From NCBI GenBank assembly GCA_964645795.1, contig CAZYCL010000008.1:8166-72165 (forward strand): a stretch of DNA of 64,000 bases, written 5' to 3'. The notes below the pieces were generated by a model that saw only the letters and a list, made by a program, of their open reading frames with translations, was not told where the DNA came from and did no database searches. Below, one piece after another: positions 1 to 64,000 of the stretch; the first letter of the stretch is position 1, and every line of letters starts with the position of its first letter. This DNA is from an uncultured Planctomycetales bacterium (lineage in GTDB: Bacteria; Omnitrophota; Gorgyraeia; Gygaellales; Profunditerraquicolaceae). The position numbers and the translations under genes are program-made.

Positions 1-3000
1 GTCAAACGGAGGCTTGGGCATATTCTTAAGTATGCCGCTGGTAAAAGGCGTAGCAGTATAGCTGGCAGCGACCTTAAGCAGCAGGTCGTTGCCATTGAGG
101 CCGTATTTGTTCTGGCCTAACTTCATAAGGTAAGCTATATACTTGGCTCCGGCATCGATATTCTTGGCATCGTTGTTGACCATGATGTAGGCAAGGCGCA
201 CGCGGCTGCCGTCATATTTCGGATATATGGTCAGATACGCGTCGTAGCCGATCTGCATGCGGCCGGCAGTGGTGGGCTTGACAACCGAACCGAATACGTC
301 AAGTACGCGCTCAAAAGGAGTTAGATCCAGGACTTCATAGAACATCACCGCGGCGACAAACTCGGGGTCAACTCCGTACTTGTTGCTGTATTTGATGATG
401 TTTTCCCTATTCTCTTCTACTCTATTCAAAGCGGTTAAGATGCCCTTGGTATTTCTTACTGTGCCATTGCTGTACTCTGAAGCCTCGAAGAACTTGGCAG
501 CTTCATCTTTACCCAGGTAAAGAGCCAGTGTTCTCTCAATATACGAACGCATAGCCTGATCATTGAGCGCCGCGTAAGCAGCTTCTTTGGATGCATGCGG
601 CTTGAACCCGTCGGCTAACTGGAAGGTCTTTAAGGCGCCCAGCGTCAATATGGACCAGAGCACGACCTTAGCGGCTATCTTTGCGCGGCTGGCAGGCTTA
701 GAGGCCTTGCTTAATTTAGCGGCCTTGTTTAAGCGGGCGGCTTCTCTTTCGGCATCTCTTTCCGCTGCCCACTCATTGGCAAACTTCCAGGCCTCTTGCT
801 TACCAAGGAACAGGGAAGAAGTTAAGAAGACGATCTTCTTGGCCAGGTCATACTTGACCGGCGAAGAGATGTTGCTGTTATTCCTGATCTGGCTCAAGCT
901 CTTGGCAACTATCGCGCTTAAGGCCTGCTTATTGATGTCGCCGTTGACGTTCAGTAAATTGGTATTTAAGGTGGCGCTTAATCCGGCCTTTAATGCGGCA
1001 GGAACCTTGTTTTCTTTGCTGGCGCTAGTGATAAGGGTAAGCTCGGTTACTCTTCTGGCTTCTGAGGCGTTGATGGGCGAGGCGGCCTTGTCAATGCTGG
1101 TAAACATAGGAGGCGCCAAGCTATAATGATAAGTTGCCTTGGGGTCGGTTGCCTTGATCGTGTATACCAAGTTAATCTTTAATCCTATATTATCCAGACC
1201 AGGGAAGTTATTACCGGCGTTAACCGCGAAGCTTTGATTGGCGTTGGCAGCGAGATTTACGGGGAGGTTAATAACGTCAGAAGCCTCGACCGGAGGAGCA
1301 TGGGAGTAAGGAGCGGCATGCGGCATGCTCTTAAATCCGAATTCCGCGCTGCTAGAGTTTCTTGCCAGGCTGTGATTGAAGATAGAATGCACGATGTTTA
1401 AGACAGCGGCGTTCTTAACGGAGTTGCGGCTAATTTCATCGGTGGCGTTATTGATTGCTGTTTCTTTCTTCTCAGTGTTCTTGCTTTCTTTATCCTTAGT
1501 CTCATTATCTACAGAAGCTAACTCAGTACTTAAGGTGGAGTTAACGGAGAAGCGATAGTTAGTTAAGACTTTATTAAAGTCTTTAATTAAGTTGCGGTTT
1601 CCGTTTAATGTTAAGTTGCCTTCGAACCTGTAAGGCTTATAATTATTGCTGTAGTTAAGCGCGCGGTTATATAAAACAGCTTTTCCGGATCTTAACATAT
1701 CTTTTTCCAGCTCAACTGCGCCGTCGATATTAGCGAGAGAAATGCCGTCCTGCTTGTTGGCCACGCTGGTAGAGTAAGTATTGAAAGCAACGGCTGCTCC
1801 GGTTGTAGAGGTGCTGCTTAAAACATAAGCTGCGCTGATACTAGCAGTATTTGCGGCGCCTTCAATATAGGAATAATGTATTACGGGAGAAGCGCCAAAA
1901 GCGTAATCGTCTTCTTTCTCTGTATCGCTATCGCCTGCGGCAGACCCGCCTACGCCAGCACCGGAGCCTGAGCCTGCATCGGCGCCAGCGCCGATGCCTG
2001 CGCCTGAACCGCCGCCGTTGCCGTCACCTTGGAGATCATTTACTTCTTCATCAGAAATTTCTTCAATCTCTTCTTTACCGACCTTCCTTGCACCTGCATT
2101 TTCAAATGATCTTGCCTCGGTGTTCAAGCCTATTGCAATAATCTCACCGTTTTTCTTAAACAATTCGCTTATAAGAACTTCTTTTCCTATAATTGTAAGG
2201 GCGGACGCGTTATCTTCGGAAATAATAAGCTTATCCCCGTTTCTTCCTATAACGTTGAAAGCGTGGTATAAGCGGTCATCGGCTTTCTTCATCAAGATTA
2301 GTCTATCCAACAATCTTTGCGGCATATTCCTTAAAGCATCTTCGGACAAGGCAAATACGCCTAATAAGTCTTGCGCTATGCCTATTGCATCTTTAAGGGA
2401 AACCTTCTTGCCTTCCGCTCTTCTCATGCGGATCGCAGACTCTATTTTCTCTCCCGACTTTTCGCCTACTAATGCGTAAATCGCAAATATCAAACAGTCA
2501 ACCGGATTATCGGTATTCAAATATTTAACAACGCCCTTAACGGCGACATTAGCTTTTTCATTTGCTACTGTAGCTTTTTCATTTGCTACTGTAGCTTTTT
2601 CATTTGCTACTGTAGCTTCTTCTTTTACTTCTTTTAACTCGGCTTCCATCTTCTGCTGGCTTTCCAGTATCTTTACGATTAAATATTTGGTATTGGCATC
2701 AAGGGCCTCCAGGGAAAGAACCTTCTTCAGGTCTTCGTTGGTAGCCACCAATTTACCGAGAGTAGACTTGCCTTCGGCAACCAAGAGCTTTAAAGCATCG
2801 TCATTCTTGTTCAACCTGATCTTGGCACCGACCCTCTTATTATTATCGGCGTTATCTTCGCCAATTGCGTCTATCTCAAGCTGCTTAAGGTCCTCGGCAT
2901 CCAAACCTAATTCATTAACGGCGCGGTCAAACCAGGCCTCTAAGCCGTTGATGGCCTCGACCCTTGTCTTTTCGACCTCATTTTTATCCTCAAATACTCT

Positions 3001-6000
3001 TCTTCTTAACATTAATTTCTTAGCGTCACCGGCTTCGTTAACTATGGAGTTACTGACAGATTCGGCAGAATCAAAGAACATCTGCCTGGTTTCTTCTTCG
3101 GGAAGGATCTCGCCGTTAGGGGCCTCTAATCGGTAATTAAGCTGGGCCTTGGTCAGTATAACCAGAAGCCTGGCCATGCGGGATTTAAGTATTAAGCCGT
3201 TTTCGCTGATAGGACTGGATATGCACTCTCCACGGGTCGGATCCGATGCGCTTGTGGAGGAAACCGGCACCAGATTCTTTGAAATGGCTTCATTTGTAGA
3301 GAAGTTTTCTCTTAAAGGTGAAGCTGCCTCTAAGAGCTTTACATCTGCTGCTAATCTTACTTCTTTACTTACTGCTGGCTGCGGATCATTCGCGCCTGCT
3401 CTTTCTTCGGTTGCACTCTCCGCACCCCGGGTTCTCTCTGAAAGTTTCAGAGAACCTTCTGAAACCTTGTCAAAACCTGCTTGTTTTGCTGCAATGGCCG
3501 CGCTTATTCCCATCAGCTTGGCTAAATTCTGCGCGACAAAATCAATAAAATTAGCCAAGAGGGGACCGGCGGGCGGGGCAAGGCCTGCTGTGTGGTCTGC
3601 AATTGGATCGGAGAATTTAAGGTTATTGACGTTAAGGACCAGCACGCCGCCTATATCCATAGGCATTATGGGGCTGGCTGCCGCAGATAAGGCCATAGCA
3701 GGGCTGAAACTTGAGCTAAATACGCTTCCTACAATGGAGCCGACTCCGCCAAGGCCTGAATTGCCTACAGGAGCATTGCTAACAGGCGCGGTTGGAGCGG
3801 AAACCGGCACTGCAGGCAGGCCTAAAGGCTGCCTGGTATCGCCTAAAGGAACCTCGGAAGGCTCCGGCAGGCGATTTAAAGGTAACTCTTTTGTATTATA
3901 TTTAAATACCTTAGCCTTATCCAGGGTGATCTTGGGCTGCTTAAATGTTGGCACACGGCCAAATCCGGAGCCGCCTGCGCCAATGCCCTTACCCCTGCCT
4001 GAGCCGCCTGCGCCAATACCAAAACCGCTGCCAGCGCCGCCACCAAGGTCCGTAGCGCTCAAAGATTTCACTTCAGGAGCACTGATATCCTGCTGCTTGA
4101 CAGATGAAACCTTGATCTTCTGGCCGGTAACCGCGGCAAGAGTAGTGACAAAAGCCTGGGTAAAGATATCCTGGCGCTTAGCCAAGGAATAATCCGCGTC
4201 TTTAGAAGCCTTTAGCGGAGAGGAGATGGTCTTAGCCTTGGCTGTTAAAAACTCTTTTGTGCCGCTGATCAGGCTGCTGTCTTTGGTAGCCAGCGTATAA
4301 GAGGAGCGCTCATTATCAACGGCCTTGAGCATATCTTCCAATACCTGCGGACTCACCACCGCGCCGGCAGGGTTATCGGTAAAAGGCGTGCCTACGGAGT
4401 TGGTGGCAAGGGCAACATAGCCCTTATCGGTCTTAACCAGATAAGGTGAGCCTGAATCTCCGGGCCGGCCCTTTCCTAACGGATTGATCAATATTATCCT
4501 ATTGCCGATATAGACAGGCTGGCCAGTCACAAGATTCAAATCGTTTCTTGCGCTCACGAGAGTAGCGGGATTGGACTGGATAGACTCAATGGTCTTGGGC
4601 CCGGCTAATTCTACCGGCACCAGGGTCTGGCCTTTAAGATCGCTCTTCTTGACGGCTAATAAAGCCAGGTCGCCTTTGGCTGCGTTCATCTTTTCTCTCA
4701 TGAACCCGGGTCCGAAGGGGATGCCGGAGAATTTGTCTCTTACAAGAGTCATGACAACCGTTGCATCAGTGATTTTTTCGCCCTTCATTGTCTCTAAGGC
4801 AAAGACCTTATCCTTAGCCACATGCGTATTAGTCATGACAAAGTACAGGTCTTGGGTTTGGCCGACAACATAGCCGGTAGCGCCTGCATTCGGAGAATGA
4901 TCTTTGCCTACGGGAGATACCTTTACTATGGTGCGGGAAAGCTCATCCCTGCCGGATTCCATGGCCTGCTTTATTGATTGCAGCTTATCCTGCTGGGCCT
5001 GTCCCGGAAGCACCAATGCCAGCTGCTCTTCCAGCTTCCTGGCTGAAGATTCGATGTCTTTGTCGGCAAGCACGGCATCCATAAGGAACAGCTGGACGTC
5101 GGAAGCGGATACATCCAGGTCTGATAACTTATTTATCAGCGAGCCTACTGCAACGGCAGCGTTATTAGCGGATACGCCCGGCTGCTGCAGGATCCTATCA
5201 AAGATGTCCCGGTTGATATCTTCGTAATTCTCGGCAAGCTTGAGTCTGCTTAAACCGTCCAATAAAGAGTTTACCGCAGGCGTAACATCCTCCATGTCGC
5301 CGCGGTCGATGATCTGGGACAATATGCTTCCGGCAGCATAATCCGATATATGGGCCTTGATGACCAGGTTGTCGGCTAAAGACTTCATATCCGACAAAGT
5401 GGCGCTGTCCAGCATCTTTATAGTTTCGCCGATATCCTTGCGGCCATAAGAAGTGTGGGTGATTATCGGCCGCCTCATTTCAGGACCCATCCCGGCCTTA
5501 TTCAATAGCAGGGAGAGCTCTTTTAAGGGCTCGGTAATATATTCTTCTTCCATCTTTAAGGTCTTGGAGAGGTAATCTTTTTCCGCAGCTAAGGCGCGGT
5601 TCTTCTTAAGCTTGGCAAAGAGAGGCGAGGAAGAAGCCTCGGCGGCTTTAACGGGCGAGGAGACCTTATCCGGCATGCCGATCTCTTCGTTAAGCTTACT
5701 CAGGAACTTCCGGACCTTGCCATCCGTATCATATTGCTTGAGCGCGGCGGCAAAGTTCAAAACTTCCATCTGTCTGTTTTTGAGGGTAAAGAGCGCGGCG
5801 GATTTTTCTGATTCTGTAAATAAGAACGGGTTGAGGTGGCCGAAGAGTTCAATAGCCACGCCGTGGTCGGATTTGGCTAAAATATCTTTGAAGGCTGCGA
5901 AGGCCTTGATGTCTGCGACGGTAACAGTGCCGGACTCGGCCTTGGCAATAAGCAGGTCGAGAGCGGAAAGCACCAGCTGGTTAGGATTGACCTTGCCTTC

Positions 6001-9000
6001 AACAGGAGGCACCTGGCTGTCAAAATGGCGGCTGGTAGCGATGCGCTCCCTCTTATCCTTTAGCTCCTGGGCCGACACCTTTACGGCGTCATTATCATTG
6101 AGGCCCTTGATGTCTATGCCGGCAACCACATCGGTAACGATATTATCGTAGGTATGCCTGAAATAATCGATCATACCGTTTAAGGCGTGCTTAAGGTTTT
6201 CGTTATCCTTGGCCAAGCTGATAAGCTCGTCCAGCTTATTCTTGCTAAAGCCGGACTGCTTATTCTCTTTTAACTCAAATAAAACGTGGTGGCCGTCATG
6301 CAGGTAGACCATCAGGCGCGTGTCTTCGGGGATGCCGCGCAATGCCCTTTCATTGACCAGCATTGTGCCGATGTTCTTTTCGCTGGTAAATGCCAGCGAG
6401 TCTTTGGTGCCGCCATTACGCACTACCTTGATATCGTAATCATCGGGGTCGATATTCCCGCCGGCAGCGACTATGGCCTGATAGACCTTGGCTACCCGCT
6501 TATCATATTCATCATCGGGGCCCTGGACCATGGGCCTCATGCGCTTGACGCGGTTGCCGTTGGTCCACTGCACGAAGTCGACGACGTCAAAGAGGAAATT
6601 GCCGGTACTGTGCAATACCTGCTTCTTTTCTCTTGCGTTCTCGGTGACCGTATCGCGCCAGCCGCTCTTGGCATTAAGCGCGCCGACGGCATCGCTGAAG
6701 GAATCAAAATCCTGATTGGTAGTGCGCTCGATGAGGTCCTTCATGTTCTCGGTGCCGAAGTCGTTACCATAACTATGTCCGGGATGCGTCTTGACATACT
6801 CGGCAAGGTCCAGAAGACTGAAATACTGCACTACCATTTCATTGGGGTCCCACTCGCTTATTTCAAGGTTTAACTCCGGAACGCTGATACCAAGGACTCC
6901 GGAGATGACTTTTAGCATATTATCATACTGCGCGCGCTCCTGAGGATTCTTGATGAGGCCTAAATTATCCTGCTGCACGCGCTTGATGATGTCGTGTTCT
7001 TTTTCGTGGATGGCGTTATATACGGCCACGACGCTGGGAGTGAAGGTGAGGTTGCCGGACTTGTCAAAATCAAAGATAAAATTCTTACCCACATCCATCT
7101 TAAGGGTGCCCTCGGAATACTGGGCAGTAACTAAAGTATTGGTTTCCTTATTTACCAGCTTATTCAGGCCCACCAACTCTATGTTTATCTTTTCATCTAT
7201 GCCGAAACGCTTGTTGATGGCCTGACGCGCATAACCTGCCAGGTCAAAGGTGGAGCCAGTTGATGGATTGTTTACCTGATGGCTCAACACCGGCAGTACC
7301 GCTCCTATAACATCTTCGGCAGTATTGGTCTTAAGGTTCTCCAGGTCTTCTTTGGCTTTGTTGAGCAGAGGCAGCATCTTGGCGTCTGCAGGCGTATACT
7401 TGGAAGATAAAGCGCTGTTGACCATCCTAAGTGCCTCTCTCCTGGTAGGCATGTAATTGCGCGCTCCGGCGCCAAAAGGAGAGAGTGTTTCCTGAAGCAC
7501 TTCGCTGATCAGGGCGGCGAGCTGCGGATTACCGACCACGGTCCAGGGCAAGACGCTTAAGCCCATCTGGATGACCTGTTCGGATAAGGTTTCTTCGATG
7601 GTGCCGGTTATTGCCATGTCCATGACCCTGCCGGCAGAAAGCGCGCCTTGCGTGCTGGCTAACCTGGGCGCGGTGCCTAGAATCGCCTTGGCCGAGAAGG
7701 TTTCTTCCATGCCTTTTCCGATAGCCTGGAAGTGCTTACCGAAGTTAGCGCGCTTTATGTTAGAAAGGATAGGCTCGGCCATCGGCTGCAGTACGGCCAG
7801 AATTGCGGAGAAACGCAGGTTAGAGTTATCAAAGTTATCGAACCAAACCCTGGCGTTACCTACTACGTCTTTGCTCCTATCCCAGGCAAGGCCATCCTTG
7901 AGCGACTTTATCCTTGCCTCTCCGGTGGAGTTGCCCTCTTCATCGGTCTTATAACCGAACAAGCCCACGGAATAAGCACGGTTGATCACTTTTAAGGCGA
8001 GGTTAAACTTCTGGTCAAGGCCATTGGCATTCTTCCAGGCCTGCCCGTTTACGCCTACGATATCAATATAATTCTGGATGTTGCCGTCCTCTCCGGGAAC
8101 CCAGAAAGCGCCAAACGTAGAACGCCAGAGCGATTTCTCAAAATCAGTGGAAGCCGAAGGAACGATGAACTTGTGAGTCAGGAGCGACGTGGCCTCGATG
8201 ACTCCGTATAAAGGAGCGATGACGGTAAAGAGGTTGCCGATAGTGCCGCGCAGGGCAAAATCATAAGTCAGATACTTGCCCGCGCCTAATATATGGCTGC
8301 CGGCCTTGCCCAGACCCATCTTAGTGCCGAGCTTCTGCCATTCCGCGGGGCTTAAGTTGCCGCCTAAGACACCCAGAGTCTGCAAAGCGCCGTATCCGGC
8401 AAGCGCGATACCGCCGTAACGCAATACTTTACCGAAAGTAGTATCTTTTAATTTATCGGATTTACCTAAATAATATGCGCCGATACCGCCGGCAAGCGGC
8501 AGGACTGCGGAGGTGTAAGTCTGCGGCTGCTTTAATGCCTGCTTGAACTCCCCTAACTGCTGTCCGCCGCGGATGATGTTGGAGTTAATACCCTCTTTTC
8601 TTAATCCATACCAGAATCCTTTGGGTGATTTAAGGTCATGGCCACGGTAGGATTTTCTGGCTACTTTGCCGACGTTAGCAAGCCCTCTGGCCAAAGCGCC
8701 CATGAATAAAGCATAGGACCAATCATTGGCCTGGCCGACTACCTTATAATTGTATTTGCCATCTGCTCCGATCGGGTTATACTGGTCGATTTCAAGGACA
8801 TCGTGCTTGGTAAATAAATAAGTGCGCGCGCGCTGCCAGTAATTCAGGCCGCCTTTGCCTTTTTTAGCCGGATCAAGGCTTTCTTCAAAGATACCGGCAA
8901 GCGGGTCAAAGGTAAGTTTTTTGCCGCTGTAGATGAGAGCGCCGGTTCCGGCAATACCTAAACCCTGCACTCCCCAATGAGCGGCTGTGCGGCTAAGCTT

Positions 9001-12000
9001 AGGAAGGTTCTTAAGGCCGAATGCGCCGATGCCCGCGCCCATAAGAAGATACGGCAGTGCGCCATTCTCGGCGAATTCCTTGCCAGCTTTTTTATCCTGC
9101 GTGTAACGCAGGTATCCTGCCAAAGCACCGGCTGTTCCCCAGGCCGTAGTATACTTTATCTGATGCGCCAGCCCCTGCCAGCGACCGGACATGGCTTCTT
9201 CTCCGGTGCCGAATAACCAATCGCGGCTAAAAGGAACGGCTTTAGTCTTTATCTCGCCGTTGGCTAATTTTATCTGGACTCTCTCTTTGTTCTTAATTAA
9301 TATATCGGCGCCATTGGGTCCTTTGTTTTTAATAAGCACGCCTTCTTTAGTAACTTTCATCTGCTCGCCGGTAGTGCCGGTGAAAAACTCGCTTTCCTTA
9401 AATTTGCCGGCATCTTTAGCTATCTTGACTTCAGTGCCGATCCTGCCGCGGTTAAGGAACCTCTGATAAGCAGGAAGCTTGGTGATGCTTCTGGCTAAAA
9501 GTACGGCGCCGGTGCCGGCAGCAAGTAAGCCGATATGGGAAAGGATTACGCCCGCGGCCTTATCCTGAATGCCGATCTTTTCCGAAGTTCCCAGCCAATG
9601 CAACGTCGAGCCTCCGGCAAGCGAGCCTCCGGCAATTGCCGCTTGCTTGCCAAAAGAAGCATTGTCAAATTTATTCAGCTGGGCATTTGCCCAATTGCCC
9701 AACCTGCTATGGGAAACCGCCTTGGTAATACCGGTTGCGCCGCGCCAAATGAACGCCGCGCCTACCGCACCCGAAGCGATCTCGTCCTTCTGATAAGCGG
9801 CGTTGTAGACCTGGTCTAAGAACTCACTAAATCCATAGCCGTTGGGGCCGTAGTTCATGATCAAGGGCATGCCGATAGTAAAGGCGGTGTTGATATAGAC
9901 CAGGTTCTTGGCGTCCCTGTGGACCCTGGAAAGGAACTGAGGTACGGATACTGAAAGCGGTACATTGGGAGCTACTGCTTTGGCTTCGGCAGCTGCTGAT
10001 CTTAAATTAAGGTAAGTCCGGGATTCGGCAATGGCTGCCTGGCGTAATTGGCCGGCCAACTGCTTCAGGCCTCTTGCCCCGCCGACCATGCTTCCGAAGA
10101 TCATGCCGAACTCTACCCATTTGTCTTCGGGGATCTCGTTATAATTAAGCTCCTTCAGGGTTTCTTTGGCCTTGTTCACCGAATCAAAGAAGCTTAAGGC
10201 GGTCTCTTTCAGGTTTCCTATCGCTCTTATGGAGTAGCTTCCGGAGGCGGCCTGAATAAGGCTATCCGCTCTGTAGAAAGCATAGGCAATGACGCTTGAA
10301 CCTATGCCGCCGATGTTTTCGCGCAGCATGTCGTTAAAGAGCAGCCGCTCCTGATATTTAACCATATCTACGCGCTTAGCAACGTCATTTCTAATGCCTA
10401 AGAAATTACCTATATTACCTGCTGTGGCAAGGATGCCTCTGCCGGGATTAAGCAACAAGCCGGGGATGACTGCCGCGGCTCCCAGCTCGTTTACCATGGG
10501 ATGACGCAGGTCAGCCTGGGCTGCGGCAGTTGAGCCGCCCAGGAATACCGCGGGGTTTCTCCAGCCTACGAGGTCGCCTACGGGAATAAGGGCTTTATTG
10601 GTATAAAGACGAGTAGCAACAAATCCTTTCTTTACGGCTGAACCGGCGCTATTCAATCCTTTGGCCAGCTTAGCGCCGTCTATGAGCTTGCCCCAACGTA
10701 TAAAATCAATAGCCGAGAATGCCGCGGCGCCTCCTGTCATGGCAACAATCTTAGCAACATCCCAGCCTTTCTCGTCTTTAAACTTCCAATTTCCGGTTAT
10801 CGCGGATTCAGTGAGATAGCCGGCGCCTGCGCCTAAAAGCGGGGAGCGGATGGCCGCGCCTACAGGCTTGATGTTTTTACCTACGGCATAGGAGATATCG
10901 AATAATTTCTGCTGGCTTTCGATCTGCCTTCTTAACGCGCCTGTAGCAAACTCTTTTGCGATGACTTCTTTTTCTAAGCCCTTGGCTCCGCCTCTAAACC
11001 CTTCTTTAATGACCGGATTCCTATTGACGGCGTAAACTGTGGTCGCGCCGATAACCGCTCCTGAACCCATGGCGACTATCTTGGACCAATTAGGAGTATC
11101 AAAGATCATGCCCTCTTCCTTAAATCCCCAATTACCGGTGGCCAGTGAATCCGCCAGGTATCCTGCGCCTGCGCCACCCATAGCTCCCAGTGTCGCAGGG
11201 TGTTTAATAAAATTCAAAAGCGCCTTATTGTATTTAATCGCGCCGGCCCCTAACAAGACTGCAGCTGCGGGTATCGCCATAGCTAAAACCTTATGCTCAT
11301 TGAGCCAGGAGTCTTCGGGCAGCCGGTTCTTGAGCCCTGCGGATAATCCGGGAGCCATTAGCGCTGCTCCGGCAAACTTGACATAAGAAGAGGTCTTTGC
11401 AGCCTTGTTGAGCGGGTTAGCTGCGGCAGCAATATCTTTGCCGAAACCGACTCCCAAAAGACCGCCGCCAAGGGTCATGCCTAATTTATCCCAATCAAAG
11501 TTCCCTTCCTGATTATTTAAACCCCATTTGCCGCTGATAAAGCTGGAGGCGGTATAACCTGAAGCAGCGCCCCGTAGCGGCATGCCGCCTTTTTCTGCTG
11601 TCAAACGCGCGGCCTTACCTATTTTATAGAACCGCGTTTCAAGAACGGTGAAATCCTTGGGGGTAATACCTTTAGCCCAGCCGGTATATAAGCCTGCGCC
11701 CATGCCTTTTCCGTATTTAGCTGCGACCCTGCTGCCTGTAAAGCCTACAGCGGCGCCGCCTGCCATAGCAGCTATCTTGGACCAATTAGGAGTATCAAAG
11801 ATCATGCCCTCTTCCTTAAATCCCCAATTACCGGTAATCACTGAATCCGCTAAATAACCTATGCCGGCACCACCTGCTGCTGCTGAAGTATATCTTAGCG
11901 CTGCCGGAGCTTCTGCTGCTATCCATTTGGTTGCGCCATCCACGGCTCCCTTTACAGCTTTTGCTGCCCGGCCTCCTTTAGCAGCAGTTAATACCGCTCC

Positions 12001-15000
12001 GTTGAATAGAAGCGCGCCGCCTCCCATATGCAAAAGCTTAGAGGAATCGAACTTAGTCCAGTTGCCTGTTTTATATGAGTCGACCAGATAGCCGGCGCTT
12101 GCTCCGGCTAGAGTAGTGCCGCCGTATTTTGCCCAGGGATTCATTGTAGAACTGGCCACGCGCGAAAGGATATTTTTGGATGCTCCGAAAAGGACAGAAG
12201 GAGCGAGGAGCCAGGCGTAACTGGTCCCCAGGCTCTTGAAGCCTTCGCCTAAATTCATAGCCCGGCCACTGGAAGAGATGCTGCCGAACTGGTCAATAGC
12301 TAAGCTTGAGTTGACCCAGAACAGGCTTCCGGTGGTAGAAAGATTGCGGGTCGCCATACCCATAGTGCCAACTTTAGCGATATCAGTTCCTTTTTTCAAA
12401 GTTTCTACGGTCTTAAAGATATTGGCGCCTGCTCCTTCAAGCTTACCCAGGTTTGAGGTGTTCCTGATTATGCCGGACATTCTTACCCAGGAAAGACTCT
12501 GCCTTGAGCGGTCAATTGCCGTAGCTAAGTTACCCGCGGAAGCGCCGGCTTTTCCAGCTGCCTGCAAGGCTTTTAAGTCCGTGGATAGTCTGGCTAAGGT
12601 CGCGCTCTTGGCCCATGCCGCGGCGCCCGAGGCGACAAAACCAGTAACACCGGCAACTGCCATTTCTCCGCCGGTAATATGGTCGCCGGTCATTCCGTAT
12701 TTAAGAACGGCTGTAGAAGCAATGCTTCCGGCAGCTCCTACGCTTCCGGCAGCAAGAACAGCAGCCCATTCCGGTCCGGCTAATCCGCCGCTAAGTATAG
12801 TAGTCCCAACTACGATCACCCCCGCAGTAGCATATGTATTGAGTGCTCCTACCGTAAAAGACTTATCTAACGGCAAAACCGGCGTTAACCCGTTTAGTTT
12901 GGCCCTATCATACAGGTCGCCTATTGTCTTGGCGTGATTGCTGATCAGAACCGACATATAAACAGGATGAGCGATATTAACTATGCCAAGATCTTTGAAC
13001 TGCCCTGTAGCCAATGCTTCATTTAGCTTATAATTGGCATAAATCGCATTTCTCTGCGCCAGGCGCTCTTTCCGAGGCTTAAAACCCTGGGCCCTAAGAT
13101 CGCTTCTGTTCAAAGACATCAGCTCATTAAGGCTTTTGTTCACAACATTGCCTTCGTTATCCTGAAGATCTATGGTAATTTTCTTGAAAATCCTATCCGT
13201 ATTATGAAATTCGGAGCGATATCCCGCGGGGCGGCTTTCTCCCAAATCTCCGATGGAGATATCCGACATGATAAGGGCCTTGAAGAACTGCTTGTTTCTT
13301 CTGCTGAATAAAGCTTGCTTAACCAACCCGATTGCTCGCATTTCCAACTCGGGATTAATGACTGCGTTTTGCTCTTCCAGGCTTACTCTTTGGTCGCCGT
13401 TTACGCCCTTGCAATAAAAAGAGTTTGTTTTGTCCCCATGGCGATAATTCATACGCTCATAGCGGACATAATCTCCGCTGGGCAGGCTTAATGAATTCGT
13501 TATATAATAACTGTGGCCCGCAGCTTCCCCGCTGTTCTTATAAACCAATTTCTTTCTGACGACTTCCTGAACCGCGCCGGTTGAAGGATCGAGGATAACG
13601 CCTGCTTCTCCTTCATTGTTCAGGCCGGTTTTAATAAAATGATTATCCGCCTGGAAAAGGACTGCGTAAATTCTGTCTCTATGACTCTCATAAGCTTTAT
13701 CTAATTTAAGCTTTGAATACTGAGGCAGGTTACCTATGCGCCCTTCATTGCCAATAATCGACTTACGCTGCAGGTCTTCATACAGTTTTTTCCCTTCATC
13801 CGCTCCTAATATCTCGTTGAATGCATCCGGCCCAATGACCCCGATTTCCCTTCCGTCCTTGACGAGGATAGCTTCGGTATACCCGATAGGCCGCACCGAC
13901 ATAACCCCTGACAGAACGTTATTAGGGTCTTTGATGCCTAAATCCGGTAGTTTATGTAAAACCTCGCAATCCAGCAATAATGCCTCTCTGTGGTTAATTG
14001 ACGGACTGTGCTTAATCGTAACCATCTCTCTAACGCCTTTGCTGGCTGTTCCTATACCATGAATGTCGGTTCCTATAGCAGCGTAAATGGCACCCTGGCT
14101 GATGTCTTTAGGATTTATGGCTGTGCCATCGGCGTTGAAGTATAATAGAGAAGAAGAGTTCTTGTCATTAATATTCCAATCGGAGTTTGGAACAGCGAAA
14201 TAAGATATACCCTTTGCTTTACAATAGGCCCTGCCTAACTCCTTGGCATTATCACTGCTGTAAGCTATGCCGTCCTTTATGTATATCATGTTCTCTACTA
14301 ACAATTTCTCTGTGGAATGCATCGAATATTCGCTTCCATAGCCGGGATTTTTCTTCATAAGCTCGATCACGGTGAACTGATTAACTTCATTGGCGGGGGT
14401 GATTTTGTAATAACCCTGCTTATAGACCGCATTGTTCGTATGCAGCTCTGTGACAGCCTCTTTTCGCTTAGCCACCAGATATTCAGTATAAGTGCTTACG
14501 GATGAGCTGTTATTGTTTACCGACCCGGTAAAGCTTCTAGTGGAAACCTTGCTGCCCAGATCTTTGCCGGTATGATCCATCAAGTGTTTACGTTTAAGAA
14601 GGGCCACCTTTTTGGCTTCCTCATTACCAAGGGAGTCGGTTGATGTATAAGTAACCCACTCCCTGACAGTGCGCCTGGTTCCCCCGGTCTCCACAGTCAC
14701 TCTTTTTGTTTTGCCATTAACATTAAAAAGCCGATTCAACGGACCATTGCCCTTTATTTTCCCAATCTTGAGATCAGTATTCTTATCTAATCCTAGATTC
14801 TCCGCCGCCTTCGCCGCCAGTATACCCTTATTGCCTTTGGTCAACGGGATAAAAGTAGGCTTTTCAATAAACGGGAAAAAGGCAGCTTTAATCGTCTTTT
14901 TCCCGACTTTAATCTCCAATGTGATAAATTCGGCTGCATCGTTGGCACTATTAGGCACCACGCCAATCAGCTTTCCGCCTTTTAAGGCTTTATTTTTATC

Positions 15001-18000
15001 AAGAACATCTCTATAGCGATCATCAAATGCTTTAAATTCAGCTTTTATTGCCTCCTGCTTCTTCTTCTCTTTATCTTTCGAATTATGATCGTTGTCTATG
15101 GCGAGTAACTTCTTGGTCAAATCTTCGCTGAACAGCCTTTCCAGGCCGAAAGACCAGTAATCTTGGAGGCGAGCCTTTGACATGTCAACTACGACCGGGT
15201 GCGGATTGAAGCCCCAGCCCGAGGCTATAACGTTGTCTACGCCGGTAAAGGTGGCGTTGCGCGTGTCAAGGCTTAGGCTGCCGGTGGGGCTAAACAGGGA
15301 GTTATTGTTGAAAAGAAGGCGCTGGTTATTGGCCAGTCCGTATCCGGCCTTATCAAACTTAAAGTTTGAAGTGACCGGATCGCGACCTGATGCGGGCGGC
15401 TCTGCTGCCTGATTCTGGCTTGCAGCAGAGAAAGCTCCAAAGGCTCTTTCATAGCCGTCTTTATCGCCTTTTAGATCAATATAGGGCTGGGCATCGCTGC
15501 CTATACCGGCCTTAAGCCCAGAACTGCTGATGGAATATTTATCTTTAAAAGTGAGCTTGTCGAGGCTGAAATGAGCGTAAGAGTATTCTGCCGCAGCGTC
15601 TTTGACCCCGGTAATCATGCGGCTGAAGCTGACCCCATCGGCATTGACGCCTTCTTTAAAGGCAGTAGTTACTATTTTGTTAAAATCCTTAGCCTGGATT
15701 ACTTTGGCGATGTCGCTGCGCAGGTTGGCCTTGTCGCCGACAGTTACCTTCAAATCCGCGGCCAGAGGCTCAAGCAGCTCATCCGGGACATCGTTAATAT
15801 TATTGATCCTATGAAGCATCTTGGCGTCCAAAAGCGCGTTGATATTGCTCCAGGTGGAAGATATAAGAAAGTTCTCGTCGATACCGGCCAGCTGCTGCTG
15901 CTTGTTAAAGAATGCCGAATTTTTCCCATGCGTCATGATACCAGCGTAACCGGTCATCCCATTATCGTTAGCCTGGCGGGCAAGCCCGAGCCAGACGAAG
16001 TTCTTCATCCCGGTAAGTTCGGTATTGCTCAAATCCAACTCCGCGTTTGCACGGGCAGAGAATAACGCTCCGGGCGCGAAGCTTATGCGCTGATTTTCTC
16101 CGAAGACCTTATTGTTTTCGACGCCGAAGTTGGTTTGGCGATAGCTGACATTGGCAGGCTCAACGCTGTTTGCCGGCTGCTGCTCAACACCCGAGACCAT
16201 CGGCCCCATCTGCTTGCCAAAGGCCGGAGCCTTTCCGGTAATGTCGATGTAGAGTGAATTTATTCCCCTCTCATCCGCGGGACTTATGCCGGGCGTAATA
16301 TCGGTGCGCTTTGTGCCATCTTTAAAATCTATGCGGCTTAAACTGAAACCTCCGTCTTTATAGAAATACTCCCCGGGTTTATCGGCTCCAGGGGCCTTAA
16401 TAAGGGTGCGCTCAAAATTAACGCCGCGAGCAATGATGACTTCGGGAGTAGATACGGCAAGCTTACCGCCGCCCTCCTTGATCTTGGCCTCTATTTTGCT
16501 GGTCAGCTGGTTAATGTTCATTTTGTTGACTTCGGCTTCGATCAAGGCTATAGCCTGATCGGTGGGTTTCTCTCCGTTCACGAACTTCTGATTTTGCAGG
16601 ATGCCGGCGTAGATGACCCTGGCCAGCTTGACATCATTATTCTGTTTGATCTTTTCAACGTCCGTAAGCACCATGGCGAAGCTGTCGGTGGCGGTATCTA
16701 TACCTTTGTAGAATTCACCTACATTTTCAGTCACCATGCGCTGCTGGCTGTCAAATTTAACCTTATCGATACCGCTTGGCCTGATTCCTATGACGCGCGC
16801 GCCCCTGGACAAAGGATCCTGGACGCCCAGGGTGAGCTTGTCGATATTCTTTGTGGCATTGAAGGTTACGTTAGTAAGGTTACCGGAAAGGCCGACATTG
16901 GTTGAGCCGAGATTATTTAAAATGAAGTCAACACGCTGCTTGTTAGCTAAGGTGCGTCCGGCCTTTACCGTAGGAGTAATATCCATTGCCGGCAGGGTCG
17001 ATTCCGGAGCTTCTTTCTGCGCTGACGGCTGATCGAAACTAGCCTTGGGAAGCTGTTTCAACAGGAGTTCATGTTTACTCAGGATATCGATGACCGGCTT
17101 ATGATTATCGAGCCTGGTTTTTATTGCCAGCTCCCTGCCCTCCTGGCCGTTCCTGAACTCGCTGGCTTTGCCTATGGAGAAGTTATCAAAACGCATGTCG
17201 CCAGCCACATCGCGCACCCAGAAGTTTACTTTATTCAAGGCGATGTTAGCGGCCTGTATGGTGTTCTTTGCCCCTGAGACTTCAATGAAGCCGGTGCCCA
17301 AAGAGTTGATATTGACCCATCCGGATTTGGCAGAAGTGCCCCTGACTATACCCGCATTGTTAAGCTCCAATTTACGGCCGGAGAGGTTTGAGCCGATTCC
17401 GGTTACGGGGTTATAATCATTTGCGGCAAAAGCGATTATCTCGCCGTTGACTAGGCCCTTGTTGTCCAGCTGCACTGCCCGGACAAATTTATTCATATCG
17501 CCGGCAACGTTGAATTTGGCAGATTCAAACATCGGGGTGGTATCGATGTTAGAGCGCAGGCTCTTGGTATCAACGTGCAGCCAGGCCGCTCTCTGCTCTT
17601 TACCGGTGGCGGAGTTGGCTTCATAGATGTAAGGTGCGACTTCCTTAAGCGACCAGCTGGTAACTTTCTGTTTTGCGATATTGGCGCCGGCGTTATCCGA
17701 GTCGTTGTTAGCGGCAGCGACGCTGGCTACCTGAGACGGAAAGATGAACTGTTTGGCCTGGATCCCAAGATTCACCGCAGCAGCGCCTCTGGTAATATCC
17801 GCGGGGTTAAGAGTAAGCTTTAAGCTCCTTCTGGCAGCGTCTAATAGCTGGCGAGGTTCACCCTGGTAATTGTAATCCTTATCCAGCGCGCTTAAATTGG
17901 CTTCATGGATGGTAAAATCAAACTCCTGGCGCTTATTCTTGCTTAAATCCCACTGCTGGCGGTCGGCTATGGATTTGGGAAGCAGCAAATTATTCTGCGA

Positions 18001-20646
18001 GCCGATTACTCCGTTAGTTGCGCCAATAAGAGGAGCGATAGCGTTCTTTCCGATATCAATACCCAATATAGGAGCTTTATCTTTCCAGCTGGAGATCAGG
18101 CCGTCTTTGAGAGCAGCGCTTCCGTAGAAGTTAACTTCGTAATTCTGGCCCTTATCATTGAAGCGGGCGTTAAGCGCCATGCCCTCGATATCCTTGCGGG
18201 TATAGTGCATGATCTTCTGGTTGTCTTCGAGCGCAATGGTCGCTCCGTTAATTCTAAGCGGATCTCTTATCCAGTCGTTTGCCTGCCCTATGGGCCTCAA
18301 AGCCTGGGTGTTGGTAAGCAAGGGGATGTGCGAACCTTCGTTATTAAACCAGAGTTTTTGTTCTTTGGTGGCGATAACCTCCAGAAGGTCGTTCCTGTTG
18401 CCAATAGTAATGTTGCCGTAGGTACCGATGCTCTTAGGATATACGGGGTCAGCAGCCGAGCCGGAACCGAGTATCTGATTGGTAACCACTGCCTTGCCGT
18501 TTGAACCGGCAAAGGCGTTCAGGCGGCCGGTATTGGTGTAATCAAACCCCGCCAGATCCAGTTTGCCGGTCTGTTTGCCGTCAAGCCAGGTAGTAATATC
18601 GCCTCTAGAAACGCTCTTCTCCATTGAACCCGCCCCGATAATGTTGCCTTGATGGTCGAACTCCTGGCGGGAGCCCTCTTTGATCCTCATATCAATAAGA
18701 TTGGTAGTTATGGATTTGCCTATGGGCAGAGCGTAAGAAACGGAATAATTGGTTTCAGGATTCTTGGTGACCACGCTCATCCCAAAAGGATGAAGGTTTA
18801 GGGACCTTCCGCTTGCCGGAGAAGACTCGATGCGGAAACCGCTAGCTCCGCTATTCTCAAACATCTTATTCCTGAACTCCATTCCGGAGACCAACGGTAT
18901 TGCCTGGCTGCCGTATCCAGAAGTAAATAGCGTGTCTCCGGGACGGGCGTGCAGGCCGGCGCGGGTGAAGTTTAAAGTAAAGTCACCCTGGGCATTGGCG
19001 GGATGTATTTCCATCACGCTTAAGCCTTGCGGCGCGGATTGAACGGGCTTTACGGAAAAGATATTGTTGTACGGCGTGGGGGCCGAGGAAGGCCGGTCAT
19101 CGAAGTTCGAGGCCACTTCAGGGGAACGCAAGGTGTTCATGTAGGTAGACATGTCCCACCTTAAGCTTCCCGGCTGCAGGTTCTGGAAAGATCTTTGGCT
19201 AAGGTTAGTGCTAAAGTTAAGATCGCCTATCTTGCTGCCGATCCAAACGGTGGTGCCGTCTTTGACTTTGCCTTTCCTGGCATCGAGGCCCGTATCAAAT
19301 AAGGCCTGCGCATAATTCTTATACCCGGTGGAGTTGATCCTGCTCCAGACATCTCCCTTGACATCAAAGTTAACGTAATTGTTGGAGGTAAGCCTGGTGT
19401 TGCCGTGCCAGGCGCCGCTCAACACTCCGTTATTATATGTGGTGCTGATATAGCCGTTCTTAAACCACTGGTTAATGCCGCCACTTACCATTGCCGGTGC
19501 GCCGTTATTGGCATATTGGGTATTGCGATAGGATGTCTTAAAACCGTAGACATCGGTGGTGACCGTATTCCTGCTTAAGCGGCCGGGTTCGGTGAAATTC
19601 ATGGTGAAGGTCACCGGTTTAAAGCTATTGTTATTAGAACGAGTAATGTTCTGGGTAAGATTAAGCTGGGCATTGGGATTTGAGGCCGAGTTATAACCCT
19701 GGCTGCTCTGGCCTACCGCGTTATTGTTGTACTTATAGCTGGAATCCTTGTTCTGCCTCTGGGTCCTGAATCTGTCCTGGCCAAACTGCCCCCAGTCAGC
19801 CGCGCCCATGACCTTCTGCGCTTCTGCCTGCGAAAGAAGCCGGGTATTTTCGTTGGCGGTCAAGATCAAGGCGTTTCCGGAGAACCTTTCGGAGAACTTT
19901 TCCAAAGGCAGGTATGATTCCGTATGCTCATCAACGAAATAAACTTTATCAACGGTAATTCTGGTAACTAAAATATAGTGGTCCCCGTTTAAGTGGGCGA
20001 TGAAAGGGGCCAATTCAGTTGTGCCGGTTGGCCAGTTGGCCAGTTGGCCAGTTAAATCTATATTTACGGGATAAAGCTTGGTGCCGAAGAATTCAGAGGC
20101 ACGGGAAAGGGCATAAAGGGAGTTCTTGACTACTGCGGGATCGCCTTCGGGCCTGATCACTCCGTTTAAGATGTCGGTAGTGAGGGCCAGGACCGCGATA
20201 TCCTGCTCAACTACTTCAATGCCCTGATAACGCAGGAAGTCATAAAGCGCCTTGGCGCCGCAGGGCCTGTTTTTCAACCAATTGTATATCTCTTCGATCC
20301 TGGACTTGGATAGGTTAAGCGGCTTTTCCAGTTCAATGGCGATCTCCGGTGAAAGACGGATGGAGGTAATCGGCTTGCCGGCAACTTCATTTAAAATATT
20401 ACGGACTGCAAAAGGAATATCAAACTGCGGATTGGTGTTTAATGGGGAGGCGGTATAAAGCTCTGCACCGGGCCTGTTCCAGAGCACTCGCCAATCATAC
20501 TCAACTGCCTGGGCAACCTGCTCAGGAACGAATACGCATACCACTAAAAAAGCCACCACTCTTATCCAGCGCTTAAAACCGGACTTGAACGGCGGCTGAA
20601 CTTCTGTCGCCTGCGCATCGCTTACGGTAATGGGGGCTACTTTCAT
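1..20646 (-). CDS. Giant secreted multidomain protein, over 6,882 aa, C-terminus truncated by the window edge. N-terminal signal anchor, internal ~240-aa Gly/Ala-rich repeat modules, trypsin-like S1 peptidase domain, C-terminal SLT/lysozyme-like region.
   Basis: Hand translation of the minus strand from ATG at 20646..20644 (MKVAPITVSDAQ..., followed by a hydrophobic segment WIRVVAFLVVCVFV) shows no stop through position 1. The frame is confirmed at three distant points: the start codon, GRPGDSGSPYLV at about 4445-4470 with TNTHV at about 4840, and G(R)MQ/EV motifs at about 250-450. Plus-strand ORFs in this span are all short shadow ORFs. The ORF track omits it, probably because it has no stop inside the window. 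Confidence 0.8.
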   Translation of the reverse strand, partial: MKVAPITVSDAQATEVQPPFKSGFKRWIRVVAFLVVCVFVPEQVAQAVEYDWRVLWNRPGAELYTASPLNTNPQFDIPFAVRNILNEVAGKPITSIRLSPEIAIELEKPLNLSKSRIEEIYNWLKNRPCGAKALYDFLRYQGIEVVEQDIAVLALTTDILNGVIRPEGDPAVVKNSLYALSRASEFFGTKLYPVNIDLTGQLANWPTGTTELAPFIAHLNGDHYILVTRITVDKVYFVDEHTESYLPLEKFSERFSGNALILTANENTRLLSQAEAQKVMGAADWGQFGQDRFRTQRQNKDSSYKYNNNAVGQSSQGYNSASNPNAQLNLTQNITRSNNNSFKPVTFTMNFTEPGRLSRNTVTTDVYGFKTSYRNTQYANNGAPAMVSGGINQWFKNGYISTTYNNGVLSGAWHGNTRLTSNNYVNFDVKGDVWSRINSTGYKNYAQALFDTGLDARKGKVKDGTTVWIGSKIGDLNFSTNLSQRSFQNLQPGSLRWDMSTYMNTLRSPEVASNFDDRPSSAPTPYNNIFSVKPVQSAPQGLSVMEIHPANAQGDFTLNFTRAGLHARPGDTLFTSGYGSQAIPLVSGMEFRNKMFENSGASGFRIESSPASGRSLNLHPFGMSVVTKNPETNYSVSYALPIGKSITTNLIDMRIKEGSRQEFDHQGNIIGAGSMEKSVSRGDITTWLDGKQTGKLDLAGFDYTNTGRLNAFAGSNGKAVVTNQILGSGSAADPVYPKSIGTYGNITIGNRNDLLEVIATKEQKLWFNNEGSHIPLLTNTQALRPIGQANDWIRDPLRINGATIALEDNQKIMHYTRKDIEGMALNARFNDKGQNYEVNFYGSAALKDGLISSWKDKAPILGIDIGKNAIAPLIGATNGVIGSQNNLLLPKSIADRQQWDLSKNKRQEFDFTIHEANLSALDKDYNYQGEPRQLLDAARRSLKLTLNPADITRGAAAVNLGIQAKQFIFPSQVASVAAANNDSDNAGANIAKQKVTSWSLKEVAPYIYEANSATGKEQRAAWLHVDTKSLRSNIDTTPMFESAKFNVAGDMNKFVRAVQLDNKGLVNGEIIAFAANDYNPVTGIGSNLSGRKLELNNAGIVRGTSAKSGWVNINSLGTGFIEVSGAKNTIQAANIALNKVNFWVRDVAGDMRFDNFSIGKASEFRNGQEGRELAIKTRLDNHKPVIDILSKHELLLKQLPKASFDQPSAQKEAPESTLPAMDITPTVKAGRTLANKQRVDFILNNLGSTNVGLSGNLTNVTFNATKNIDKLTLGVQDPLSRGARVIGIRPSGIDKVKFDSQQRMVTENVGEFYKGIDTATDSFAMVLTDVEKIKQNNDVKLARVIYAGILQNQKFVNGEKPTDQAIALIEAEVNKMNINQLTSKIEAKIKEGGGKLAVSTPEVIIARGVNFERTLIKAPGADKPGEYFYKDGGFSLSRIDFKDGTKRTDITPGISPADERGINSLYIDITGKAPAFGKQMGPMVSGVEQQPANSVEPANVSYRQTNFGVENNKVFGENQRISFAPGALFSARANAELDLSNTELTGMKNFVWLGLARQANDNGMTGYAGIMTHGKNSAFFNKQQQLAGIDENFLISSTWSNINALLDAKMLHRINNINDVPDELLEPLAADLKVTVGDKANLRSDIAKVIQAKDFNKIVTTAFKEGVNADGVSFSRMITGVKDAAAEYSYAHFSLDKLTFKDKYSISSSGLKAGIGSDAQPYIDLKGDKDGYERAFGAFSAASQNQAAEPPASGRDPVTSNFKFDKAGYGLANNQRLLFNNNSLFSPTGSLSLDTRNATFTGVDNVIASGWGFNPHPVVVDMSKARLQDYWSFGLERLFSEDLTKKLLAIDNDHNSKDKEKKKQEAIKAEFKAFDDRYRDVLDKNKALKGGKLIGVVPNSANDAAEFITLEIKVGKKTIKAAFFPFIEKPTFIPLTKGNKGILAAKAAENLGLDKNTDLKIGKIKGNGPLNRLFNVNGKTKRVTVETGGTRRTVREWVTYTSTDSLGNEEAKKVALLKRKHLMDHTGKDLGSKVSTRSFTGSVNNNSSSVSTYTEYLVAKRKEAVTELHTNNAVYKQGYYKITPANEVNQFTVIELMKKNPGYGSEYSMHSTEKLLVENMIYIKDGIAYSSDNAKELGRAYCKAKGISYFAVPNSDWNINDKNSSSLLYFNADGTAINPKDISQGAIYAAIGTDIHGIGTASKGVREMVTIKHSPSINHREALLLDCEVLHKLPDLGIKDPNNVLSGVMSVRPIGYTEAILVKDGREIGVIGPDAFNEILGADEGKKLYEDLQRKSIIGNEGRIGNLPQYSKLKLDKAYESHRDRIYAVLFQADNHFIKTGLNNEGEAGVILDPSTGAVQEVVRKKLVYKNSGEAAGHSYYITNSLSLPSGDYVRYERMNYRHGDKTNSFYCKGVNGDQRVSLEEQNAVINPELEMRAIGLVKQALFSRRNKQFFKALIMSDISIGDLGESRPAGYRSEFHNTDRIFKKITIDLQDNEGNVVNKSLNELMSLNRSDLRAQGFKPRKERLAQRNAIYANYKLNEALATGQFKDLGIVNIAHPVYMSVLISNHAKTIGDLYDRAKLNGLTPVLPLDKSFTVGALNTYATAGVIVVGTTILSGGLAGPEWAAVLAAGSVGAAGSIASTAVLKYGMTGDHITGGEMAVAGVTGFVASGAAAWAKSATLARLSTDLKALQAAGKAGASAGNLATAIDRSRQSLSWVRMSGIIRNTSNLGKLEGAGANIFKTVETLKKGTDIAKVGTMGMATRNLSTTGSLFWVNSSLAIDQFGSISSSGRAMNLGEGFKSLGTSYAWLLAPSVLFGASKNILSRVASSTMNPWAKYGGTTLAGASAGYLVDSYKTGNWTKFDSSKLLHMGGGALLFNGAVLTAAKGGRAAKAVKGAVDGATKWIAAEAPAALRYTSAAAGGAGIGYLADSVITGNWGFKEEGMIFDTPNWSKIAAMAGGAAVGFTGSRVAAKYGKGMGAGLYTGWAKGITPKDFTVLETRFYKIGKAARLTAEKGGMPLRGAASGYTASSFISGKWGLNNQEGNFDWDKLGMTLGGGLLGVGFGKDIAAAANPLNKAAKTSSYVKFAGAALMAPGLSAGLKNRLPEDSWLNEHKVLAMAIPAAAVLLGAGAIKYNKALLNFIKHPATLGAMGGAGAGYLADSLATGNWGFKEEGMIFDTPNWSKIVAMGSGAVIGATTVYAVNRNPVIKEGFRGGAKGLEKEVIAKEFATGALRRQIESQQKLFDISYAVGKNIKPVGAAIRSPLLGAGAGYLTESAITGNWKFKDEKGWDVAKIVAMTGGAAAFSAIDFIRWGKLIDGAKLAKGLNSAGSAVKKGFVATRLYTNKALIPVGDLVGWRNPAVFLGGSTAAAQADLRHPMVNELGAAAVIPGLLLNPGRGILATAGNIGNFLGIRNDVAKRVDMVKYQERLLFNDMLRENIGGIGSSVIAYAFYRADSLIQAASGSYSIRAIGNLKETALSFFDSVNKAKETLKELNYNEIPEDKWVEFGMIFGSMVGGARGLKQLAGQLRQAAIAESRTYLNLRSAAAEAKAVAPNVPLSVSVPQFLSRVHRDAKNLVYINTAFTIGMPLIMNYGPNGYGFSEFLDQVYNAAYQKDEIASGAVGAAFIWRGATGITKAVSHSRLGNWANAQLNKFDNASFGKQAAIAGGSLAGGSTLHWLGTSEKIGIQDKAAGVILSHIGLLAAGTGAVLLARSITKLPAYQRFLNRGRIGTEVKIAKDAGKFKESEFFTGTTGEQMKVTKEGVLIKNKGPNGADILIKNKERVQIKLANGEIKTKAVPFSRDWLFGTGEEAMSGRWQGLAHQIKYTTAWGTAGALAGYLRYTQDKKAGKEFAENGALPYLLMGAGIGAFGLKNLPKLSRTAAHWGVQGLGIAGTGALIYSGKKLTFDPLAGIFEESLDPAKKGKGGLNYWQRARTYLFTKHDVLEIDQYNPIGADGKYNYKVVGQANDWSYALFMGALARGLANVGKVARKSYRGHDLKSPKGFWYGLRKEGINSNIIRGGQQLGEFKQALKQPQTYTSAVLPLAGGIGAYYLGKSDKLKDTTFGKVLRYGGIALAGYGALQTLGVLGGNLSPAEWQKLGTKMGLGKAGSHILGAGKYLTYDFALRGTIGNLFTVIAPLYGVIEATSLLTHKFIVPSASTDFEKSLWRSTFGAFWVPGEDGNIQNYIDIVGVNGQAWKNANGLDQKFNLALKVINRAYSVGLFGYKTDEEGNSTGEARIKSLKDGLAWDRSKDVVGNARVWFDNFDNSNLRFSAILAVLQPMAEPILSNIKRANFGKHFQAIGKGMEETFSAKAILGTAPRLASTQGALSAGRVMDMAITGTIEETLSEQVIQMGLSVLPWTVVGNPQLAALISEVLQETLSPFGAGARNYMPTRREALRMVNSALSSKYTPADAKMLPLLNKAKEDLENLKTNTAEDVIGAVLPVLSHQVNNPSTGSTFDLAGYARQAINKRFGIDEKINIELVGLNKLVNKETNTLVTAQYSEGTLKMDVGKNFIFDFDKSGNLTFTPSVVAVYNAIHEKEHDIIKRVQQDNLGLIKNPQERAQYDNMLKVISGVLGISVPELNLEISEWDPNEMVVQYFSLLDLAEYVKTHPGHSYGNDFGTENMKDLIERTTNQDFDSFSDAVGALNAKSGWRDTVTENAREKKQVLHSTGNFLFDVVDFVQWTNGNRVKRMRPMVQGPDDEYDKRVAKVYQAIVAAGGNIDPDDYDIKVVRNGGTKDSLAFTSEKNIGTMLVNERALRGIPEDTRLMVYLHDGHHVLFELKENKQSGFSKNKLDELISLAKDNENLKHALNGMIDYFRHTYDNIVTDVVAGIDIKGLNDNDAVKVSAQELKDKRERIATSRHFDSQVPPVEGKVNPNQLVLSALDLLIAKAESGTVTVADIKAFAAFKDILAKSDHGVAIELFGHLNPFLFTESEKSAALFTLKNRQMEVLNFAAALKQYDTDGKVRKFLSKLNEEIGMPDKVSSPVKAAEASSSPLFAKLKKNRALAAEKDYLSKTLKMEEEYITEPLKELSLLLNKAGMGPEMRRPIITHTSYGRKDIGETIKMLDSATLSDMKSLADNLVIKAHISDYAAGSILSQIIDRGDMEDVTPAVNSLLDGLSRLKLAENYEDINRDIFDRILQQPGVSANNAAVAVGSLINKLSDLDVSASDVQLFLMDAVLADKDIESSARKLEEQLALVLPGQAQQDKLQSIKQAMESGRDELSRTIVKVSPVGKDHSPNAGATGYVVGQTQDLYFVMTNTHVAKDKVFALETMKGEKITDATVVMTLVRDKFSGIPFGPGFMREKMNAAKGDLALLAVKKSDLKGQTLVPVELAGPKTIESIQSNPATLVSARNDLNLVTGQPVYIGNRIILINPLGKGRPGDSGSPYLVKTDKGYVALATNSVGTPFTDNPAGAVVSPQVLEDMLKAVDNERSSYTLATKDSSLISGTKEFLTAKAKTISSPLKASKDADYSLAKRQDIFTQAFVTTLAAVTGQKIKVSSVKQQDISAPEVKSLSATDLGGGAGSGFGIGAGGSGRGKGIGAGGSGFGRVPTFKQPKITLDKAKVFKYNTKELPLNRLPEPSEVPLGDTRQPLGLPAVPVSAPTAPVSNAPVGNSGLGGVGSIVGSVFSSSFSPAMALSAAASPIMPMDIGGVLVLNVNNLKFSDPIADHTAGLAPPAGPLLANFIDFVAQNLAKLMGISAAIAAKQAGFDKVSEGSLKLSERTRGAESATEERAGANDPQPAVSKEVRLAADVKLLEAASPLRENFSTNEAISKNLVPVSSTSASDPTRGECISSPISENGLILKSRMARLLVILTKAQLNYRLEAPNGEILPEEETRQMFFDSAESVSNSIVNEAGDAKKLMLRRRVFEDKNEVEKTRVEAINGLEAWFDRAVNELGLDAEDLKQLEIDAIGEDNADNNKRVGAKIRLNKNDDALKLLVAEGKSTLGKLVATNEDLKKVLSLEALDANTKYLIVKILESQQKMEAELKEVKEEATVANEKATVANEKATVANEKANVAVKGVVKYLNTDNPVDCLIFAIYALVGEKSGEKIESAIRMRRAEGKKVSLKDAIGIAQDLLGVFALSEDALRNMPQRLLDRLILMKKADDRLYHAFNVIGRNGDKLIISEDNASALTIIGKEVLISELFKKNGEIIAIGLNTEARSFENAGARKVGKEEIEEISDEEVNDLQGDGNGGGSGAGIGAGADAGSGSGAGVGGSAAGDSDTEKEDDYAFGASPVIHYSYIEGAANTASISAAYVLSSTSTTGAAVAFNTYSTSVANKQDGISLANIDGAVELEKDMLRSGKAVLYNRALNYSNNYKPYRFEGNLTLNGNRNLIKDFNKVLTNYRFSVNSTLSTELASVDNETKDKESKNTEKKETAINNATDEISRNSVKNAAVLNIVHSIFNHSLARNSSSAEFGFKSMPHAAPYSHAPPVEASDVINLPVNLAANANQSFAVNAGNNFPGLDNIGLKINLVYTIKATDPKATYHYSLAPPMFTSIDKAASPINASEARRVTELTLITSASKENKVPAALKAGLSATLNTNLLNVNGDINKQALSAIVAKSLSQIRNNSNISSPVKYDLAKKIVFLTSSLFLGKQEAWKFANEWAAERDAEREAARLNKAAKLSKASKPASRAKIAAKVVLWSILTLGALKTFQLADGFKPHASKEAAYAALNDQAMRSYIERTLALYLGKDEAAKFFEASEYSNGTVRNTKGILTALNRVEENRENIIKYSNKYGVDPEFVAAVMFYEVLDLTPFERVLDVFGSVVKPTTAGRMQIGYDAYLTIYPKYDGSRVRLAYIMVNNDAKNIDAGAKYIAYLMKLGQNKYGLNGNDLLLKVAASYTATPFTSGILKNMPKPPFD
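2551..2631 (-). repeat. 21-bp perfect tandem repeat (3 full copies plus 1 partial) inside the giant CDS, encoding (ATVANEK)n
   Basis: agctttttcatttgctactgt is repeated head-to-tail. It is in frame (a multiple of 3) and translates to EKATVANEKATVANEKATVANEKANVA. Confidence 0.85.
20017..20042 (-). repeat. 8-bp tandem repeat (ttggccag x3) about 200 codons into the giant CDS
   Basis: ggttggccagttggccagttggccagtt is read directly. The unit length is not a multiple of 3, so gain or loss of one unit would frameshift the giant gene. Confidence 0.8.
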
Positions 20647-21187
20647 TTTATTATTAATAATAAATAATATAAAATGAAGCTTCTCCTTTATCACTAACGC
20701 CAGATTTTTCACTGCGTCTGCGATTTTTCTCATCACCGATTTTTAAAGCTTTAAAAAACTGCTTTTTAATGCCCTAAAAATAACGCCTGGAACTCTTTCC
20801 CAGTGCATCAAAATTATAACATAATATATATATGAGTCAAGAAAAAAAACCCGAAAAATTTAAGCGCTTACTTTTTCAAATAGAGGTATAAAATTAACTA
20901 AATCATAAGTGTTACAACAACTAGCTAGAATGAGTAAAAAGCCAAACTTTCTTATAAATTCCCATAAAGGGGACAAAGGAGAGGTTAAAAGAGTGCCTCA
21001 ATAAACACTTATGCTGGCTTCTTTCTTGGAATTGATTTAAGCAATATTCTGAATGAATAATCAATCCTTTCAAAATAATCATCCAGATGTTTAGATTGGA
21101 CATTGACTACTAACATAGTGCAGTTTGGACATAAATTTTTATTTAATAGTAAATTGGACATTGTTTTGGATCATGCAAGCAACCAAT
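20647..21187 (-). promoter_or_regulatory. 540-bp AT-rich upstream/leader region of the giant gene with three phased TTGGACAT octamers (ATGTCCAA on the gene strand)
   Basis: TTGGACAT at 21096-21103, 21125-21132 and 21154-21161, with 29-bp spacing. There is no long ORF, and no canonical SD near the ATG at 20646. Confidence 0.5.
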
Positions 21188-22219
21188 TTAATTATCGTTA
21201 CGGATAGACACACTTGTCTGAATAAGCGAATCTAGGGTTATAGGTTGAGGGTCAGGTCGATTATCTAAGTATTGGCGTTCATATACCGGAAAGCTGGCCT
21301 TTTTTTCGATTAGGCGGTTTATAGGCTGAAAAGCGGCCTTATGGAGTTTGCTATTATAAGAAGCGTCTAGTAAACCACCTTGATAATCTCCTGGAGCGTA
21401 ATCATTAACATCTATCACCTCAAGATAGCTATCTTTGCTCGGCGCATCGTAATTCCAGGCACTCCAATAGCCATTCGGACCTGATTCCGACCCCTCAAAA
21501 TGCTCAAGCTTGCCGCGCAAAACGACCGTGCTCGTTCCATAGCCATTCCTGGCCCTGTCTCCAGTCAGTTTCGGTTGGTCGATATTCAAATTCGAAATCG
21601 ATTCTGCCCTATCTCCTTCTATATATTCTATTACTCTCTCAGCATCCTTGGCCTGATAGGTAGTCTTACCTTTTTTAAAGTAGCGCTTAAACTGGCTCAA
21701 GGACTTATCAGACACCTCATAAGAAGAGGCTTGCCATTTTCCGTACTTTTGGGGCAAGCCTAAGCTCATGCGGAAGGCATCGTACTGGGATTGACGCTGC
21801 GAATCTTCCTTATCCATATCCCAACCGTATTTGGCGTATTCATTATCTTCCTTGGTGTTAGTTAGAACCGCCTTGAGTATACTGCTCCAGGGCCGGTGTT
21901 TAGTGCCCAGGCTAATGCCCTGAGGATAGATATTCTCGGTGATCCTCTCGCTTAATCCAAAGGGAAGCTGGTTCTCGATCAATTCATCATTAATGCCGTA
22001 TTCGTCAAATTGCCCGTCGTTGGGCATATACGGCATCTTGGTAGAGTATTTCTTTCCCTCGAATTTAAAGCTCTTTTTGCCTTCCCTCTTAGCCTTGTCA
22101 CGCGCCTCTATCCATTTGGGCTCTTTTAATCGAAGGTTCAAGCCAGAATTGTTGAGCTCATACATCTTCGGGCTATCTTTGATCATCTCCTGCGAAGGAG
22201 GCTCGTAAGAGACGAACAT
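21188..22219 (-). CDS. Hypothetical 343-aa protein, probably the C-terminal extension of the upstream 2,294-aa protein via the A10 frameshift site
   Basis: ORF track. Its reading frame is open upstream all the way into the A10 tract at 22419-22428. GGAG abuts the ATG with zero spacing, so there is no credible RBS. No recognizable domain. Confidence 0.6.
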   Translation of the reverse strand: MFVSYEPPSQEMIKDSPKMYELNNSGLNLRLKEPKWIEARDKAKREGKKSFKFEGKKYSTKMPYMPNDGQFDEYGINDELIENQLPFGLSERITENIYPQGISLGTKHRPWSSILKAVLTNTKEDNEYAKYGWDMDKEDSQRQSQYDAFRMSLGLPQKYGKWQASSYEVSDKSLSQFKRYFKKGKTTYQAKDAERVIEYIEGDRAESISNLNIDQPKLTGDRARNGYGTSTVVLRGKLEHFEGSESGPNGYWSAWNYDAPSKDSYLEVIDVNDYAPGDYQGGLLDASYNSKLHKAAFQPINRLIEKKASFPVYERQYLDNRPDPQPITLDSLIQTSVSIRNDN

Positions 22220-22410
22220 CTCCGCCGCATCCGATCTGTCGCTTATCGAACCGCCGGACCCGCCGCGGCCTCCGCCATCATCAAAGGCAAGCAGGCTGTA
22301 ATCGTCTACGGCATGCAGCTTTTGCAGCGATTGAACGACTATATCGCTTTTTTCATTGACGGGCTGGCTATTTTTCTTTCCTACGGACGGGGCATTGGTA
22401 GTTTCGTTGT

Positions 22411-25400
22411 TTACTTTATTTTTTTTTTACCGGTGGGCACAGCTGTTACAGGGGCGATGATTTTGTTCAAATCGGGCGTAGGATTCGGCAATTGATTGAT
22501 CGTTCTAAGCGGTATAGGCCTTGTAATAGCGAGGTCATCCTCCAGAGTCGACAGCCAATTGGGATTATTGAGAATCTTGGCGGGGTTCCTCTCAATGAAG
22601 GTAAAAACTCCGCCTGATTCATTCGATTCATCGCTTGTTAAAAGCTTATCCAGCTTAACCAGGTTGCTAATTACTTGTTCGTAATTATCTTCGGTGATGC
22701 TGCCGTTCCTGCAGGCTCCTACCAGGATATTTTGCGCACCTTCGGTCAAAATGTAGGTTTTACTCATTACCTTTCGCTCCAGGTCGGGGTTATTAATCGG
22801 TGTAAAGCCGGATATCTGATTTTGACTGGCCGAGACTTGCGGGGTATTTGCGGGCTTGCCAAGCTGGCGCAGGTCATTTAACAGAGAGGCTTGCGTATAT
22901 GTAACTACCGGCACGATATCGATATCCTCGTCATCGTCGACATCCTGAGGCATGCTTAATAGGTCGTCTTTGAAAGTAGACAGCCAGTTCGGATTACCCG
23001 CTATTTTTGCGGAATTAGTAACAAGGAAGTAATCAACTCCTCCCATCTCCTTGTTTACCTCTCTAAGCGTCTTAATAACATCTTGATAGTTAGACTCAGT
23101 TATACTCCCGTTCCTACAGGCAGAGATCAAGGTTTCCTGAGCCTCTTCCCTAAAAGTTTGCGTAGAGTACCTGACCTTTTTCTCTAGTTCGGTATTATTT
23201 ATCGGAGTAAACGCCGATTTATCCGCAACGACTTGCTCTAATTTAGCCAATTGCGTATTTTGAGATCTGTTTTCTTCGATTGCCGCGAGGTTATCAATCG
23301 AAGTGGTTGGTGAGGGAATATTCAAATTGGCATCTTGGGGATCGTTTTTAACCGGCTTAGCCAGGGGTAAAGCAGCGGTTGGCAGATTTTCATCCGGGAA
23401 TTCCTTAACCGGATTGATAATTAAAACCGGATTACTATTGATATCCGCGTCGGTTGTCTTAGGGTTATTGACCGGCACTGTATTGTCTGGCTCATTCATC
23501 CAGTTTAATCGGTTTCCAGGGTCTCTAAGCGGGCCGTGCATAACAGGATCGAAGTTCTCGGGCGCCTCCTCCTGCTTAATATCATTGTTTTTCACGATAT
23601 CTTGAGCCTGCTTCTGCAGGATTAACTCCATAGTAGCTTCCCTTGCGGATTGCGGACTCGAACTTAATGAATTGTTTATTGAATATATAGTATTGTTTAC
23701 TTCAATCAACTTCTTATTGTCTACCGGTTCTACATTGTTGGCAATCAAATCATTCTTTATAGGCTGCTTAACGGGATCAATCAACTGCCCTATATGTCCC
23801 CTAGCATAAGTATTGAGGTCAGACGGATTGATCCCGGAGGTAACAACCTTTTTGGAGTTGAACTCCGTCTTTTTAAAGATCGGATCGGCTCCGATGAATG
23901 TCCTGTCCACGCTTGAGCCATCTTCGCCGAGCTCCTCTGTGAAGGTAGTCCTGAAGGCACCGTAATGATCGGAGCTTTCCGGGCCGCCTGAAACAAAGGT
24001 CTTGCCGGATATATAATGCAGCTGCATGGATTGTAAGGCATTGCCGATAACAAAAGCATCCTGGTCATCGGGATTGCCTGAAGGAGACAGCGCGTCCGCT
24101 GCTTTTTGATCCTGGTCTTTTACAAACTCCCTTATACCCTGCCTGATCTCATCCTCGACATAATTATAGGAAGATAATCTCTTAAAACCCTGCATCTTAC
24201 CGTCGTTGACTTGCTCCTGGATATCTATGCTCCATTTAGGAAGAGGGATCCAGTCGGAGAAGGCCTGCGTGCCCGGGGCAGTAACACCCTTAAATCTCTG
24301 ATACTCAGATACCCTTACCCCGCTATAGGAAGAGCCGGGTGAAACAACATTCTGCGCATCCACGCGGTGCGACGGCCCGATATAAGGACTGTAGCCCTTT
24401 GAGCCTTCATAAAGGGTAAGGCTGTATGAGGTAGAAGGAGCGCCCCCTGCCAGCGTACCGGCAGCCCGATTAGACGGCCCCCTAAGAGAAAGGTCGGGTT
24501 CGGGCAGCTTGAACCCGGTTACGGATATCGGCTCAAGGCGCGGCAGAGGAACGTATTCTCCGTCGAAAACACGCAGGTGTTCTCCGGATTGTAACGGGAT
24601 ATGGTCCACATTGGGCTTGACATTGCCTCTGATATAAGGCTTAAGTTGCGATGCGTCGCCCTCAAACCGCTCTCCTGTTCCTTCATTCTTATATACAGCT
24701 TGGCCTTCTTCGGTATTAGAGCGCACATAAGACCGGCCTTTTGCGTCCTTATAATAAAGACGGTCGCCGTAGCGGCTAAGCAGCTGCGGGTTCAGGTCTA
24801 CCAGTGAGGCGCCCGTAGATTCATCGGTAATAAGCCATTGACGGCCACCATCTCTGGTCTCGGAAGGAAGCCAGGTCTTGGAAAAAAACCAGGCGGTCTG
24901 CTTCAATTCGCCGTCTTTGGATATGCCTTCTTCTACCTGGGCATATAAATCTCCGTTCGGACCCTCCACCAACAATCCGCGTTGCGCTTCAGGAAGTTTA
25001 TTCTTAAACTCATCGAGTTTCTTATCAGCCGCCTCTGCGGATTCTGTATATGATCGAAGTCCGGAAGTATTTATCGCAGATACTATGTCTTTATTGGTTT
25101 GTACCTCTATCCCGGCATTATCCGGCTTAGAAGCAGGCGGAGTATAACTGGGGCGGGCATCGGAATAATCCCTGGTTACCGATAAGGCATGGCCAAAAGG
25201 ACCGTAATAATGCGTTGAGACCCTGTCCAGCTGCACGCCCTGCCAGTCATTGGAATCCAGGCTCAACCTCTCGCCAGAGTAGTAATAGGTGTTGAGCATC
25301 CTGCCGAAGCGGTCAACCGTGGTATACTCAGCAAGCATGGGAGTCGAGCTGTGGTAGAAATCCACGCCCTTCTTAAGGCTGTCAACGACCCCCAGCAGAC

Positions 25401-28400
25401 GGTCAACGGAAGGAGCTTCTCCGTCCGGGCCTTTAGCGCCCTCATAAATCCACTTGAAGTTCTCTTTTATCTCTTCGACAAGCCTTAGCTTATCTTCTTG
25501 CGGCAAATCAGTCAGCTTCGTATTGGCTGTGATTGAGTTCTTGATGGTGGAGTTACTCAAAATATTGGTATCAGCTAAATCGAAATCATTCGGTCCGCCG
25601 ACAGAACCCCTGTAGAGGTTTCTAAAAACCACCTGGCCTTGTGAGACTCCTGCGCGCGAGAGATAATAACTATTATCGATATAATCCGTGACCGCGAACT
25701 TAAGCCGATCTCTTATGTTCCTGGCCGTCTCAAGATCACCGTTTGTTTCCGCCTCTATGGCGCGCTGCTCCAGCGCGTTCATCACATCCGGCATATTGCT
25801 TATTTCCGGGCTTATTACCTGGCTGTTTGTAGTGTAATCATAAATGGAATTATTCATAAAGACGGCGTAATTATCGAAGTTATCCGGCATAAACGCCCAA
25901 TTATTTACTGAAGCGGATAAGGATTCAGCAAGGTTCATGTCGGCACGGTAACTTAAATTAGAGGCTATGCGCATATTGTCGGCGTCAATGACAGTCCCGC
26001 CCTGGGAGATGACGCTTATATGTTGAGTGAACTTATCGCGCACTCCCCACTGGTTCATAAAGGCATTGGGCCCGGTGCCGCTGGCGCGGTAATTGACCGG
26101 CAGCAGGACGCTGTCAACAATAGCTTCGTAGAACTGCTGGCTGGCATCTCCCACCACGCCTCCAACGAAGGTCGTATCTGAACCGTATGCGCTTTTAAGA
26201 TCCTGGTTGCCCTGCTTATTCTGCCTAAAGATAGCATCGACTGTGCCGGCGATAAGGCTTGAGGCTCCCAAGTGCACCAGCTCATTTACGGCGGTAGGGG
26301 TAATCTCTTTTTCTTTGCAGTAATAACCCCAGCCTATTTCGCTAGCGGCAAAGAAGACGTTTTCCACGCTCTTGGCCCCGAGGTTACGCCAGTAACCAAG
26401 CGAACCCCTGGTCTGGAAAGGATTGTTGTATACTTTCTTGGTCTTATAGACTTTTTCTTCGCTTATTTCGCCCGTTACAGGATCTATTACGAATACAGTT
26501 AATTCCTTTCCATGTTTTTTCACAGGCACAAATTCGGTCTTTCCGGTATCTTTATTGAATCTCGTCTTATAAACCTCTGTGCCCTTATCACCCATAATCA
26601 CCCTGCCCTGGAACCAATCCCAGTTGGTAAAGGCTTCGGAGGTAATATTTGCACCGACGTTGGCAACGGCCATCTTGGCCTTATTCATGAACATCTTCTT
26701 ATAGTCAGTATTGCCGTAATAAGTTTCATAATTCATCACTTCCAACAACGCTACTCTTGTGGCGGTAGCAATAATCGGAGTAAGCCCCATGGTACGCATT
26801 GCTTCAAATCCTGAACGTAAACCAAGGCGGTTCTTCAGGGTGTTAATATCCCTGCCGTCCAGGGTGTACATCAGGCCGCCGGTATGCGCGAAGACGTTTT
26901 GGTATACCTGGTTGCTAATCGCTCCTTCATAGACTTTTAGGCCGTTAATAACCTGATCATTAACATCGTTAGGCGCAAGCTGGTATATTGTTCCGTCAGC
27001 CGCTTTTATGCTGTATGGTTTATCCGGATTGCTGGATATCTGTCCAAGTAAGCTAGAATTGACCAGTTCGTCGATTGTTAAAGTGACCAGCTCTGCCTTA
27101 TCTTGGCCAGCCCGGGTCAATTTAAGCGTTATAGTCTGATTGGGATCGCCTAAGGCGAGCACTCCGTACTGACCGATGGACTTAACCCCTTCCTGCAACT
27201 GCCCAGCAGCAACAGCCATGCCTGTTTTGTAAGCCTTGGCTGACTCTAGCATTTCTGCGGTTATGTCGCTTCCCTTAAGCAAGACCTTCTGACCAGTAGT
27301 CGTAAGGGTTATCTCTACAACATCATTAGGCTTTAAGTTTTGGAGCTTGTCCAGGTTAGCGGCAACGGTAGCTATGGTGACCTTTTCCCGGTAAGCGGCA
27401 TCGGGGTTGACAACTTGCAAGGCGTCCAACTTGCCCTGCACATCCAAATACATATATTGTTTTACCTGTTCAACGACTCCGGAAGCGATAAGCTCCTGAA
27501 CTGAGACTTTAACTTTGCTTCCATCTGAGCCTATTAATTCGTAGGCCCCATTGGGATCTATCTTGCCTAAACGAATGTCTTCTTCGACTTTCGAGTACAC
27601 TTCCCCGATGGTAGTCTTTACCCCGCCCAGGGTAACTTCAGTATCAGCGCTTAAATCGTTGGAGATATTTGCCACGTTCACTATCTGGGCCAGTTGCGCG
27701 GCCTGTTCGACATATGACTGATATTGCTTTACCACGCTTGATTTAAGCAGCTCTTCGCCGGTTATCTCGCTAATTGTCCCGTTAGAGGTCGAAATCTTAT
27801 ACACTTCTTCTTTTTTTATCTGGCCTTTTAAAATGGCTTCCTTGAGGCTTGCGTCATTTAATACTTCGTTAAGAGTAATGCTTCCTTTTACCACGCCGTT
27901 GCCTATTTGCTGGGCAGCCGCAACAGCGATTATCCCATTTAGATAGGTTTTGATACCTATTATTGCCTCGTTGTTAACATCGATATCGTTTGCCGACACA
28001 TAGATTATCTTACCGTTACGATTGACTTCATACACCGCATCCTTGGTTAGAGCGCCGTCATCCAACAGGTCAGCTACAAAGGCTTCGCAGGCTGCCAGCT
28101 CTCCGCCGCTGACACCCTTCTTCTTGCCTTTCTTATCTATGCCGTAGGCGACGTCGCTCTGCCCATCCGAAAGATACGCGCCCTGGTTGTCGAGCTTACC
28201 GCCTTCAGCGCGAGCTATCATCGGGGCAAGGGTATTCTGGACAAAGGCTGCGGCGTAATTGCCAACCATGTCGCCGACTATCTGGGCGACAGTCTCGTCA
28301 ACCGGGCCGATGATCTTCTTGCCCTTTTTAGTATATATGCCTTCCTCGAGGTTCTGCTTTACGTACTCGGAGACAAACAGACGCACAGTCCCGGATATGA

Positions 28401-29295
28401 CGTCCAGGGCAAAATACGACAGGGCGTGGATCAGGCCATTGACCGGGCTAGTAAGCATCTCCTGGCCGAACCTGATATAGGGGTTGGCACCTACGGCAGA
28501 AAGCCTGAAAATCCCCCCTACTGTTTCGTCCGAGTACTGGCTGAAGTTCCTGATAATCTGCTTTACCTTCTGGATAGGGGTATCCCATATGGGCTTGAGG
28601 ATGTTCTTGTACACCCAAACAGCGGCCTTCTTAATCGCGTTACATACGGGCTTAATCACATTATTAAAGAACCACACGAGCGCATTCCATACCGCCTTAA
28701 GCGCATCCATAACCGCCTTTTTAATGGCCTGAATAATCTGGCCTATAATGGTATTGGCAACAACGCTGGTGGTGGTCTGGACAACTACCTGCGTACCGAC
28801 ACTAGTCGCAGTTTGAGTTCCGGCTTGAGTTAAAACTTGAGTCCCTGTATCTGCAGCTGTCCCTGCAAGGGCTTCGGTCCCTGCCTGCGTTCCTACTTCA
28901 GTGCCGACATCAGCGCCTCCCTCAATAAGGCCGCTGACTATACCGCCTACGAGGCTTGCAGCGCAACCTGCTACCATTGACCAAAACTGGCCTTTCGTGA
29001 TCTTGACCTTGCCGACTTCGATCATTGTTTCGCCATAGGTGTCGTACATGGCGAAATAAAGTATGGTGCCGACACCATCACTAACTATGGAGCTAACGCA
29101 GCCCCATACAGGGTTTATGAGACAGCCCACAGCAATACCTACTCCGCTGATCGCCCCTGCTCCCATAGACTCAAGCGTAGTGGTAGTGCCATAATTACCC
29201 GACCTGGCAAATGCAGGGGGCGTAAGGGAAGAAAAAAAGAAGGCAAACGCGGTGATAAGGCTGATTACTTTTATAAATTTACTTTTTCTTTTCAT
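22411..29295 (-). CDS. Giant secreted protein, 2,294 aa. Signal peptide, Gly/Thr/Gln-rich and amphipathic-helix N-terminal region, tandem-duplicated ~105-aa C-terminal module.
   Basis: ORF track. N-terminus is MKRKSKFIKVISLITAFAFFFSSLTPPAFA. The C-terminus contains two homologous modules (FTPINNxxLExKV...ACRNGSITExNYxxVIxxL...NPNWLSTxxDDL). No catalytic motif recognized. Confidence 0.8.
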   Translation of the reverse strand: MKRKSKFIKVISLITAFAFFFSSLTPPAFARSGNYGTTTTLESMGAGAISGVGIAVGCLINPVWGCVSSIVSDGVGTILYFAMYDTYGETMIEVGKVKITKGQFWSMVAGCAASLVGGIVSGLIEGGADVGTEVGTQAGTEALAGTAADTGTQVLTQAGTQTATSVGTQVVVQTTTSVVANTIIGQIIQAIKKAVMDALKAVWNALVWFFNNVIKPVCNAIKKAAVWVYKNILKPIWDTPIQKVKQIIRNFSQYSDETVGGIFRLSAVGANPYIRFGQEMLTSPVNGLIHALSYFALDVISGTVRLFVSEYVKQNLEEGIYTKKGKKIIGPVDETVAQIVGDMVGNYAAAFVQNTLAPMIARAEGGKLDNQGAYLSDGQSDVAYGIDKKGKKKGVSGGELAACEAFVADLLDDGALTKDAVYEVNRNGKIIYVSANDIDVNNEAIIGIKTYLNGIIAVAAAQQIGNGVVKGSITLNEVLNDASLKEAILKGQIKKEEVYKISTSNGTISEITGEELLKSSVVKQYQSYVEQAAQLAQIVNVANISNDLSADTEVTLGGVKTTIGEVYSKVEEDIRLGKIDPNGAYELIGSDGSKVKVSVQELIASGVVEQVKQYMYLDVQGKLDALQVVNPDAAYREKVTIATVAANLDKLQNLKPNDVVEITLTTTGQKVLLKGSDITAEMLESAKAYKTGMAVAAGQLQEGVKSIGQYGVLALGDPNQTITLKLTRAGQDKAELVTLTIDELVNSSLLGQISSNPDKPYSIKAADGTIYQLAPNDVNDQVINGLKVYEGAISNQVYQNVFAHTGGLMYTLDGRDINTLKNRLGLRSGFEAMRTMGLTPIIATATRVALLEVMNYETYYGNTDYKKMFMNKAKMAVANVGANITSEAFTNWDWFQGRVIMGDKGTEVYKTRFNKDTGKTEFVPVKKHGKELTVFVIDPVTGEISEEKVYKTKKVYNNPFQTRGSLGYWRNLGAKSVENVFFAASEIGWGYYCKEKEITPTAVNELVHLGASSLIAGTVDAIFRQNKQGNQDLKSAYGSDTTFVGGVVGDASQQFYEAIVDSVLLPVNYRASGTGPNAFMNQWGVRDKFTQHISVISQGGTVIDADNMRIASNLSYRADMNLAESLSASVNNWAFMPDNFDNYAVFMNNSIYDYTTNSQVISPEISNMPDVMNALEQRAIEAETNGDLETARNIRDRLKFAVTDYIDNSYYLSRAGVSQGQVVFRNLYRGSVGGPNDFDLADTNILSNSTIKNSITANTKLTDLPQEDKLRLVEEIKENFKWIYEGAKGPDGEAPSVDRLLGVVDSLKKGVDFYHSSTPMLAEYTTVDRFGRMLNTYYYSGERLSLDSNDWQGVQLDRVSTHYYGPFGHALSVTRDYSDARPSYTPPASKPDNAGIEVQTNKDIVSAINTSGLRSYTESAEAADKKLDEFKNKLPEAQRGLLVEGPNGDLYAQVEEGISKDGELKQTAWFFSKTWLPSETRDGGRQWLITDESTGASLVDLNPQLLSRYGDRLYYKDAKGRSYVRSNTEEGQAVYKNEGTGERFEGDASQLKPYIRGNVKPNVDHIPLQSGEHLRVFDGEYVPLPRLEPISVTGFKLPEPDLSLRGPSNRAAGTLAGGAPSTSYSLTLYEGSKGYSPYIGPSHRVDAQNVVSPGSSYSGVRVSEYQRFKGVTAPGTQAFSDWIPLPKWSIDIQEQVNDGKMQGFKRLSSYNYVEDEIRQGIREFVKDQDQKAADALSPSGNPDDQDAFVIGNALQSMQLHYISGKTFVSGGPESSDHYGAFRTTFTEELGEDGSSVDRTFIGADPIFKKTEFNSKKVVTSGINPSDLNTYARGHIGQLIDPVKQPIKNDLIANNVEPVDNKKLIEVNNTIYSINNSLSSSPQSAREATMELILQKQAQDIVKNNDIKQEEAPENFDPVMHGPLRDPGNRLNWMNEPDNTVPVNNPKTTDADINSNPVLIINPVKEFPDENLPTAALPLAKPVKNDPQDANLNIPSPTTSIDNLAAIEENRSQNTQLAKLEQVVADKSAFTPINNTELEKKVRYSTQTFREEAQETLISACRNGSITESNYQDVIKTLREVNKEMGGVDYFLVTNSAKIAGNPNWLSTFKDDLLSMPQDVDDDEDIDIVPVVTYTQASLLNDLRQLGKPANTPQVSASQNQISGFTPINNPDLERKVMSKTYILTEGAQNILVGACRNGSITEDNYEQVISNLVKLDKLLTSDESNESGGVFTFIERNPAKILNNPNWLSTLEDDLAITRPIPLRTINQLPNPTPDLNKIIAPVTAVPTGKKKIK
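22419..22428 (-). other. A10 homopolymer (slippery tract) at the 3' end of the 2,294-aa CDS. Candidate -1 frameshift, transcriptional slippage or phase-variation site.
   Basis: Minus strand reads CCG GTA AAA AAA AAA ATA AAG TAA. The -1 frame from inside the A run continues with no stop for 68 codons into the ATG of the 343-aa ORF. Confidence 0.6.
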
Positions 29296-29695
29296 TTGAC
29301 TGATTTAAACTTTTTTAAAATCATTAAGAAGCGCTAAATAAAAATCACGACTCAATCTGGTCGCAGCTTCTCTAAACTTTTCAACCTAACCTTCAGATCT
29401 TCTTTGCATGGTAAGTATATCATAAAGCTATATTTTATATCAAGCGTAATTTATAAGAATATGAAACCGTTTTCTTTAGTTAAAGAAGAGCCAGGATGTG
29501 GACTCTTTAAAAGCATTTGGTATGCGAAAAAACTGCCTAAAATAGGCTTAGGGAGTGCTTTAAAGCTTTGACTTTGCCTCAAATCAAGACTGTGTGGTCT
29601 AGCATAAATAAGAATGGACAATAAAACGTTTGAATGGACATTAACATATATAGAAGTAATGTCCAAAATGACTTTAATTTCGGTGTCGGCTTCGG
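29296..29695 (-). promoter_or_regulatory. AT-rich upstream region of the 2,294-aa gene containing an ATGGACA(A/T) direct pair and an inverted ATGTCCAA
   Basis: ATGGACAA at 29612-29619, ATGGACAT at 29632-29639, ATGTCCAA at 29657-29664. The last two form the palindrome TGGACAT-N17-ATGTCCA. The 71-aa ORF at 29451..29666 is judged spurious. Confidence 0.45.
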
Positions 29696-29730
29696 TTAGG
29701 TATCGGTTGCGACTGTCGGTTTCGTATATT
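29676..29730. repeat. Left inverted-repeat flank of the four-helix-bundle gene (CGGTNNCGG repeat family)
   Basis: cggtgtcggcttcggttaggtatcggttgcgactgtcggtttcg. Its reverse-complement-like partner lies at 30121-30180. Confidence 0.6.
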
Positions 29731-30118
29731 GTCTCTCTTTGAAATTGCTCCAGGCTAAAGAAAGCCGATAGAGCTGTCTGCTTATTTTATCAAACTTGTC
29801 TATTAATTCTTCGCAAAGAGCGACTTCTATACCATAAGCATCTTTTACGTGACAAAGAGAAACAATTGTTTCATTACTCTCCTGCATAGCGTCATCTATC
29901 AATGCTCTGAATCCTTTCTTTTGGTGCCTTTTGGAATATGCTTCAGCAATCAATCTAGGGACAGCCTTTGAGCTTCTTCGTAACTGGTCTACTAAATCAT
30001 ATTGCTCCTGTTTGGGTAATTTAGGTAGTATCGTAGTTAAGACCACAATTGAGCTTTTGTATGCATTTTGGTAGACATCGAGGTCTAAGAAACTCGTTAT
30101 TGTTTTTGATCCTTTCAT
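29696..30118 (-). CDS. Four-helix-bundle protein (TIGR02436 / '23S rRNA intervening-sequence protein' family)
   Basis: LDVYQNAYKSSIVVLTTILPKLPKQEQYDLVDQLRRSSKAVPRLIAEAYSKRHQKKGF...LYRLS matches the conserved four-helix-bundle pattern. The true start is probably the internal MKGSK, because the ORF-track N-terminus (MRFRTRIGCRRRF) is encoded by the flanking repeat. Confidence 0.7.
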   Translation of the reverse strand: MKGSKTITSFLDLDVYQNAYKSSIVVLTTILPKLPKQEQYDLVDQLRRSSKAVPRLIAEAYSKRHQKKGFRALIDDAMQESNETIVSLCHVKDAYGIEVALCEELIDKFDKISRQLYRLSLAWSNFKERQYTKPTVATDT

Positions 30119-30120
30119 GC

Positions 30121-30180
30121 GAAACCTCCTCCGACAACCGATACGTGTCCGAAACCGCAACCGAACCTATTTCTCTGCGT
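30121..30180. repeat. Right inverted-repeat flank of the four-helix-bundle gene
   Basis: cgacaaccgatacgtgtccgaaaccgcaaccgaacc is approximately the reverse complement of the left flank. Confidence 0.6.
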
Positions 30181-30550
30181 GGAAACCGATAGCTTTTGTC
30201 TGCTTGAATAAAAGGCATAGCCACGCCTTCCTGAGTGAAAACTTCCGGTAGATATCTTCGGCCGCCCCAACTTGAGGTGCCAAATTGGCACCTCAAATCT
30301 GCTTCTTCCTCCTTAGTAAGTTAAAACAAAAATCGTGCGGGAACCTGTCGCTATGCCTTTTAACCTGCCTCAATAACTGCCTGGTTGGCACGCTATTTCA
30401 CTGTGCCAGATCTTTATCCAGCATTAGCTTTTTGTTTCTTATTCCCATTATCTTAGTTGTGATGACCTCTATAGAAATATAATTAGCCATTTTTACCTCC
30501 TTTGCTGCAATAGACGGATAAGGAGAGGGAATCTAACGGTTATTGGCGGA

Positions 30551-31005
30551 GGATTGCAGGATGATTGCAGTTAAATATCGGTAGCGGTTGCGGTTAAGTA
30601 TCGGTAGCGGCATCGGTATCGGTTACGTAACCCAAACCGAAACCGATACGTAACCGTTACCGACAGACGCGGCCCATGCGTGGCCGTTACCCTAACCTTG
30701 GCCCATACGTGACCGTGGCCGGCGGACGCAGCCAAGCTTGAGTTAGGTGGACAGGTGACGATGGAAGTTGAAGCAGGCACCCAACGCTAATAGGTATCTG
30801 GCGCTAATAGGATGATTGCAGTTAAATATCGGTTTCGGTGGCGGTGGCGGTTAAGTATCGGTAGCGGCATCGGTATCGGTTACGTAACCGATACGTAACC
30901 AATACCGACAGACGCGGCCCATACGTGGCCGTGGCCGGCGGACGCAGCCAAGCTTGGGTTAGACGGACAGGTGACGGCTTGAGGCTAAAGAGAGGTTAAG
31001 GAAAG
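30551..31005. repeat. Imperfect tandem duplication (2 copies of about 200-250 bp) of a palindrome-rich element built from short TATCGGTAGCGG-like units
   Basis: Both copies begin ggatgattgcagttaaatatcgg (30560 and 30811). They share ...atcggtagcggcatcggtatcggttacgtaacc...gacagacgcggcccat(a/g)cgtggccg...ggcggacgcagccaagcttg(a/g)gttag. Copy A has an extra ~35-bp insertion. The 69-aa ORF inside it is judged spurious. Confidence 0.8.
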
Positions 31006-31009
31006 AGGG

Positions 31010-31543
31010 CTAGTGCAGGCGCATGCTGTGCAAGATGCGCTTGAACATCCTTTTGTAGATACGGTAGTCATCCTCCGAGGCGACACAGGTGACGATATAC
31101 ACCCTGCCGCGGGAGAACCAGGCAGCGGTATTGAAGATGAGGGTTATGGCGGTGAGCTTACTTTCGAAGTAAAGGCTCCTGCCGGGGTTAAACCCGGAGA
31201 AGATCCTGCTTTCTTCCATGTTCTTGACGTTGGGGATGGTATTCTCGATCTCCTGCTTGTTGGCCTCGAAGAACTGCTCCATGGAGATCTCGGCGGGCAT
31301 ATCTTTGACGATAACGTTGATATTGGCCTGGAACTTGTTTGGGATCCTGGCGTATTTGGGGTCCTTCACCAATATCGCCATGCCCTTGAGATTGGCCTTC
31401 TCCTGCTTCCAGTTCCTGGGCAGAAGTATGGAGAACTGGTTCTTCTTGTCCTCATAGAGCCTTACGGGCTGGAAAAAGCTGCAGCCTGAAACCAAGAGTG
31501 CCAGCGAAAGGAAAAAAGCTAAAAATCTGATATTTCTAATCAT
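31010..31543 (-). CDS. Lipoprotein of unknown function (signal peptide plus lipobox LVSGC)
   Basis: ORF track. MIRNIRFLAFFLSLALLVSGC; no further identification. Confidence 0.6.
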   Translation of the reverse strand: MIRNIRFLAFFLSLALLVSGCSFFQPVRLYEDKKNQFSILLPRNWKQEKANLKGMAILVKDPKYARIPNKFQANINVIVKDMPAEISMEQFFEANKQEIENTIPNVKNMEESRIFSGFNPGRSLYFESKLTAITLIFNTAAWFSRGRVYIVTCVASEDDYRIYKRMFKRILHSMRLH

Positions 31544-31579
31544 ATTAATAAGAAGTTTTTACTGCGAGGTAAGCCGGAC

Positions 31580-32467
31580 CTACATTTTGGGGATGAGGCT
31601 GCCTTCCATGAATTTTAGCATGATAGGGCCGGCCACGACAATCATAATAGCCGGAAGAATGCAAAAAAGCAAGGGAAAAAGTATCTTCAGGGATGCCTTG
31701 ATAGCGTAGCGCTCACCGTTCTGGAAACGCCTATCGCGGGTATCTTCGGATATGTTCCTGAAAGTCTCCTCCAGTGGCGTACCCATACGCTCTGCCTGGA
31801 CAATGGTGCGCACAAAGGTATTTATATCCATGCTTTCAAGGCGGCGCGCCATGTCTTTGAGCGCCTCAGTGCGGGTCTTGCCCATCTTGGTTTCATTCAG
31901 GACCATCTCCAGCTGTTCGATAAAGGGATCAGTGTCGCTTTTTTCAATCAACCACTTTACCGATGTAAGAAAATCGGCTCCCGCGCTTATGCACATATCC
32001 AAGAGATCCACAGTCTCGGGAAAGATCATGATTATAGCTTCTTTTTTGGCCTTGACCCTGTTCAAGAGGATCATATCGGGAACGAAAAACCCCAGCAGCA
32101 GCCCGCCCACGGCGTAAAGCATGTTGTAAAACGAGACGTAAAGCACCAGTGCCGCCACAATGCCCAAGACAAGCTTCTGCAGGAGCAACAAAGACATGTC
32201 CTGGCGTATCTTGAACACCTCACAGCGGCTTCTCAGTTTTTTGAAATACGGCATATTGGCCCAGGGCCGGAAGAGCGCAACGACAGGCTGGAATAATTTT
32301 GATTCGGAGAAAGGGACCTTTTTTTTGGCGGAAAGCGGGCCGATGGTCCCCGGACGGTTAAACAGGCTGGGCCTGGACTCCAGCCTGTTGAAAAGCACTC
32401 CTATCGACAAAAGAAAGGCTGCCGCTCCGACTAGAATCAATACCAATATAAAAGACGGTGTAATCAT
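31580..32467 (-). CDS. tadC: Tad pilus assembly inner-membrane protein, TadC-like (T2SS-F domain)
   Basis: 295 aa. Membrane helices flank a cytoplasmic T2SSF-like domain. Adjacent to a TadB-like paralog and pilin genes. Confidence 0.65.
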   Translation of the reverse strand: MITPSFILVLILVGAAAFLLSIGVLFNRLESRPSLFNRPGTIGPLSAKKKVPFSESKLFQPVVALFRPWANMPYFKKLRSRCEVFKIRQDMSLLLLQKLVLGIVAALVLYVSFYNMLYAVGGLLLGFFVPDMILLNRVKAKKEAIIMIFPETVDLLDMCISAGADFLTSVKWLIEKSDTDPFIEQLEMVLNETKMGKTRTEALKDMARRLESMDINTFVRTIVQAERMGTPLEETFRNISEDTRDRRFQNGERYAIKASLKILFPLLFCILPAIMIVVAGPIMLKFMEGSLIPKM

Positions 32468-32473
32468 GCGCTT

Positions 32474-33334
32474 TTAAAACTTAGAAGAGCTTATCCTACG
32501 GATAAGGATCATGCCTGCCACCTGCAGGGCAACGGCTACCAGCATCAGAAGACGGCCTTTTTCGGTATTAAGGAATATCTCAAAGTGCTCGGGGTTATTG
32601 GAGTAAACAAAATAGACAAAGACAAAAGGGAGTATGGACATGACTACGCCCTGCAGCTTTCCCTGCATGGTAAGGATGGCAATTTTGGCTTTAAGTTTTA
32701 TGTTATTGCGGATGGTGTCGGTGAGCCGGCTTAAAACCTTAGGCAGGTCTCCTCCGGACTCACGGGCAATAAGCAGCGCAGTCACCAAGAGGTTTACTTC
32801 CTCCAAGGGCAGGCGCTTCCTCATCCTCTTAAGCGACTCATCGAGACTGACCCCCCACTTGTTCTCCTTAAGCACCATCCCGAACTCAAGGGAAGCGGGA
32901 GGAGGCATCTCAGAGCATAACACCTCGATAGCCTGGATAAAGCTTAACCCCGCTTTTACCGAAGAGGAGAGGATCATGAGGCTGTCAACCATCTGGCCGC
33001 GGAACTTCTTGATGTGCCTGGCCCGGGCAAATTTAATGAGCATCCCGGGCAGGAAGAGGCCGAAGGCAAAGCCCACGATGATACCGATTATATGCTTTGA
33101 AATGAGGAACCCGGCTAAAGCAACGACAAGCGGCGAGAAGATAAGCATGAGCCGGTGGCGCTTGTCCTCGATGAAGATAAAAGACTCTTCCAGCCCCACG
33201 GAAAGGCGCTGTGCCCTTCTATTTTGAGACTCGGCGATCTTATTGAGTATGACCGGCAGGTAGGTATTAAGCAGATAAAAGCTAATGAGGGTTGCAGCGG
33301 CGAAAACAGCGAAAATTATTGCTACTATAAGCAT
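32474..33334 (-). CDS. tadB: Tad pilus assembly inner-membrane protein, TadB-like (T2SS-F domain)
   Basis: 286 aa with N- and C-terminal TM segments and a central T2SSF-type domain (…IARESGGDLPKVLSRL…). Confidence 0.65.
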   Translation of the reverse strand: MLIVAIIFAVFAAATLISFYLLNTYLPVILNKIAESQNRRAQRLSVGLEESFIFIEDKRHRLMLIFSPLVVALAGFLISKHIIGIIVGFAFGLFLPGMLIKFARARHIKKFRGQMVDSLMILSSSVKAGLSFIQAIEVLCSEMPPPASLEFGMVLKENKWGVSLDESLKRMRKRLPLEEVNLLVTALLIARESGGDLPKVLSRLTDTIRNNIKLKAKIAILTMQGKLQGVVMSILPFVFVYFVYSNNPEHFEIFLNTEKGRLLMLVAVALQVAGMILIRRISSSKF

Positions 33335-33336
33335 CT

Positions 33337-33510
33337 TTAGGGATTATATAATTCACCCTGCCCGAAGGCGTCTCCAGCGTCCCTTATTTTGCCGGACAGG
33401 CTGTTTCTTATATAATACCCCATAATCAGCAAAGCTGCAAGCACTAAAGCAAGCAGGACAGCGTAGTCGAGTATCTCTTGACCTTTCCTTGATCTGGCTG
33501 ATCTCATCAT
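33337..33510 (-). CDS. Small Flp/TadE-like prepilin (57 aa). Not in the ORF track because it is under 60 aa.
   Basis: Hand translation: MMRSARSRKGQEILDYAVLLALVLAALLIMGYYIRNSLSGKIRDAGDAFGQGELYNP*. It has a G-Q-x-x-x-(E/D)-Y class-III-type prepilin signal followed by a hydrophobic helix. It sits between the secreted-protein gene and tadB. Confidence 0.6.
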   Translation of the reverse strand: MMRSARSRKGQEILDYAVLLALVLAALLIMGYYIRNSLSGKIRDAGDAFGQGELYNP

Positions 33511-33513
33511 AAG

Positions 33514-34419
33514 TTAATATCCAGAAGAATCGCTTTTAGTAAACAATACGGTTACCATCGAGCCAAGATCAGGACCGGCATAATGCTGCACGACGTTGAT
33601 ATCGGCCTTGCCTCTTGACGATTCAAACGACATAAACGCGCTTTGGCTGATCATCTTTTCGATATTCAACCCGCCCTCAACCGGGGCCATGCCTTTTAGG
33701 GAAGGGCTTAATTTCAGCTCCTTACCCTTCTTCATTTTTCTTGCCTCTCTGTTGTACTCTTCGACCACATCCGAACCCTGCCGGTCCGAGACCATCTTCC
33801 AGCCGTAAGCCGGCATACTGGAACGGTAAAAATCCGCTGCCTGCGCAGGGGTCAGTTTTGTCTGGTAGGCATAGGCGGTGTAAAAAAGGTTCGGCTGAGG
33901 GCTGGCCAGACGTATGCTGTCCGGAGGCCGCGGGATAAAAGAAATGTCCTGGCCCGGCAGGTCCTCTTTGGGCAGCTCCGAAAAAGCCGTATCTCTAGAC
34001 GTTGGCCTTAACTGCTCCAAAGGAAGGCTGCCCGGCGACTCAATATGCTTTCCGGCGACGATGCGGGTCGAGCCGTCTTTGCTTTTTACGGAAATGGTCG
34101 CTACCTTATCGCCCTTCTTAAACCTCAAGAATACCTCTCCGGTCTTAGGGTTCCTCTGGTCCATGATATTTTGAAAACCTGATGCTGCAAGGCTGCGGCG
34201 GAAGAACTCCGCTGTATCCAAATCGCTTTGCTGCGTGTAATAAAGAAAGGATTTGACTGGCCTGCCGCCGTGGATAATATCCTTTTGGTCCTGCAAGACG
34301 GCATCTGCCGGGACAGCCAGCTCAAAATCGATATCGCTTTCTGCCCAAGAGAGGCCCCCCGGAAAAAGTAAAACCGCGAACGCGGCTAAGAACAGAAAAA
34401 ACCTGGCTCCTGTACGCAT
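33514..34419 (-). CDS. Secreted hypothetical protein (signal peptide), pilus-locus associated
   Basis: ORF track. MRTGARFFLFLAAFAVLLFPGGLSWA; no recognizable domain. Confidence 0.55.
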   Translation of the reverse strand: MRTGARFFLFLAAFAVLLFPGGLSWAESDIDFELAVPADAVLQDQKDIIHGGRPVKSFLYYTQQSDLDTAEFFRRSLAASGFQNIMDQRNPKTGEVFLRFKKGDKVATISVKSKDGSTRIVAGKHIESPGSLPLEQLRPTSRDTAFSELPKEDLPGQDISFIPRPPDSIRLASPQPNLFYTAYAYQTKLTPAQAADFYRSSMPAYGWKMVSDRQGSDVVEEYNREARKMKKGKELKLSPSLKGMAPVEGGLNIEKMISQSAFMSFESSRGKADINVVQHYAGPDLGSMVTVLFTKSDSSGY

Positions 34420-34420
34420 A

Positions 34421-35752
34421 TTATTGTGTTCTCATCAGCTCTGTTTCAAAAAGGTGATGCTGGGTATTGACCAAGCCGTCGGTGCAGGCGGAAAAATCCC
34501 AGGAGGATAGGCCATCGACCAAACATTGGATAAGCGTATGAAAAATCGTCGGCTCGATGGTCTCGTGTCCGGTCTTCATATAGGCGTGAGCGCTGGCTTT
34601 AGCGCCTACTGCCCCGTACTTAAATATCCACAAACCCAGGGTGCGGTTGTTGGCCTTATACCTTTTAACGTGCACACTAATGGGGTTATTGTCGGTTGCA
34701 TTGCGCACGCCTGTCTCTCCCAGTTCCGCAAAGCTAAGCCCGAAAGGCAATAAACCAAACAACGGGCAGATCATGGCTACGAATATAGCGATTATGCCGG
34801 CGATGAGCACAAACCACCAGGGGGCATTGTCTGTAGCCCTTTCCATTATAGCGTCAAACACGATCCCGGCAAGGTCCATGGCGGTCATGTATAAAAACAG
34901 GTTGTACTGAGAAGCACCCTGCACCGTCACCTCAACGTAGTTGGCGTGCTGCCTGTAGCTGTTACTCTCAAAACGGTCAGGAGTGCTTGCCCCAGGCGCG
35001 TTATGGCTGCCGCCCGAGTCGATATATCCGAAGCTGTTGGTAATGGTGGCGTCGGGGTTAGAGGTCCAGCCGTAACCTGAGGTGACAATGTAACGGGAGG
35101 CGTTGCTCGGCCGGATCCTGCCGATAGGCCTGGCAAACCCGATCTTATCCCAATCCATAAAGTGCGCCAGGCCGCTCTGGCTTAAGTATCGCGCGCGGTC
35201 CGTTTCAAGCCTGGTGTATTCGTTGTTATAGGAAATGAGGCTTGCGGCATCCAGAGAACGGGGGTCCTGGACCCCGCAGGCCCTTAAGAATTGTTCAAAG
35301 GTAGGCCGTGGCTCATCTATGCCGGCGTTGTTAAAGGCGTACTGCATAGCGGTCTTCTTGGCATTAGACCAGGCGACCCTGGTCTCTCCCCAACACTTTA
35401 TCACGGCTAATATCTGGGAGATATAATAGGCTATGGCTATGGCTATGGCTACTGCCGTGCCATAAGGGGGGAAGCAGGCGGCGATGATTATGGCAATGGT
35501 GCAGACCAAGCCCTGGCCGCACATCTGCTCGCTCTTTAGCCCCAAAGCCAGTAGCTCTCCGCTTAAGACGCTGGCAGCAGCCAGCGCTCCGGCATCCGCG
35601 GCGTTGGAAGCATCAGTGCGAAAGAGCGTAAGCTGGCCGGCGTTCAGAGTAATCATGAAAGCGATGATCAATAAGGCGGTTATAGCGATAAGAAAAGGGA
35701 ATATCTGGCCCTTTTCGTAATGCGTCTTGTTGTTGGCAAAACAAATGAACAT
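34421..35752 (-). CDS. TadG-like pilus assembly protein (TadG N-terminal-like domain)
   Basis: N-terminal TM followed by ...LTLFRTDASNAADAGALAAASVL..., resembling the Tad/TadG N-terminal motif. 443 aa. Confidence 0.5.
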   Translation of the reverse strand: MFICFANNKTHYEKGQIFPFLIAITALLIIAFMITLNAGQLTLFRTDASNAADAGALAAASVLSGELLALGLKSEQMCGQGLVCTIAIIIAACFPPYGTAVAIAIAIAYYISQILAVIKCWGETRVAWSNAKKTAMQYAFNNAGIDEPRPTFEQFLRACGVQDPRSLDAASLISYNNEYTRLETDRARYLSQSGLAHFMDWDKIGFARPIGRIRPSNASRYIVTSGYGWTSNPDATITNSFGYIDSGGSHNAPGASTPDRFESNSYRQHANYVEVTVQGASQYNLFLYMTAMDLAGIVFDAIMERATDNAPWWFVLIAGIIAIFVAMICPLFGLLPFGLSFAELGETGVRNATDNNPISVHVKRYKANNRTLGLWIFKYGAVGAKASAHAYMKTGHETIEPTIFHTLIQCLVDGLSSWDFSACTDGLVNTQHHLFETELMRTQ

Positions 35753-35777
35753 CTACCTGCTCCTTCTACGCTTGATA

Positions 35778-37292
35778 CTATTCAATAGTTTGCCATCTAC
35801 CGGTTTTGGAACGGCTATCGTAATTATCAACAAGATCATCATCGCTGACGCTATTAAGGGTCGTTGTTTGCCTGGGGTTTAGGCTGCCTTCAGCTTGCAT
35901 CGGCTCTAACTCAGGCCGATGAGGGCCTTCGGGATCTTCGCCGTCGCCGTCATCTTCTTCAGGCGGCTCTGGATCTCCTCCGGGATTCCAGTCGCCCTCC
36001 TCGTCATCTTCATTATCATAGCCTTCGGTATCCGGCTCATCCAGCATGTAATCATCCGCGTCAGTAGTAAGTTCAAAGATCAGGGGCGAGCAGCGCAGCT
36101 GGGACATGGCAGCCCCAAGGTAGAAGCCTCCCACTTCAGAGCACTGCACGCAGCATTTGGCCATGCGCTTAAGCTGCTTCCTTTCGCTTTTACCCTCCAG
36201 TTTGTCGCACTTGGTATCATCCTCAATATCCTTAGCGGTGCCGTAGGCAGAGTTGCAGAGCGCGGTGCATCTATTGTAGCGATCCTGATTCTCGACATTA
36301 TTCGGATCATCTTCATCCAAAAAGTCTCCGCAGGATTCCAGGCAGTCATCGCGGGCAGCCCGGCAATCCACGTTTTTGGGGTCATCTGAATCGTCGCCTA
36401 CGTCGCACAATAAGAAACACATATCCGCGGCGTAAAAGGCGATCTTCAGGGCGCCGCTCCTGCAGAGCGTATTCTTTTCGTTATCGTCGGCGCAGGCTTC
36501 CTGGGCAAAAGCAAAGGTCTCATTGGGATCAATAAAATCGCTGGGATCCTCGCAGCAGTTCTTTGAAACTACGCCTGTAGTATACAACGCAGAAGCCTGC
36601 CACAAAAGCCTCATCCCCATATCCCCAAGCCGATAAGCGGCTGCGATGAGGGTAAAGGCGGCTTTACCGCTTCGTTGCATGGCTTGACCAAAAAGATCTG
36701 CGCCTTGGTGCAAAAGATCCAGGCCTTCCCGGCCTAAAGTAGGAGGCTCGCCCGGAAGCGGCTCGCCTACATATATCTGTGATACGTTATACTCATACGC
36801 CTCCTCCCCCTTCTCTGTGCACATGCATATGGCAAAGGGGGCGCAGTTTGTATCAAAGTCGTCTGCGCTTCCGCAGGTCCCGTCATCGTTTGCCAGGGCC
36901 CATTCCATGCACTCTCTCCTCATATCCTCTTCAGTAGGACCGGGAGGCGCGCCGGTAACGGTTTCAGAGCTCTCTCCTCTGAACACCCAATTGTCGGTGA
37001 GGTCCAGAGGTTCGTAAGGACGCTGGGCAAAAGTAAGGTTAGCTTCATCAGTCCAGTTGGCCCTGATGCCTAACGGCGTTTTTTCCGTATTATACATCTG
37101 GTCAAGCTGTCCGGATTGGTCCTCGTAGCCGACCTTTCCGGCAATAAGGCGGCTTTCCTGATAGACGTGCTGCCTGCGGGCGTAGTTGGCGTCAAACCAG
37201 ATCCAAACCCTGACTATTCCCAGGGTCAAGGCAGAGACGGCAATAAAGGCGATGATGAAGTCCAGCGCTGACTGCGCTTTTCTATTTTCCAT
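35778..37292 (-). CDS. TadE-like pseudopilin-type protein with a large Cys-rich, highly acidic extracellular domain
   Basis: N-terminus RKAQSALDFIIAFIAVSALTL fits the TadE signal. There are about 30 cysteines, and the C-terminal tail is acidic (DEPDTEGYDNEDDEEGDWNPGGDPEPPEEDDGDGEDPEG). Confidence 0.5.
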   Translation of the reverse strand: MENRKAQSALDFIIAFIAVSALTLGIVRVWIWFDANYARRQHVYQESRLIAGKVGYEDQSGQLDQMYNTEKTPLGIRANWTDEANLTFAQRPYEPLDLTDNWVFRGESSETVTGAPPGPTEEDMRRECMEWALANDDGTCGSADDFDTNCAPFAICMCTEKGEEAYEYNVSQIYVGEPLPGEPPTLGREGLDLLHQGADLFGQAMQRSGKAAFTLIAAAYRLGDMGMRLLWQASALYTTGVVSKNCCEDPSDFIDPNETFAFAQEACADDNEKNTLCRSGALKIAFYAADMCFLLCDVGDDSDDPKNVDCRAARDDCLESCGDFLDEDDPNNVENQDRYNRCTALCNSAYGTAKDIEDDTKCDKLEGKSERKQLKRMAKCCVQCSEVGGFYLGAAMSQLRCSPLIFELTTDADDYMLDEPDTEGYDNEDDEEGDWNPGGDPEPPEEDDGDGEDPEGPHRPELEPMQAEGSLNPRQTTTLNSVSDDDLVDNYDSRSKTGRWQTIE

Positions 37293-37304
37293 AGTATTGC
37301 CCCC

Positions 37305-38069
37305 TTACTGGACAGGAGTGCTCCAGCTCCTGCTTCTTGAGATAACGTTGCCGACGCTTTCGGTATTATATTCGTAACGGTTCTCTTCGTTCAAAAGCAA
37401 GCCCTGACCACCTGTTTCGTAATTCGCGCGCTCTTCATATTGAGGGGCCGGGGTATAGTCATCCTCAGGATGCCTGCCCTCGGAGGTATCAAAACGGGTA
37501 TAAATAGTTGTGGCTAAAGTATCCTGCAGCTGCGAGGAGCGGGCGTTAGCAACTATACCGCCTGCCTCTCTTTTAGAAAACGAGGTGGAGTATGACTCAT
37601 CTCGCACGCTGGTTTCGCGATAGACGTTAACCGGCATCTTGGCTTCCTGCTTGCCGCCCATGGCATCGTAAATAACCTTGTCCTCGCGCGGAAGACCATC
37701 GTCCGGATCTCCTATCATCATCCCGTTTATCTCATAAAAGGCGAACGACTGTTCATCTTTGGCACCCTGCGCTCCGGGCTGACCCATCTGCCACATGACG
37801 CTGGCAGTAGAGCTAAGGCTGGTTGCCTGGCCCTGGCCCCAGCCGCCGGATAAGCTTGCCAGGCGGGTATCTTTTTTTAGGGAGTAGGAGACGCTGCTGT
37901 TTTTTTCGTAGGCCTTTTGCAGGGCCTTGCGGAAAGCTTCCATCTTGAGCTGATTCTGCATCTCAAGCCGCTGGCCGTAAGTGACGAGGGTGGAGAGCAC
38001 CAGGATCATGATCGTGCCGAATACGGCAAGCTCTATCGCTGCCTGGCCTCTATTCCTGCAAATTCTCAT
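37305..38069 (-). CDS. TadE/TadF-like pseudopilin
   Basis: MRICRNRGQAAIELAVFGTIMILVLSTLV carries the canonical TadE-family motif GQAAIE(L/F)A. Confidence 0.6.
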   Translation of the reverse strand: MRICRNRGQAAIELAVFGTIMILVLSTLVTYGQRLEMQNQLKMEAFRKALQKAYEKNSSVSYSLKKDTRLASLSGGWGQGQATSLSSTASVMWQMGQPGAQGAKDEQSFAFYEINGMMIGDPDDGLPREDKVIYDAMGGKQEAKMPVNVYRETSVRDESYSTSFSKREAGGIVANARSSQLQDTLATTIYTRFDTSEGRHPEDDYTPAPQYEERANYETGGQGLLLNEENRYEYNTESVGNVISRSRSWSTPVQ

Positions 38070-38111
38070 ACCACTCTCCTGCTTAATGTATATTTATAAA
38101 GACAAAACGCC

Positions 38112-38609
38112 TTACCAAAAACCCATACCCGACGGGGTTGGTATGTCCAGGCTCCAATCGAAGTCAAATAGCCACCCCAGATCTTCCAGTCCGGATAAGT
38201 CCAGGTCTAGCCCTAAACCGCTTCCTGTGTTGTTCTCGGTAACACCGATCGCGTTCAGCAATGCCTCTGCCCCTTCATCTACGCCGCCTGAAGTGCTGGT
38301 TTGGCTCTCTGAGCTGGAAGCTACGGTGCTTATGACTACCGAGGATTCTGTCCCGGAGTGATTTTCCTGAAGCCGGTAATTGGAGGCCTGCGTGCCGGTA
38401 GCATATACCCTTGAGGTCTCATCGCCCTTATAATCGTGCGGCTCCTGGCCCCAGCCTTCCCATAGAAGATAATTGGCGGTAGCGCCGATCTTCTTCATGT
38501 ATGCGCGCTTAAGCGGGTTGCCAAAAAGAGTAAAGAGGCTGAGTGCCACTCCGAGCGTCACTACCCAGCTTATCAGGCTGTTGGCCTTGTTTGAACTAGC
38601 GATCTTCAT
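38112..38609 (-). CDS. Membrane-anchored Ser/Thr-rich hypothetical protein in the pilin array
   Basis: ORF track. It has one N-terminal TM helix (SLISWVVTLGVALSLFTLF) and no prepilin motif. Confidence 0.5.
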   Translation of the reverse strand: MKIASSNKANSLISWVVTLGVALSLFTLFGNPLKRAYMKKIGATANYLLWEGWGQEPHDYKGDETSRVYATGTQASNYRLQENHSGTESSVVISTVASSSESQTSTSGGVDEGAEALLNAIGVTENNTGSGLGLDLDLSGLEDLGWLFDFDWSLDIPTPSGMGFW

Positions 38610-38914
38610 TGATAGGCCTCCACTCTCTCGCTCCTGGTCGTAGTCATAGAGCTGGAGCCGGTTGTTTGTGTCGCGCCGTCCGGCACGCCGGAGCCGCCTA
38701 CGCGGGTTGTGGAGCTGGAGGAGGTAGTGGTGATGATATTGGAGGTAGTGTGGCCGGGAGAGTACTGCGGGCCGACGTTATCAGCCTGCTCTTTAAGCCC
38801 TCCCTGATAGGCCCTTTTGATATAAAACTGCATCACCAGCAAAGCGCTGATGACCACCGCCACCAGTAGCGCATACTCGGGTATGCTTTGAGCTTTTCGC
38901 GACCAAAACCTCAC
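38606..38914 (-). CDS. Flp/TadE-like prepilin paralog (102 aa) with a Ser/Thr-rich tail
   Basis: MRFWSRKAQSIPEYALLVAVVISALLVMQ followed by ...TTTSSSSTTRVGGSG... Confidence 0.65.
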   Translation of the reverse strand: MRFWSRKAQSIPEYALLVAVVISALLVMQFYIKRAYQGGLKEQADNVGPQYSPGHTTSNIITTTSSSSTTRVGGSGVPDGATQTTGSSSMTTTRSERVEAYQ

Positions 38915-38949
38915 TACCTCCTCCTTGTTAGAGCAGCAAGCTAATATGC

Positions 38950-39366
38950 TTAAAAATCAGCCACGACATCAGTAGGCAAATCACCGGCTTCATAGCCTTC
39001 GGCTGCTGCGCCGTCCATCCTGGCATTGCTGGTCGTAGTGCGGGTGCCTCCTGAGCGCTCCGAATAAGTCAGAGCACCCTCAGGAGCTCCGATGGAAATG
39101 GAGCCGCTAAGCGAGCTGATATTTCCTGAACCTGAAGTAATGGTTTCCTGACCGGACAAAATCCTGCTTACCCTGGTTGTCGTGCCTGTCGCAGAGAAGC
39201 CTTCGCCCATCTGATCAGAAGACTCCTTCAGGTGTCCGGAGTAGCCTCTTTTGATAAAAGTCTGCATAAGTATAAGGGCAGCAATAACCACAGCCATGAG
39301 TATCACATACTCGATTATTGACTGGCCTTTTCTTTTACGAGAAAAAACCATATTCCACCTCCTCAT
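38950..39366 (-). CDS. Flp/TadE-like prepilin paralog (138 aa)
   Basis: MRRWNMVFSRKRKGQSIIEYVILMAVVIAALILMQ. Confidence 0.65.
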   Translation of the reverse strand: MRRWNMVFSRKRKGQSIIEYVILMAVVIAALILMQTFIKRGYSGHLKESSDQMGEGFSATGTTTRVSRILSGQETITSGSGNISSLSGSISIGAPEGALTYSERSGGTRTTTSNARMDGAAAEGYEAGDLPTDVVADF

Positions 39367-39374
39367 TCTGATTT

Positions 39375-39722
39375 CTATTCGACTTCCATGCCGCCGGTTG
39401 CGGTCTCCAAAGAAACGGAGTTGGTTATGGAAGTAGTCACCCCGCCTGCTGTTTCTCCACCGCCCTTCCTCATGGTCTTGGTATAGCTATCCGCGGTCAC
39501 GTTGGTAGCGGAACCCTCTGAACTGAAAAGAGTTACGCTTGCATCGTTAGTCAACGTATCGTTTCCCGCGTCCAACAAATAATTCACCGCCTGCTTGCTT
39601 TTTGTACGCATACCACCCTTAAGCATCATCTGCATGACTCCCGCAGCAACCGCAGCCACCAGGGCGATGACAATCGCGTACTCGGCAACTGATTGCGCTT
39701 TCCTGGATAACCTCATAAACAC
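39375..39722 (-). CDS. Flp/TadE-like prepilin paralog (115 aa)
   Basis: MFMRLSRKAQSVAEYAIVIALVAAVAAGVMQ. Confidence 0.65.
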   Translation of the reverse strand: MFMRLSRKAQSVAEYAIVIALVAAVAAGVMQMMLKGGMRTKSKQAVNYLLDAGNDTLTNDASVTLFSSEGSATNVTADSYTKTMRKGGGETAGGVTTSITNSVSLETATGGMEVE

Positions 39723-39805
39723 CTCCTTAAAAAATAATTCGTATGACGACAGCGCTTCACAAAACCCTATATCTGTGATTGGCTGTTAACCTCCTCACCC
39801 CGATC

Positions 39806-40006
39806 TTATTGAAATACGCCGGTGTTCAGATTGCCCGCAACGTTGGTTACGGCATCGGTCACTGAATCATAGGACGTCTCAAGCTTGTTCTTCATGCCGC
39901 CCTGACCGCCTGCTCCCAATAAAACAACGATTATAGCCATGATGACCACCGCTAAAAGCAGGGTGTACTCCAGGATGCTCTGGCCCTTTCTCTGTTTTTT
40001 CCTCAT
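39806..40006 (-). CDS. Flp/TadE-like prepilin paralog (66 aa)
   Basis: MRKKQRKGQSILEYTLLLAVVIMAIIVVLLG. Confidence 0.65.
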   Translation of the reverse strand: MRKKQRKGQSILEYTLLLAVVIMAIIVVLLGAGGQGGMKNKLETSYDSVTDAVTNVAGNLNTGVFQ

Positions 40007-40060
40007 TCTCTCACCTCCCTTTTTTTAAAAATTTTATACCCTCAACAACTGCTCCATATC

Positions 40061-40465
40061 TTATTGGTAGTGCATTTCTTGCGCGTGCCCGCCACCGCCA
40101 CCACCTCCGCCGCCCGTGCTGCCGCCGGGGTTATGTATGGGGTCGGGATCGTCATATTCGACATAATCCGGCTCGCCCTGGTGCGGATTAGTCTGCACCA
40201 AAGGATTATTGCCTACCCCGGGAGAGAAAGACGTGGCGCTATTACCTCCGGGAGGAGCGGCAAGCGTGTGAGCGTTAGTCTGCCCCACTGCGTCGCTGCG
40301 CCTGTAACTTAACTCCTCTTGTATCAACTTTAACTTGGCGTTTACCGAACGGTAGAGATACCTGTGGGTAAGGGCAATGGCGCCGGCGACAACCATGAAA
40401 AGTATGACGTATTCGATTATGCTCTGCGCTTTACCGCTGGCTCTGGGCATTTTGCCCTCCTGCAA
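40061..40465 (-). CDS. Flp/TadE-like prepilin paralog (134 aa) with a poly-Gly C-terminus
   Basis: MPRASGKAQSIIEYVILFMVVAGAIAL followed by ...GGSTGGGGGGGGGHAQEMHYQ. Confidence 0.65.
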   Translation of the reverse strand: MQEGKMPRASGKAQSIIEYVILFMVVAGAIALTHRYLYRSVNAKLKLIQEELSYRRSDAVGQTNAHTLAAPPGGNSATSFSPGVGNNPLVQTNPHQGEPDYVEYDDPDPIHNPGGSTGGGGGGGGGHAQEMHYQ

Positions 40466-40488
40466 TCTTTTGGCCCTGAAAGGCCGCT

Positions 40489-40734
40489 CTAATCCTCGCT
40501 AAATGACTCGTCGTCCGGCGGATCGGATATGACGATGCTCCCCGCGACCATCTCCCTGTAGGTGTTAAAATGATCCGTAAAGGCGTTGTTCGACGGGCGC
40601 TTGAGCATGACATTAATAATAACCACCACGGAAGTCACGCTTATCGCCGCCAGGATGATCAGCTCCACGGTACTCTGACCTCTTCCTCTCTTCATTGGCT
40701 TTAGCCTCATTTCGAAAAAAAATCCGAAAACCAA
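40489..40734 (-). CDS. Flp/TadE-like prepilin paralog (about 70-81 aa; start ambiguous)
   Basis: ...MKRGRGQSTVELIILAAISVTSVVVIINVML. There are three candidate in-frame Met starts. Confidence 0.6.
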   Translation of the reverse strand: MVFGFFFEMRLKPMKRGRGQSTVELIILAAISVTSVVVIINVMLKRPSNNAFTDHFNTYREMVAGSIVISDPPDDESFSED

Positions 40735-41089
40735 ACGGCTTCCGGAGCGATGAATAACGGATTTTTTAAAAGCTTTAGTAACTGCCTAAAAAATAAAAAA
40801 GAAATAGAGAAACTTGAAAATCCGGCATCGCTCCGTGGCCATCGTTGCCGTTTTTTTCAATTTAACTATAGCATCTATATATATTGGTGTCAATCATATT
40901 TAGCCAATGGTTGAAAGCGTTTTCATAATAAAAAACAGGGTTTACTGTTGAGATAAACTGAAACCTTTTCACGGACAACTTGCACCTTTTAGGTAAAATA
41001 TCAATGAATATAAAGAAAAGGATTGTTTATTGACAAAATGGACGTTTGATGATATATTGACTTTTAAGAAATGTCCAATCTGAGGGAAA
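40735..41089. promoter_or_regulatory. Divergent intergenic region with a canonical sigma70-type promoter (TTGACA-17-TATATT) for the 771-aa gene, followed by ATGTCCAA in the leader
   Basis: TTGACA at 41030-41035, a 17-bp spacer (containing ATGGACGT), TATATT at 41053-41058, ATGTCCAA at 41071-41078, GAGGG RBS, ATG at 41090. The pilin operon promoter on the other strand lies in the same interval. Confidence 0.55.
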
Positions 41090-43405
41090 ATGGGCGTAAT
41101 TCATAAATTAAAGCCGGAAATCCTGGATTTTATCCTGGAAACAAAGAAATCCCAGCCGCTAATAAGCTGCCGAAGCATGGCTGCGGAGATCGAAAAAAAG
41201 TTCTCTTTAAAGGTATCCAAATCCAGCATCAACGCTGTATTTAAGAGCGCGAGCCTCAGCCTTCCCGTAGGCAGAAGATCTATAAAGCAGAAGCCGCAAG
41301 CAGATAAACCCCCCTTGCTCCTGGAAAAGCTTACAGAAACACCTCAGCCTGTTGAATGCCGTCCGGATATCTTGCCATCTCTGGCTAAGGCCCCTTTTGC
41401 CCGGGAAATAATCGCTTCCGCGCAAAAAGAAGTAGACTCAAGCCTTTTGCCGGGTTACGCGAGCCTGCAGGAAGAAGCTGCTCCTGAGGCAGCGGCGCAG
41501 CCCGAGCCTGTTATTGAGCCTTCGATTCAGCCGGTTGAGTCGCCAGTTCAACCACCGCCAGAGACAACAGCTGTTACGCAGCCTCAAGCGGAAGCGGAAA
41601 AGGCAGAACCTGAAGCTGCAAAGGAGGCCATTGAAGAAACGCCTGAGAATCTTAAAGAGGCCACTCGGTCTCCAGAAAAGACAGAACCGCCTGTTGTAAA
41701 ACAAACCCCTGAAGAACAAACTGCTCAAGAGGCGCTGAAACCGGCCGCAGAAGATCAAACCGCTGAGAAGGCTAAACCAGCTGAGCAGATGCCTGAGGCT
41801 CTAGAGCCTGCGAAAGAGGCAACAACGCCTCCCGCGCCGCAGGCGCAGAAGCCAGCAGCGGCGCAACCCGTATTTGAGCCGGAAAAAGAAGCTACTGAAA
41901 TACAGGCTGCGCAAGAACCTGCTCAGCATGTCAAAAAGCCTTTACCAAAAGAGCCGGTCCCGACCGAAGAAAAACAACCCGCAGAAGTAAGCCTGCAGAA
42001 GCCTGCGCCGCTTCCTGAGCATCCGGTTGCAGAACCGCGAGAGATAAAAATAAAAGAGCCTTTGGAAACCCCTGCGGCCAAGACCGCAGGGACCACTCGC
42101 ACTGGCGCGCAAAAAACCAGAGGGCTGGTCATATTAAAAGCCGCAGACAACCTCCTTGGGGGCTCGCGCAGCCTGGCTGAGCTTTTCCGCAATCGAGTCG
42201 ATATCCAGGATAAGAGATTGAATGCCAAGATCGAGGCTTTGGTCTATGGCTCTCTTTTTCAAGAACTGGCCAGCGACGCCCTGCCTACTGATGAGATAAT
42301 AACCGCGGATGAAGCGGTGGAGGTATTGGACAAGCTACGTTCCTCTCCTAATCTGATACAGGAAAGCCTGAGGCTTCTCTTCAACGGCATCGAGGATGTG
42401 CGCTGTATAAAATTCATCCTCTCCGAAGGAAACCAGTTCTTTATCGACGGGCAGTTTCGCAGCGTCTGGTCTTCGCAGCACACCCCGCACAGCTTCTCAA
42501 ACGCCCTGGCAAACACCAAGCTTACTCTCAATAAGTACCTGTATGAGAACAACCCGCTCATTATCTTCTGCGCCCCAGGCAGGGACGTGCCTGCGCAAGA
42601 GCTCTTTGACATGATCGCAAGCCTTAACTACTCTGCCAAACCCATAAAGAAGATCGGGCTATGCGGACACAGGGATAACGACTTGGAGGTCCTGGCATTC
42701 GACCAGAGCTGCAGGCATTACTTTATCTTCGGGATGTTCCCCTGGCAGTATGTAAAGTTCCGCCGGGTAAAGAAGCTCGGAGAGTTTAAAACGGTAACTC
42801 TGGGGTATCCTAAGGGAGAGTGCCTGCTTGCCAAGGCCCAGGTGGAGTTGATCGAACCCTCCCTGCAGCAGTCGGTAGTCCTTAACGGCTGCGCGTTCAA
42901 GACGGACCCCTCAGCCAAGATAAAAGTGGTGATGTTAAGCAATATGCCGGAGGAGATGTTCACTCTGGAGGAGATGGCGGACGCTTACTTTAACCGCTGG
43001 ATAAACACCGAAGAAGGATTCCAGGATTTCAGCAGGAAGCTTGAGCTATTTACTTATACCGCGGGCTGCGAATATCACTTTAGCGCAGACAATCTGAATT
43101 TAAACCCCGGCTCGCCTTACACCGAATTTAAATCCCTGTTTACCAATTATGCCAGGGCAGCCGACCTTTACGCGCGCTGGAGCTTTTTCCCGCAAGGGTA
43201 TGAAAAACTGGATTTCCTGGAAGTTAAAAGGCGCATCTACAGTTTGGACGTGGAAGTAAAAAGGGAGCAAAGATACGCGGAGTATATGTTTGAAAGGCCT
43301 GCCGAGGCAAGCTACGCCAAAGACCTCGAGTATATCTGCCGCAGGTTAAATGAAAGAGAGATCGTTTCCGCCGACGGAAGGCGCCTGTGGTTCTCTATTA
43401 AATAA
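41090..43405 (+). CDS. Hypothetical 771-aa protein with three parts: N-terminal HTH-like domain, about 250-aa Pro/Glu/Ala/Lys-rich low-complexity linker, and a C-terminal ~400-aa domain of unknown function. Possible regulator.
   Basis: ORF track. N-terminus is KLKPEILDFILETKKSQPLISCRSMAAEIEKKFSLKVSKSSINAVFK. The linker is full of PEPxxE/KPAAE repeats. Divergently transcribed from the pilin array. Confidence 0.6.
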   Translation: MGVIHKLKPEILDFILETKKSQPLISCRSMAAEIEKKFSLKVSKSSINAVFKSASLSLPVGRRSIKQKPQADKPPLLLEKLTETPQPVECRPDILPSLAKAPFAREIIASAQKEVDSSLLPGYASLQEEAAPEAAAQPEPVIEPSIQPVESPVQPPPETTAVTQPQAEAEKAEPEAAKEAIEETPENLKEATRSPEKTEPPVVKQTPEEQTAQEALKPAAEDQTAEKAKPAEQMPEALEPAKEATTPPAPQAQKPAAAQPVFEPEKEATEIQAAQEPAQHVKKPLPKEPVPTEEKQPAEVSLQKPAPLPEHPVAEPREIKIKEPLETPAAKTAGTTRTGAQKTRGLVILKAADNLLGGSRSLAELFRNRVDIQDKRLNAKIEALVYGSLFQELASDALPTDEIITADEAVEVLDKLRSSPNLIQESLRLLFNGIEDVRCIKFILSEGNQFFIDGQFRSVWSSQHTPHSFSNALANTKLTLNKYLYENNPLIIFCAPGRDVPAQELFDMIASLNYSAKPIKKIGLCGHRDNDLEVLAFDQSCRHYFIFGMFPWQYVKFRRVKKLGEFKTVTLGYPKGECLLAKAQVELIEPSLQQSVVLNGCAFKTDPSAKIKVVMLSNMPEEMFTLEEMADAYFNRWINTEEGFQDFSRKLELFTYTAGCEYHFSADNLNLNPGSPYTEFKSLFTNYARAADLYARWSFFPQGYEKLDFLEVKRRIYSLDVEVKREQRYAEYMFERPAEASYAKDLEYICRRLNEREIVSADGRRLWFSIK

Positions 43406-43414
43406 CATCCCCGG

Positions 43415-43756
43415 TCATTGCAGCGCAAGCACATCCCCCAAAACTATCCCGTTTCTTGCGATGCTGCCAACAGGCAGCTCAACCGCGAAATAGGCCCTGT
43501 AAAAAATAGCGCTAAGCTGCCATGGCTTAAGCTGCGGGCACAACCCCACTACCCTGCCTTTCCTGTCGGAAAAAACCACATCTATGGGGAAACGCATGAA
43601 AAAGGTGTGCACCGAGTTGCATGGCCTGATAACCAAACATTGCCCGTCTGCAAGACCATCCCTGCCCAATAAACCCTTGAGCCTTTTCAAAAGGCTTCCG
43701 GCAACCTCGGCTTCTTCAGAGATAATATTGTTTTTGCTCAGATTTATTAATTTCAT
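43415..43756 (-). CDS. DUF192 (COG1430) family protein
   Basis: ...LKGLLGRDGLADGQCLVIRPCNSVHTFFMRFPIDVVFSDRKGRVVGL...AVELPVGS fits the DUF192 conserved pattern. Confidence 0.6.
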   Translation of the reverse strand: MKLINLSKNNIISEEAEVAGSLLKRLKGLLGRDGLADGQCLVIRPCNSVHTFFMRFPIDVVFSDRKGRVVGLCPQLKPWQLSAIFYRAYFAVELPVGSIARNGIVLGDVLALQ

Positions 43757-43789
43757 AATTTAATATGTAGCGAACAAGGGCCGCGGTTA

Positions 43790-43890
43790 AACATGGGTTG
43801 CGGTTTCGTTTTCGGTAACGATATAAGAGATGTAACCGATACCGATGGGCGCAACCAATACGTAACCGCAACCGCTAGACGCAGCCGTGA
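43790..43890. repeat. Intergenic copy of the CGGTNNCGG / GTAACCGATACG repeat family
   Basis: gggttgcggtttcgttttcggtaacgatataagagatgtaaccgataccgatgggcgcaaccaatacgtaaccgcaaccgctagacgcagcc shares units with the 30.5-31.0 kb repeats. The overlapping 94-aa ORF is judged spurious. Confidence 0.65.
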
Positions 43891-43901
43891 ATTCCGGGGT
43901 A

Positions 43902-46046
43902 TTACTTCTTCTTAAACAACTCATCCGGGAGCGGTATGCCACGCAACCTGATATCTTCGGCAAAGGTGGGGATATAACCGGTAGGCAGGTAGTTACCGAG
44001 GACTTTTTTGTTCTCGTCAAGTCCCGTCTGCTTGAAAGCGAATACGTCATGCAGCCCGATATGGGTCTCATCGAGCATCCCGGCTATCTCGGTTATCTGC
44101 ATTACCCGGCGGCTGCCGTCGGAAAGGCGGGCGGTATGCACGATGATATCGACCGCGGCGGCGATCATCTCGCGGATAGAGCGCAAAGGCAGCTCTATTC
44201 CCGACATCAGTATCATGGAATCAAGGCGCGCCAGCACATCGTGGGTGGAGTTGGCATGAATTGTGGTCATGGAGCCGTCATGGCCGGTGTTCATGGCCTG
44301 GAGCATATCAAGGCTTTCTACGCCGCGGCACTCGCCGATGATTATCCTGTCCGGACGCATCCTTAAGGTGTTCCTGAAAAGATCCTTGATGGTAATGGAA
44401 CCCTTTCCTTCGATGTTCGGAGGACGCGACTCAAGCCTTATCCAGTGCACCTGATTAAGCTTTAACTCCGCGGCATCTTCGATAGTGATAATACGGTCGT
44501 CTTCCGGTATGAAGTTAGAGAGGACGTTAAGCACGGTGGTCTTGCCTGAACCGGTGCCGCCGGAGACGATGATGTTCTTGCGCGAGACCACGCAGGCGCG
44601 CAGGAAATCGACCATCGCCTGGCTCAATGACTTAAGCTCCACCAGCTCCTCTGCCTTGAAACTTTCCTTGCGGAATTTTCGTATCGTTACCGCCGGCCCT
44701 GTAAGGGACAGCGGCGGTATTATGGCGTTGACGCGGCTGCCGTCGTTAAGACGGGCGTCCACCATCGGCATGGACTCATCAATCCTTCTGCCGATAGGGG
44801 CGATGATCCTTTCGATAATGCGTTTTACCTGTTCATTAGAGACGAACTTTTTATTGGTCAATATAATCTTTCCATCGCGCTCGATGTAGACTTCGTCCTT
44901 ATTGTTGACCATGATATCGCTTATGCCCTGATCGGCGAGAAGGTCTTCCAGGGGCCCGAGCCCCAGGGCCTCATCCAGTATCTCCTTGATGATGGTCTTT
45001 CTTTCGTCGGCGCTGGAGAACAGGCCTCCTGCCTCCTCGGCCAGGATGTTGGTGACCACGATCTGCGCCCTTTCGCGCAATTCCCTGGCCTTCTCGACAT
45101 CGCTAAAGGCGTTGGAGTCCAGCCTTTTAATGTTTAGTTCATCGATCAGGCGGTTATGGACTTTACGTTTGAGTGAGGTAAGGGCATCTACTTCCTCAAC
45201 CGCCGCTCCCTTTGCCATCCGGCCCAGGCCCTGCTTTCGCCAGAAATCCCCTGCCTTGCCGGCTCCGGCAGAAGAACCCCTCTCTATCTGCTGGTGGTCG
45301 GCAAAAATGGTCTTGTCGTCGATAAGCAAGGCGGCGAGCTTGCTGATGGTCTGGGTTATCTTGGAGCGCGGGGCATCTGCCAGCACCGGGATACCGCGGT
45401 TTACCGCCTGGCCTACGATGCGGCCCTCGGAAGGTATCTGGACGAGTATGTCTATGGGCAGGGTCGCCTTGATCTCCTGCCAGCTTATGCTGGATACCGA
45501 TTCGGCGCGGTTTAAGATTATGCGCATCATCTTCAAGGGAAAATTCAGGGACTGCAGGGTATCCAGGACCCAGCGGGTCTGATAGACCGAAAGGACGTCG
45601 GGGGTGATCACCAGCAAAATAAGGTGCGCTTGATCGAGGATGCTGATGAGGGTGTCGCTGAAGCTCTGTCCTGCGTCTATGACGATATAATCATACTTCT
45701 CATCGAGGCTGGTGAAAAGATTGGTAACGGCAAGCTGGTCTATCTGGCAGGACTGCTGCGGGACCATGGTTGCACTTATGAAATCTAACCCAAGCTTGGT
45801 CTTGGTCAGGATCACTTCGTTTCTTAAGGTATCGACGTTGGCCGTAGCCAGGGTCTGCAGGTCTGCCAGGGACTTCTGAACGTTGATGTTAAGCATGCGC
45901 GACAAATCCCGGGGGGCCTGGAGGTCAAAATCGATAAGGCAGACGCGCTGCTGGTGGTGCGCGGCGAGGGCGGTGGCGAGGTTAGCGGCTATAAGGGTCT
46001 TACCCGCTCCTCCTTTTGCGCCAAAGAGAACGACAATCTTTGCCAT
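43902..46046 (-). CDS. Fused TadZ/CpaE-like (MinD/ParA-family) N-terminal domain plus TadA/CpaF secretion ATPase C-terminal domain
   Basis: N-terminus VVLFGAKGGAGKTLIAANLATAL carries the ParA/MinD deviant Walker A. C-terminal half has GGTGSGKTT (Walker A), IIIGECRG, and His/Asp boxes typical of CpaF/VirB11-type ATPases. 714 aa. Confidence 0.75.
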   Translation of the reverse strand: MAKIVVLFGAKGGAGKTLIAANLATALAAHHQQRVCLIDFDLQAPRDLSRMLNINVQKSLADLQTLATANVDTLRNEVILTKTKLGLDFISATMVPQQSCQIDQLAVTNLFTSLDEKYDYIVIDAGQSFSDTLISILDQAHLILLVITPDVLSVYQTRWVLDTLQSLNFPLKMMRIILNRAESVSSISWQEIKATLPIDILVQIPSEGRIVGQAVNRGIPVLADAPRSKITQTISKLAALLIDDKTIFADHQQIERGSSAGAGKAGDFWRKQGLGRMAKGAAVEEVDALTSLKRKVHNRLIDELNIKRLDSNAFSDVEKARELRERAQIVVTNILAEEAGGLFSSADERKTIIKEILDEALGLGPLEDLLADQGISDIMVNNKDEVYIERDGKIILTNKKFVSNEQVKRIIERIIAPIGRRIDESMPMVDARLNDGSRVNAIIPPLSLTGPAVTIRKFRKESFKAEELVELKSLSQAMVDFLRACVVSRKNIIVSGGTGSGKTTVLNVLSNFIPEDDRIITIEDAAELKLNQVHWIRLESRPPNIEGKGSITIKDLFRNTLRMRPDRIIIGECRGVESLDMLQAMNTGHDGSMTTIHANSTHDVLARLDSMILMSGIELPLRSIREMIAAAVDIIVHTARLSDGSRRVMQITEIAGMLDETHIGLHDVFAFKQTGLDENKKVLGNYLPTGYIPTFAEDIRLRGIPLPDELFKKK

Positions 46047-46047
46047 A

Positions 46048-47649
46048 TTAATCGAGTTGGTATGATACGGGCACTATTACCCAGAGCTCATCCTTCTGGA
46101 TAGAGGGCGGCAGCGGCGGGTAAGAGGATATTTCTTTGGCTGCCCGGAGAGCGTTGTCATCGAGCATCCTGTAGCCGGAAGTCTGGTCAACCTTGGCATC
46201 CAGCAACTCGCCTCTAAAAGAAAGGTGCAGGTTAAGCTTTACCGTGCCCTGGAAACCAGCTTTCTTGGCAGAGGCCGGATAGGCTATTCTCTCGATGATG
46301 CGCTTCTGGATAAGGGAGGCGTACTTCTCTTCCGGGGTCAGCGGCTCTTTGGGCTCGACGACGGAAACGACTTTTTCAGAAAGGATCTTGGTTGCGGATT
46401 TTGCCTGTTTTATGATCTTTGGCGTAAGCAGTATGAAAAGCTCGGTATCGCCCCTTTCTCCGGTGCCGCCGCCTTCCTTGGTTTCTTTTTTACGGAAGAG
46501 CGCTCCGATAACAGGCACATCGCCCAAAAACGGCACCTTGCGCAAGTCTTCCCCGGTCTTTTCCTTCATCAGCCCGCCGATGGCCATGGCCTGGCCGTCT
46601 TCAAGATAAAGCTCGGTAGAGGCGTTTCTTTTGCTTAAAGGATAGGCCTTGGCAGTAGGGGCGTTAGCCGCGCCTATTGTTTCAGCCTCGCCGACCTCGC
46701 TTACTTCTATGTTAAGAGCAAGCTTTATACGCTCTTCCTCGGTGACCGTAGGTTTGATCTTGAGTTTTATGCCGAACTCCTTATACTCGACCTCGGTACC
46801 CTCGCCTCCGGTTACCGCGACCGCAGTAGTAAATATAGGCTTCTCCCCTCCGACGATAAGTTCGGCTTCCTTGCCGCTCTGGCAGGCCAGCCTTGGACGC
46901 GAAAGAACCTTTGCTTTGCCTTCCTGAATAAGAGCGTCTATCTTAAAAGCAAAAGGCACAACAGTGCCGCCTGTGCCGCGGTATAAGTCCACGACCCTGA
47001 AAAGACTGCTCCAATTAGTGCCTCTTGCCGCCATGAGCGCCGGGTTAAGCGTAGCCCCTGTCTCGGTAATATCAACCGAACCGGGGAAGGTAAATCCGAG
47101 GGTTTTGGTAGCATCTTTATTAAGCTCGAGTATCTGGACATCGATCTCAACCGCCGCCTCTTCTTCCTTGACCTTGATAAGGTCGACGATCTTGCTCCTT
47201 AGTTCACCCAAAACGACATTTATCCGCTCCCTGTCCTGGGCGGTCTTTACCGAACCCATGAGAAAGACCTTTTCTTCGTCCTCTTCCGGCTGGGTATAGA
47301 CGTCGGGAAGGCTCAATTTGGATAAAAGCTTATCTACGCGCTTCTTGATGATATCCACGTCCTCGGAAAATACTTTTATCAGGTAAGACTGCTCTCCATA
47401 GTCATCCCAGATGACCATAGTGGTCGAGCCTCTTGTCTTGGGGGTGAGGGTCAGTTCTTTCTTGGTGGCCTTGCTTATATCGACTACGGAAGGATTTCCC
47501 AGGACCACGCGGGTGGGGTTGCTCATCGACAGCCGGCGCGTTTCACCCAGATACAGCTTAAGCACCTCTTCGGCCAGCGCGATGTTGTTAAGGCACAAAA
47601 AGCCGAGGAGCGTAAAAAACGGGACAAAAAACCTCATTAGTTTAATCAT
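46048..47649 (-). CDS. CpaC/RcpA-type secretin with a C-terminal TonB_C-like domain
   Basis: Signal peptide. The secretin core is ...VPFLGDVPVIGALFRKKE...ELFILLTPKII. The C-terminal ~90 aa are ...IAYPASAKKAGFQGTVKLNLHLSFRGELLDAKVDQTSGYRMLDDNALRAAKEISSYPPLP, a TonB C-terminal-type fold signature. Confidence 0.7.
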   Translation of the reverse strand: MIKLMRFFVPFFTLLGFLCLNNIALAEEVLKLYLGETRRLSMSNPTRVVLGNPSVVDISKATKKELTLTPKTRGSTTMVIWDDYGEQSYLIKVFSEDVDIIKKRVDKLLSKLSLPDVYTQPEEDEEKVFLMGSVKTAQDRERINVVLGELRSKIVDLIKVKEEEAAVEIDVQILELNKDATKTLGFTFPGSVDITETGATLNPALMAARGTNWSSLFRVVDLYRGTGGTVVPFAFKIDALIQEGKAKVLSRPRLACQSGKEAELIVGGEKPIFTTAVAVTGGEGTEVEYKEFGIKLKIKPTVTEEERIKLALNIEVSEVGEAETIGAANAPTAKAYPLSKRNASTELYLEDGQAMAIGGLMKEKTGEDLRKVPFLGDVPVIGALFRKKETKEGGGTGERGDTELFILLTPKIIKQAKSATKILSEKVVSVVEPKEPLTPEEKYASLIQKRIIERIAYPASAKKAGFQGTVKLNLHLSFRGELLDAKVDQTSGYRMLDDNALRAAKEISSYPPLPPSIQKDELWVIVPVSYQLD

Positions 47650-47653
47650 TCTC

Positions 47654-48565
47654 TTAATAATCCCTTAATGGGACCTTTTCCCGGCCGCTTGAGCCGCGGT
47701 AAATCTCCAGATAACCGCTAGGGGTCTCTTCGTCGTCTTCTTCTTCTTTCTTCTCTTCGAATGCCTGAGGCATAAGCGCTCTCAATATCGTCTCCCAGCT
47801 GACCGGCTGCAGAGGCTGAAGCTGGGAGTCGGCAGGGGAGCGCATAATGAACTTGATCTTAGCCTGCTCCTGGACAAAGGAAATAAGGTTTGCCTCCGGA
47901 GGGGTAAGGGCTACGGTTATGATCGATGAGGCAGCAGCGTCTTTCTTCTCCTGCTGCTTGGGATCCTGCGCTGAAGGCGGCGCGGGAGGAGCGGTGTCCC
48001 TGCCCACTGCCACCACCAAAACATTCTGAAGCAGGGGAACAGAGGTCAACTGGGATGTCGGTTTGCCGTCCGGAGCGGTCGCAGGCAGAGGGATCATCGC
48101 TATCACGTCAACGTAATTACCGGGGATGATCAGCCCCGCCAAAGAAGAGATATCGTCGACTTTTATGGTGACCGCTCTTTTTCCTACGGGAGTAGCCATG
48201 GCCAAAGACATGCCCTGGGCCTCGCGCTTGCTGGAAAGCCTGTCCAGGGTTATCTGCTGGCCCTTGGGTATCAGGGCGACTGCCGTCATGTCGATTATTC
48301 TTTCGGGAGAGGTCACTGCCTGCGGCTGGACAAACTGGCTAGGCACTGGCATGGCCTCGATCATCGAGGCGTCAACGACTGAGCCGGGCGAGATGTCTTT
48401 CTTTGCCACCATCACCGCCACTTGGCTGGTCTGCATCTTCTTGATCTGCTTATTGGCCTGTTCTACGATGAACTGCCTCTGCTGCTGGATATAGGCATAG
48501 ACGGCGAATACCGCCAGGAATGCTATGGCCACACCCAGGATAAGCACCAGCTGCTGTCTTTGCAT
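47654..48565 (-). CDS. cpaB: CpaB-type Flp pilus assembly protein (SAF domain)
   Basis: N-terminal TM followed by ...VAVMVAKKDISPGSVVDASMIEAMPVP. The C-terminus is rich in Ala/Pro/Glu. Confidence 0.6.
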   Translation of the reverse strand: MQRQQLVLILGVAIAFLAVFAVYAYIQQQRQFIVEQANKQIKKMQTSQVAVMVAKKDISPGSVVDASMIEAMPVPSQFVQPQAVTSPERIIDMTAVALIPKGQQITLDRLSSKREAQGMSLAMATPVGKRAVTIKVDDISSLAGLIIPGNYVDVIAMIPLPATAPDGKPTSQLTSVPLLQNVLVVAVGRDTAPPAPPSAQDPKQQEKKDAAASSIITVALTPPEANLISFVQEQAKIKFIMRSPADSQLQPLQPVSWETILRALMPQAFEEKKEEEDDEETPSGYLEIYRGSSGREKVPLRDY

Positions 48566-49515
48566 TATTTGACTTCGCTTTCGTAAACTTCGATCTTGGC
48601 GTCGCGGGAGAGGTTGCCGATTATCTCCTCGACCTTCTGCTGCTGCTTTAGGAAAGTAAGCCCCTTCTTTATGTCGTCCCAGAGCTCTTTAAGGGTCTTG
48701 GCTTCTCCGCCGCGCTTGGCTTCCAATTTCAGGACATAGTAGCCGTCGGGGCCTTTGAATATATTGCTGATCTTACCTACATCGAGCGTCCCGGAAAAGG
48801 CAACGCTGTCAAACTTCGCAAACTTGGCTCCCGGGCTGATAAAACCGAGGTCTCCGCCGTCCTTGGCGCTGGGGGCAATGGACCTGTCTCTGGCTACCGC
48901 AGAAAAATCAGCGCCCTGCATCAGCTGGATGACGATATCCTTGGCGTCCGATTCATTGCGGACCACGATCTCGCGGACCTGCCTTTCTTCCGGCTCCCTC
49001 AACTCTTCTTTATAGGTATTGTAATACTCCTCGATGTCCTTGGAGCTGACATCCACCTGGGCGGTCTCCTGGCGCACCAGGTCAACCACCATAAGGTCCT
49101 GTTTGGTCTTCTCCAGGGCCCTCAGGATATCTTCCTGCCGGTCAAGGCCGCGGTCAAGCGCCGCCTGATATAGAAGGAGCTGGCGCACCTTCTGGTTCTT
49201 TAAATAATCGAGCTTCTGCTCGCGTGTCGTTATCTTGGCTTCGGGCCTGTCCGCGGGGACCATGGAGTTGAAAGTCTCTATCTCCTGGTTCAGGTCTTCC
49301 AGGCTTATCGGCATATTGTTGACCCTGGCGACTATCGGGCCCTTTACCGGCAGCGACGGGTACTCGCCCTTCGAGGAGACCTGGAGGGCGCCCTTGGAAG
49401 ACGTTTTCTTGCCGCCTAAATTTATGAGATTATCACAACCTGATATTAAAAACGCTGCGACTAAAATAAGTGCCGCGCCTAAAGTCGTGCTTTTCATCTG
49501 GTGCTCTCCTTTCAA
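48565..49515 (-). CDS. SurA/PrsA-like parvulin-type peptidyl-prolyl isomerase lipoprotein
   Basis: Lipobox LISGC. The PpiC domain is ...GADFSAVARDRSIAPSAKDGGDLGFISPGAKFAKFDSVAFSGTLDVGKISNIFKGPDGYYVLKLE. Confidence 0.65.
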   Translation of the reverse strand: MKGEHQMKSTTLGAALILVAAFLISGCDNLINLGGKKTSSKGALQVSSKGEYPSLPVKGPIVARVNNMPISLEDLNQEIETFNSMVPADRPEAKITTREQKLDYLKNQKVRQLLLYQAALDRGLDRQEDILRALEKTKQDLMVVDLVRQETAQVDVSSKDIEEYYNTYKEELREPEERQVREIVVRNESDAKDIVIQLMQGADFSAVARDRSIAPSAKDGGDLGFISPGAKFAKFDSVAFSGTLDVGKISNIFKGPDGYYVLKLEAKRGGEAKTLKELWDDIKKGLTFLKQQQKVEEIIGNLSRDAKIEVYESEVK

Positions 49516-49526
49516 AAATCTCTGTA

Positions 49527-49778
49527 TTATTTCTCCTGCCCCGGAGTTTTTTCCGTCAGTACCTTAGCCAATATACCGGCCATGCTCCCCACCAGCCAAA
49601 AGAAGAAAAACATAAACCCGTAGAAGAGTATCATTACGACTCCGACCCACGGGTTAGCGATGGGGGTGCGTCCGAAAATTACCGGGATGCCCGCAAAAAG
49701 CCCGAGCAATAAAAAAATGCAGCCCACGATTTTCACTATCAAGCTGGATGCCTTGAGAAACCGTAACTGCTGCATCAA
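49527..49778 (-). CDS. Small integral membrane protein (83 aa), function unknown
   Basis: ORF track. Two hydrophobic helices. First gene after the AT-rich intergenic region at 49779-49842. Confidence 0.45.
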   Translation of the reverse strand: MMQQLRFLKASSLIVKIVGCIFLLLGLFAGIPVIFGRTPIANPWVGVVMILFYGFMFFFFWLVGSMAGILAKVLTEKTPGQEK

Positions 49779-49842
49779 CCCTCCTAAAATTTTATTATAA
49801 TATTTTTAACATAAAGCCATGAGTAATGCAAGAGAAATTTAT

Positions 49843-51663
49843 TTATTTTAATTTTTTATAAAGTATCTCTATCCCGAAACCCTCGCGCTTAAAAGGCTCT
49901 TTACCGAAACGCTGCAAAAGAAGATAGTTATCCTTTATCCACCGGTAGAGCTTTCCGCCGTAGGCTTGGCAAAAATAATTATACCCGTGCGCCTCTATGG
50001 GGTAATCGATGACCACGATGTAATCCGGCCCGGAGCTGATAAATGCCGCCAGGATCGCAGCTTCACCGTAGATATTCAACTCCGCGGGCAAAAACGTGAG
50101 GTGGCCGGTGGGGTTAGAGCGGCGGCTAAGATAATTGAACATTGCGCCCTCCGGGAAAACTACCAAGCCCTGGCCTTCCCTGATCAGCTTGGCCGCAGTA
50201 TTCAGCGCGGAATTGACCAGCGCCCCTCTGGATATATCCCCATAATCAAGTATGAGGTCTGGGCCCTTGCCAACCGCGTAAGTCTTGGACAGGTAAAACC
50301 GGCAACTTCTAATGACAAAGCCGGAGGAGACAACTACCAGGAGGGCCAGACAAAGGATGCGCGCAAGGCGATAATTGCCGCGCGCCTTCTGTATGCCCAA
50401 AGGAAGGTAATGCGTAAAGGCGGCAGCGGCAACAAGGGCGGCAGGCATAGCCAGGGCAAACCCTATATGGAAGATATTGGCGTAAAAGATTATTTTAGCC
50501 AAAAGGAGCAGGGCAAATAATGCCATAACCGGCAGGGGCAGGAGCGCCTTTTGCCCTGCAGCGTCCATTCTTAAGCGCCAAAGCTTCAGGCTGTAACCGG
50601 CCAGCAGCGCTGCCATGATCAGCGGCAGCGGCATGCCGGCATAGATCAAGATATCTTTAGCCAGATAAAACCAGCCCACAAGGAGAAGAAGCAAAAACAA
50701 AGAACGGGCCAGATAAGCCTGCTTGTCCGCTGCGGTCAAGGGCCGCGCCCCGGGATTTACCCAAAAACAGCTAAGGCGGATAATCAAGGCTGTGCCGATA
50801 TACCAGCAACTCAAAAACAGGATCCGTATGATATTATCTTGAAAATGAGTAAGCCCCATTACATCCCTGTAGAACGGGCCGGAAGAGACGGAGCGCAGAA
50901 AAAGGTAGCTATAGGGCTGGGTCAGGAATTTTACGCTATCCATAAAGCTTGCGCGCAAACAAAATAACCCGACGCAGATAAATAGCGGCGTCAGGAGGCC
51001 GCAAAAGAATACCGCAGAGGCAGGCGCTATGCGTTTTACGCTCATCCTCTCAAAATAAAAAAGCAGGCAGAGCCCTGCGACAACGGCCGCAATGAGCGCC
51101 AGGAATATTTCCGGCTTGGTAAGGAATGCCAGGCCGCAAAGAATCCCGAGTAAGGCAATACGGTATACTGTCATTTTTCTGCATAAAAGAAGAAAAACGT
51201 ATATGGCGGCAAACGAGATAAGGATGCCGTGAGTGAGGGTATAGGTATAGGGGCAGACGTAATTGTAGTTGGCTATCCCGACATACTGCGAGAAGGCAAA
51301 AAGCGTCAAAAACAAAAGCAGGCAGGCGTGAGCGCTAACCCTGTCCAGAGATCGCGAGAAAAACTTAAATATGAGTACGGACAAGGCCACGATCAAAAAG
51401 ACGTTAAACCAGGCAAGGGTCAGGATGCCGGTGCCAAAAATTTTGAACACCAGGGCATGCATATACGCGGAGAGCGGGCCGAAGAGATAGGCGATATCCC
51501 TGTAGAGGAGCTTTCCGCAGTTGATCTGCCAGGGGATATAGGCCTCCCTGCCGAAATCCGTTATGATATCCGGCCACCTCTGCCAGCTTAAGGCCAGCAT
51601 AAAGATGCCGACAGCCAGGGGCATGAGTAATGCCGCGTATCTCTGCAGCTTGCTCTTATTCAT
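49843..51663 (-). CDS. Polytopic membrane protein (at least 12 TM helices) with a C-terminal soluble domain; possible GT-C-like glycosyltransferase or polymerase
   Basis: ORF track, 606 aa. Topology only; no motif I can name with confidence. Confidence 0.5.
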   Translation of the reverse strand: MNKSKLQRYAALLMPLAVGIFMLALSWQRWPDIITDFGREAYIPWQINCGKLLYRDIAYLFGPLSAYMHALVFKIFGTGILTLAWFNVFLIVALSVLIFKFFSRSLDRVSAHACLLLFLTLFAFSQYVGIANYNYVCPYTYTLTHGILISFAAIYVFLLLCRKMTVYRIALLGILCGLAFLTKPEIFLALIAAVVAGLCLLFYFERMSVKRIAPASAVFFCGLLTPLFICVGLFCLRASFMDSVKFLTQPYSYLFLRSVSSGPFYRDVMGLTHFQDNIIRILFLSCWYIGTALIIRLSCFWVNPGARPLTAADKQAYLARSLFLLLLLVGWFYLAKDILIYAGMPLPLIMAALLAGYSLKLWRLRMDAAGQKALLPLPVMALFALLLLAKIIFYANIFHIGFALAMPAALVAAAAFTHYLPLGIQKARGNYRLARILCLALLVVVSSGFVIRSCRFYLSKTYAVGKGPDLILDYGDISRGALVNSALNTAAKLIREGQGLVVFPEGAMFNYLSRRSNPTGHLTFLPAELNIYGEAAILAAFISSGPDYIVVIDYPIEAHGYNYFCQAYGGKLYRWIKDNYLLLQRFGKEPFKREGFGIEILYKKLK

Positions 51664-52496
51664 CGGTCATGAGAATCGGGGTTTTCCAGCACAAATACCG
51701 GCTCGGCAGCAGCCAGCGGCAGATCAAGCATGCTTTCTTCAAAACCGAACCTGTCCAATATTTTCCAGCCTTCCAAAAGCAGGGGCAGGCGCAGCTTTCC
51801 GTAAATCCGCCTGCTGTTCCATATGAGGGTATCTTTGCCGACGGGCACGGATAAAAAAAGCAGGCCGCCGGGCTTTATCATCAGCCTGGTCTTCTCCATC
51901 GCCTTCAGGTCGCCTAAAGGGTCGAGCTTTTCCCCGTACCTGCCCAAGCCGTCGTGCTCAAAAGAAGAGATGGAAAATGCCGCTTCGAACATCAGCGGAT
52001 CCCTGGCATACTCTTCTGTTGTCAAAAACCTTATGCGCGGGTCGCTGTTGATGATCCTGTTGTAATCTACGGTCGTGGGTATGCCTTTATAAAAGAGGCA
52101 GATGCTTTCATACCAGGGCGTAACCGAACCGATCACAACGACGGATTTGCCCCGGATGCCGTACTTATCCAGGGCCTGATAAAGGTAGCTGTCGGTTGCT
52201 CCGTAATAGAAGCGCTCTTTGTTTTCGATCTTACTCAGGTAATAATCGGTCCTCTGGGGGGTAAATACTATAGGGTCGTCCGGCCGGCGCGTGCCGTCCT
52301 CATACCAATACCGCAGCCTCACTTTGCCGCCCATAAGATACTGGCTAAACAGCCCCGGAGGGCAAAACAGGGGCGCAGGCTTCCTAATCCTGAGTATCGA
52401 TTTTATCAGGCTCCTTAAAACGACGCGCAGCATCTTGAACAATCGGGGCATATTAGAAAGGAATCTTATATCTCCGGCGGGATTATCGTTTTTCAT
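51660..52496 (-). CDS. DUF268-like putative SAM-dependent methyltransferase
   Basis: ...GKSVVVIGSVTPWYESICLFYKGIPTTVDYN...SISSFEHDGLGRYGEKLDPLGDLKAM... resembles the DUF268 / class I MTase fold. Overlaps the upstream gene by 4 nt (ATGA). Confidence 0.45.
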   Translation of the reverse strand: MKNDNPAGDIRFLSNMPRLFKMLRVVLRSLIKSILRIRKPAPLFCPPGLFSQYLMGGKVRLRYWYEDGTRRPDDPIVFTPQRTDYYLSKIENKERFYYGATDSYLYQALDKYGIRGKSVVVIGSVTPWYESICLFYKGIPTTVDYNRIINSDPRIRFLTTEEYARDPLMFEAAFSISSFEHDGLGRYGEKLDPLGDLKAMEKTRLMIKPGGLLFLSVPVGKDTLIWNSRRIYGKLRLPLLLEGWKILDRFGFEESMLDLPLAAAEPVFVLENPDSHDR

Positions 52497-52534
52497 AAAG
52501 ATAGTATATTATATCAAAGATTGGAAAGAATAAC

Positions 52535-52564
52535 AAAAAAAGGACGGTTTTTTGAGAACCGTCC
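52535..52564 (-). terminator. Rho-independent terminator (minus strand): 8-bp GC stem GGACGGTT/AACCGTCC followed by a U7 run
   Basis: Plus strand reads aaaaaaa-ggacggtt-ttttgag-aaccgtcc. On the minus strand the hairpin is followed by TTTTTTT. Confidence 0.7.
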
Positions 52565-52599
52565 TCGATATGCTGCCAGATCATCTAAAAGGTCGTCGC

Positions 52600-52710
52600 G
52601 AATTGTTGAGCGCCAAAATCTTTTATCCGGCGAAATCCCGCGCAAGCGGGAATCCCTTGCCTGCGAAGTCAACTGCAAAGCAGTTGACGAGCGTTTAGGC
52701 AAGGGAGAAC
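52600..52710. repeat. Structured palindromic repeat element, copy 1, downstream of tRNA-Glu
   Basis: cccttgcctgcgaagtcaactgcaaagcagttgacgagcgtttaggcaaggg plus ggctggtagccccaacc. Reverse-complement match to 56905-57005 over about 80 bp. Internal palindrome AACTGCAAAGCAGTT. Confidence 0.7.
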
Positions 52711-52847
52711 CGCTTAGGCTGGTAGCCCCAACCGGATGTTCCCGACCGAGCCTCTAGGCGAGGTCGGGATGCCGACCGAATAAAAGTGAGTGTCGGCAGA
52801 ACCGGTATGATTTTTGCCAAATGGTTTAATCTCGCGGCAAAAATCAT

Positions 52848-52922
52848 TAGCCCCAAGGGGATTTGAACCCCTGTTTAATGGCTGAGAACCATTCGTCCTA
52901 GACCAGGCTAGACGATGGGGCC
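52848..52922 (-). tRNA. tRNA-Glu (anticodon CUC)
   Basis: Minus strand: GGCCCCATCGTCTAGCCTGGTCTAGGACGAATGGTTCTCAGCCATTAAACAGGGGTTCAAATCCCCTTGGGGCTA. Cloverleaf has a 5-bp anticodon stem AATGG/CCATT, loop TTCTCAG and T-arm GGGGTTCAAATCCCC. Confidence 0.8.
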
Positions 52923-53029
52923 AGAGATTGATTTAGATAATAGCATATATTCCCGGGCGGTCAATAAATTTATTGCCCAATTATCCGCCCTGATATATAC
53001 TATAACTTCGAGAAAAGAACTATAAAAAT

Positions 53030-54247
53030 ATGATAGATATTGGCATAGGTATCAGCGAAGACGCTGACGCTGTGGCGGCGGCAAAAGAGGCGGCTAAAAC
53101 CGCCCTGCGCGCCTTTGCCCCTGCGGCAAAGATCGGCCTGGGCCTGGTCTTCTCGACCAAAAACCTTCCCGGGACACTCCTCTTAAAAACTATCCACAAT
53201 TATATCGAGGGCGTGCCGATACTAGGCTGCAGCGGCTCAGCGCTCATCTCTAACCACGGCATATTGAGGCAGGCGGTAGGGGTGCTGCTTCTGGGCTTTC
53301 CCAAGGGGGTGTACTTCAATACCGCGGCGGTCAAGGGGATAAAAGAGCTGGTCCCCGTCAAAGCCGGCGAACTCCTGGGAGACAAGCTCCTTTACGGCTG
53401 CCGCAACGTGCGCAGGGATTTCGGCATCATGTTCTCGGATGTCTCGGGCAACGAGCAGGCGGGGTTATTGAGCGGGCTTCAGGATAAGCTGGGCAGAAGC
53501 TTCCCTTTTGTCGGTGGATTTGTCGGTACCCCCGCTGACCCGCTGAAATCCCATATTTATTACAACCAGGAGCTACTGGCCGACTCCGCATCAGGCATCC
53601 TTGTCGGTGGAGGAAAGCTTTACTTTGGCTCGCGCATCCGCCACGGCTGGAAGCCCCTGGGTAAACCGCGGACCGTGACCTTCTCGCAAGGCAACGTCGT
53701 CTATGAGATAGACGGCGCGCCTGCGGCCAAGCTTTACGAGAACTATCTTGCCAAGGACATCGCCGAGCTTAAAAAGATCATCAACCGGATATCCGCGCTT
53801 TATCCGGTGGGCATCCATCTTGAAAACGAAAACAGCTATCTCTTGAGAAAAGTCGTCTCGATAGTAGAGAGCGGCGCCCTATTGTTCCAGGGGGAAGTGC
53901 CCCAGGGCAGCCAGATCAGGCTCATGATCGGCACCAGGGATTCGTGTCTTGAGGCGGTGCGCGAAGCGGCAGAGGAGGCAAAAAAAGAACTGTCAAATCA
54001 GGCCGCCGGCACAAAGAAAACTGACACAAGCAGATTTATACTCGTACTTGACTCCATATTCCGGCATATGCTCTTAAGCCGGCAGGCCCGCCAAGAGATC
54101 GAGATCATCCAGGCGGTATTCGGCAAGGATACTCCCATCATCGGCATATCCACCTCCAGCGAAGTAGCTTCTTTACAAACTCAAGGCTATCATGGTAAAG
54201 TATACTTCCATAACCAGTGCATTAACATAATGGCGGTTGAGGGCTAG
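53030..54247 (+). CDS. FIST-domain sensor protein (FIST_N + FIST_C)
   Basis: 405 aa. ...ILGCSGSALISNHGI...GFVGTPADPL...IYYNQELLADSASGILVGG..., typical of FIST signal-transduction sensor domains. Immediately upstream of a histidine kinase. Confidence 0.55.
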   Translation: MIDIGIGISEDADAVAAAKEAAKTALRAFAPAAKIGLGLVFSTKNLPGTLLLKTIHNYIEGVPILGCSGSALISNHGILRQAVGVLLLGFPKGVYFNTAAVKGIKELVPVKAGELLGDKLLYGCRNVRRDFGIMFSDVSGNEQAGLLSGLQDKLGRSFPFVGGFVGTPADPLKSHIYYNQELLADSASGILVGGGKLYFGSRIRHGWKPLGKPRTVTFSQGNVVYEIDGAPAAKLYENYLAKDIAELKKIINRISALYPVGIHLENENSYLLRKVVSIVESGALLFQGEVPQGSQIRLMIGTRDSCLEAVREAAEEAKKELSNQAAGTKKTDTSRFILVLDSIFRHMLLSRQARQEIEIIQAVFGKDTPIIGISTSSEVASLQTQGYHGKVYFHNQCINIMAVEG

Positions 54248-54255
54248 AAACGCAT

Positions 54256-55764
54256 ATGTGGGAGACATTCATAGCTTACGCCGGGGCGGCTGCGATAGCG
54301 GTGATCACGATACTGGTGATAGTCCTGGGCTTGAACATGTCCAAGAGCCAGGAGCTGCAAAAAACGCTAAAGGATATGAAAAGATCTCTGGATGAGATGG
54401 ATGAACAGGCCAAGCTCATCGTGCGCACGGATATGGAGCTCAACAAAACCCAGGAAGAGTTGGACAGGAAGATGTTCGGCCTTTACGGCCTGCAGGGACT
54501 TACCAAGGCCATAAGCAGCACGCTCGAAGAAAGCCAGATATTCAAGATGATAAAGCCCTCGTATCTGGAGGACCTGGGCTTTGAGAAAAGCTGCGCGTTC
54601 CTTTGGGATGAAGAAACTAAAGAATTCAATTGCGCCGTCGGGATAGGTTACGCCCCGGAGGAAACGGAAGGCATTAAGACCTATATCAGAGACCGCCGGG
54701 AGTTCTTCCTGGGCATGATGAAAGAAGAACGCACCTTCTCCTCGCTGTCCCTTCTCTCCGATACGAAAACACGCGATGAATTAAACCAGGTCTTCCGGGT
54801 AAAGTTCTTCGTGCTCTCTTCCATATTGCCCAAGGAGGGCAGCAGGGGTTTTATCTTCGTCGGGACCACTAATCCCGACACGGTCATCACCGAAGGAGAC
54901 GAAGAGCTGGTGACGATCCTGGCCAACAACCTCGGCCAGACTCTGGAGAATGCGCGGCTCTTTGAGAAGACCTGGAGGGCGCATCAGGACCTGGAAAGAA
55001 AGGTCGATGAGCGCACCCGCCAGCTAAGCCACGCGTTGGAAGAAGTCAAAAAGATCAGCCAGCGCAAGACCGACTTCATCTCCGCGGTATCGCACGAACT
55101 GCGCACGCCGCTTACCTCGGTAAAAGGGTATGCGGCAATCTTGCTGGCGGAGAAGCTCGGGCCGCTTCCCGAGCCGGCCAAAGAGAGGCTGGCTAAGATA
55201 AACCTGCACAGCGATGAGCTTGTGCATATGGTCAACGACCTTCTGGATATCGCCAGGATCGAGGCCGGCAAGACCGTAATGAAGCTGGAGGCCGAGAACA
55301 TCCGCAAGGTCATCGAAAGCGCATCCGACCTTATATCAATACAGTGCAAGAACAAGAATATCGACCTTGTGCTGGAGGTGCCGCATGAGCTGCCCTTGAT
55401 CATGCTCGACCACAGCCAACTGGAGCGCGTTTTCATAAATCTGCTTGGCAATGCCGTGAAGTTCACGCCCCAGAACGGGAAGATCTCCATCCGCGCCGCG
55501 GTAAACGGGCCGTCGATCCAGGTGGACATCGCGGATACGGGCATAGGCATGCCGAAAGAAGCGCAGGCCAAACTGTTCCAGGAGTTCTACCGAGTGGATA
55601 ACGAGATCAACGCCCAGGTCAAAGGCACGGGGTTGGGATTAGCCATGGTAAAACATATTATCGAGGCGCACCAGGGAAAGATCTGGGTAGACAGCGAGCC
55701 CGGAAAAGGGAGCACTTTCAGCTTCACCCTGCCGCTTAAATTCAATCAAGATATAAAGACATAA
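54256..55764 (+). CDS. Sensor histidine kinase (TM, coiled coil/GAF-like, HisKA, HATPase_c)
   Basis: H-box ISAVSHELRTPLTSVKGY; N/G boxes LLGNAVKFT...GTGLGLAMVKHIIEAHQGKIWVDSEPGKGSTFSFTLP. Confidence 0.85.
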   Translation: MWETFIAYAGAAAIAVITILVIVLGLNMSKSQELQKTLKDMKRSLDEMDEQAKLIVRTDMELNKTQEELDRKMFGLYGLQGLTKAISSTLEESQIFKMIKPSYLEDLGFEKSCAFLWDEETKEFNCAVGIGYAPEETEGIKTYIRDRREFFLGMMKEERTFSSLSLLSDTKTRDELNQVFRVKFFVLSSILPKEGSRGFIFVGTTNPDTVITEGDEELVTILANNLGQTLENARLFEKTWRAHQDLERKVDERTRQLSHALEEVKKISQRKTDFISAVSHELRTPLTSVKGYAAILLAEKLGPLPEPAKERLAKINLHSDELVHMVNDLLDIARIEAGKTVMKLEAENIRKVIESASDLISIQCKNKNIDLVLEVPHELPLIMLDHSQLERVFINLLGNAVKFTPQNGKISIRAAVNGPSIQVDIADTGIGMPKEAQAKLFQEFYRVDNEINAQVKGTGLGLAMVKHIIEAHQGKIWVDSEPGKGSTFSFTLPLKFNQDIKT

Positions 55765-55776
55765 GGGGCGCGGACA

Positions 55777-56712
55777 ATGCCTAAACCACGCATACTGATA
55801 GCCGACGACGACCCGGATATCCTCGATGTCCTGGAGATAACCTTAACGGAAGAGGATTACGAGATCGTCAAGGCCCACGACGGAGAAGAAGCGCTTAACA
55901 TCATACGCTCAAAGCCCCTTAACCTGGTGTTGGTCGATTATAATATGCCGAAGATGAACGGTAGGCAGGTCTGCAGCGAGGTAAAAAAAGACCTGCTGCT
56001 TTCTCATCTGCCGGTGATCATGGTCACCGGAAAAGGCGAGCTGGACGATAAGCTCAGCGGCATCAACGCCGGAGCGGACGATTATATAGTCAAGCCTTTC
56101 GAGCCCAAGGAGCTCTTGGCAAGGGTAAAGATGTGCCTGCGCCGCACGCAGCGCGACCTTGAAGCCAACCCCCTGACGAGGCTGCCCGGGAATGTGGCGA
56201 TACTGGAGGAGCTATCCCGGTGCCTGGAATCAAAAAAGCCTTTCGCGGTCTGCTACGCGGACCTTGATAAGTTCAAGTCTTACAATGATACCTACGGCTT
56301 TGAGCACGGGGACAATGTGATCCGGGAGACGGCGCGAATAATGCTGCGCTCAATCCAGGAAACAAAAAGGGCGGGGGATTTTGTCGGCCACATCGGGGGC
56401 GACGATTTCGTCATCGTCACCGTTCCCGAGGCCGCGGACAAGATCTGCCAGAAGATAATCGAGGAGTTCGAGAAGGTAGCGCCTACCTTTTATAACGAAA
56501 CCGACCGCAAAAACGGCTATATTATCGGCAAGGACCGCCAGGGAAACATCCAGAAGATACCGCTTCTTTCCATATCCATAGGCGTAGTCACCAACGAGAC
56601 AAGAAAGATCGACCACGTCGCCCAAATCGGCGAGATCGGCGCGGAGTTAAAGCACTACGCCAAAAGCCTGGAGAGAAGCAACTACATCAAAGACAAGCGT
56701 AAAGAAGTTTAG
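55777..56712 (+). CDS. Response regulator with REC domain plus GGDEF-type domain carrying a degenerate GGDDF site
   Basis: REC: ILIADDDPDILDVLE...LVLVDYNMPKMNG. GGDEF domain: LTRLPGN...DLDKFKSYNDTYGFEHGDNVI...HIGGDDFVIV. Confidence 0.8.
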   Translation: MPKPRILIADDDPDILDVLEITLTEEDYEIVKAHDGEEALNIIRSKPLNLVLVDYNMPKMNGRQVCSEVKKDLLLSHLPVIMVTGKGELDDKLSGINAGADDYIVKPFEPKELLARVKMCLRRTQRDLEANPLTRLPGNVAILEELSRCLESKKPFAVCYADLDKFKSYNDTYGFEHGDNVIRETARIMLRSIQETKRAGDFVGHIGGDDFVIVTVPEAADKICQKIIEEFEKVAPTFYNETDRKNGYIIGKDRQGNIQKIPLLSISIGVVTNETRKIDHVAQIGEIGAELKHYAKSLERSNYIKDKRKEV

Positions 56713-56838
56713 GGACGGTTCTCAAGACAATCTAAAAGTGTCCCCTTTGAAAGTAGGTACTCGGCCTTATCGGATAGGCCGGTGCCCGCTTTCTGCGGGA
56801 CAGTTCTAAATTAGATTGAGAACCGTCCCTTTTATTTC
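56712..56838 (+). terminator. Large structured terminator-like element: 14-bp outer stem GGGACGGTTCTCAA/TTGAGAACCGTCCC enclosing inner hairpins, followed by a T-run
   Basis: Starts 1 nt after the TAG stop of the regulator gene. The outer arms are at 56712-56725 and 56816-56829, followed by ttttatttc. It shares the 13-mer TTGAGAACCGTCC with the terminator at 52552-52564. Confidence 0.55.
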
Positions 56839-56904
56839 AAGGAAACTTAGGAATTTTTAACACCGCAATCAATAATTTAACGATACGGTGCGGTATGAAT
56901 CCCG

Positions 56905-57005
56905 TTGGGGCTACCAACCTCAGTAATTTTCCCTTGCCTAAACGCTCGTCAACTGCTTTGCAGTTTACTTAACAGGCAAGGGATTAATTCGCGCATTGAC
57001 TTATG
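56905..57005. repeat. Structured palindromic repeat element, copy 2, downstream of tRNA-Leu, in inverted orientation relative to copy 1
   Basis: cgttggggctaccaacc...cccttgcctaaacgctcgtcaactgctttgcagtttacttaacaggcaaggg is the reverse complement of 52600-52745 at high identity. Confidence 0.7.
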
Positions 57006-57043
57006 TCGCTGGCGCTCCATAAGTCAAGCGCTCATTAATTTAA

Positions 57044-57126
57044 TGCGAGGAGAGGGAGTTGAACCCTCACACCCTTGCGGGCAACAGCCCCTCAAACTGT
57101 CGCGTCTGCCATTCCGCCATCCTCGC
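57044..57126 (-). tRNA. tRNA-Leu (anticodon GAG), type II with long variable arm
   Basis: Minus strand: GCGAGGATGGCGGAATGGCAGACGCGACAGTTTGAGGGGCTGTTGCCCGCAAGGGTGTGAGGGTTCAACTCCCTCTCCTCGCA. Anticodon loop TTGAGGG, extra arm TGCCCGCAAGGGTG, T-arm GAGGGTTCAACTCCCTC. Confidence 0.8.
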
Positions 57127-57189
57127 GTTACTCGCTAGAGCTTATTCTATGCTTATTTAGCTGTCTGTAGCTTAAGATGTATCTAAGAC

Positions 57190-57330
57190 GTATTTAGCTG
57201 GTCAAATGACGCTCGCTCCTTAAGAGGGGGCAAGCCCCCTCTTAACGTCCCGACCGAGAGTTAGCGAGCGTCGGGACTGTTCTCCCCCATTCGCGGGGGC
57301 AGCGTCCCCCGCACCCCCTTGATGTTTTTA
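57190..57330. repeat. Cluster of GC-rich hairpins upstream of tRNA-Leu, including a CCCGACCGAG...GTCGGGA hairpin shared with 52738-52780
   Basis: AAGAGGGGGCAAGCCCCCTCTT; tcccgaccgagagttagcgagcgtcggga (compare gttcccgaccgagcctctaggcgaggtcggga at 52.74 kb); GCGGGGGcagcgtCCCCCGC. Confidence 0.55.
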
Positions 57331-57426
57331 GCAGCATTCAATCAGTTAGCTGCTGTCGCTACCGCTGAAAGCGGCAGTTGCAAAAACATTTTTCATAGTT
57401 TAGAACTTAGGGATGATAATTTTAGT

Positions 57427-58455
57427 CTATTCGCGGCCCTTAGTCAAGCTCTTATAGAGCTCGTAATACTGCAGGGCGATCTTGTCCCAGTTGAAGCGCG
57501 CGGCATTGGCAAATCCTTTCTCAACCAAACCCGCCCGCAGGCATTTATCGGATAAAACCTTATTGATGCCCTCCCTTATATCCTCAACGGAGTAGGGGTC
57601 GACTAAAACAGCCGCGTCTGCGGCTACTTCCGGCAGAGAAGATACATTTGAAGTAACGACGGGAATGCCGCATTTCTGGGCCTCGACTACCGGCATGCCG
57701 AAGCCTTCGATTAAAGAGGGGAAAACCAGGCAATCCGCGCAATTATAGATAGAAACCAGAAGCTCCTTGTCGGGGTTAGAAAAATGCTTGTAGTCGATCC
57801 TGTGCTCCTCAAGCAAACCCAGCTCTTCCTTGGTCAGGCCGCCGACTTTTATGAACTTTACCTCCAGGCCTGCCAGCGCCTCGATCAAGCGCTTGAGATT
57901 CTTGTTAGGCATGGGGACGGCAACATGCAGTACGGCCTTCTTTCCTTGCGGGTTTTCCAGGAGCCTCTGTTTTTCCTGAAAAGAAAGATCTAACACCCGG
58001 AATCTGCGGTCAACTCCCGTCGGGATGACTACAACCCTCTCCTGGCTGATCCCGGCATAACGCTGGAGATTTCTGCGGGTCTCAAGGGAAACCGTAGTAA
58101 TGCAGGCGCTTTTGTATTTGGGAAGAGTGAACCAGAAAAATTTGAAGATTGCCTTTTTCAGGGGCCCGAGCTCCGGGCTCATAAGCCTGGCGCAATCCCA
58201 AATGGTAAGGATGGTCCTGCGCTTATCAAGCAGGTAAGTCAAAAAGTGGGTATCTCCGGTAACATGATTAATATCGGACTGGTGGGAGGCCGCCTCAAAA
58301 ACAGAGCTTATCTTGTTCCATAAACCGCGGTTAGTGTGTCTGGGCCTAAAAATCAATGCCTGCGCCTCAGGCGGAAGATTGTCGCGCAAATTAGCGGTCA
58401 TATTCTCTATGCTAAAACCGCCTATAACATTCCTGCAGAAAAGGGTGATGCGCAT
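57427..58455 (-). CDS. Glycosyltransferase family 1 (GT4-like)
   Basis: ...CADCLVFPSLIEGFGMPVVEAQKCGIPVVTSNVSSLPEV... is the E-x7-E/EGFG motif region typical of GT1 enzymes. Confidence 0.75.
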   Translation of the reverse strand: MRITLFCRNVIGGFSIENMTANLRDNLPPEAQALIFRPRHTNRGLWNKISSVFEAASHQSDINHVTGDTHFLTYLLDKRRTILTIWDCARLMSPELGPLKKAIFKFFWFTLPKYKSACITTVSLETRRNLQRYAGISQERVVVIPTGVDRRFRVLDLSFQEKQRLLENPQGKKAVLHVAVPMPNKNLKRLIEALAGLEVKFIKVGGLTKEELGLLEEHRIDYKHFSNPDKELLVSIYNCADCLVFPSLIEGFGMPVVEAQKCGIPVVTSNVSSLPEVAADAAVLVDPYSVEDIREGINKVLSDKCLRAGLVEKGFANAARFNWDKIALQYYELYKSLTKGRE

Positions 58456-58456
58456 A

Positions 58457-61400
58457 TTAAGATTTTTCCCTGAAATTGCGCGCCCACTTCAAGATCTTAT
58501 CCTTTAGCCTGATGCGGTCAATGGGCTTAGCCATATAATCGTTCATCCCGCAGGCAATGGCCTTCTCTTCATCCTCTTTCATCGTGGCTGCGGTGATGGC
58601 GATGATCGGCAGATCATTCAGCCCCGCCTGACGGATTTGCCTGGTGACTTCAAAGCCGTCGATCAGCGGCATCTGGATATCCATCAGGACCAGGTCGTAT
58701 TTATCGGTCTTTGCCTTCTCCAAAGCCTGTTGGCCGTTATCGGCAGTATCCACTTCGCACATAAGCCTTTCCAGGAGCACACATAGCAGCCTCTGGTTTG
58801 TCTTATTATCTTCTGCGACAAGGACTTTAGTCCCTTTTAAAAGCACTTCTTCCGAAAGGTGGCGGGTGATCAATAACGGGGTGCTTGTATTAATACCCAA
58901 AGCTGCCCTGATCGTCCTTATGAATTCGCTGCGGGTGATAGGTTTGGCAAGGTAGGCATCAAAACCGCTGGCCTTTATCTTCCCTGAAATTCCCGGCGTA
59001 GCCTCAACAGTAATAGCCATGAGCCTGGTTTCTTTGAGCATCTGGCGCAAACGGATCCCGCGAGCGAACTCATAGCCATCGATACCGGGAAGGACAATCT
59101 CGGAGATTATAATATCGGGGATCTGGCCGCGAGAATCCAGCCATTCCAGGGCCTCTTCCGCGTATTTGAAGGCGCCTAACACCACCATGCCTTCTCTTGA
59201 AACGTACAATTGCATGATGCTGGAAGATACCCTGCTTCCGTCAACAATCACGACCGTCTTGCCGCGCACGTATGCAGCGCTTACGGGATCGATCCCCTGG
59301 AACAGGGGTTGCGACCCCTTAAGCCTCAAGGTTACCAAAAACTGCGTGCCTTTCCCCGGCTCGGAAACAACCTCCACAGAGCCTGCCATCTTCTCTACAA
59401 TCTTTTTTACTATAGCCAGGCCAAGGCCAGCTCCTCCATGGCCCCTTGTAGAGGAGGCATCCAACTGCACAAAAGGATTGAAGATCTCTTTTTGCTTGTC
59501 TTTCGGGATGCCTATGCCGGTATCCCTTACCGAAATAGATATATTCCAGTGATCGGGCATTTCTTCGCACGGGGATCCGTTGACCGTAAGCAGGATGTGC
59601 CCTTTTTCCGTAAACTTCGCGGAGTTGCCCAACAGGTTGATGATGATCTGGCGGATACGGTTGGCGTCGGCCCTGAACTGCGGCGGCAGGTCAGGATTTA
59701 CCTCGTAGACCAACTCCACTTTCTGGGCGTTGATCTTCGGGGTCACTATTTTTACCGCGCTTTCCACCAGGTATTCAAAATTGAAATCAAAATCACTGAG
59801 CTCGAATTGTCCGGACTCGATCTTGGACATGTCCAGTATATCGTCCATCAGGCTCATAAGCACGTGGCTGCTTTCAACTATGGTCTCCAGGTACTCGCGC
59901 TGCACATCATTGACCTCAGTAGTAAACATAAGGTCCGTAAACCCGATGATGGCGTTCATGGGCGTGCGTATCTCGTGTGACATGTTAGCGATGAACTCGC
60001 TCTTGGCCGTCGAAGAAGACAGGGCCTGGCTGCTTATGCTGCGCAGCTTCTGTTCGTTAAGCTTGTATTCGGTTATATCGCGGGTGCTCTCGATCGCTCC
60101 CGCGATATTCCCCTTTGAGTCGTAGAGGACGCTTGCGATCCCCCATAATACCGTATCGGCATCCCGTCCGGGCAGGCGTATCCGGACTTCTGCGGTCAGG
60201 GTATTGCCTTCCCTTCTTACAAAGCTGTATTTTTTGGCTATCTCTTCGTTGTTTTCGAGAGCCAGGTCTACCAATATCGGCCGGCGCTCTTTGTAAAACG
60301 GAATGGCGTACTCGTAATCACCCTTGCCTATCATGTCCCGGGCCAAGATACCCGTCAGCTTCTCTATGGCTTTGTTCCAGGCAATAATCGTTCTGTTCTT
60401 ATCGATGGCAAACACCGCATCGGGGAAGAAATCGATGATGTCGAGCATGCGCTGCCGCGAGTCCGCAAGTATCTCTTCGGCGTTCTGGCGGGCGGCTATC
60501 TCGTCGTTCAAAAGCTGCGACTGCTCAAAAGATTTTTCTACAAGTCGCGCCAGCTCCGCAAACTCATCGTTATTTGCCTTAAGGGCGCCGAGGGGAGCGG
60601 TCGAATTCGTACGCAGGGCGCTGGAAATCCGCGAAAGCGGCCTGTTCACCCACAGGAAGAACGTCAAGAACAACAACAGCACCAGCAGAATAGAAAAGGC
60701 AACATCTCTGGCGATGTTTTTGCGCGTGAAGTCATCGAGAAATTGCAGGCGCACAGACCGGGATTCTATCCGTGCATAGGCAACGGGTTTTAAATCCCAG
60801 GACCTCAGGGCAACGGTAAACCATGCCAGGTCCTTATCAAAACCGTAACCTTCTTTTCCGTCAGCCGCGGGATCGGCCGTGATGCTTATGGATGATTCCA
60901 AAAGCCTGGAGATAGCCTCGACATATTCTTTATTCCAGATCCTGCCGGAGAAAAGAAAACCGAAAGACTCGCCTTTTCTGTCGAAGTCCTCAGTAGTATG
61001 TATGGAAGCCGCGTATACCTCCATCGGGCCGTATTTAGTACCGGTAAAAAACCTGATTAACTTTTTGCTCCTAAACAGGCCGCCTATATCGGTACCCGGG
61101 GCGACGGCGTCAATATCGGGATGGCCCTGAAACCTGGTGACATAGTAAACGAGGTTGCCCTGGGCATCATAAACCCAGGACGCATCGGCGTTGAAGGTCT
61201 TGAGGGCGGCTTCCAGATTAAGGCGTGCCCACTGAGGATCCCTGTTCTTGACGAACTCCGCCATATCCGTCCAGTAAGTATAATCTTTTACCAGCGACGA
61301 CAGATCATTGCTCTGCATCCTGACCAGCCTGTCGAACCTGTCCTTCCTGACATTCATCTCTATCCCCAACAGGGCCAATAGTCTTTTTTTGGAATAATCC

Positions 61401-61477
61401 GCCTGGTAGGCGACAAGCGAAATTGCGGCCAGGGATATCAATAGGAGTATGAGGGAAAGCCGGGTTTGAAGCTTCAT
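58457..61477 (-). CDS. Hybrid sensor histidine kinase: periplasmic sensor domain between 2 TMs, PAS, HisKA, HATPase_c and two REC domains
   Basis: H-box IANMSHEIRTPMNAIIGFTDLM; G-box GGAGLGLAIVKKIVEKMAGSVEVVSEPGKGTQFLVTL; C-terminal REC KVLVAEDNKTNQRLL...DLVLMDIQMPLIDGFEVTRQIR. 1,006 aa. Confidence 0.85.
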   Translation of the reverse strand: MKLQTRLSLILLLISLAAISLVAYQADYSKKRLLALLGIEMNVRKDRFDRLVRMQSNDLSSLVKDYTYWTDMAEFVKNRDPQWARLNLEAALKTFNADASWVYDAQGNLVYYVTRFQGHPDIDAVAPGTDIGGLFRSKKLIRFFTGTKYGPMEVYAASIHTTEDFDRKGESFGFLFSGRIWNKEYVEAISRLLESSISITADPAADGKEGYGFDKDLAWFTVALRSWDLKPVAYARIESRSVRLQFLDDFTRKNIARDVAFSILLVLLLFLTFFLWVNRPLSRISSALRTNSTAPLGALKANNDEFAELARLVEKSFEQSQLLNDEIAARQNAEEILADSRQRMLDIIDFFPDAVFAIDKNRTIIAWNKAIEKLTGILARDMIGKGDYEYAIPFYKERRPILVDLALENNEEIAKKYSFVRREGNTLTAEVRIRLPGRDADTVLWGIASVLYDSKGNIAGAIESTRDITEYKLNEQKLRSISSQALSSSTAKSEFIANMSHEIRTPMNAIIGFTDLMFTTEVNDVQREYLETIVESSHVLMSLMDDILDMSKIESGQFELSDFDFNFEYLVESAVKIVTPKINAQKVELVYEVNPDLPPQFRADANRIRQIIINLLGNSAKFTEKGHILLTVNGSPCEEMPDHWNISISVRDTGIGIPKDKQKEIFNPFVQLDASSTRGHGGAGLGLAIVKKIVEKMAGSVEVVSEPGKGTQFLVTLRLKGSQPLFQGIDPVSAAYVRGKTVVIVDGSRVSSSIMQLYVSREGMVVLGAFKYAEEALEWLDSRGQIPDIIISEIVLPGIDGYEFARGIRLRQMLKETRLMAITVEATPGISGKIKASGFDAYLAKPITRSEFIRTIRAALGINTSTPLLITRHLSEEVLLKGTKVLVAEDNKTNQRLLCVLLERLMCEVDTADNGQQALEKAKTDKYDLVLMDIQMPLIDGFEVTRQIRQAGLNDLPIIAITAATMKEDEEKAIACGMNDYMAKPIDRIRLKDKILKWARNFREKS

Positions 61478-61488
61478 GCGTTTTTAGT

Positions 61489-62022
61489 CTATCCGGTTTT
61501 ACGGCAGCGTAGCCTGTCTATCTTCTGCTGGACATACCAGGAGAAATACCCTTTGTACTTCTTCTGCAGGCCGGGCTTTTTCCAGTCGCTGGTGGTAACG
61601 AGCTTGCGGCAGTTAACGGCGCCGCAGCCACATTTAAAGGAATAATCATAATCAGCGTCGGTCATGCAGTAATCGTAGGTTATCTCTTCGCCTTTTTTGA
61701 TGTTGCGCATGGCCACCATCAAAAGATGGCCTTTGATGCCGGCGTTGGGCGAACAGCTGTGGTTGAAGAAATCGTCGTCCTCCAACCCGCCTTTTTTACA
61801 GGAGACAAGGTAAAACCCGTCGGCAAGCCTGGTAGCGTAATCATCTATGTTCTTAAACTTTTTTTTAGAAAGCCCCTGGAACTCTTTTTCGGTTATAACG
61901 TGACCTCCCCAGACGCAGATGACCTCGCCTTTTCTGATGGGCTCAGCGGCAAATACCCCCCTTCTGTTGATGCCGGAGGTAAGTACTTTGGCTTTTTTGG
62001 ATATATAGGAGTGCTCAACCAT
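61489..62022 (-). CDS. SET-domain protein (putative protein-lysine methyltransferase)
   Basis: ...FFNHSCSPNAG...KKGEEITYDYCMTDADYDYSFKCGCGAVNCRK has the NHSC-x-PN and ELxxDY SET signatures plus a post-SET Cys cluster. Confidence 0.7.
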   Translation of the reverse strand: MVEHSYISKKAKVLTSGINRRGVFAAEPIRKGEVICVWGGHVITEKEFQGLSKKKFKNIDDYATRLADGFYLVSCKKGGLEDDDFFNHSCSPNAGIKGHLLMVAMRNIKKGEEITYDYCMTDADYDYSFKCGCGAVNCRKLVTTSDWKKPGLQKKYKGYFSWYVQQKIDRLRCRKTG

Positions 62023-62025
62023 GGT

Positions 62026-63033
62026 TTAGCGGTTTTGTTGAAGGCGGTTTATGATAATCCCTTTTGCCCTAATGCCGGACAATAACCTCTCAAATACCTG
62101 CGCATCCAGCGCCAACTCCTCCATAAATACAAGGCCTCTTTTATTAACGGCCCCTTTTAGGAGCATTTCTGCAATTACCGCCGGGACCGAAGCGGTTATT
62201 TTCTGCATAGAGTTAAGCGCTTCGTTTTTTCTGGATGAGGCGCGCATAGACCAGGAGACCTTTGACTTCTTTGACAAAAAATCGATCTCTGCCAGCGTAA
62301 TATTATCTTCTTTTGCCCCTTCCAGTATTTTCTTGGTATTTTGGATGCTTCCTTTGGTCAAGAGCCGGTAACTTTCGAGGAATTTGAAAAACTGCATGAA
62401 TCCTTGCGGCCGGACCACCCGGCAGGTGCAGTTCTTCAATCTTACCTTGTCCAATATATTCTCAAATCCGCTGGCGCAATAATAGCTTTCTGCCGGGATG
62501 CCGAAAAACCGTTCTTTACGCAGGCCTGAAAAAACAGGCAGCTTCTTCTTCCTGCCGCCTAAGAGCTGGTAAGAAGGTATGGTGTGTTCCACGACAATAT
62601 CCTCGAAGCACCACAAGAACGGATAGTAGCAGGCTTTCTTTGACAGCGAACCGGCTTTTATCTCGATAGACTCGATCCCTTTAGTCCGCGCCAGCTCCCT
62701 GCCAAGGATAAAATTGGTCAGCCCCGGAGAGAATCCGCAGCCCGGGATAACCAGGATCCCGGCTCTATCGATCGCGTCTTTCTTCTTAAGATATCCCGGC
62801 GGGTCTACGTCGGAAAGATCCAGGAGGCTCTTGCGGTATTTAAGCGCCAGGCCAAGACACCTGGGGCCGATATCCCCGGCCAGGGCCCCGACCAAAAGGT
62901 CGGCATCCCTGGCATCTTTGTCAGAAACGATGAATCCAACCCTCTTTATCAGGGGGTTTTTCTTAAAATAAAAAGCCGCGGCTTTAGCCATGCGGCCAAG
63001 GCCGATAATGCCGACTTTGAATTTTGCGCTCAT
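62026..63033 (-). CDS. Saccharopine dehydrogenase-like NAD(P)-binding enzyme (carboxy(nor)spermidine dehydrogenase / homospermidine synthase-like)
   Basis: N-terminal Rossmann KVGIIGLGRMAKAAAFYF. The ORF track starts at 63063, but the probable start is MSAKFKV at about 63033. Adjacent to speE. Confidence 0.5.
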   Translation of the reverse strand: MSAKFKVGIIGLGRMAKAAAFYFKKNPLIKRVGFIVSDKDARDADLLVGALAGDIGPRCLGLALKYRKSLLDLSDVDPPGYLKKKDAIDRAGILVIPGCGFSPGLTNFILGRELARTKGIESIEIKAGSLSKKACYYPFLWCFEDIVVEHTIPSYQLLGGRKKKLPVFSGLRKERFFGIPAESYYCASGFENILDKVRLKNCTCRVVRPQGFMQFFKFLESYRLLTKGSIQNTKKILEGAKEDNITLAEIDFLSKKSKVSWSMRASSRKNEALNSMQKITASVPAVIAEMLLKGAVNKRGLVFMEELALDAQVFERLLSGIRAKGIIINRLQQNR

Positions 63034-63034
63034 G

Positions 63035-63922
63035 TCAGATCTGCCAAAGCTTGGGCATTGCAAGGCTTGCTGAATAGATTTGAGGAGTGAAGTATTTGAG
63101 GGTGGATATCTTTTTCCCCAGCCTTTGATTCATCCTTTTTTCTATAAGCCGGGCGTTTAGTTTAAGGGGATCGAGTTTCCTGGAGGCCAGCATAAAGCAA
63201 TACTCGCAGCCGCAACTATAAGAAGGCATGGCCAGGCGCACAGGATTGACATAGGAGAAAAAGTTCTTTAGTTTGCCGGCCGTAGGCTTGATGATCAGGT
63301 CAAAATCAAGAAAAGGCCCAAGCTGGAAGACCGCCAGGCCTTCTTTGGTCAGGGCCCCTGCTACCATCTTGTAAAAAGGCTGCTGGAAAAGGACTTTTCC
63401 CGGCCCAACCGGGTCGGTAGAATCGACCACAATGACATCAAAAAATCCGCGATGGCGCTGAATAAACTTCCTTCCGTCTTCGATAAATATCTTTACTCTT
63501 TTGTCATCGAACGCGCCCCGGGAGATAAACTTGAGGTGCTTCTTGGAAAATTCGACCACGCTTGAATCGATATCGACAAAATAAATCTCTTTTAACGGGT
63601 GCTTGGTAGCTTCGCGCAGCACCCCCCCGTCTCCGCCTCCGATAACCAGCATACGTTTTGGGTTTGGGTGCGATAAAAGCGGGATGTGAGTAATGACTTC
63701 GTGGTAAATAAACTCGTCGCTCTGGGATAGCTGAATAATGCCGTCGAGCGCCAGGACTTTGCCGAACCCGGGGCTCTCAAATATATAAATATCCTGGAAC
63801 TTACTCCTGCCTTTATAGATCTCTTTATCTATGCGGAAGGCGTCTCTTTTGGCGCGCCTGACCCCGGGGAAAGACGTCTCAAGGAACCATTTTTCCCTGC
63901 CAAAATATATGTGATTTTTCAT
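63035..63922 (-). CDS. speE: Spermidine synthase (polyamine aminopropyltransferase)
   Basis: ...KRMLVIGGGDGGVLREATKHP...IYFVDIDSSVVEFSKKHL...VIVVDSTDPVGPG... carries the classic SpeE motifs. Confidence 0.8.
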   Translation of the reverse strand: MKNHIYFGREKWFLETSFPGVRRAKRDAFRIDKEIYKGRSKFQDIYIFESPGFGKVLALDGIIQLSQSDEFIYHEVITHIPLLSHPNPKRMLVIGGGDGGVLREATKHPLKEIYFVDIDSSVVEFSKKHLKFISRGAFDDKRVKIFIEDGRKFIQRHRGFFDVIVVDSTDPVGPGKVLFQQPFYKMVAGALTKEGLAVFQLGPFLDFDLIIKPTAGKLKNFFSYVNPVRLAMPSYSCGCEYCFMLASRKLDPLKLNARLIEKRMNQRLGKKISTLKYFTPQIYSASLAMPKLWQI

Positions 63923-64000
63923 CCTGTTAGATCTTGCCTCGTCTTATGAACATAGTCTTTACCCGGCTGCAGCCAAAGACTTTCTTTAAGTACTCGAGGG
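63923..64000 (-). CDS. 3' end of an upstream gene (partial; product unknown, possibly polyamine-pathway)
   Basis: Open frame ...PRVLKESLWLQPGKDYVHKTRQDLTG* ends with TGA overlapping the speE ATG (ATGA). Confidence 0.3.

What the first reader, a model, noticed from the sequence alone, without database searches (positions are those of the whole stretch)
1..20646. Unannotated >6,880-codon ORF encoding a giant secreted protein with protease and lysozyme-like domains
The ORF track shows only short plus-strand ORFs across the first 20.6 kb. Yet a single minus-strand frame is open from ATG at 20646 past the window edge. I checked frame continuity at three points about 16 kb apart: the start codon, the S1-peptidase His/Ser motifs TNTHV...GDSGSP at 4.4-4.9 kb, and an SLT/lysozyme-like E...G(R)MQ stretch at about 0.25-0.45 kb. 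The protein begins with a signal anchor and contains several near-identical ~240-aa Gly/Ala-rich modules. For example, the DNA at 11040-11110 and 11760-11830 is nearly identical, encoding ...LADS(V/L)ITGNWGFKEEGMIFDTPNWSKI.... A giant surface protein combining a trypsin-like protease with a peptidoglycan-lytic-like domain, sitting next to a Tad pilus, suggests a cell-cell attack or attachment machine.
Basis: partly seen in the sequence, partly recalled or inferred. Interest (0 to 1): 0.85.

Follow-up and report, generated by a model that had tools for sequence, protein, structure and literature searches.

The report
Omnitrophota giant cell-wall-lytic protein gene
The first 20.6 kb of the window is the start of one real giant gene (more than 6,882 codons) from an Omnitrophota-type ultra-small bacterium; it lies downstream of a Tad pilus/secretion cluster and carries a cysteine peptidase, a serine protease and a Tse3-like peptidoglycan-cutting domain, which makes it a new example of a gene class already described in recent papers.

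Summary
The ORF is real. The minus-strand frame from 20646 to base 1 has 6,882 codons and no stop, against 183-530 stops in the other five frames, and it runs off the window. Both enzyme calls hold, but only through family profiles. The protease family has invariant His/Asp/Ser and matches S. aureus Spl/V8 S1 proteases (E 1e-7). The lysozyme-like family matches the catalytic domain of the P. aeruginosa T6SS muramidase Tse3 (E 1e-25), with its Glu/Gln/Tyr conserved. On its own, the window's sequence is below Pfam thresholds for both.

It is an N-terminal signal/anchor plus Peptidase_C39 head, 50-60% identical to 47 proteins, most of those with a source name being "partial" proteins from Candidatus Omnitrophota. 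"Several near-identical 240-aa modules" is overstated: there is one 112-nt pair (87% identical, 64 nt exact). "Unannotated" is an artefact of the ORF list.

The layout is PPIase-RcpC-secretin-TadA-pilins-TadB/C, then the C39 head and the giant ORF. This matches published descriptions of Omnitrophota giant genes (West-Roberts 2023; Seymour 2023; Nielsen & Lui 2026). The likely role is a contact-dependent lytic effector or tether against bacterial hosts, which is inferred, not shown.

Verdict: a new member of a known kind, of moderate interest.

The parts
1..20646 (-). Giant ORF of at least 6,882 codons, truncated by the window edge. The real start may be ATG 20733.
   Evidence: 0 stops in frame against 183-530 in the other frames. 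The gene caller on an identical Logan contig starts at 20733.
20813..20840 (-). Near-consensus sigma-70-like promoter (TTGACT-16-TATAAT, with TG) upstream of the giant ORF.
   Evidence: 11 of 12 hexamer matches, the best in the 11-kb scan. This is a consensus match only.
20506..20583 (-). N-terminal signal peptide or signal anchor (aa 22-47: FKRWIRVVAFLVVCVFVPEQVAQA|VEY).
   Evidence: Hydropathy peak. The stretch, including PEQVAQAVEYDWRVLW, is nearly invariant in homologues.
19792..20589 (-). Conserved 'head' module (aa ~20-285) with a Peptidase_C39-like papain-fold domain. C129-G130 and H223 are invariant, and D239 lies 16 residues after the His.
   Evidence: Pfam PF03412 at 28-30 bits against a cut-off of 22. 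47 homologues, 50-60% identical over this module in the best-scoring ones; most that carry a source name are labelled 'C39 domain-containing protein, partial [Candidatus Omnitrophota/Omnitrophica]'. The His motif aligns with LahT150 and ComA C39 domains.
8167..12849 (-). Central Gly/Ala-rich region (aa ~2600-4160) with about 10 uncharged hydrophobic 19-mers that may be TM helices. It is the only body region similar to another giant ORF.
   Evidence: Composition; hydropathy. tblastn to the L083 14,858-aa ORF matches aa 3359-3634 and 3797-4161 at about 34% identity.
11067..11178 (.). Copy 1 of the only strong internal DNA repeat. It encodes GYLADS.xTGNWGFKEEGMIFDTPNWSKI.
   Evidence: the repeat finder family D1; 64-nt exact run.
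11763..11874 (.). Copy 2 of the repeat (87% identical). The independent Logan contig L084 ends inside it, at window 11806.
4327..4929 (-). S1 (chymotrypsin-fold, S1B-like) serine protease domain, aa ~5240-5440. Triad: H5275, D5326, S5398.
   Evidence: Trypsin_2 at 20 bits, E 1e-3, below the cut-off. 16 relatives found in 1.84 billion representatives. Invariant H/D/GDSG. The profile hits SplE at 1e-7, then SplB/D/A/F and V8 protease. 13 of 14 members hit Trypsin_2.
1..414 (-). Tse3-like muramidase / SLT-fold domain, aa ~6745-6882, cut by the window edge. E6771, Q6798 and Y6863 correspond to Tse3 E250, Q280 and Y376.
   Evidence: 8 relatives; alignment A2 invariants. The profile hits Tse3 structures at E 1.2e-25, then EmtA and goose lysozyme. 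7 of 9 members hit PF22115. The roles of the Tse3 residues are from PMC3792639.
21188..22219 (-). 343-aa ORF immediately upstream of the giant gene; no known family.
   Evidence: present on independent Logan contigs.
22411..29295 (-). 2,294-aa ORF with an N-terminal signal and hydrophobic segments; no known family and no similarity to the giant ORF.
31580..33334 (-). TadB/TadC-like platform proteins (two T2SSF proteins).
   Evidence: Pfam T2SSF at E 1e-16 and 1e-19.
33337..40734 (-). Flp-type pilins and large TadE/G-like minor pilins: at least 8 ORFs with class-III signal N-termini such as RKGQSIIEY.
   Evidence: Translations; Pfam Tad and TIGR03816 for 34421-35752.
43902..49515 (-). TadZ/ParA-TadA fusion ATPase, secretin (RcpA-like, with TonB_C), RcpC/CpaB, and a Rotamase_2 PPIase.
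   Evidence: Pfam T2SSE 1e-64, Secretin 2e-41, RcpC 6e-22, Rotamase_2 1e-12.

Best explanation
WHAT IT IS
This is the 5' part (at least 20.6 kb) of a giant gene from a Candidatus Omnitrophota-type bacterium. It occupies the conserved position of such genes, downstream of a Tad/Flp-type pilus-secretion cluster.

ARCHITECTURE OF THE PRODUCT
1. A Sec-type signal or anchor.
2. A conserved C39-like cysteine-peptidase 'head' with the Cys/His pair intact.
3. More than 5,000 residues of lineage-specific sequence with no detectable family. This includes a central Gly/Ala-rich, possibly membrane-embedded, region.
4. An S1B-like serine protease with an intact triad.
5. A Tse3-like muramidase with the catalytic Glu intact. 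The protein then continues beyond the window.

SHOWN
- ORF integrity.
- Domain homologies and conservation of the catalytic residues.
- Synteny with other giant genes.
- Affiliation with Omnitrophota.

INFERRED MECHANISM
- The protein is exported and held at the cell surface.
- The Tad-like pilus brings the tiny cell into contact with a larger bacterial host or prey cell.
- The muramidase cuts the glycan strands of the target's peptidoglycan, and the serine protease cuts envelope proteins or peptide stems. This breaches or loosens the target wall.
- The C39 head either processes the giant polypeptide into pieces or anchors and matures it.
For: ORF
- 6,882 codons with 0 stops, against 183-530 stops in the other frames.
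- Logan assemblies of four sequencing runs cover parts of the 5' 8.8 kb and the upstream genes and are 100% identical.

HEAD MODULE
- Pfam C39 scores above its cut-off.
- There are 47 homologues with E down to 1e-163, and most of those with a source name are labelled Omnitrophota.
- C129/G130/H223 are invariant.
- The His motif aligns with the LahT and ComA C39 domains.

SYNTENY
- In L081 and L083, TadE/G-like genes and two T2SSF genes are followed by a C39 ORF and then a 9,670-aa or 14,858-aa ORF.
- Part of the L083 giant ORF is about 34% identical to aa 3359-4161 here.

TAXON
- The TadA-like ATPase is closest to two Omnitrophota MAGs, at 55% and 53% identity over its full length.
- The named relatives of both enzyme domains are large 'partial' Omnitrophota proteins, apart from one fragment from a marine sediment metagenome.

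PROTEASE.

MURAMIDASE. The catalytic roles of Tse3 Glu250, Gln280 and Tyr376 are from PMC3792639.

LITERATURE MATCH
- Giant genes are 'preceded by a secretion system... gspD, gspE, gspF... rcpC... Rotamase_2', carry an N-terminal C39 near the signal peptide, and have SLT as a less common domain.
- A cluster of 24 giant proteins has C39 as its only Pfam architecture.
- Giant-ORF peptides were 3-fold enriched in attached V. archaeovorus cells.
Against: - No experiment or expression data exist for this locus.
- Export, surface location and topology are inferred from one N-terminal hydrophobic segment. No TM predictor was available.
- The window's own protease and muramidase segments are below Pfam thresholds, so homology rests on transitive family profiles.
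- Both single-sequence AlphaFold models failed, with pLDDT 34 and 42.
- 91% of the protein has no detectable family.
- The SecA-DEAD domain and the many TM helices reported for full-length Omnitrophota giants were not seen in the 6,882 residues available.
- Four unrelated ORFs separate the giant gene from the Tad genes, and it has its own promoter-like site. Co-regulation with the Tad genes is therefore not shown.
- Omnitrophota make peptidoglycan themselves (abstract), so a self-directed role for the muramidase cannot be excluded.
Confidence: 0.62

Rival explanations
1. Housekeeping or self-directed role. The SLT-fold domain locally remodels the cell's own peptidoglycan so that the Tad machine, or the giant protein itself, can cross the wall, as dedicated lytic transglycosylases do in type III/IV secretion and pilus clusters. 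The proteases only mature the polypeptide.
For: The gene lies in a Tad/secretin neighbourhood. According to Nielsen & Lui, Omnitrophota have intact peptidoglycan synthesis. West-Roberts et al. proposed the C39 and S8 domains as self-cleaving.
Against: The closest characterised relative is an interbacterial toxin, Tse3, at E 1e-25. Housekeeping transglycosylases such as EmtA score only E 0.014. A wall-remodelling enzyme does not need to sit about 6,700 residues into a giant exported protein. Within the family, the domain recurs at internal positions of other multi-kiloresidue Omnitrophota proteins.
Confidence: 0.13
2. The protein is mainly a structural surface coat or adhesin ('velamen'-type tether). 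The enzyme domains are minor accessories for scavenging nutrients from debris, not for breaching live cells.
For: 91% of the sequence is low-complexity Ala/Gly/Asn/Ser-rich with no enzymatic signature. Kizina et al., as quoted by Seymour et al., proposed that the V. archaeovorus giant protein forms an extracellular coat, and adhesin roles have been proposed for other giant ORFs.
Against: Three hydrolase domains all keep their catalytic residues across relatives of about 30-35% identity, which argues for selection on activity. A coat role and a lytic role are not mutually exclusive.
Confidence: 0.18
3. The long ORF is an assembly artefact: a chimera or collapsed repeat, or a pseudogene read-through.
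For: A 64-nt exact repeat lies inside the ORF, and one independent short-read contig ends within it.
Against: No stop occurs in 20.6 kb, while every other frame has hundreds. The frame is kept on both sides of the repeat. The 5' 8.8 kb is reproduced exactly in independent assemblies. Conserved functional domains lie at both ends, in the same frame. Relatives have ORFs of 9,670 and 14,858 aa in the same position.
Confidence: 0.03

Closest known systems
Giant ORFs of Candidatus Omnitrophota (Kizina 2022 / Seymour 2023 PMC10066038; West-Roberts 2023 bioRxiv 10.1101/2023.11.21.568195; Nielsen & Lui 2026 bioRxiv 10.64898/2026.06.07.730766), especially the architecture cluster whose only Pfam domain is Peptidase_C39
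   Same: The ORF is longer than 20 kb. It has an N-terminal signal plus C39 peptidase. It follows a Tad/T2SS-like cluster with secretin, ATPase, two GspF/TadB-C proteins, RcpC and a Rotamase_2 PPIase. Most of the sequence has no family. An SLT-type domain is present. Relatives are almost all contig-truncated Omnitrophota proteins.
   Different: No glycosyltransferase, methyltransferase, NUDIX, dockerin or SecA-DEAD domain occurs in the 6,882 residues seen. Few clear TM helices are present. Here the SLT-fold domain is specifically Tse3-like and is paired with an S1B-like protease, and neither preprint's main text mentions Tse3 or trypsin-type domains. The C39 head is fused here but is a separate ORF in L081 and L083. 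Four extra ORFs lie between TadC and the giant gene.
Tse3 of Pseudomonas aeruginosa (T6SS peptidoglycan muramidase effector; PDB 4N7S, 3WA5, 4LUQ; Pfam PF22115)
   Same: The catalytic-domain family profile matches at E 1.2e-25 over about 135 positions. The catalytic Glu250, Gln280 and Tyr376 equivalents are conserved (E6771, Q6798, Y6863).
   Different: The window's own sequence is only about 22% identical to Tse3 (pairwise E 0.023) and does not itself reach PF22115. No T6SS or Tsi3-like gene was found in the window. The domain is embedded in a giant protein rather than in a 400-aa effector. The N-terminal membrane-binding domain of Tse3 is absent.
Staphylococcal S1B serine proteases (SplA-F, V8 glutamyl endopeptidase) / Pfam Trypsin_2
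   Same: The family profile aligns over nearly the whole ~200-aa domain at E 1e-7 to 2e-4. The His (TNxHV), Asp (DxAxL) and Ser (GDSGSP) motifs are in register.
   Different: These are distant relatives. The window's segment scores 20 bits against a cut-off of 27.6. It is not a free secreted zymogen but an internal module. Substrate specificity is unknown.
Kil Tad-like contact-dependent killing system of Myxococcus xanthus (PMC8460266; PMC12075869)
   Same: It is a Tad-type pilus machine with several large minor pilins, in a bacterium thought to live by attacking other cells. The Kil pilus is assembled at the prey contact site and is needed for killing.
   Different: Only an analogy is proposed; orthology with kil genes was not tested. 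No T3SS*-like genes are seen here. The Kil abstract read here mentions no giant lytic protein.
C39 double-glycine peptidase domains of PCAT/AMS ABC transporters (ComA, LahT150)
   Same: A Pfam PF03412 match, an aligned His motif (PFIAHL..DHYILV against PCIIHWNFNHFVVL), and an invariant Cys-Gly upstream.
   Different: It is not fused to an ABC transporter. It follows a signal or anchor at the N-terminus of a giant protein. The Cys-containing half is not aligned by the profile (E only 0.02-0.07 to PDB). No double-glycine leader substrate has been identified.

Membership tests
Omnitrophota giant genes (as described by West-Roberts 2023, Seymour 2023, Nielsen & Lui 2026) | Single ORF longer than 20 kb (Seymour), or at least 10,000 aa (Nielsen & Lui) | tested here: inconclusive
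   At least 20,646 nt and 6,882 codons lie in the window, and the ORF runs off the edge. The >20 kb criterion is met. The >=10 kaa criterion cannot be judged without the rest of the 80.6-kb source contig.
Omnitrophota giant genes | Encoded by a member of phylum Omnitrophota | tested here: met
   The best full-length TadA relatives are two Omnitrophota MAGs at 55% and 53% identity. Most of the 47 head-module homologues that carry a source name, and all but one of the named enzyme-domain relatives, are labelled Candidatus Omnitrophota/Omnitrophica. No phylogenomic placement was possible.
Omnitrophota giant genes | Preceded by a multi-gene T2SS/Tad-like cluster (secretin, GspE/TadA, GspF/TadB-C, RcpC, Rotamase_2 PPIase, class-III signal peptide genes) | tested here: met
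   All of these were found at 31.5-49.5 kb on the same strand. The published description was read.
Omnitrophota giant genes | N-terminal C39 peptidase near a signal peptide | tested here: met
   PF03412 at 28-30 bits against a cut-off of 22, at aa 178-266, after the aa 22-47 signal or anchor.
Omnitrophota giant genes | Numerous transmembrane regions and a divergent SecA DEAD-like domain | tested here: inconclusive
   Only 1-3 strong hydropathy peaks and about 10 weak Gly/Ala-rich ones were found. No SecA hit appeared in Pfam or NCBIfam tiles. The protein is truncated and no dedicated TM predictor was available.
Omnitrophota giant genes | PilZ genes and solute-binding/glycosyl hydrolase genes downstream | not testable with these tools
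   The downstream region lies beyond window position 1, and the 80.6-kb NCBI contig was not returned by the look-ups.
Peptidase C39 (PF03412) | Profile match above the curated threshold | tested here: met
   25.8-30.4 bits against a cut-off of 22. It covers profile positions 48-132 of 133 only.
Peptidase C39 (PF03412) | Catalytic Cys and His (and Asp) present | tested here: inconclusive
   H223 aligns with the catalytic-His motif of LahT150 and ComA. C129-G130 is invariant in 13 and in 12 sequences, but it lies in the half that the profile does not align. D239 lies 16 residues after the His and is D/E/N in homologues.
S1 / PA-clan serine protease (Trypsin_2, PF13365) | Profile match above the curated threshold for this sequence | tested here: not met
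   20.0-20.2 bits against a cut-off of 27.6, E 1e-3.
S1 / PA-clan serine protease (Trypsin_2, PF13365) | Homology demonstrable through its own family | tested here: met
   16 relatives with E 4e-21 to 4e-4 in 1.84 billion proteins. 13 of 14 aligned members hit Trypsin_2 (best 8.5e-9) and 10 of 14 hit Trypsin. The family profile hits SplE at 1e-7 and V8 protease at 2e-4.
S1 / PA-clan serine protease (Trypsin_2, PF13365) | His-Asp-Ser triad in canonical order and motifs | tested here: met
   H5275 (TNTHV), D5326 (GDLALL) and S5398 (GDSGSP) are invariant in all 14 sequences.
S1 / PA-clan serine protease (Trypsin_2, PF13365) | Double beta-barrel chymotrypsin fold | tested here: inconclusive
   The single-sequence AlphaFold2 model has pLDDT 33.6 and is unusable.
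Tse3-like muramidase catalytic domain (PF22115) / SLT fold | Profile match for this sequence | tested here: not met
   The window's sequence scores SLT 16.3 bits (cut-off 21.3) and SLT_2 15.5 bits, with no PF22115 hit at E<=1.
Tse3-like muramidase catalytic domain (PF22115) / SLT fold | Homology demonstrable through its own family | tested here: met
   8 relatives with E 3e-48 to 6e-4. The family profile, which includes the window's sequence, hits six Tse3 PDB sequences at E 1.2e-25 and 93 bits. 7 of 9 members hit PF22115, best 1e-16.
Tse3-like muramidase catalytic domain (PF22115) / SLT fold | Catalytic Glu and groove residues (Tse3 Glu250, Gln280, Tyr376) | tested here: met
   E6771, Q6798 and Y6863 are invariant in alignment A2 and aligned to these Tse3 residues. 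Their roles are from PMC3792639.
Tse3-like muramidase catalytic domain (PF22115) / SLT fold | Delivery by a type VI secretion system, with a cognate Tsi3-type immunity protein | tested here: not met
   None of the 36 window ORFs scanned against Pfam has a T6SS or immunity-family hit. The region downstream of the domain is outside the window.
Tad/Flp pilus system (neighbouring cluster) | TadA ATPase, TadB/C, secretin, RcpC/CpaB, Flp pilins with the G/A|xxxxEY motif, TadE/G minor pilins | tested here: met
   Pfam hits and pilin N-termini read from translations.
Tad/Flp pilus system (neighbouring cluster) | Prepilin peptidase (TadV/CpaA, Peptidase_A24) | tested here: not met
   No A24 hit appeared among the ORFs scanned in the window. 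It may be encoded elsewhere in the genome.

The most novel reading that the evidence does not exclude
The giant protein is the lytic cargo or effector of the Tad-like machine. In this reading, a Kil-like contact-dependent killing pilus in an ultra-small bacterium presents or delivers a tethered multi-enzyme polypeptide to a bacterial host, and the C39 head releases or activates the modules on contact. The polypeptide carries a T6SS-toxin-type Tse3 muramidase and an S1 protease. This would give Tad-mediated killing an identified effector. It would also show that at least some Omnitrophota giants target bacteria (murein) and not archaea.
Probability: 0.2. Interest if true: 0.75.

Novelty: new member of a known kind. 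Interest (0 to 1): 0.4.

Why it matters
Giant genes of Omnitrophota are among the largest known and are almost entirely uncharacterised, so their function is an open question. This example is unusually easy to read. It has three hydrolase modules with intact catalytic residues. One of them belongs to the family of a proven interbacterial peptidoglycan toxin, Tse3.

That gives a concrete, testable handle in the form of two small domains that can be expressed, aa ~5235-5450 and aa ~6700 to the domain end. It also points to bacterial rather than archaeal targets for this lineage. The two domain families recovered here recur in other partial Omnitrophota giants and could be used to annotate them.

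It does not change the overall picture. The class, its Tad-linked context and the predation hypothesis are already published.

Tried and rejected
- Whole-protein and tiled scans (Pfam, NCBIfam, PDB sequences) found nothing beyond C39.
- The word-indexed homologue search found nothing with aa 3901-6882 or with the two enzyme segments concatenated. Only the N-terminal 700 aa gave hits.
- The genome-contig scan with aa 1-5000 found no relative.
- Single-sequence AlphaFold2 of the protease and muramidase segments gave pLDDT 33.6 and 42.4. No fold search was run, because matches to such models would be meaningless. Homologues found by the representative search could not be used as an alignment for structure prediction.
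- Direct BLASTP of the window's C-terminus against the Tse3 fragment is weak (22% identity, E 0.023). It was kept only as a check that the motifs are in register.
- Look-ups of window proteins returned Logan contigs but not the 80.6-kb NCBI contig, so the 3' end of the gene could not be reached.
- Flp-type prepilin processing of the giant's N-terminus was considered and rejected, because the hydrophobic stretch precedes the conserved AQA|VEY motif instead of following it.
- The C39 head as the missing prepilin peptidase was considered and rejected, because the pilins lack a double-glycine site.
- Rfam and tRNA scans found nothing inside the ORF.
- The 2,294-aa and 343-aa neighbours have no family and no similarity to the giant ORF.


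Full report
OBSERVATION

The reverse complement of window 1-20646, read in the frame of the ATG at 20646, gives 6,882 codons with no stop and is still open at window position 1. Over the same DNA, the other two minus-strand frames contain 415 and 528 stops and the three plus-strand frames contain 183-530. The open frame therefore cannot be a chance event. GC by codon position is coding-like along the first 18 kb of the ORF that were sampled.

- TNTHV at aa 5272.
- GDLALL, with D5326.
- GDSGSP at aa 5396.
- GRMQ at aa 6795.

The N-terminus has a basic stretch followed by a hydrophobic stretch (aa 22-47) that ends in AQA|VEY.

Two parts of the observation need correction.

First, the 'several near-identical ~240-aa modules' reduce to a single DNA repeat pair. 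The copies are at 11067-11178 and 11763-11874. They are 112 nt long, 87% identical, share a 64-nt exact core and lie 696 nt apart. The surrounding 232-aa units are only about 38% identical. A short motif recurs about five times in aa 2840-3310 at low identity, and there are a few other weak internal similarities.

Second, 'unannotated' is an artefact of the ORF list, which omits ORFs that run off the window.

Logan assemblies from four sequencing runs are 100% identical to window 11806-30619 or to parts of it. One of them ends at 11806, inside the 64-nt exact repeat, which is the expected behaviour of a k-mer assembler.

WHAT THE PROTEIN CONTAINS

Scans of the whole protein, and of ten overlapping tiles, against Pfam, NCBIfam and PDB sequences find only one family above a curated threshold. 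That family is Peptidase_C39 at aa 178-266, at 26-30 bits against a cut-off of 22. About 91% of the sequence has no detectable family. It is Asn/Ser/Gly-rich near the N-terminus and Ala/Gly-rich between aa 2500 and 4250.

Head module. The first 700 residues recover 47 proteins in the 5.8-billion-cluster database, with E down to 1e-163. Most of those that carry a source name are called 'cysteine peptidase family C39 domain-containing protein, partial [Candidatus Omnitrophota/Omnitrophica]'. In most of them only the first ~280 residues are conserved, at 50-60% identity in the better-scoring hits; the two closest relatives, P0001 and P0002, align over more than 80% of the query. The conserved features are:
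- the signal/anchor and the adjoining PEQVAQAVEYDWRVLW stretch;
- an invariant Cys129-Gly130;
- an invariant His223;
- an acidic or amide residue 16 positions after the His.

A profile of this module finds the C39 double-glycine protease domains LahT150 and ComA in the PDB. The matches are weak (E 0.02-0.07), but the catalytic-His motif is aligned. The Cys-containing half is not aligned by the profile.

Serine protease. On its own, the segment aa 5235-5450 scores only 20 bits on Trypsin_2 (cut-off 27.6). Against PDB sequences it gives only marginal hits, although 11 of 13 are chymotrypsin-fold proteases. An exhaustive HMMER search of 1.84 billion representative proteins, using the two enzyme segments concatenated, found 16 relatives of this segment (E 4e-21 to 4e-4).

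In the 14-sequence alignment the His, the Asp and the G-D-S-G of the triad are invariant, at about 35% overall identity. Thirteen of 14 members hit Trypsin_2 and 10 hit Trypsin. The family profile matches S. aureus SplE (E 1e-7), SplB/D/A/F and V8 glutamyl endopeptidase over nearly the whole domain, with all three catalytic motifs in register. This is an S1, S1B-like, serine protease that looks catalytically competent.

Muramidase. The last 200 residues score below threshold on SLT (16.3 bits against 21.3). The same exhaustive search found eight relatives (E 3e-48 to 6e-4). The nine-sequence alignment has an invariant Glu, a G-x-x-Q motif and a Y-T motif.

[quoted passage not shown] The match is E 1.2e-25 at 93 bits, followed at a distance by EmtA and goose-type lysozymes. 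Seven of nine members hit Pfam PF22115 (T6SS_Tse3_cat).

The invariant Glu, Gln and Tyr are E6771, Q6798 and Y6863 in the giant protein. They align with Tse3 Glu250 (the catalytic residue shown by mutagenesis), Gln280 and Tyr376. The roles of the Tse3 residues are from PMC3792639. In relatives the domain continues for about 25 residues beyond where the window cuts it, and it is usually internal to proteins of 2,000-4,500 aa or more. The true C-terminus may therefore be far away.

Who owns these domains. Seven of the eight domain relatives that carry a source name are large, mostly 'partial', proteins of Candidatus Omnitrophota MAGs; the eighth is an unnamed fragment from a marine sediment metagenome. 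Because of other domains they carry, the sources name them ATP-binding protein, response regulator, diguanylate cyclase or glycogen/starch synthase. They are fragments of other giant multi-domain proteins.

NEIGHBOURHOOD AND TAXON

Upstream on the same strand, running from 49.5 kb down towards the giant gene, lie:
- a Rotamase_2 PPIase;
- RcpC/CpaB;
- a secretin with a TonB_C tail;
- a ParA/TadZ-TadA fusion ATPase;
- at least eight genes with Flp/TadE-type class-III signal N-termini, including minor pilins of 254, 443 and 504 aa;
- two T2SSF (TadB/TadC) genes.

Next come a PsbP-like protein, a 23S_rRNA_IVP protein, a 2,294-aa protein and a 343-aa protein, the last two with no family. A near-consensus promoter-like site follows at 20840-20813, and then the giant gene.

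The TadA-like ATPase is most similar to two Omnitrophota MAGs (55% and 53% identity over its full length). The next relatives are a Planctomycetales MAG and Bdellovibrio-like bacteria.

In two related metagenomic loci the order is TadE/G-like genes, two T2SSF genes, a C39 ORF (876 or 480 aa), and then an ORF of 9,670 or 14,858 aa. The second of these giant ORFs is about 34% identical to aa 3359-3634 and 3797-4161 of this protein. The head is therefore sometimes a separate gene and sometimes fused, as it is here.

COMPARISON WITH THE LITERATURE

West-Roberts et al. (bioRxiv 10.1101/2023.11.21.568195) describe Omnitrophota giant genes in the following terms:
- C39 peptidase domains occur near the N-terminal signal peptide.
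- SLT lytic transglycosylase is a less common domain.
- The authors propose attachment to prey cell walls and their degradation.

Seymour et al. (PMC10066038) report giant ORFs longer than 20 kb, and Tad complexes, across the phylum. They quote the three-fold enrichment of giant-ORF peptides in attached V. archaeovorus cells.

Nielsen & Lui (bioRxiv 10.64898/2026.06.07.730766) catalogue 916 proteins of at least 10 kaa:
- The largest Pfam-architecture cluster is a 24-protein group whose only Pfam family is PF03412.
- 80% of sequence clusters are singletons.

The window fits this description point by point. Neither preprint's main text mentions Tse3 or trypsin-type domains. Assigning the SLT-fold module to the Tse3 family, and recognising a recurrent S1 protease family with an invariant triad, are modest additions.

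MECHANISM

Shown:
- The ORF is intact.
- It has three hydrolase modules with conserved catalytic residues.
- It lies in the conserved Tad-linked position of Omnitrophota giant genes.

Inferred:
- The product is exported through its N-terminal signal or anchor and stays associated with the cell surface.
- The Tad-type pilus, with its large minor pilins, brings the small cell into contact with a larger bacterium. This is analogous to the Myxococcus Kil system (PMC8460266, PMC12075869).
- The Tse3-like domain hydrolyses the target's peptidoglycan glycan strands, and the S1 protease attacks envelope proteins.
- The C39 head matures or cleaves the polypeptide.

A Tse3-type domain points to murein-containing (bacterial) targets, not to the archaeal prey known for V. 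archaeovorus.

Rivals:
- A self-directed wall-remodelling role for assembly of the secretion system.
- A mainly structural coat or adhesin role.
- An assembly artefact, which is very unlikely.

LIMITS

- The 3' end of the gene is outside the window, and the 80.6-kb source contig could not be retrieved.
- Both AlphaFold jobs had to run without alignments and failed.
- No TM or signal predictor was available.
- There are no expression or activity data.

VERDICT

Interest is moderate (0.4). It rests mainly on the clean, testable Tse3-like and S1 modules, and on the possibility that the giant protein is the effector of a Tad-type killing machine.

Noticed in passing
window 46048-47649 (-): The Tad-cluster secretin (Secretin plus T2SS-T3SS_pil_N) carries a C-terminal TonB_C domain, which is an unusual fusion.
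   Followed up: no
window 43902-46046 (-): The TadA-type T2SSE ATPase is fused to an N-terminal ParA/MinD (TadZ-like) domain. After Omnitrophota and one Planctomycetales MAG, the closest full-length relatives include Bdellovibrio-like predators, a groundwater Deltaproteobacteria MAG and Firmicutes MAGs, all at about 40-43% identity.
   Followed up: partly
window 41090-43405 (+): A 771-aa plus-strand ORF with a Pro/Glu/Ala-rich N-terminal half interrupts the otherwise minus-strand Tad cluster. It has no Pfam or NCBIfam hit.
   Followed up: partly
window 31000-49600: No Peptidase_A24 prepilin peptidase was found among the scanned ORFs, although at least 8 genes have class-III pilin N-termini (for example RKGQSIIEY).
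   Followed up: partly
L081 10001-22631; L083 10001-21443: In related loci the C39 head is a separate ORF (876 aa and 480 aa), 33-126 nt upstream of a 9,670-aa or 14,858-aa ORF. In the window the head and the giant ORF are fused, so this gene family shows fusion and fission.
   Followed up: partly
window 11806 (end of Logan contig L084); repeats at 11067-11178 and 11763-11874: An independent short-read assembly breaks exactly inside the 64-nt exact repeat. The copy number of the 696-nt unit should be checked with long reads.
   Followed up: partly
window 20646-20745 (-): The frame is open up to a TAA at about 20745. An upstream in-frame ATG at 20733 is the start chosen by the gene caller on the Logan contig. 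Homologue N-termini vary in length, so the true start is ambiguous.
   Followed up: partly
window 22411-29295 (-): A 2,294-aa ORF with an N-terminal signal and hydrophobic segments and a duplicated C-terminal segment of about 90 aa (…FTPINN.ELE.KV…ACRNGSITE.NY…NPNWLST…). It has no known family and is a singleton at 90% identity in the 15-billion-protein collection.
   Followed up: partly
window 8167-12849 (-), aa ~2600-4160 of the giant: About ten uncharged Gly/Ala-rich hydrophobic 19-mers that may be transmembrane or glycine-zipper segments. This is also the only body region with similarity to another giant ORF (L083).
   Followed up: partly
window 2550-2626 and 3968-4041: In-frame short tandem repeats inside the giant ORF: 21 nt x 3.7 copies and 33 nt x 2.2 copies.
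   Followed up: no
window 53030-56712 (+) and 58457-61477 (-): A FIST-domain protein, a histidine kinase and a response-regulator-GGDEF operon, plus a hybrid CHASE4/PAS kinase. This is c-di-GMP signalling near the Tad and giant genes. West-Roberts et al. note PilZ and GGDEF links to giant genes.
   Followed up: no
window 29696-30160 (-) and 31010-31543 (-): A 23S_rRNA_IVP (four-helix-bundle) protein gene and a PsbP-like lipoprotein gene lie between TadC and the large ORFs.
   Followed up: no

Follow-up and report, generated by a model that had tools for sequence, protein, structure and literature searches.

A 13-bp motif conserved in Omnitrophota as a putative operator of an adjacent DNA-binding protein

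The giant genes of Omnitrophota comprise up to tens of thousands of codons and are a current puzzle. The window analysed here, a 64-kb stretch of DNA, contains two giant genes, a Tad-like pilus locus and a gene for a 771-aa protein with an N-terminal HTH, and it raises the question of whether a short word repeated in front of these genes marks a common regulator. The initial annotation had proposed that giant genes and pilus genes are under the joint control of one DNA-binding regulator, perhaps the 771-aa protein itself. This proposal is supported by synteny, by motifs at promoters, by arrays at giant gene 1 in 15 of 15 loci and by a nearly invariant recognition helix. With a probability of roughly 0.6, the 771-aa family is an autoregulated, possibly transposase-derived regulator that binds the 13-bp sites through its HTH and links the giant-gene locus with that of the Tad-like pilus. 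The identity of the binder, DNA as its binding target and the regulatory outcome are what we infer here from sequence.

The motif and its surroundings in the window

The exact octamer TTGGACAT/ATGTCCAA occurs seven times in the window compared to 1.45 expected copies, and none of 100 shuffles contained seven or more. It is the core of an asymmetric 13-bp motif, A-W-Y-GTCCA-W-W-C-T-G, with AATGTCCAATCTG as the best copy. Exact octamers are found at 21096, 21125 and 21154 (+, 29-bp spacing), 29659 (-), 41071 (-), 54337 (-) and 59823 (+), degenerate ones at 29614 (ATGGACAA), 29634 (ATGGACAT) and 41038 (ATGGACGT). Five of the exact copies are located in AT-rich intergenic regions, of which the window has only three (20647-21187, 29296-29695 and 40698-41089; GC 0.30-0.33). 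In these 1,333 bp, about 0.05 copies are expected by arithmetic at regional composition. The octamers at 54337 and 59823 are situated within histidine-kinase genes, and two coding matches correspond to chance level. A 13-mer matrix trained only on relatives, with the window left out, was applied with a threshold of at least 9 bits and yielded nine matches. Eight of them are exactly the copies cited in the initial annotation; the ninth, a modest match of 12.4 bits at 43240 (-), lies inside the 771-aa gene. The two octamers in histidine-kinase genes received no score with this matrix, and scans with octamer and matrix revealed no copy in the other intergenic regions of the window.

The motif had been described as confined to three regions. 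This holds for the eight cited copies, which are all present, all non-coding and all in the three AT-rich intergenic regions, but not for the bare octamer with its two matches in histidine-kinase genes. The copy cited from 29612 (ATGGACAA) exists, but was found at 29614. The arrangement TGGACAT-N17-ATGTCCA (TGGACAT at 29635-41, ATGTCCA at 29659-65) had been read correctly, as had the TTGACA-17-TATATT promoter of the 771-aa gene. The TGGACAT-N17-ATGTCCA pair is a lineage-specific arrangement of the asymmetric site and no conserved palindrome.

Table 1. Genes, motif copies and promoters in the window. Here and throughout the text, promoters and transcription starts are consensus predictions.
Feature	Position	Strand	Remarks
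Giant gene 1	1..20646	-	>6,882 aa; continues beyond window start
Best predicted sigma-70 promoter, giant gene 1 (TTGACT-16-TATAAT with TG)	20813..20840	-	11/12 matches
Motif copy AATGTCCAATCTA, array member 3, closest to giant gene 1, sense	21092..21104	-	exact octamer 21096; 22.0 bits
Motif copy TATGTCCAAACTG, array member 2, 29 bp from neighbours	21121..21133	-	19.4 bits
Motif copy AATGTCCAATTTA, array member 1	21150..21162	-	14.2 bits
Giant gene 2	22411..29295	-	2,294 aa
Best predicted sigma-70 promoter, giant gene 2 (TTGATA-18-TATACT with TG)	29414..29443	-	10/12 matches
Motif copy ATTGTCCATTCTT, sense to giant gene 2	29610..29622	-	15.4 bits
Motif copy AATGTCCATTCAA, sense to giant gene 2, 20 bp from ATTGTCCATTCTT copy	29630..29642	-	17.1 bits
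Motif copy AATGTCCAAAATG, antisense to giant gene 2	29658..29670	+	exact octamer; 13.8 bits
First of ~six small class-III-signal (Flp-like) pilin genes	40489..40695	-	repeat family D1
Predicted sigma-70 promoter, first pilin gene (TTGACA-17-TATAGT with TG)	40865..40893	-	11/12 matches
Near-consensus predicted sigma-70 promoter, 771-aa gene (TTGACA-17-TATATT with TG)	41030..41058	+	11/12 matches; kept in relatives
Weak motif copy AACGTCCATTTTG, within -35/-10 spacer of 771-aa promoter, antisense	41034..41046	-	10.4 bits
Best motif copy AATGTCCAATCTG	41070..41082	+	23.3 bits (matrix maximum); same position in 61/75 species
771-aa candidate regulator gene	41090..43405	+	N-terminal HTH, linker, C-terminal domain

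The N-terminus of giant gene 1 (FKSGFKRWIRVVAF..PEQVAQAVEYDW) is kept in Omnitrophota giant genes, and no Pfam domain was detected in its first 5,000 aa. Member 1 of its array, AATGTCCAATTTA, lies 26 nt past the stop codon of a 343-aa gene. This gene is an orphan: no relative was found in the fetched loci, and it could not be used as a synteny anchor. The predicted promoter of giant gene 1 is located 253 bp downstream of the array, and the same layout is found at 15 of 15 orthologous loci. Giant gene 2 is lineage-specific: none of the fetched loci contains a homolog, and no Pfam domain was detected in it. Its predicted promoter lies 168 bp downstream of the closest motif copy. The copies had been assigned to promoters and leaders, which is correct for those at the 771-aa gene promoter, whereas the copies of the giant genes are situated 168-253 bp upstream of the best predicted -35.

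The best copy corresponds to about +5 to +20 of the predicted 771-aa transcript and extends into the Shine-Dalgarno sequence. Both copies at this promoter are located 145-185 bp upstream of the predicted pilin -35. The pilin genes head a Tad-like operon that reaches to ~31010. The Tad/Flp-type locus encodes a CpaF-type ATPase, a secretin, RcpC, two TadB/C-like platform proteins, TadE/G-like proteins and the small class-III-signal pilins; no prepilin peptidase was identified within the window. In relatives, the pilin genes are found directly downstream of the regulator gene. The link between motif and pilus genes is indirect.

A sigma-54 promoter was considered for a AAAGCTTT..AACTGCCTAAAA element (minus strand TTAGGCAG..GC) present at 20745-20785, 29507-29545 and 40765-40790. 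This reading was dropped because the GG-to-GC offsets are 10, 11 and 12 at the three loci and the position of the look-alike relative to the predicted promoters is inconsistent. In addition, the window proteins scanned do not contain a Sigma54_activat domain.

Conservation of the motif and the adjacent gene across Omnitrophota

The 771-aa protein has homologs in 97 species genomes of GTDB, which belong almost without exception to Omnitrophota. They lie in the same synteny with a Tad-like pilus and a giant gene, and the motif is found at the promoter of nearly every one of them. The family gene is single-copy, occupies one conserved syntenic position across ~80 species and always adjoins motif sites in this conserved synteny. 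Enrichment of the motif in non-coding DNA, suggested earlier as a check on the regulator proposal, was measured in 84 related loci (1.34 Mb) and confirmed: ATGTCCAA has 92 copies in the ~6% called non-coding, whereas 200 composition-matched permuted octamers reached a mean of 1.8 and a maximum of 27 in the same DNA.

At the regulator gene, the motif was counted in the 75 species-level loci that contain the start of a family gene. A sense copy is present between -45 and -15 of this start in 61 of the 75 species, and in 46 of them at exactly -20. This proximal copy abuts the Shine-Dalgarno sequence, and its distance from the start codon is 9 nt in each of 46 species. The constant distance arises because the site overlaps the Shine-Dalgarno sequence. 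A hairpin formed by motif and Shine-Dalgarno sequence (TCCAatcTGGA) is found in some species, is absent from the window and was discarded as not conserved. A distal sense copy occurs next to the -35 of the family gene in 38 of 75 loci, and proximal and distal copies flank a predicted TTGACA-17-TATAnT promoter in the relatives. Antisense copies are found in 11 of 75 loci, some of them inside the -35/-10 spacer as in the window; L015, L038 and L084 carry such copies in or beside the spacer.

The starts of giant gene 1 orthologs are preceded by one to four direct sense copies in 15 of 15 loci, each with a predicted promoter (11-12 of 12 consensus matches) downstream of the array. The distance from the last array copy to this promoter amounts to 187-437 nt in 14 loci and to 64 nt in one. 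Array copies are almost always sense to both the upstream and the downstream genes and often begin directly after a stop codon. The spacings of neighbouring copies cluster near 20, 30 and 40 bp, with a vector strength R of 0.46 at 10.5 bp (99th percentile of the null, 0.37). In one clade, two copies are located within the coding region of the giant gene and are invariant at synonymous positions. The geometry differs between the two kinds of target: At the regulator gene, copies lie beside -35 and around +1, at the giant genes at a variable distance upstream of the predicted promoters.

Near-consensus promoters as such do not imply the motif: at 39 of 101 such promoters in the same loci, the interval from -450 to +60 is free of copies. 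The motif is found at orthologous positions across diverged species with diverged flanks (75 species at the regulator gene, all 15 loci at giant gene 1), and its position is kept among species whose family proteins are only 25-40% identical. The 13-base word, which recurs at the same places in ~75 related uncultured Omnitrophota species, is probably the operator by which the adjacent DNA-binding protein controls its own gene and those of the giant surface proteins.

In a metagenome scan for tandem motif pairs, 56 of 120 matches were tandem-repeat-like, nearly all without relevant gene context. About 12 were GC-rich contigs with a different extended word, ATGTCCAAACTCCAGAG, on which no family-type HTH was found. 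Since only ~23 of the 120 matches have a Tad or giant-gene context, the scan reflects the regulon with considerable noise. On metagenome contigs, arrays also precede other large secreted-protein genes with the family gene not in view. These contigs are short, so they are neutral, not contrary, for the regulator assignment.

The candidate regulator, its proposed mode of action and the alternatives

The 771-aa protein is composed of an HTH (aa 6-53), a low-complexity P/E/A/Q linker (~aa 70-340) and a C-terminal domain (aa 340-771). Linker length is very variable in the family (0-400 residues), and the first 62 residues are the most conserved segment. The recognition helix V-S-K-S-S-I-N is nearly invariant, and S-K-S-x-x-N within it is invariant. 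The structural model places helices at residues 9-21, 27-38 and 44-53 (pLDDT ~85-89). In Foldseek searches, it matched the Pax paired domain 6pax (probability 1.00, rmsd 1.6 Å over 53 residues) and 1k78 (probability 0.99); the Pax6 and Pax5 paired domains superpose. Of 21 members, 15 match Pfam HTH_32, 8 match HTH_Tnp_Tc3_2 and 8 match HTH_33, in each case below the Pfam cut-off. As modelled, the N-terminal domain is a Pax/transposase-type three-helix HTH with a paired/Tc1-like fold. One odd helix, G-K-S-R-I-N in L078, is accompanied by a CCACT variant of the site, which is also present in genomes with the normal helix. Because recognition helix and site are both nearly invariant, covariation provides no test of the binder. 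The 771-aa family is proposed as the binder on the basis of co-location and co-conservation, not of covariation.

One protein would bind each asymmetric site through its N-terminal HTH. At its own gene, a high-affinity site would extend from about the transcription start into the Shine-Dalgarno sequence, and in about half of the species a second site ~52-54 or 62-64 bp upstream, beside -35, would be occupied. Such a layout would correspond to classical negative autoregulation. At the giant genes, two to four mostly co-oriented sites ~150-450 bp upstream of strong sigma-70 promoters might serve as remote operators, by which expression of the giant genes would depend on how much regulator is present or on its state. 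These arrays could act by looping, by bridging or as upstream activating sites, and both activation and repression are possible. Sites hundreds of bp upstream of near-consensus promoters are no textbook layout for repression or activation. Given their co-orientation and their starts after stop codons, the arrays may also act in read-through RNA or as a roadblock.

It is rather unlikely that the motif, while being a genuine DNA operator, is bound by a different regulator encoded elsewhere, e.g. a response regulator, and that the 771-aa gene is just one of the targets. Such a regulator would be compatible with arrays on contigs without a visible family gene and with a 771-aa protein tied to the site by location and conservation, not directly. 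Several two-component proteins are encoded in the window, and in L184 and L187 the array directly follows the gene of a NarL-type response regulator. However, no gene other than that of the family always accompanies the motif, and the two keep a fixed distance in at least 61 of 75 species. Within the family, the HTH is the most conserved segment. Moreover, an asymmetric site of ~13 bp suits a monomeric Pax/transposase-type HTH and is unlike the sites of NarL- and OmpR-type regulators, which are usually dimeric or tandem half-sites of 7-10 bp.

For the C-terminal domain, Tn5 transposase takes the first five places among the PDB matches (E 3e-4 to 1e-3, probability 0.80-0.91), with TM-scores of only 0.22-0.25. 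The predicted order is beta-beta-beta-alpha-beta-alpha-beta, followed by a beta-rich insertion and a helix. It is compatible with the RNase-H-like core of IS4/Tn5-type transposases, in which the catalytic E is located on the helix behind such an insertion. The corresponding helix of the family carries Y-x2-R-W-x4-E-E-x-F-x5-K and resembles the YREK signature of IS4 (Y-2-R-3-E-6-K) with altered spacing. Candidate acidic residues, mapped onto Tn5 by eye and not by alignment, are kept in ~80-90% of the members. Searches at the sequence level were negative: No DDE Pfam family matched in 21 members at E up to 1, hhalign of the family profile with the Tn5 sequence (verified against PDB 3ecp) gave a probability of 0.1, the comparison of the profile with PDB sequences returned nothing relevant, and tblastn against plasmids revealed no transposase link. 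Judged by the structural matches, the 771-aa family is possibly transposase-derived. An active insertion sequence was rejected, as terminal inverted repeats are lacking, the copies are located upstream only and are mostly direct, and the gene occupies one syntenic position.

A bolder version of the preferred reading would regard the family as a domesticated Tn5-like transposase that still pairs distant end-like sites. Through its HTH, it would bridge its own promoter to giant-gene arrays 10-20 kb away and also copies flanking a giant-gene promoter, as in the clade with two intragenic copies. The spacer of up to ~400 residues and the C-terminal body would then organise or tether the locus or even cut DNA. 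We consider this scenario unlikely.

Quite unlikely is the view that the sites are recognition or synapsis sites of a still-active transposase-like enzyme that pairs, cuts or rearranges DNA by inversion, excision or bridging. It would accommodate Tn5 transposase as best structural match, the predicted strand/helix order, the YREK-like motif and the widely kept acidic residues. Furthermore, the 771-aa gene is inverted in this lineage relative to nearly all relatives, and a precedent is provided by Piv of Moraxella, a transposase-like protein that controls pilin genes by inversion. However, four other assemblies show the same inverted state, so there is no hint of switching. Neither the absence of flanking inverted ends and the mostly direct copies nor a single-copy gene in conserved synteny across the phylum point to such an enzyme, and the family member P0016 has lost two of three candidate acidic residues, yet retains HTH and site. 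The placement relative to -35, -10 and +1 suits an operator, not a recombination site.

It is very improbable that the motif acts in RNA, where proteins or sRNAs would bind it at the 5' end of the regulator transcript and, ahead of the giant genes, in 3' untranslated or intercistronic RNA. The proximal copy is predicted to be transcribed; it directly borders the Shine-Dalgarno sequence, and in 46 species it is always separated from the start codon by 9 nt. Array copies, almost always sense, begin after stop codons. However, overlap with the Shine-Dalgarno sequence accounts for the constant distance, the distal copy lies upstream of -35, and antisense copies recur, some of them in the untranscribed -35/-10 spacer. 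In the window, only two tRNAs reach the Rfam gathering score, a search of 20600-21250 at E up to 1 yielded nothing meaningful, and no conserved pairing partner was found. A spacing periodicity close to the DNA helical repeat has no obvious meaning for RNA.

Chance, the composition of AT-rich intergenic DNA or a generic promoter part such as a -35 look-alike (TTGGACA vs TTGACA) is refuted as far as sequence analysis can: TGGACA does resemble TTGACA, the promoter scan flags one such match (41077-41049) and the three regions are unusually AT-rich, but the observed count was reached in none of the shuffles, permuted octamers fall far short of the 92 non-coding copies, the conserved CCAAWCTG exceeds any -35 resemblance, a -35 in the usual orientation would face away from the genes, the motif is missing at 39 of 101 strong promoters in the related loci and its position outlasts the divergence of the family proteins.

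Significance and comparison with known systems

The analysis provides a phylum-wide regulatory word together with a candidate regulator in the same locus. The candidate regulon is small and comprises the regulator, the conserved giant gene, lineage-specific giants like giant gene 2 and other large secreted proteins. In any Omnitrophota genome, the motif can be used as a search key for co-regulated genes.

It has been described that a conserved type II secretion / Tad-like locus adjoins Omnitrophota giant genes (West-Roberts et al., 2023, bioRxiv 10.1101/2023.11.21.568195; 2026 preprint, 10.64898/2026.06.07.730766). The locus studied here is alike in rotamase, RcpC, secretin, ATPase, class-III-signal pilins, two GspF/TadB-like genes and a giant gene. 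In a term search of both papers, the word 'promoter' is absent from both; 'motif' appears only in one reference-list title of 10.1101/2023.11.21.568195 and is absent from 10.64898/2026.06.07.730766; 'regulator' is absent from the former and denotes domains inside long proteins in the latter. Among the passages returned by this search, none deals with the control of giant genes, a locus regulator or the 771-aa family. Our search for a published description of the motif or the regulator found none.

Regulators of the lambda cI/Cro, LexA and TetR types are similar in that an operator around +1 is joined by an auxiliary one near -44, at a distance of 5 or 6 helical turns, and that the same sites recur across a small regulon. 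In contrast to them, the motif is asymmetric and has no dyad, the protein architecture is unrelated, and the target arrays lie hundreds of bp upstream of near-consensus promoters.

Type IV pilin genes are controlled by PilS-PilR and sigma-54. With PilS-PilR and Piv, the 771-aa family would share that a dedicated, here candidate, regulator is encoded beside pilin genes, and Piv is likewise transposase-like and pilin-linked. Here, however, neither a fitting sigma-54 -24/-12 element nor an AAA+ enhancer-binding domain nor a sign of an invertible segment was found.

The transposases of IS1 (InsA), IS30 and IS911 bind the left terminal repeat and thereby repress the promoter of their own gene. Similarly, the 771-aa family is predicted to use an N-terminal transposase-type HTH on an asymmetric site of about a dozen bp over its own promoter and start, and the best structural matches of its C-terminal domain are Tn5 transposase. 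The relation to Tn5 is visible in a weak fold search only, not in sequence. In contrast to IS transposase genes, the 771-aa gene is not mobile; it is single-copy, kept in phylum-wide synteny and has no inverted ends. Further differences are the linker of 0-400 residues and the additional sites, which form arrays before unrelated giant genes.

A further comparison is with Pax-like host regulators, in which a transposase-type DNA-binding domain is reused on host genes via copies of its recognition sequence. The bacterial analogues known to us are all of other kinds, such as TnpB-derived TldR repressors and RAYTs at REP sequences. The difference to Pax-like regulators is that the host is bacterial and that the 771-aa protein possibly retains a whole transposase-like body. 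If the transposase ancestry is true, this would be, to our knowledge, a rare bacterial case of a DDE-type transposase body reused as a regulator of host genes. If the bridging reading is true as well, a complete transposase would have been adapted in bacteria to an architectural role in regulating the largest genes known.

The motif and its setting in the window

The octamer TTGGACAT/ATGTCCAA is found seven times in the window where 1.45 copies are expected, a number reached by none of 100 shuffles. The initial annotation had described it as confined to non-coding DNA at three loci, the two giant genes and the divergent pilin/771-aa gene region. Five exact copies lie precisely where it had placed them, and its degenerate copies within a base or two. 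All eight are non-coding and located in the only three AT-rich intergenic regions of the window (GC 0.30-0.33; window 50%), one ahead of each giant gene and one separating the first pilin gene from the 771-aa gene; non-coding DNA elsewhere is free of copies. Confinement holds for these eight, but two further exact octamers lie inside kinase genes (54337 and 59823), which is about chance expectation. Both fail a 13-mer matrix built from relatives only. Scanning of the window with this matrix at a threshold of at least 9 bits yielded nine sites, eight of them the copies already described. The ninth (12.4 bits, CACGTCCAAACTG) falls within the 771-aa gene, towards its 3' end. It lies some 165 nt past the DUF192 stop codon on the opposite strand, codes for S-L-D-V at a poorly conserved position and is probably a chance match.

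Alignment of 227 copies from relatives gave the 13-mer consensus A(0.80) A/T T/C G T C C A A(0.82) T/A C T(0.82) G(0.67). This means, the motif is asymmetric and longer than the octamer. In the non-coding DNA of related loci (about 6% of 1.34 Mb as called), 92 copies of ATGTCCAA are present, compared to a mean of 1.8 and a maximum of 27 for 200 permuted octamers in the same fraction. Furthermore, 39 of 101 near-consensus promoters in these loci lack a copy between -450 and +60. Accordingly, the word is not a generic part of promoters, the alternative named in the initial annotation, and chance or a general promoter feature retains only a negligible probability. The motif is almost certainly a real conserved functional element. 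A second word, YGTCCCT, recurs in relatives, often in two copies 23 nt apart (RCGTCCCTGCTTWGG ... GTCCCTAAT). Its positions are about 120 and 97 nt before the family gene, for instance in six loci, and after arrays in five others. Within 300 nt of the main motif, 65 copies were counted against 16 expected, an enrichment of about four-fold. Its sole relative in the three AT-rich regions of the window is a GTCCCC variant at 20969.

Features of the window. Promoters are consensus predictions.
Feature	Position	Strand	Remarks
Giant gene 1	1-20646	minus	>6,882 aa, runs off window start
Leader hairpin, giant gene 1	20787-20803	minus	
Predicted giant gene 1 promoter	20840-20813		253 bp from array
343-aa gene	21188-22219		orphan, between giant genes 1 and 2
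Giant gene 2	22411-29295		2,294 aa
Leader hairpin, giant gene 2	29346-29365	minus	
Predicted giant gene 2 promoter	29443-29414		168 bp from motif sites
23S_rRNA_IVP-type four-helix-bundle gene	29696-30118	minus	CGGT/ACCG-rich inverted repeats on both sides (region 29673-30976)
Stretch without long ORF	30161-31009		
Two direct repeats of ~245 bp	30558-30976		beyond 23S_rRNA_IVP-type gene; 92-93% identity over best segments
Tad-like pilus operon	about 31010-40695	minus	two T2SSF-type proteins, TadE/G-like protein, ~six small class-III-signal pilins
Leader hairpin, first pilin	40723-40746	minus	10-bp stem, ~30 nt 5' of start codon
Predicted pilin promoter	40893-40865		145-185 bp from sites at divergent 771-aa promoter
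771-aa gene	41090-43405	plus	after pilus operon
Ninth matrix match	43240-43252	minus	
DUF192, ParA-CpaF fusion ATPase, secretin, RcpC, rotamase	beyond 771-aa gene	minus	

The order rotamase, RcpC, secretin, ATPase, DUF192, 771-aa family gene, small pilins, further genes, two T2SSF genes and giant gene is kept in relatives, and the N-terminus of their giant gene (FKSSFKxWIRVVAF..PEQVAQAVEYDW) matches that of giant gene 1. Earlier work on Omnitrophota has described this neighbourhood as a 'type II secretion-like locus upstream of giant genes' (10.1101/2023.11.21.568195; 10.64898/2026.06.07.730766); the term matches in these two papers mention no promoter, no regulatory motif and no regulator acting on this locus. 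A literature search with the octamer returned a single, unrelated match on vascular smooth muscle cells. The 343-aa gene found only its own sequence in a search of 5.8 billion proteins, giant gene 2 has no homolog in any compared locus, and neither contains a Pfam domain. Both seem to be insertions peculiar to this lineage, placed between the pilus operon and the conserved giant gene.

Conserved sites at the family gene and remote arrays at its candidate targets

Searching the protein collection with the 771-aa protein gave 21 homologs, and relatives of its gene were detected in 97 GTDB species genomes, nearly all labelled Omnitrophota (80 of the 97 were retrieved). The window, too, therefore most likely belongs to an Omnitrophota genome. 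The family gene was ruled out as a mobile element, as it is single-copy, lacks inverted ends and keeps its position across the phylum. Among the 75 species-level loci that contain its start, 61 carry a sense copy 15-45 nt upstream of the start codon, in 46 cases beginning exactly at -20 (ATGTCCAATCT-GGAGGnnnn-ATG). A second sense copy at -110 to -46 is present in 38 loci and an antisense copy in 11, several of the latter within or beside the -35/-10 spacer like in the window. Loci without a strict proximal copy have mostly a slightly more upstream copy or a one-base variant. The copies flank a predicted near-consensus TTGACA-17-TATAnT promoter: The distal copy ends 3-12 nt 5' of the -35 box, and the start of the proximal copy approximately coincides with the predicted transcription start. 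They are mostly 52-54 or 62-64 bp apart, which corresponds to about five or six helical turns. In the window, the best copy (23.3 bits, the matrix maximum) lies just past the -10 box of the 771-aa gene and reaches into the Shine-Dalgarno sequence, and a weak antisense copy lies within the spacer.

The arrangement at the giant genes is different from that anticipated. The initial annotation had assigned all copies to promoters and leaders, which is true of the 771-aa gene only, since the predicted giant-gene promoters lie well downstream of the copies. These are, therefore, remote upstream elements: three sense copies 29 bp apart for giant gene 1, two sense copies 20 bp apart and one antisense copy for giant gene 2. 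All 15 loci that include the start of a giant-1 ortholog have one to four sense copies 500-900 nt upstream of the conserved FKSSFK codon, and the arrays often begin directly after the stop codon of the preceding gene. In each of the 15, a predicted promoter with 11-12 of 12 consensus matches follows the last copy, at a distance of 187-437 nt in 14 loci and 64 nt in one. The giant-gene and pilin loci of the window follow the same array-then-promoter plan. As giant gene 2 lacks homologs in the compared loci, its copies are probably a lineage-specific addition to the regulon. The predicted leaders of the two giant genes and of the first pilin gene in the window each contain a terminator-like hairpin followed by a T-run; the hairpins have no Rfam match and may be attenuators. 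In four related loci, a conserved GAACCACTGATTACACGG-like stretch follows the last array copy, and in the related locus L007 a motif-containing 103-bp unit is tandemly duplicated (11620-11830).

A scan of metagenomes for tandem motif pairs was noisy, yet recovered further T2SSF/array/giant-gene loci. In three contigs, arrays are located between rsmI and a gene for a large secreted protein (contig L119: at least 1,716 aa); the rsmI-like stop codon marks their start, about 200 nt upstream of the secreted-protein gene (L119, 5535-5575). In two others, they follow a NarL-type response-regulator gene and precede genes whose secreted products comprise at least 670 and 818 aa. Such positions point to targets outside the Tad locus, and the regulon seems to cover large surface or secreted proteins in general. 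An unrelated repeat element may account for the pairs of a ATGTCCAAACTCCAGAG-like word that occur in 11 GC-rich contigs (GC 0.53-0.63), none of which shows a Tad, giant-gene or family-gene context.

The candidate binder and its proposed mode of action

The first 62 residues are the most conserved part of the family and comprise an invariant recognition helix, S-K-S-x-x-N, as well as a basic tail with the sequence P-V-G-R-R. The predicted three-helix HTH can be superposed on Pax paired domains (6pax: rmsd 1.6 A at a probability of 1.00) and matches transposase HTH families weakly, below the Pfam cut-offs (HTH_32 in 15, HTH_Tnp_Tc3_2 and HTH_33 in 8 each of 21 members). The HTH leads into a low-complexity linker whose length varies between about 0 and 400 residues; in most members it is rich in E/K/A, in the window protein in P/E/A/Q. 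For the C-terminal 430 residues, a confident fold was predicted (pLDDT 85.8, pTM 0.86) with the order beta-beta-beta-alpha-beta-alpha-beta, a beta-rich insertion and a helix with Y-x2-R-W-x4-E-E-x-F-x5-K. Tn5 transposase accounts for each of its five best PDB matches (E 3e-4 to 1e-3), but TM-scores reach only 0.22-0.25, and a comparison of the family with Tn5 at the sequence level found nothing. Hence, the HTH is likely to be of transposase origin; for the C-terminal body, such an origin is plausible but unproven.

The pairing of one site at about +1 of a strong promoter with another one five or six turns upstream is typical of negative autoregulation, and many insertion-sequence transposases throttle their own promoters in the same way. 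The family protein would bind the site at about +1, helped by the upstream site, and repress its own gene. We assign this reading, which is derived from comparative sequence data, a probability of about 0.6. In most species, the family gene is immediately followed by co-directional pilin genes, which may share its control. At the giant genes, arrays upstream of promoters that are already near-consensus, and in one clade extra copies inside the gene, suggest that control operates through looping or bridging and not by simply recruiting RNA polymerase, although activation from the upstream sites is conceivable, too.

Binding of the sites by another regulator instead of the family protein is unlikely. 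Somewhat less probable still is that the protein acts as a recombinase or synapsis enzyme to this day: In this lineage, the 771-aa gene runs in the opposite direction to DUF192 and the pilins, with which it is co-directional in nearly all relatives, but the same arrangement with identical upstream sequence is found in four other assemblies of the organism. Action of the motif in RNA, with which the common orientation of array copies and flanking genes would agree, is a marginal option. Antisense copies recur, some copies lie in untranscribed promoter spacers, and neighbouring copies prefer spacings near 20, 30, 40, 52 and 63 bp. A helical periodicity is only suggestive (vector strength 0.46 at 10.5 bp vs a null 99th percentile of 0.37, with related species not being independent). 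In addition, a clade of eight species has two copies 39 nt apart within the giant-gene coding region, 237 and 276 nt past the FKSSFK codon, which are absent from giant gene 1 of the window. They are read as S-S-N-L (TCGTCCAATCT) and M-S-N-Q (ATGTCCAATCA), and their synonymous positions are invariant in all eight species while flanking codons vary. Antisense and spacer copies, spacing preference and these invariant positions favour recognition of double-stranded DNA, and the motif is probably a protein-bound DNA site.

The original observation on the octamer is thus confirmed and extended. The proposal that one regulator, perhaps the 771-aa protein, would co-control giant and pilus genes is backed by strong comparative evidence. 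An autoregulated HTH protein with its own operators represents a familiar kind of system; this one is set apart by the protein family, its possible transposase origin, the huge variable spacer, the remote arrays and the giant-gene targets.

What the first reader, a model, noticed from the sequence alone, without database searches (positions are those of the whole stretch)
22411..22430. A10 slippery tract: the 2,294-aa and 343-aa ORFs are probably one protein joined by -1 frameshifting or transcriptional slippage
The 2,294-aa CDS ends ...GGT AAA AAA AAA ATA AAG TAA. The -1 frame entered anywhere in the A10 run is stop-free for 68 codons and runs straight into the ATG of the 343-aa ORF. That downstream ORF has no usable RBS, since GGAG abuts its ATG. 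A-runs of 9 or more are efficient sites for transcriptional realignment and for A_AAA_AAA-type ribosomal -1 slippage. Alternatively this is a phase-variable on/off switch for a C-terminal domain, or a homopolymer sequencing error.
Basis: seen in the sequence. Interest (0 to 1): 0.65.

Follow-up and report, generated by a model that had tools for sequence, protein, structure and literature searches.

The report
One gene split at an A10 run
In an uncultured Omnitrophota bacterium, a 2,294-aa secretion-locus protein and the 343-aa ORF after it are two halves of one gene, split by a one-base frame change at a run of ten A's, so the last ~410 residues can only be made if RNA polymerase or the ribosome slips there.

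Summary
The 2,294-aa ORF ends GGT AAA AAA AAA ATA AAG TAA. The -1 frame opens inside the A10 run (22419-22428) and stays open for 69 codons, with no start codon, up to ATG 22219.

Three results support one gene. First, the 191-nt "spacer" has normal coding codon usage in the -1 frame. Second, it carries a junction motif (LLAFDD..GSISD..M) that three related Omnitrophota loci have inside one continuous large ORF, and ATG 22219 aligns with an internal Met of that motif. Third, six independent run-level assemblies all read A10, so a sequencing error is unlikely.

The motif marks where variable C-terminal cassettes begin in this family. The only other carrier of this cassette is also interrupted, by an in-frame TAA, and its sister strain has deleted the cassette.

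Most likely reading: normal decoding gives the short protein, and slippage (A11 mRNA, or a -1 ribosomal shift) gives a 2,702-aa isoform. Whether this is selected or a recent inactivating mutation is unresolved. No -1 frameshift stimulator, no conservation of the run and no length polymorphism were found. This is a new example of a known kind, closest to Citrobacter tssM1 (A11).

The parts
22411..29295 (-). Large ORF in the zero frame, 2,294 aa. It has an N-terminal signal peptide and two further hydrophobic segments. It is the last gene of the Tad/T2SS-like locus that precedes the giant gene. This is the product of standard decoding.
   Evidence: Homologues of 1,769-2,517 aa occupy the same position in other Omnitrophota loci.
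22419..22428 (-). A10 homopolymer (GGT AAA AAA AAA A), the proposed slippage site. It is the only A/T run of 9 or more in the window.
   Evidence: It is identical in six independent run-level assemblies.
22411..22413 (-). Zero-frame TAA stop, two codons after the run (ATA AAG TAA).
22427..22429 (-). The -1-frame TAA (T of GGT plus A1A2). This is the last stop before the -1 frame opens, so the two frames overlap only across the run.
22220..22426 (-). The 'spacer': 69 codons in the -1 frame with no stop and no ATG/GTG/TTG. Its codon usage is that of coding sequence.
   Evidence: Codon log-odds is 26.3, against 23.6 +/- 8.0 for true in-frame windows, -31 and -36 off-frame, and -12 +/- 14 for intergenic sequence, of which 2.4% reach this score. 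The 36 codons between the run and the motif alone score 14.9, against 12.3 +/- 5.0 for coding windows.
22217..22309 (-). Conserved junction motif VDDYSLLAFDDGGGRGGSGGSISDRSDAAEM. It ends in the Met that gene callers take as the start of the 343-aa ORF.
   Evidence: A profile built only from L001, L007 and L086 and searched against the six-frame window has its top hit here (E=0.017; next best 3.4). In the relatives the motif lies inside the continuous large ORF.
21188..22219 (-). The 343-aa ORF, which is the C-terminal module (cassette). It is reachable only in the -1 frame and has no family, fold or PDB match.
   Evidence: It is 38-42% identical to the L001 module. Residues 3-23 align to the C-terminal end of L001's upstream ORF (score 60; 0 of 20,000 shuffles reach it).
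21188..29295 (-). The inferred complete gene. With an A11 (or A8) message it reads as one 2,702-aa (or 2,701-aa) protein.
   Evidence: There is no promoter-like or terminator-like site on the minus strand between the two ORFs.
22534..23211 (-). Two tandem repeats of about 90 aa (FTPINN..ACRNGSITE.NY..NPNWLST) just upstream of the run. They are a lineage-specific insertion between the conserved body and the junction motif.

Best explanation
The 2,294-aa and 343-aa ORFs are one gene, encoding a large exported protein at the end of the Omnitrophota Tad/T2SS-like locus. In this family a conserved body is followed by a junction motif (..LLAF(N/D)D.G..G.S.SDAV.PMA) and then by a variable C-terminal cassette.

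In this organism a run of ten A's lies 45 codons upstream of that motif. It puts the junction and the cassette in the -1 frame. Faithful decoding therefore ends two codons after the run and gives the 2,294-aa protein without the cassette.

The long form (2,702 aa, junction ...PTGKKKNKVNNETT...) is made only in two ways. RNA polymerase can realign on the T10 template and add one A, giving an A11 message. A9 and A12 messages hit TAA at once, while A8 also fuses. Less likely, a ribosome slips -1 on A_AAA_AAA.

Shown here: the anatomy, the coding nature of the spacer, its homology to the inside of the large ORF in relatives, and the reproducibility of A10.

Inferred from established behaviour of bacterial RNA polymerases on A/T runs of 9 or more: a fraction of messages is frame-corrected.

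Not shown: that the two-isoform output is selected for, rather than merely tolerated.
For: - **Frames.** They switch within the run. The -1 frame is open for 69 codons without any start codon.
- **Coding signal.** The spacer has coding-type codon usage in the -1 frame only.
- **Unbiased profile test.** A junction profile built from relatives alone finds the spacer as the best hit in the six-frame window, E=0.017. ATG 22219 aligns with the internal Met of 'PMA'.
- **Contiguous in relatives.** L007 (2,311 aa) and L086 (1,880 aa) have the motif and a C-terminal module in frame with the body. In L001 the motif and the homologue of the first ~23 residues of the 343-aa ORF lie in the upstream ORF.
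- **Long-term constraint on the module.** It is 38-42% identical to L001's over about 365-390 aa, at least as conserved as the body at 30-34%.
- **A10 is reproducible.** It is present in Logan assemblies of ERR14964774, ERR4519286, ERR4524288, ERR4519284, ERR4524290 and ERR4519281.
- **Co-transcription is plausible.** No terminator or promoter lies between the ORFs on the coding strand.
- **Precedent.** C. rodentium tssM1 is interrupted after an A11 run, and messages with 10-15 A's restore the frame (PMC4256274). Thermus dnaX (A9) and IS elements behave similarly (PMC1088944).
Against: - The run is not conserved. L001, the only other carrier of this module, has no A-run and lacks the whole segment around it.
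- All assemblies of this organism are 100% identical, so nothing shows how long the run has persisted.
- There is no stimulatory RNA structure 3' of the run (z = -0.19), no SD-like element 5' of it, and no rare codon after it: ATA is common.
- The cassette looks dispensable in relatives. L001 has an in-frame TAA inside conserved coding sequence. L002, its ~88%-identical sister, has deleted the cassette.
- No transcript or protein data exist.
Confidence: 0.55

Rival explanations
1. Recent inactivating frameshift. The ancestral gene was contiguous (A11 or A8). A replication slip to A10 cut off the C-terminal cassette, which is now a young pseudogene remnant or silent cassette. Any slippage product is incidental noise.
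For: - Homopolymers are mutational hot spots (PMC1088944).
- The same cassette is disrupted by a TAA in L001 and deleted in L002.
- The run is not conserved.
- No frameshift stimulators were found.
- C-terminal cassettes in this family turn over quickly. L007 and L086 are ~90% identical but swap cassettes exactly after 'PMA'.
Against: - There is not a single further stop or frameshift in 412 codons, and codon usage in the spacer is fully coding-like.
- Both known carriers of this cassette show exactly one disruption each, a state that should be short-lived under neutral decay.
- On an A10 run, some frame-corrected mRNA is expected regardless.
Confidence: 0.3
2. Phase-variable contingency switch. 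The length of the A-run changes at the DNA level and turns the C-terminal cassette on (A11 or A8) or off (A10 or A9) in subpopulations.
For: - A long homopolymer sits in the coding sequence of an exported protein that probably acts outside the cytoplasm.
- The family has variable C-termini.
Against: - The window and six run-level assemblies (seven sequences) all read A10. No fused variant exists in the 15-billion-protein collection.
- The consensus sequences are otherwise clonal.
- Minority variants could not be examined.
Confidence: 0.07
3. Two independent genes. The 343-aa (or 325-aa, from Met19) protein is translated from its own start, and the open spacer is a coincidence or a relic.
For: - Gene callers annotate it this way.
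- Most genes here need no SD.
- The ATG coincides with the cassette boundary.
Against: - The spacer is coding-like and homologous to the inside of the large ORF in relatives.
- The ATG is a conserved internal Met.
- The sequence upstream of ATG 22219 is GC-rich, unlike the AT-rich leaders of the SD-less genes here.
- In L001 the gene boundary lies elsewhere, and 29 conserved codons lie between its TAA and the first possible start.
- No promoter is present.
Confidence: 0.06
4. Homopolymer sequencing or assembly error: the true length is A11.
For: Homopolymers are error-prone in some sequencing platforms.
Against: Six independent per-run assemblies made with a different assembler, plus the source contig, all give A10.
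Confidence: 0.02

Closest known systems
Citrobacter rodentium tssM1 (and Yersinia pseudotuberculosis tssM): transcriptional frameshifting at a poly-A run (Gueguen et al. 2014, PMC4256274)
   Same: A structural gene of a secretion machine is interrupted just after an A11 run. The C-terminal domain is in another frame with no start of its own. No ribosomal frameshift signals are present. Two length variants are expected.
   Different: For tssM1, slippage (10-15 A's in the mRNA) and the need for both isoforms were shown experimentally. Here nothing is measured. The protein family is unrelated and of unknown function. The run here is A10 and needs +1 A.
Thermus thermophilus dnaX (A9) and IS-element orfA-orfB fusions at A-runs (Baranov et al. 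2005, PMC1088944)
   Same: RNA-polymerase realignment on an A-run of 9 or more yields products with different C-termini from one gene.
   Different: In those cases the run is conserved among homologues. Here it is confined to one clonal population.
Poly(A)-tract frameshifts rescued by polymerase infidelity in Buchnera and Blochmannia (Tamas et al. 2008, cited from my own knowledge; Blochmannia example PMC3017870, listed, not read)
   Same: An apparently broken gene with an intact downstream frame is kept partly functional by slippage at an ~A10 tract.
   Different: Those are AT-rich, reduced genomes with many such tracts. This genome is 50% GC and has a single such run in 64 kb.
E. coli dnaX-type -1 programmed ribosomal frameshifting (A_AAA_AAG plus an upstream SD and a downstream hairpin)
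   Same: An A_AAA_AAA heptamer is present, and a zero-frame stop is close by.
   Different: There is no SD-like element upstream and no significant structure downstream.
Polymorphic C-terminal domains of CdiA/Rhs/MafB-type proteins and their 'orphan' CT modules (from my own knowledge)
   Same: A conserved junction motif is followed by non-homologous C-terminal cassettes in close relatives. Cassette loss occurs. A cassette lacking its own initiation signals sits downstream of the main reading frame.
   Different: There is no immunity-like ORF after the cassette and no toxin domain is recognisable. The main ORF has no second junction motif of its own. The frame switch is exactly at the homopolymer, not at a recombination scar.

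Membership tests
Transcriptional-slippage recoding at an A/T homopolymer | An A or T run of about 9 or more at the point where the reading frames change | tested here: met
   A10 at 22419-22428. The frames overlap only across the run.
Transcriptional-slippage recoding at an A/T homopolymer | The downstream frame is coding right up to the run and has no initiation codon of its own | tested here: met
   There is no ATG/GTG/TTG in 69 codons. Codon-usage scores are 26.3 for the whole spacer and 14.9 for the 36 codons next to the run, both typical of coding sequence. The junction profile hits here with E=0.017.
Transcriptional-slippage recoding at an A/T homopolymer | Heterogeneous run length in the mRNA from a homogeneous DNA template | not testable with these tools
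   No transcript data are available. The DNA consensus is uniformly A10 in the window and six assemblies.
Transcriptional-slippage recoding at an A/T homopolymer | The trans-frame fusion protein is detected | not testable with these tools
   No proteomics data. The diagnostic peptides are listed under next steps.
Transcriptional-slippage recoding at an A/T homopolymer | The slippery run and the split-frame arrangement are conserved among orthologues (for a 'programmed' event) | tested here: not met
   L001 has no run and lacks the surrounding segment. L007 and L086 are contiguous. All assemblies of this organism are 100% identical, so there is no evolutionary depth.
-1 programmed ribosomal frameshifting (dnaX / IS3 type) | X_XXY_YYZ slippery heptamer | tested here: met
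   A_AAA_AAA lies within the run.
-1 programmed ribosomal frameshifting (dnaX / IS3 type) | A stimulator: a downstream hairpin or pseudoknot, and/or an upstream SD-like sequence | tested here: not met
   The fold of the 141 nt starting 12 nt upstream of the run gives -19.2 kcal/mol, z = -0.19 against shuffles. There is no GGAGG-like element in the 20 nt upstream. The next codon, ATA, is common.
Phase-variable (contingency) locus | Repeat-length polymorphism among isolates or samples | tested here: not met
   The window and six assemblies (seven sequences) all read A10. No fused protein variant is on record. Minority alleles were not examined.
Pseudogene | Multiple disruptions and/or loss of coding signature downstream of the lesion | tested here: not met
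   There is a single lesion. The 412 codons downstream are open and have coding-type usage. A very young pseudogene cannot be excluded.
Omnitrophota secretion locus preceding giant ('Archaeovorin'-type) genes (West-Roberts et al. 2023) | RcpC/CpaB, secretin, GspE/TadA-like ATPase, GspF/TadB-C, and a Rotamase_2 PPIase upstream of a giant ORF with an N-terminal C39 domain | tested here: met
   Pfam hits. The giant ORF is at least 6,914 codons. The description in the paper matches. Relatives are Omnitrophota MAGs.
Polymorphic-toxin-like architecture (variable C-terminal cassette after a conserved junction) | Close relatives lose homology exactly at a conserved motif and regain it after the stop codon | tested here: met
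   L007 and L086 are ~90% identical up to 'PMA' (L007 4655 / L086 7808). Their tails of 760 aa and 513 aa are unrelated, and homology resumes at L007 7008 / L086 9401.
Polymorphic-toxin-like architecture (variable C-terminal cassette after a conserved junction) | A recognisable toxin domain and a cognate immunity gene immediately downstream | tested here: not met
   No Pfam, NCBIfam, PHROG or PDB match for any cassette. There is no ORF of 120 codons or more between the cassette and the giant gene in the window, L001, L007 or L086.

The most novel reading that the evidence does not exclude
The large Tad-locus protein of this Omnitrophota clade is a polymorphic-effector-like protein whose C-terminal cassettes are exchanged at a conserved junction motif. 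This particular cassette is deliberately kept behind a translational barrier in both lineages that carry it: A10 slippage here and an in-frame TAA in L001. Only a small, tunable fraction of molecules would then carry it, for example because it is toxic or must be sub-stoichiometric. The glycine-rich junction might also be a processing site for the C39 peptidase domain at the N-terminus of the neighbouring giant protein.
Probability: 0.12. Interest if true: 0.7.

Novelty: new member of a known kind. Interest (0 to 1): 0.42.

Why it matters
**Annotation.** The 343-aa "hypothetical protein" is not a gene of its own. It is the out-of-frame C-terminal cassette of the 2,294-aa protein, and its annotated start codon is an internal residue.

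**Biology.** If the slippage is real, this would be the first recoding case I know of in Omnitrophota, an uncultured and probably predatory phylum. It sits in the conserved secretion locus next to the giant genes, whose function is an open question.

**By-product.** This locus protein has a conserved junction motif followed by swappable C-terminal cassettes. That gives a handle for asking which part of the machine contacts prey or substrate.

**Limits.** The phenomenon itself, poly-A slippage joining two frames, is well known. The rival reading of a freshly broken gene is not excluded.

Tried and rejected
- **Word-indexed protein searches.** The fused C-terminus found nothing, not even itself. 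The L001 region found only P0003.
- **Exhaustive HMMER search.** It found only the two self proteins, one module homologue (P0003) and one body homologue (P0004).
- **The search for related loci with the module alignment.** No loci in metagenomes or genomes. The neighbouring giant gene's N-terminus had to be used as the anchor instead.
- **Family and structure searches.** Pfam, PHROGs, NCBIfam and PDB gave nothing useful for the body or the module. The only PHROG hits were weak, to the hydrophobic N-terminal region.
- **Structure prediction.** AlphaFold2 on the module with a two-sequence alignment gave pLDDT 30, so no fold search was attempted.
- **L086 frameshift.** An apparent frameshift in the L086 homologue is an N-run scaffold gap, not biology.
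- **Other overlapping ORFs.** Those after large genes in L101 and L121 are ordinary downstream genes with their own starts.
- **Frameshift stimulators.** A downstream RNA structure and a 'hungry' ATA codon were both rejected.
- **Homology just upstream of the run.** The segment just upstream of the run showed no significant homology to L001 (P=0.49).
- **Spacer versus single relatives.** Pairwise, the spacer is only weakly similar to L001 or L007 (P about 0.017-0.018). The profile test and the codon-usage tests carry the argument.
- **Run statistics.** The A10 run is not significant by synonymous shuffling (P about 0.2).
- **Paralogues.** No paralogue of the module exists elsewhere in the window or in the giant protein.
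Full report
**1. The observation.**

Both ORFs are on the minus strand. The large ORF (22411..29295, 2,294 aa) ends ACC GGT AAA AAA AAA ATA AAG TAA. The A10 run is at 22419..22428.

The -1 frame has a TAA made of the T of GGT and the first two A's (22429..22427). After that it is open for 412 codons down to 21191. The first ATG/GTG/TTG in that frame is ATG 22219, the start of the annotated 343-aa ORF. So 69 codons have neither a stop nor a start. Inserting one A gives a single 2,702-codon ORF with the junction PTGKKKNKVNNETT. The description is therefore correct.

Statistically, the run on its own is unremarkable: 20% of synonymous shuffles of the 58.6 kb of coding sequence contain an A>=10 run. 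But it is the only A/T run of 9 or more in 64 kb, and it lies exactly where the frames switch.

**2. Context.**

The window comes from a Candidatus Omnitrophota genome; the relatives of the neighbouring gene are Omnitrophota MAGs.

Upstream on the same strand lies a Tad/T2SS-like locus:
- RcpC/CpaB
- a secretin
- a TadZ-TadA-like ATPase
- two T2SSF proteins
- a TadE/G-like protein
- a Rotamase_2 PPIase

Downstream there is a ~450-bp AT-rich gap with a near-consensus promoter. After it, a minus-strand ORF of at least 6,914 codons runs off the window. The ORF listing does not show this ORF for that reason. It has an N-terminal C39 peptidase domain.

This is the arrangement described for Omnitrophota giant genes by West-Roberts et al. 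(bioRxiv 10.1101/2023.11.21.568195).

The 2,294-aa protein has a signal peptide and two further hydrophobic segments, and no known domains. Homologues of 1,769-2,517 aa occupy the same position in other loci. They are conserved up to about residue 1,800 and divergent after that.

**3. Is the spacer coding?**

I trained a codon log-odds score on the other genes of the window. The 69-codon spacer scores 26.3 in the -1 frame. For comparison:
- true in-frame windows score 23.6 +/- 8.0
- the two off-frames of real genes score -31 and -36
- intergenic windows score -12 +/- 14, and 2.4% of them reach the spacer's score

The spacer's own other two frames score -27 and -50. The 36 codons between the run and the junction motif alone score 14.9, against 12.3 +/- 5.0 for coding windows; 2% of intergenic windows reach this. 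Coding character therefore extends right up to the run.

**4. Relatives.**

Homologues are very rare. An exhaustive HMMER search found only one module homologue (P0003) and one body homologue (P0004).

*L001.* This is the contig of P0003 and is syntenic: end of the large gene, then the module, then the start of the giant gene.
- One frame is open for 635 codons, has a TAA, and continues for 318 codons.
- The homologue of residues 3-23 of the window's 343-aa ORF lies before that TAA, in frame with clear large-protein homology (score 60; 0 of 20,000 shuffles).
- The 29 codons between the TAA and the first possible start are also conserved (score 66; 0 of 20,000).

So the gene boundary is not conserved, and L001 too has a single interruption inside conserved coding sequence.

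*L002.* It is ~88% identical to L001 in nucleotides. It has a 4-nt deletion and has lost the whole ~1.2-kb cassette.

*L007 and L086.* Using the giant gene's N-terminus as an anchor gave 140 further loci. In two of them, L007 and L086, the large ORF is continuous and contains the motif ..DEDLLAFNDVGDNGNGSISDAV.PMA... L001 has ..DENLMAFNDGEDNGSRSDAVNPMA.. there. The window has VDDYSLLAFDDGGGRGGSGGSISDRSDAAEM, but in the -1-frame spacer.

*Profile test.* A profile built only from L001, L007 and L086, searched against every six-frame segment of the window, has the spacer as its top hit (E=0.017; next best 3.4). Among ~1.5 Mb of related loci it hits nothing else.

*ATG 22219.* This ATG aligns with the Met of 'PMA'. 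It is an internal residue of the family, not an ancestral start.

**5. A by-product.**

L007 and L086 are ~90% identical up to exactly 'PMA'. After that their tails of 760 and 513 aa are unrelated, and homology resumes just after the stop codon. The motif therefore marks the junction to exchangeable C-terminal cassettes, and the 343-aa ORF is one such cassette.

This resembles polymorphic CdiA/Rhs-type proteins (from my own knowledge). However, no immunity-like ORF follows and no toxin domain is recognisable.

**6. Error or polymorphism?**

Logan assemblies of six different runs are 100% identical to the window over 1.3-11.2 kb, and all read A10. No fused variant is on record.

A sequencing error is therefore unlikely. 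Phase variation finds no support at the consensus level. The population is clonal, so nothing can be said about how long the run has persisted.

**7. Mechanism.**

No terminator or promoter separates the ORFs on the coding strand. No stimulators of ribosomal frameshifting were found:
- the 3' region does not fold better than shuffles (z = -0.19)
- no SD-like sequence lies 5' of the run
- the following codon, ATA, is common

That pattern is the one reported for C. rodentium tssM1, where an A11 run causes RNA-polymerase slippage and two length variants (PMC4256274). Runs of 9 or more are the usual threshold for efficient slippage in bacteria (PMC1088944).

By inference, part of the messages here will be A11 (or A8) and encode the 2,702-aa form. 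A9 and A12 messages terminate immediately at TAA.

**8. Weighing the readings.**

That the two ORFs are one coding unit is well supported; I put it at about 0.85. Whether the split is functional is open.

For function:
- the downstream frame is intact and coding-like
- the module is as conserved as the body
- both carriers of this cassette have exactly one barrier, each at a different place

For a recent lesion:
- the run is not conserved
- the cassette is nonsense-interrupted in L001 and deleted in L002
- cassettes turn over quickly

Independent translation of the 343-aa ORF is unlikely for the reasons given in sections 3 and 4.

**9. Verdict.**

This is a correct and useful observation. The split at a homopolymer is real and reproducible, and it turns two 'genes' into one. 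It is a new example of a known recoding or frameshift-rescue situation in an unusual organism and locus. Transcript or peptide evidence is still needed.

Noticed in passing
window 1..20733 (-): A giant ORF of at least 6,914 codons runs off the left end of the window. The ORF listing does not show it for that reason. It has an N-terminal Peptidase_C39 domain with a conserved Cys (RPCGAKAL) and His (GDHYILV). It matches the 'Archaeovorin'-type giant genes of Omnitrophota.
   Followed up: partly
window 21095..21160 (-); also 41072 (+) and the intergenic regions of L001 and L002: Three copies of (A)TGTCCAA(T/A) at 29-nt spacing lie between the stop of the 343-aa ORF and the near-consensus promoter of the giant gene (20840..20813). 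The window has 8 copies against 2.9 expected. The same motif is present in the corresponding intergenic regions of L001 and L002. It may be a regulator binding site.
   Followed up: partly
L007 4586-4655, L086 7739-7808, L001 1765-1830; window 22217-22309 (-): A conserved junction motif (LLAFND.GDNG..S.SDAV.PMA) is followed by non-homologous C-terminal cassettes in relatives that are ~90% identical. This indicates cassette exchange in the Tad-locus large protein. No immunity-like ORF follows. The Gly-rich motif could be a processing site, which is speculation.
   Followed up: partly
L001 1906-1908: An in-frame TAA lies inside conserved coding sequence of the only other carrier of this module, with conserved codons on both sides and no nearby start. 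It could be a nonsense mutation, a readthrough site or an error; this is unresolved.
   Followed up: partly
L002 ~6195-6374 vs L001 1620-2905: The sister strain has a 4-nt deletion that creates a stop, and has lost the whole ~1.2-kb cassette.
   Followed up: yes
window 22534..23211 (-): Two tandem repeats of about 90 aa (FTPINN...ACRNGSITE.NY...NPNWLST) lie at the C-terminal end of the 2,294-aa ORF. They are absent from L001, L002 and L007.
   Followed up: partly
window, all gene starts: Only about 6 of 30 genes have a Shine-Dalgarno sequence at a usable spacing. Many have AT-rich leaders instead. TAA is the main stop codon (19 of 30).
   Followed up: yes
window 29696..30160 (-): A 23S rRNA-intervening-sequence protein (four-helix-bundle, Avd-like) gene sits between the Tad genes and the large ORF. 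It is also called in the L003 copy of this same locus.
   Followed up: no
L145 and L146 (Logan ERR4524288, ERR4519284): Two short contigs begin only 59 and 24 nt upstream of the A-run. This may be low coverage, or a de Bruijn branch caused by length heterogeneity at the run.
   Followed up: no
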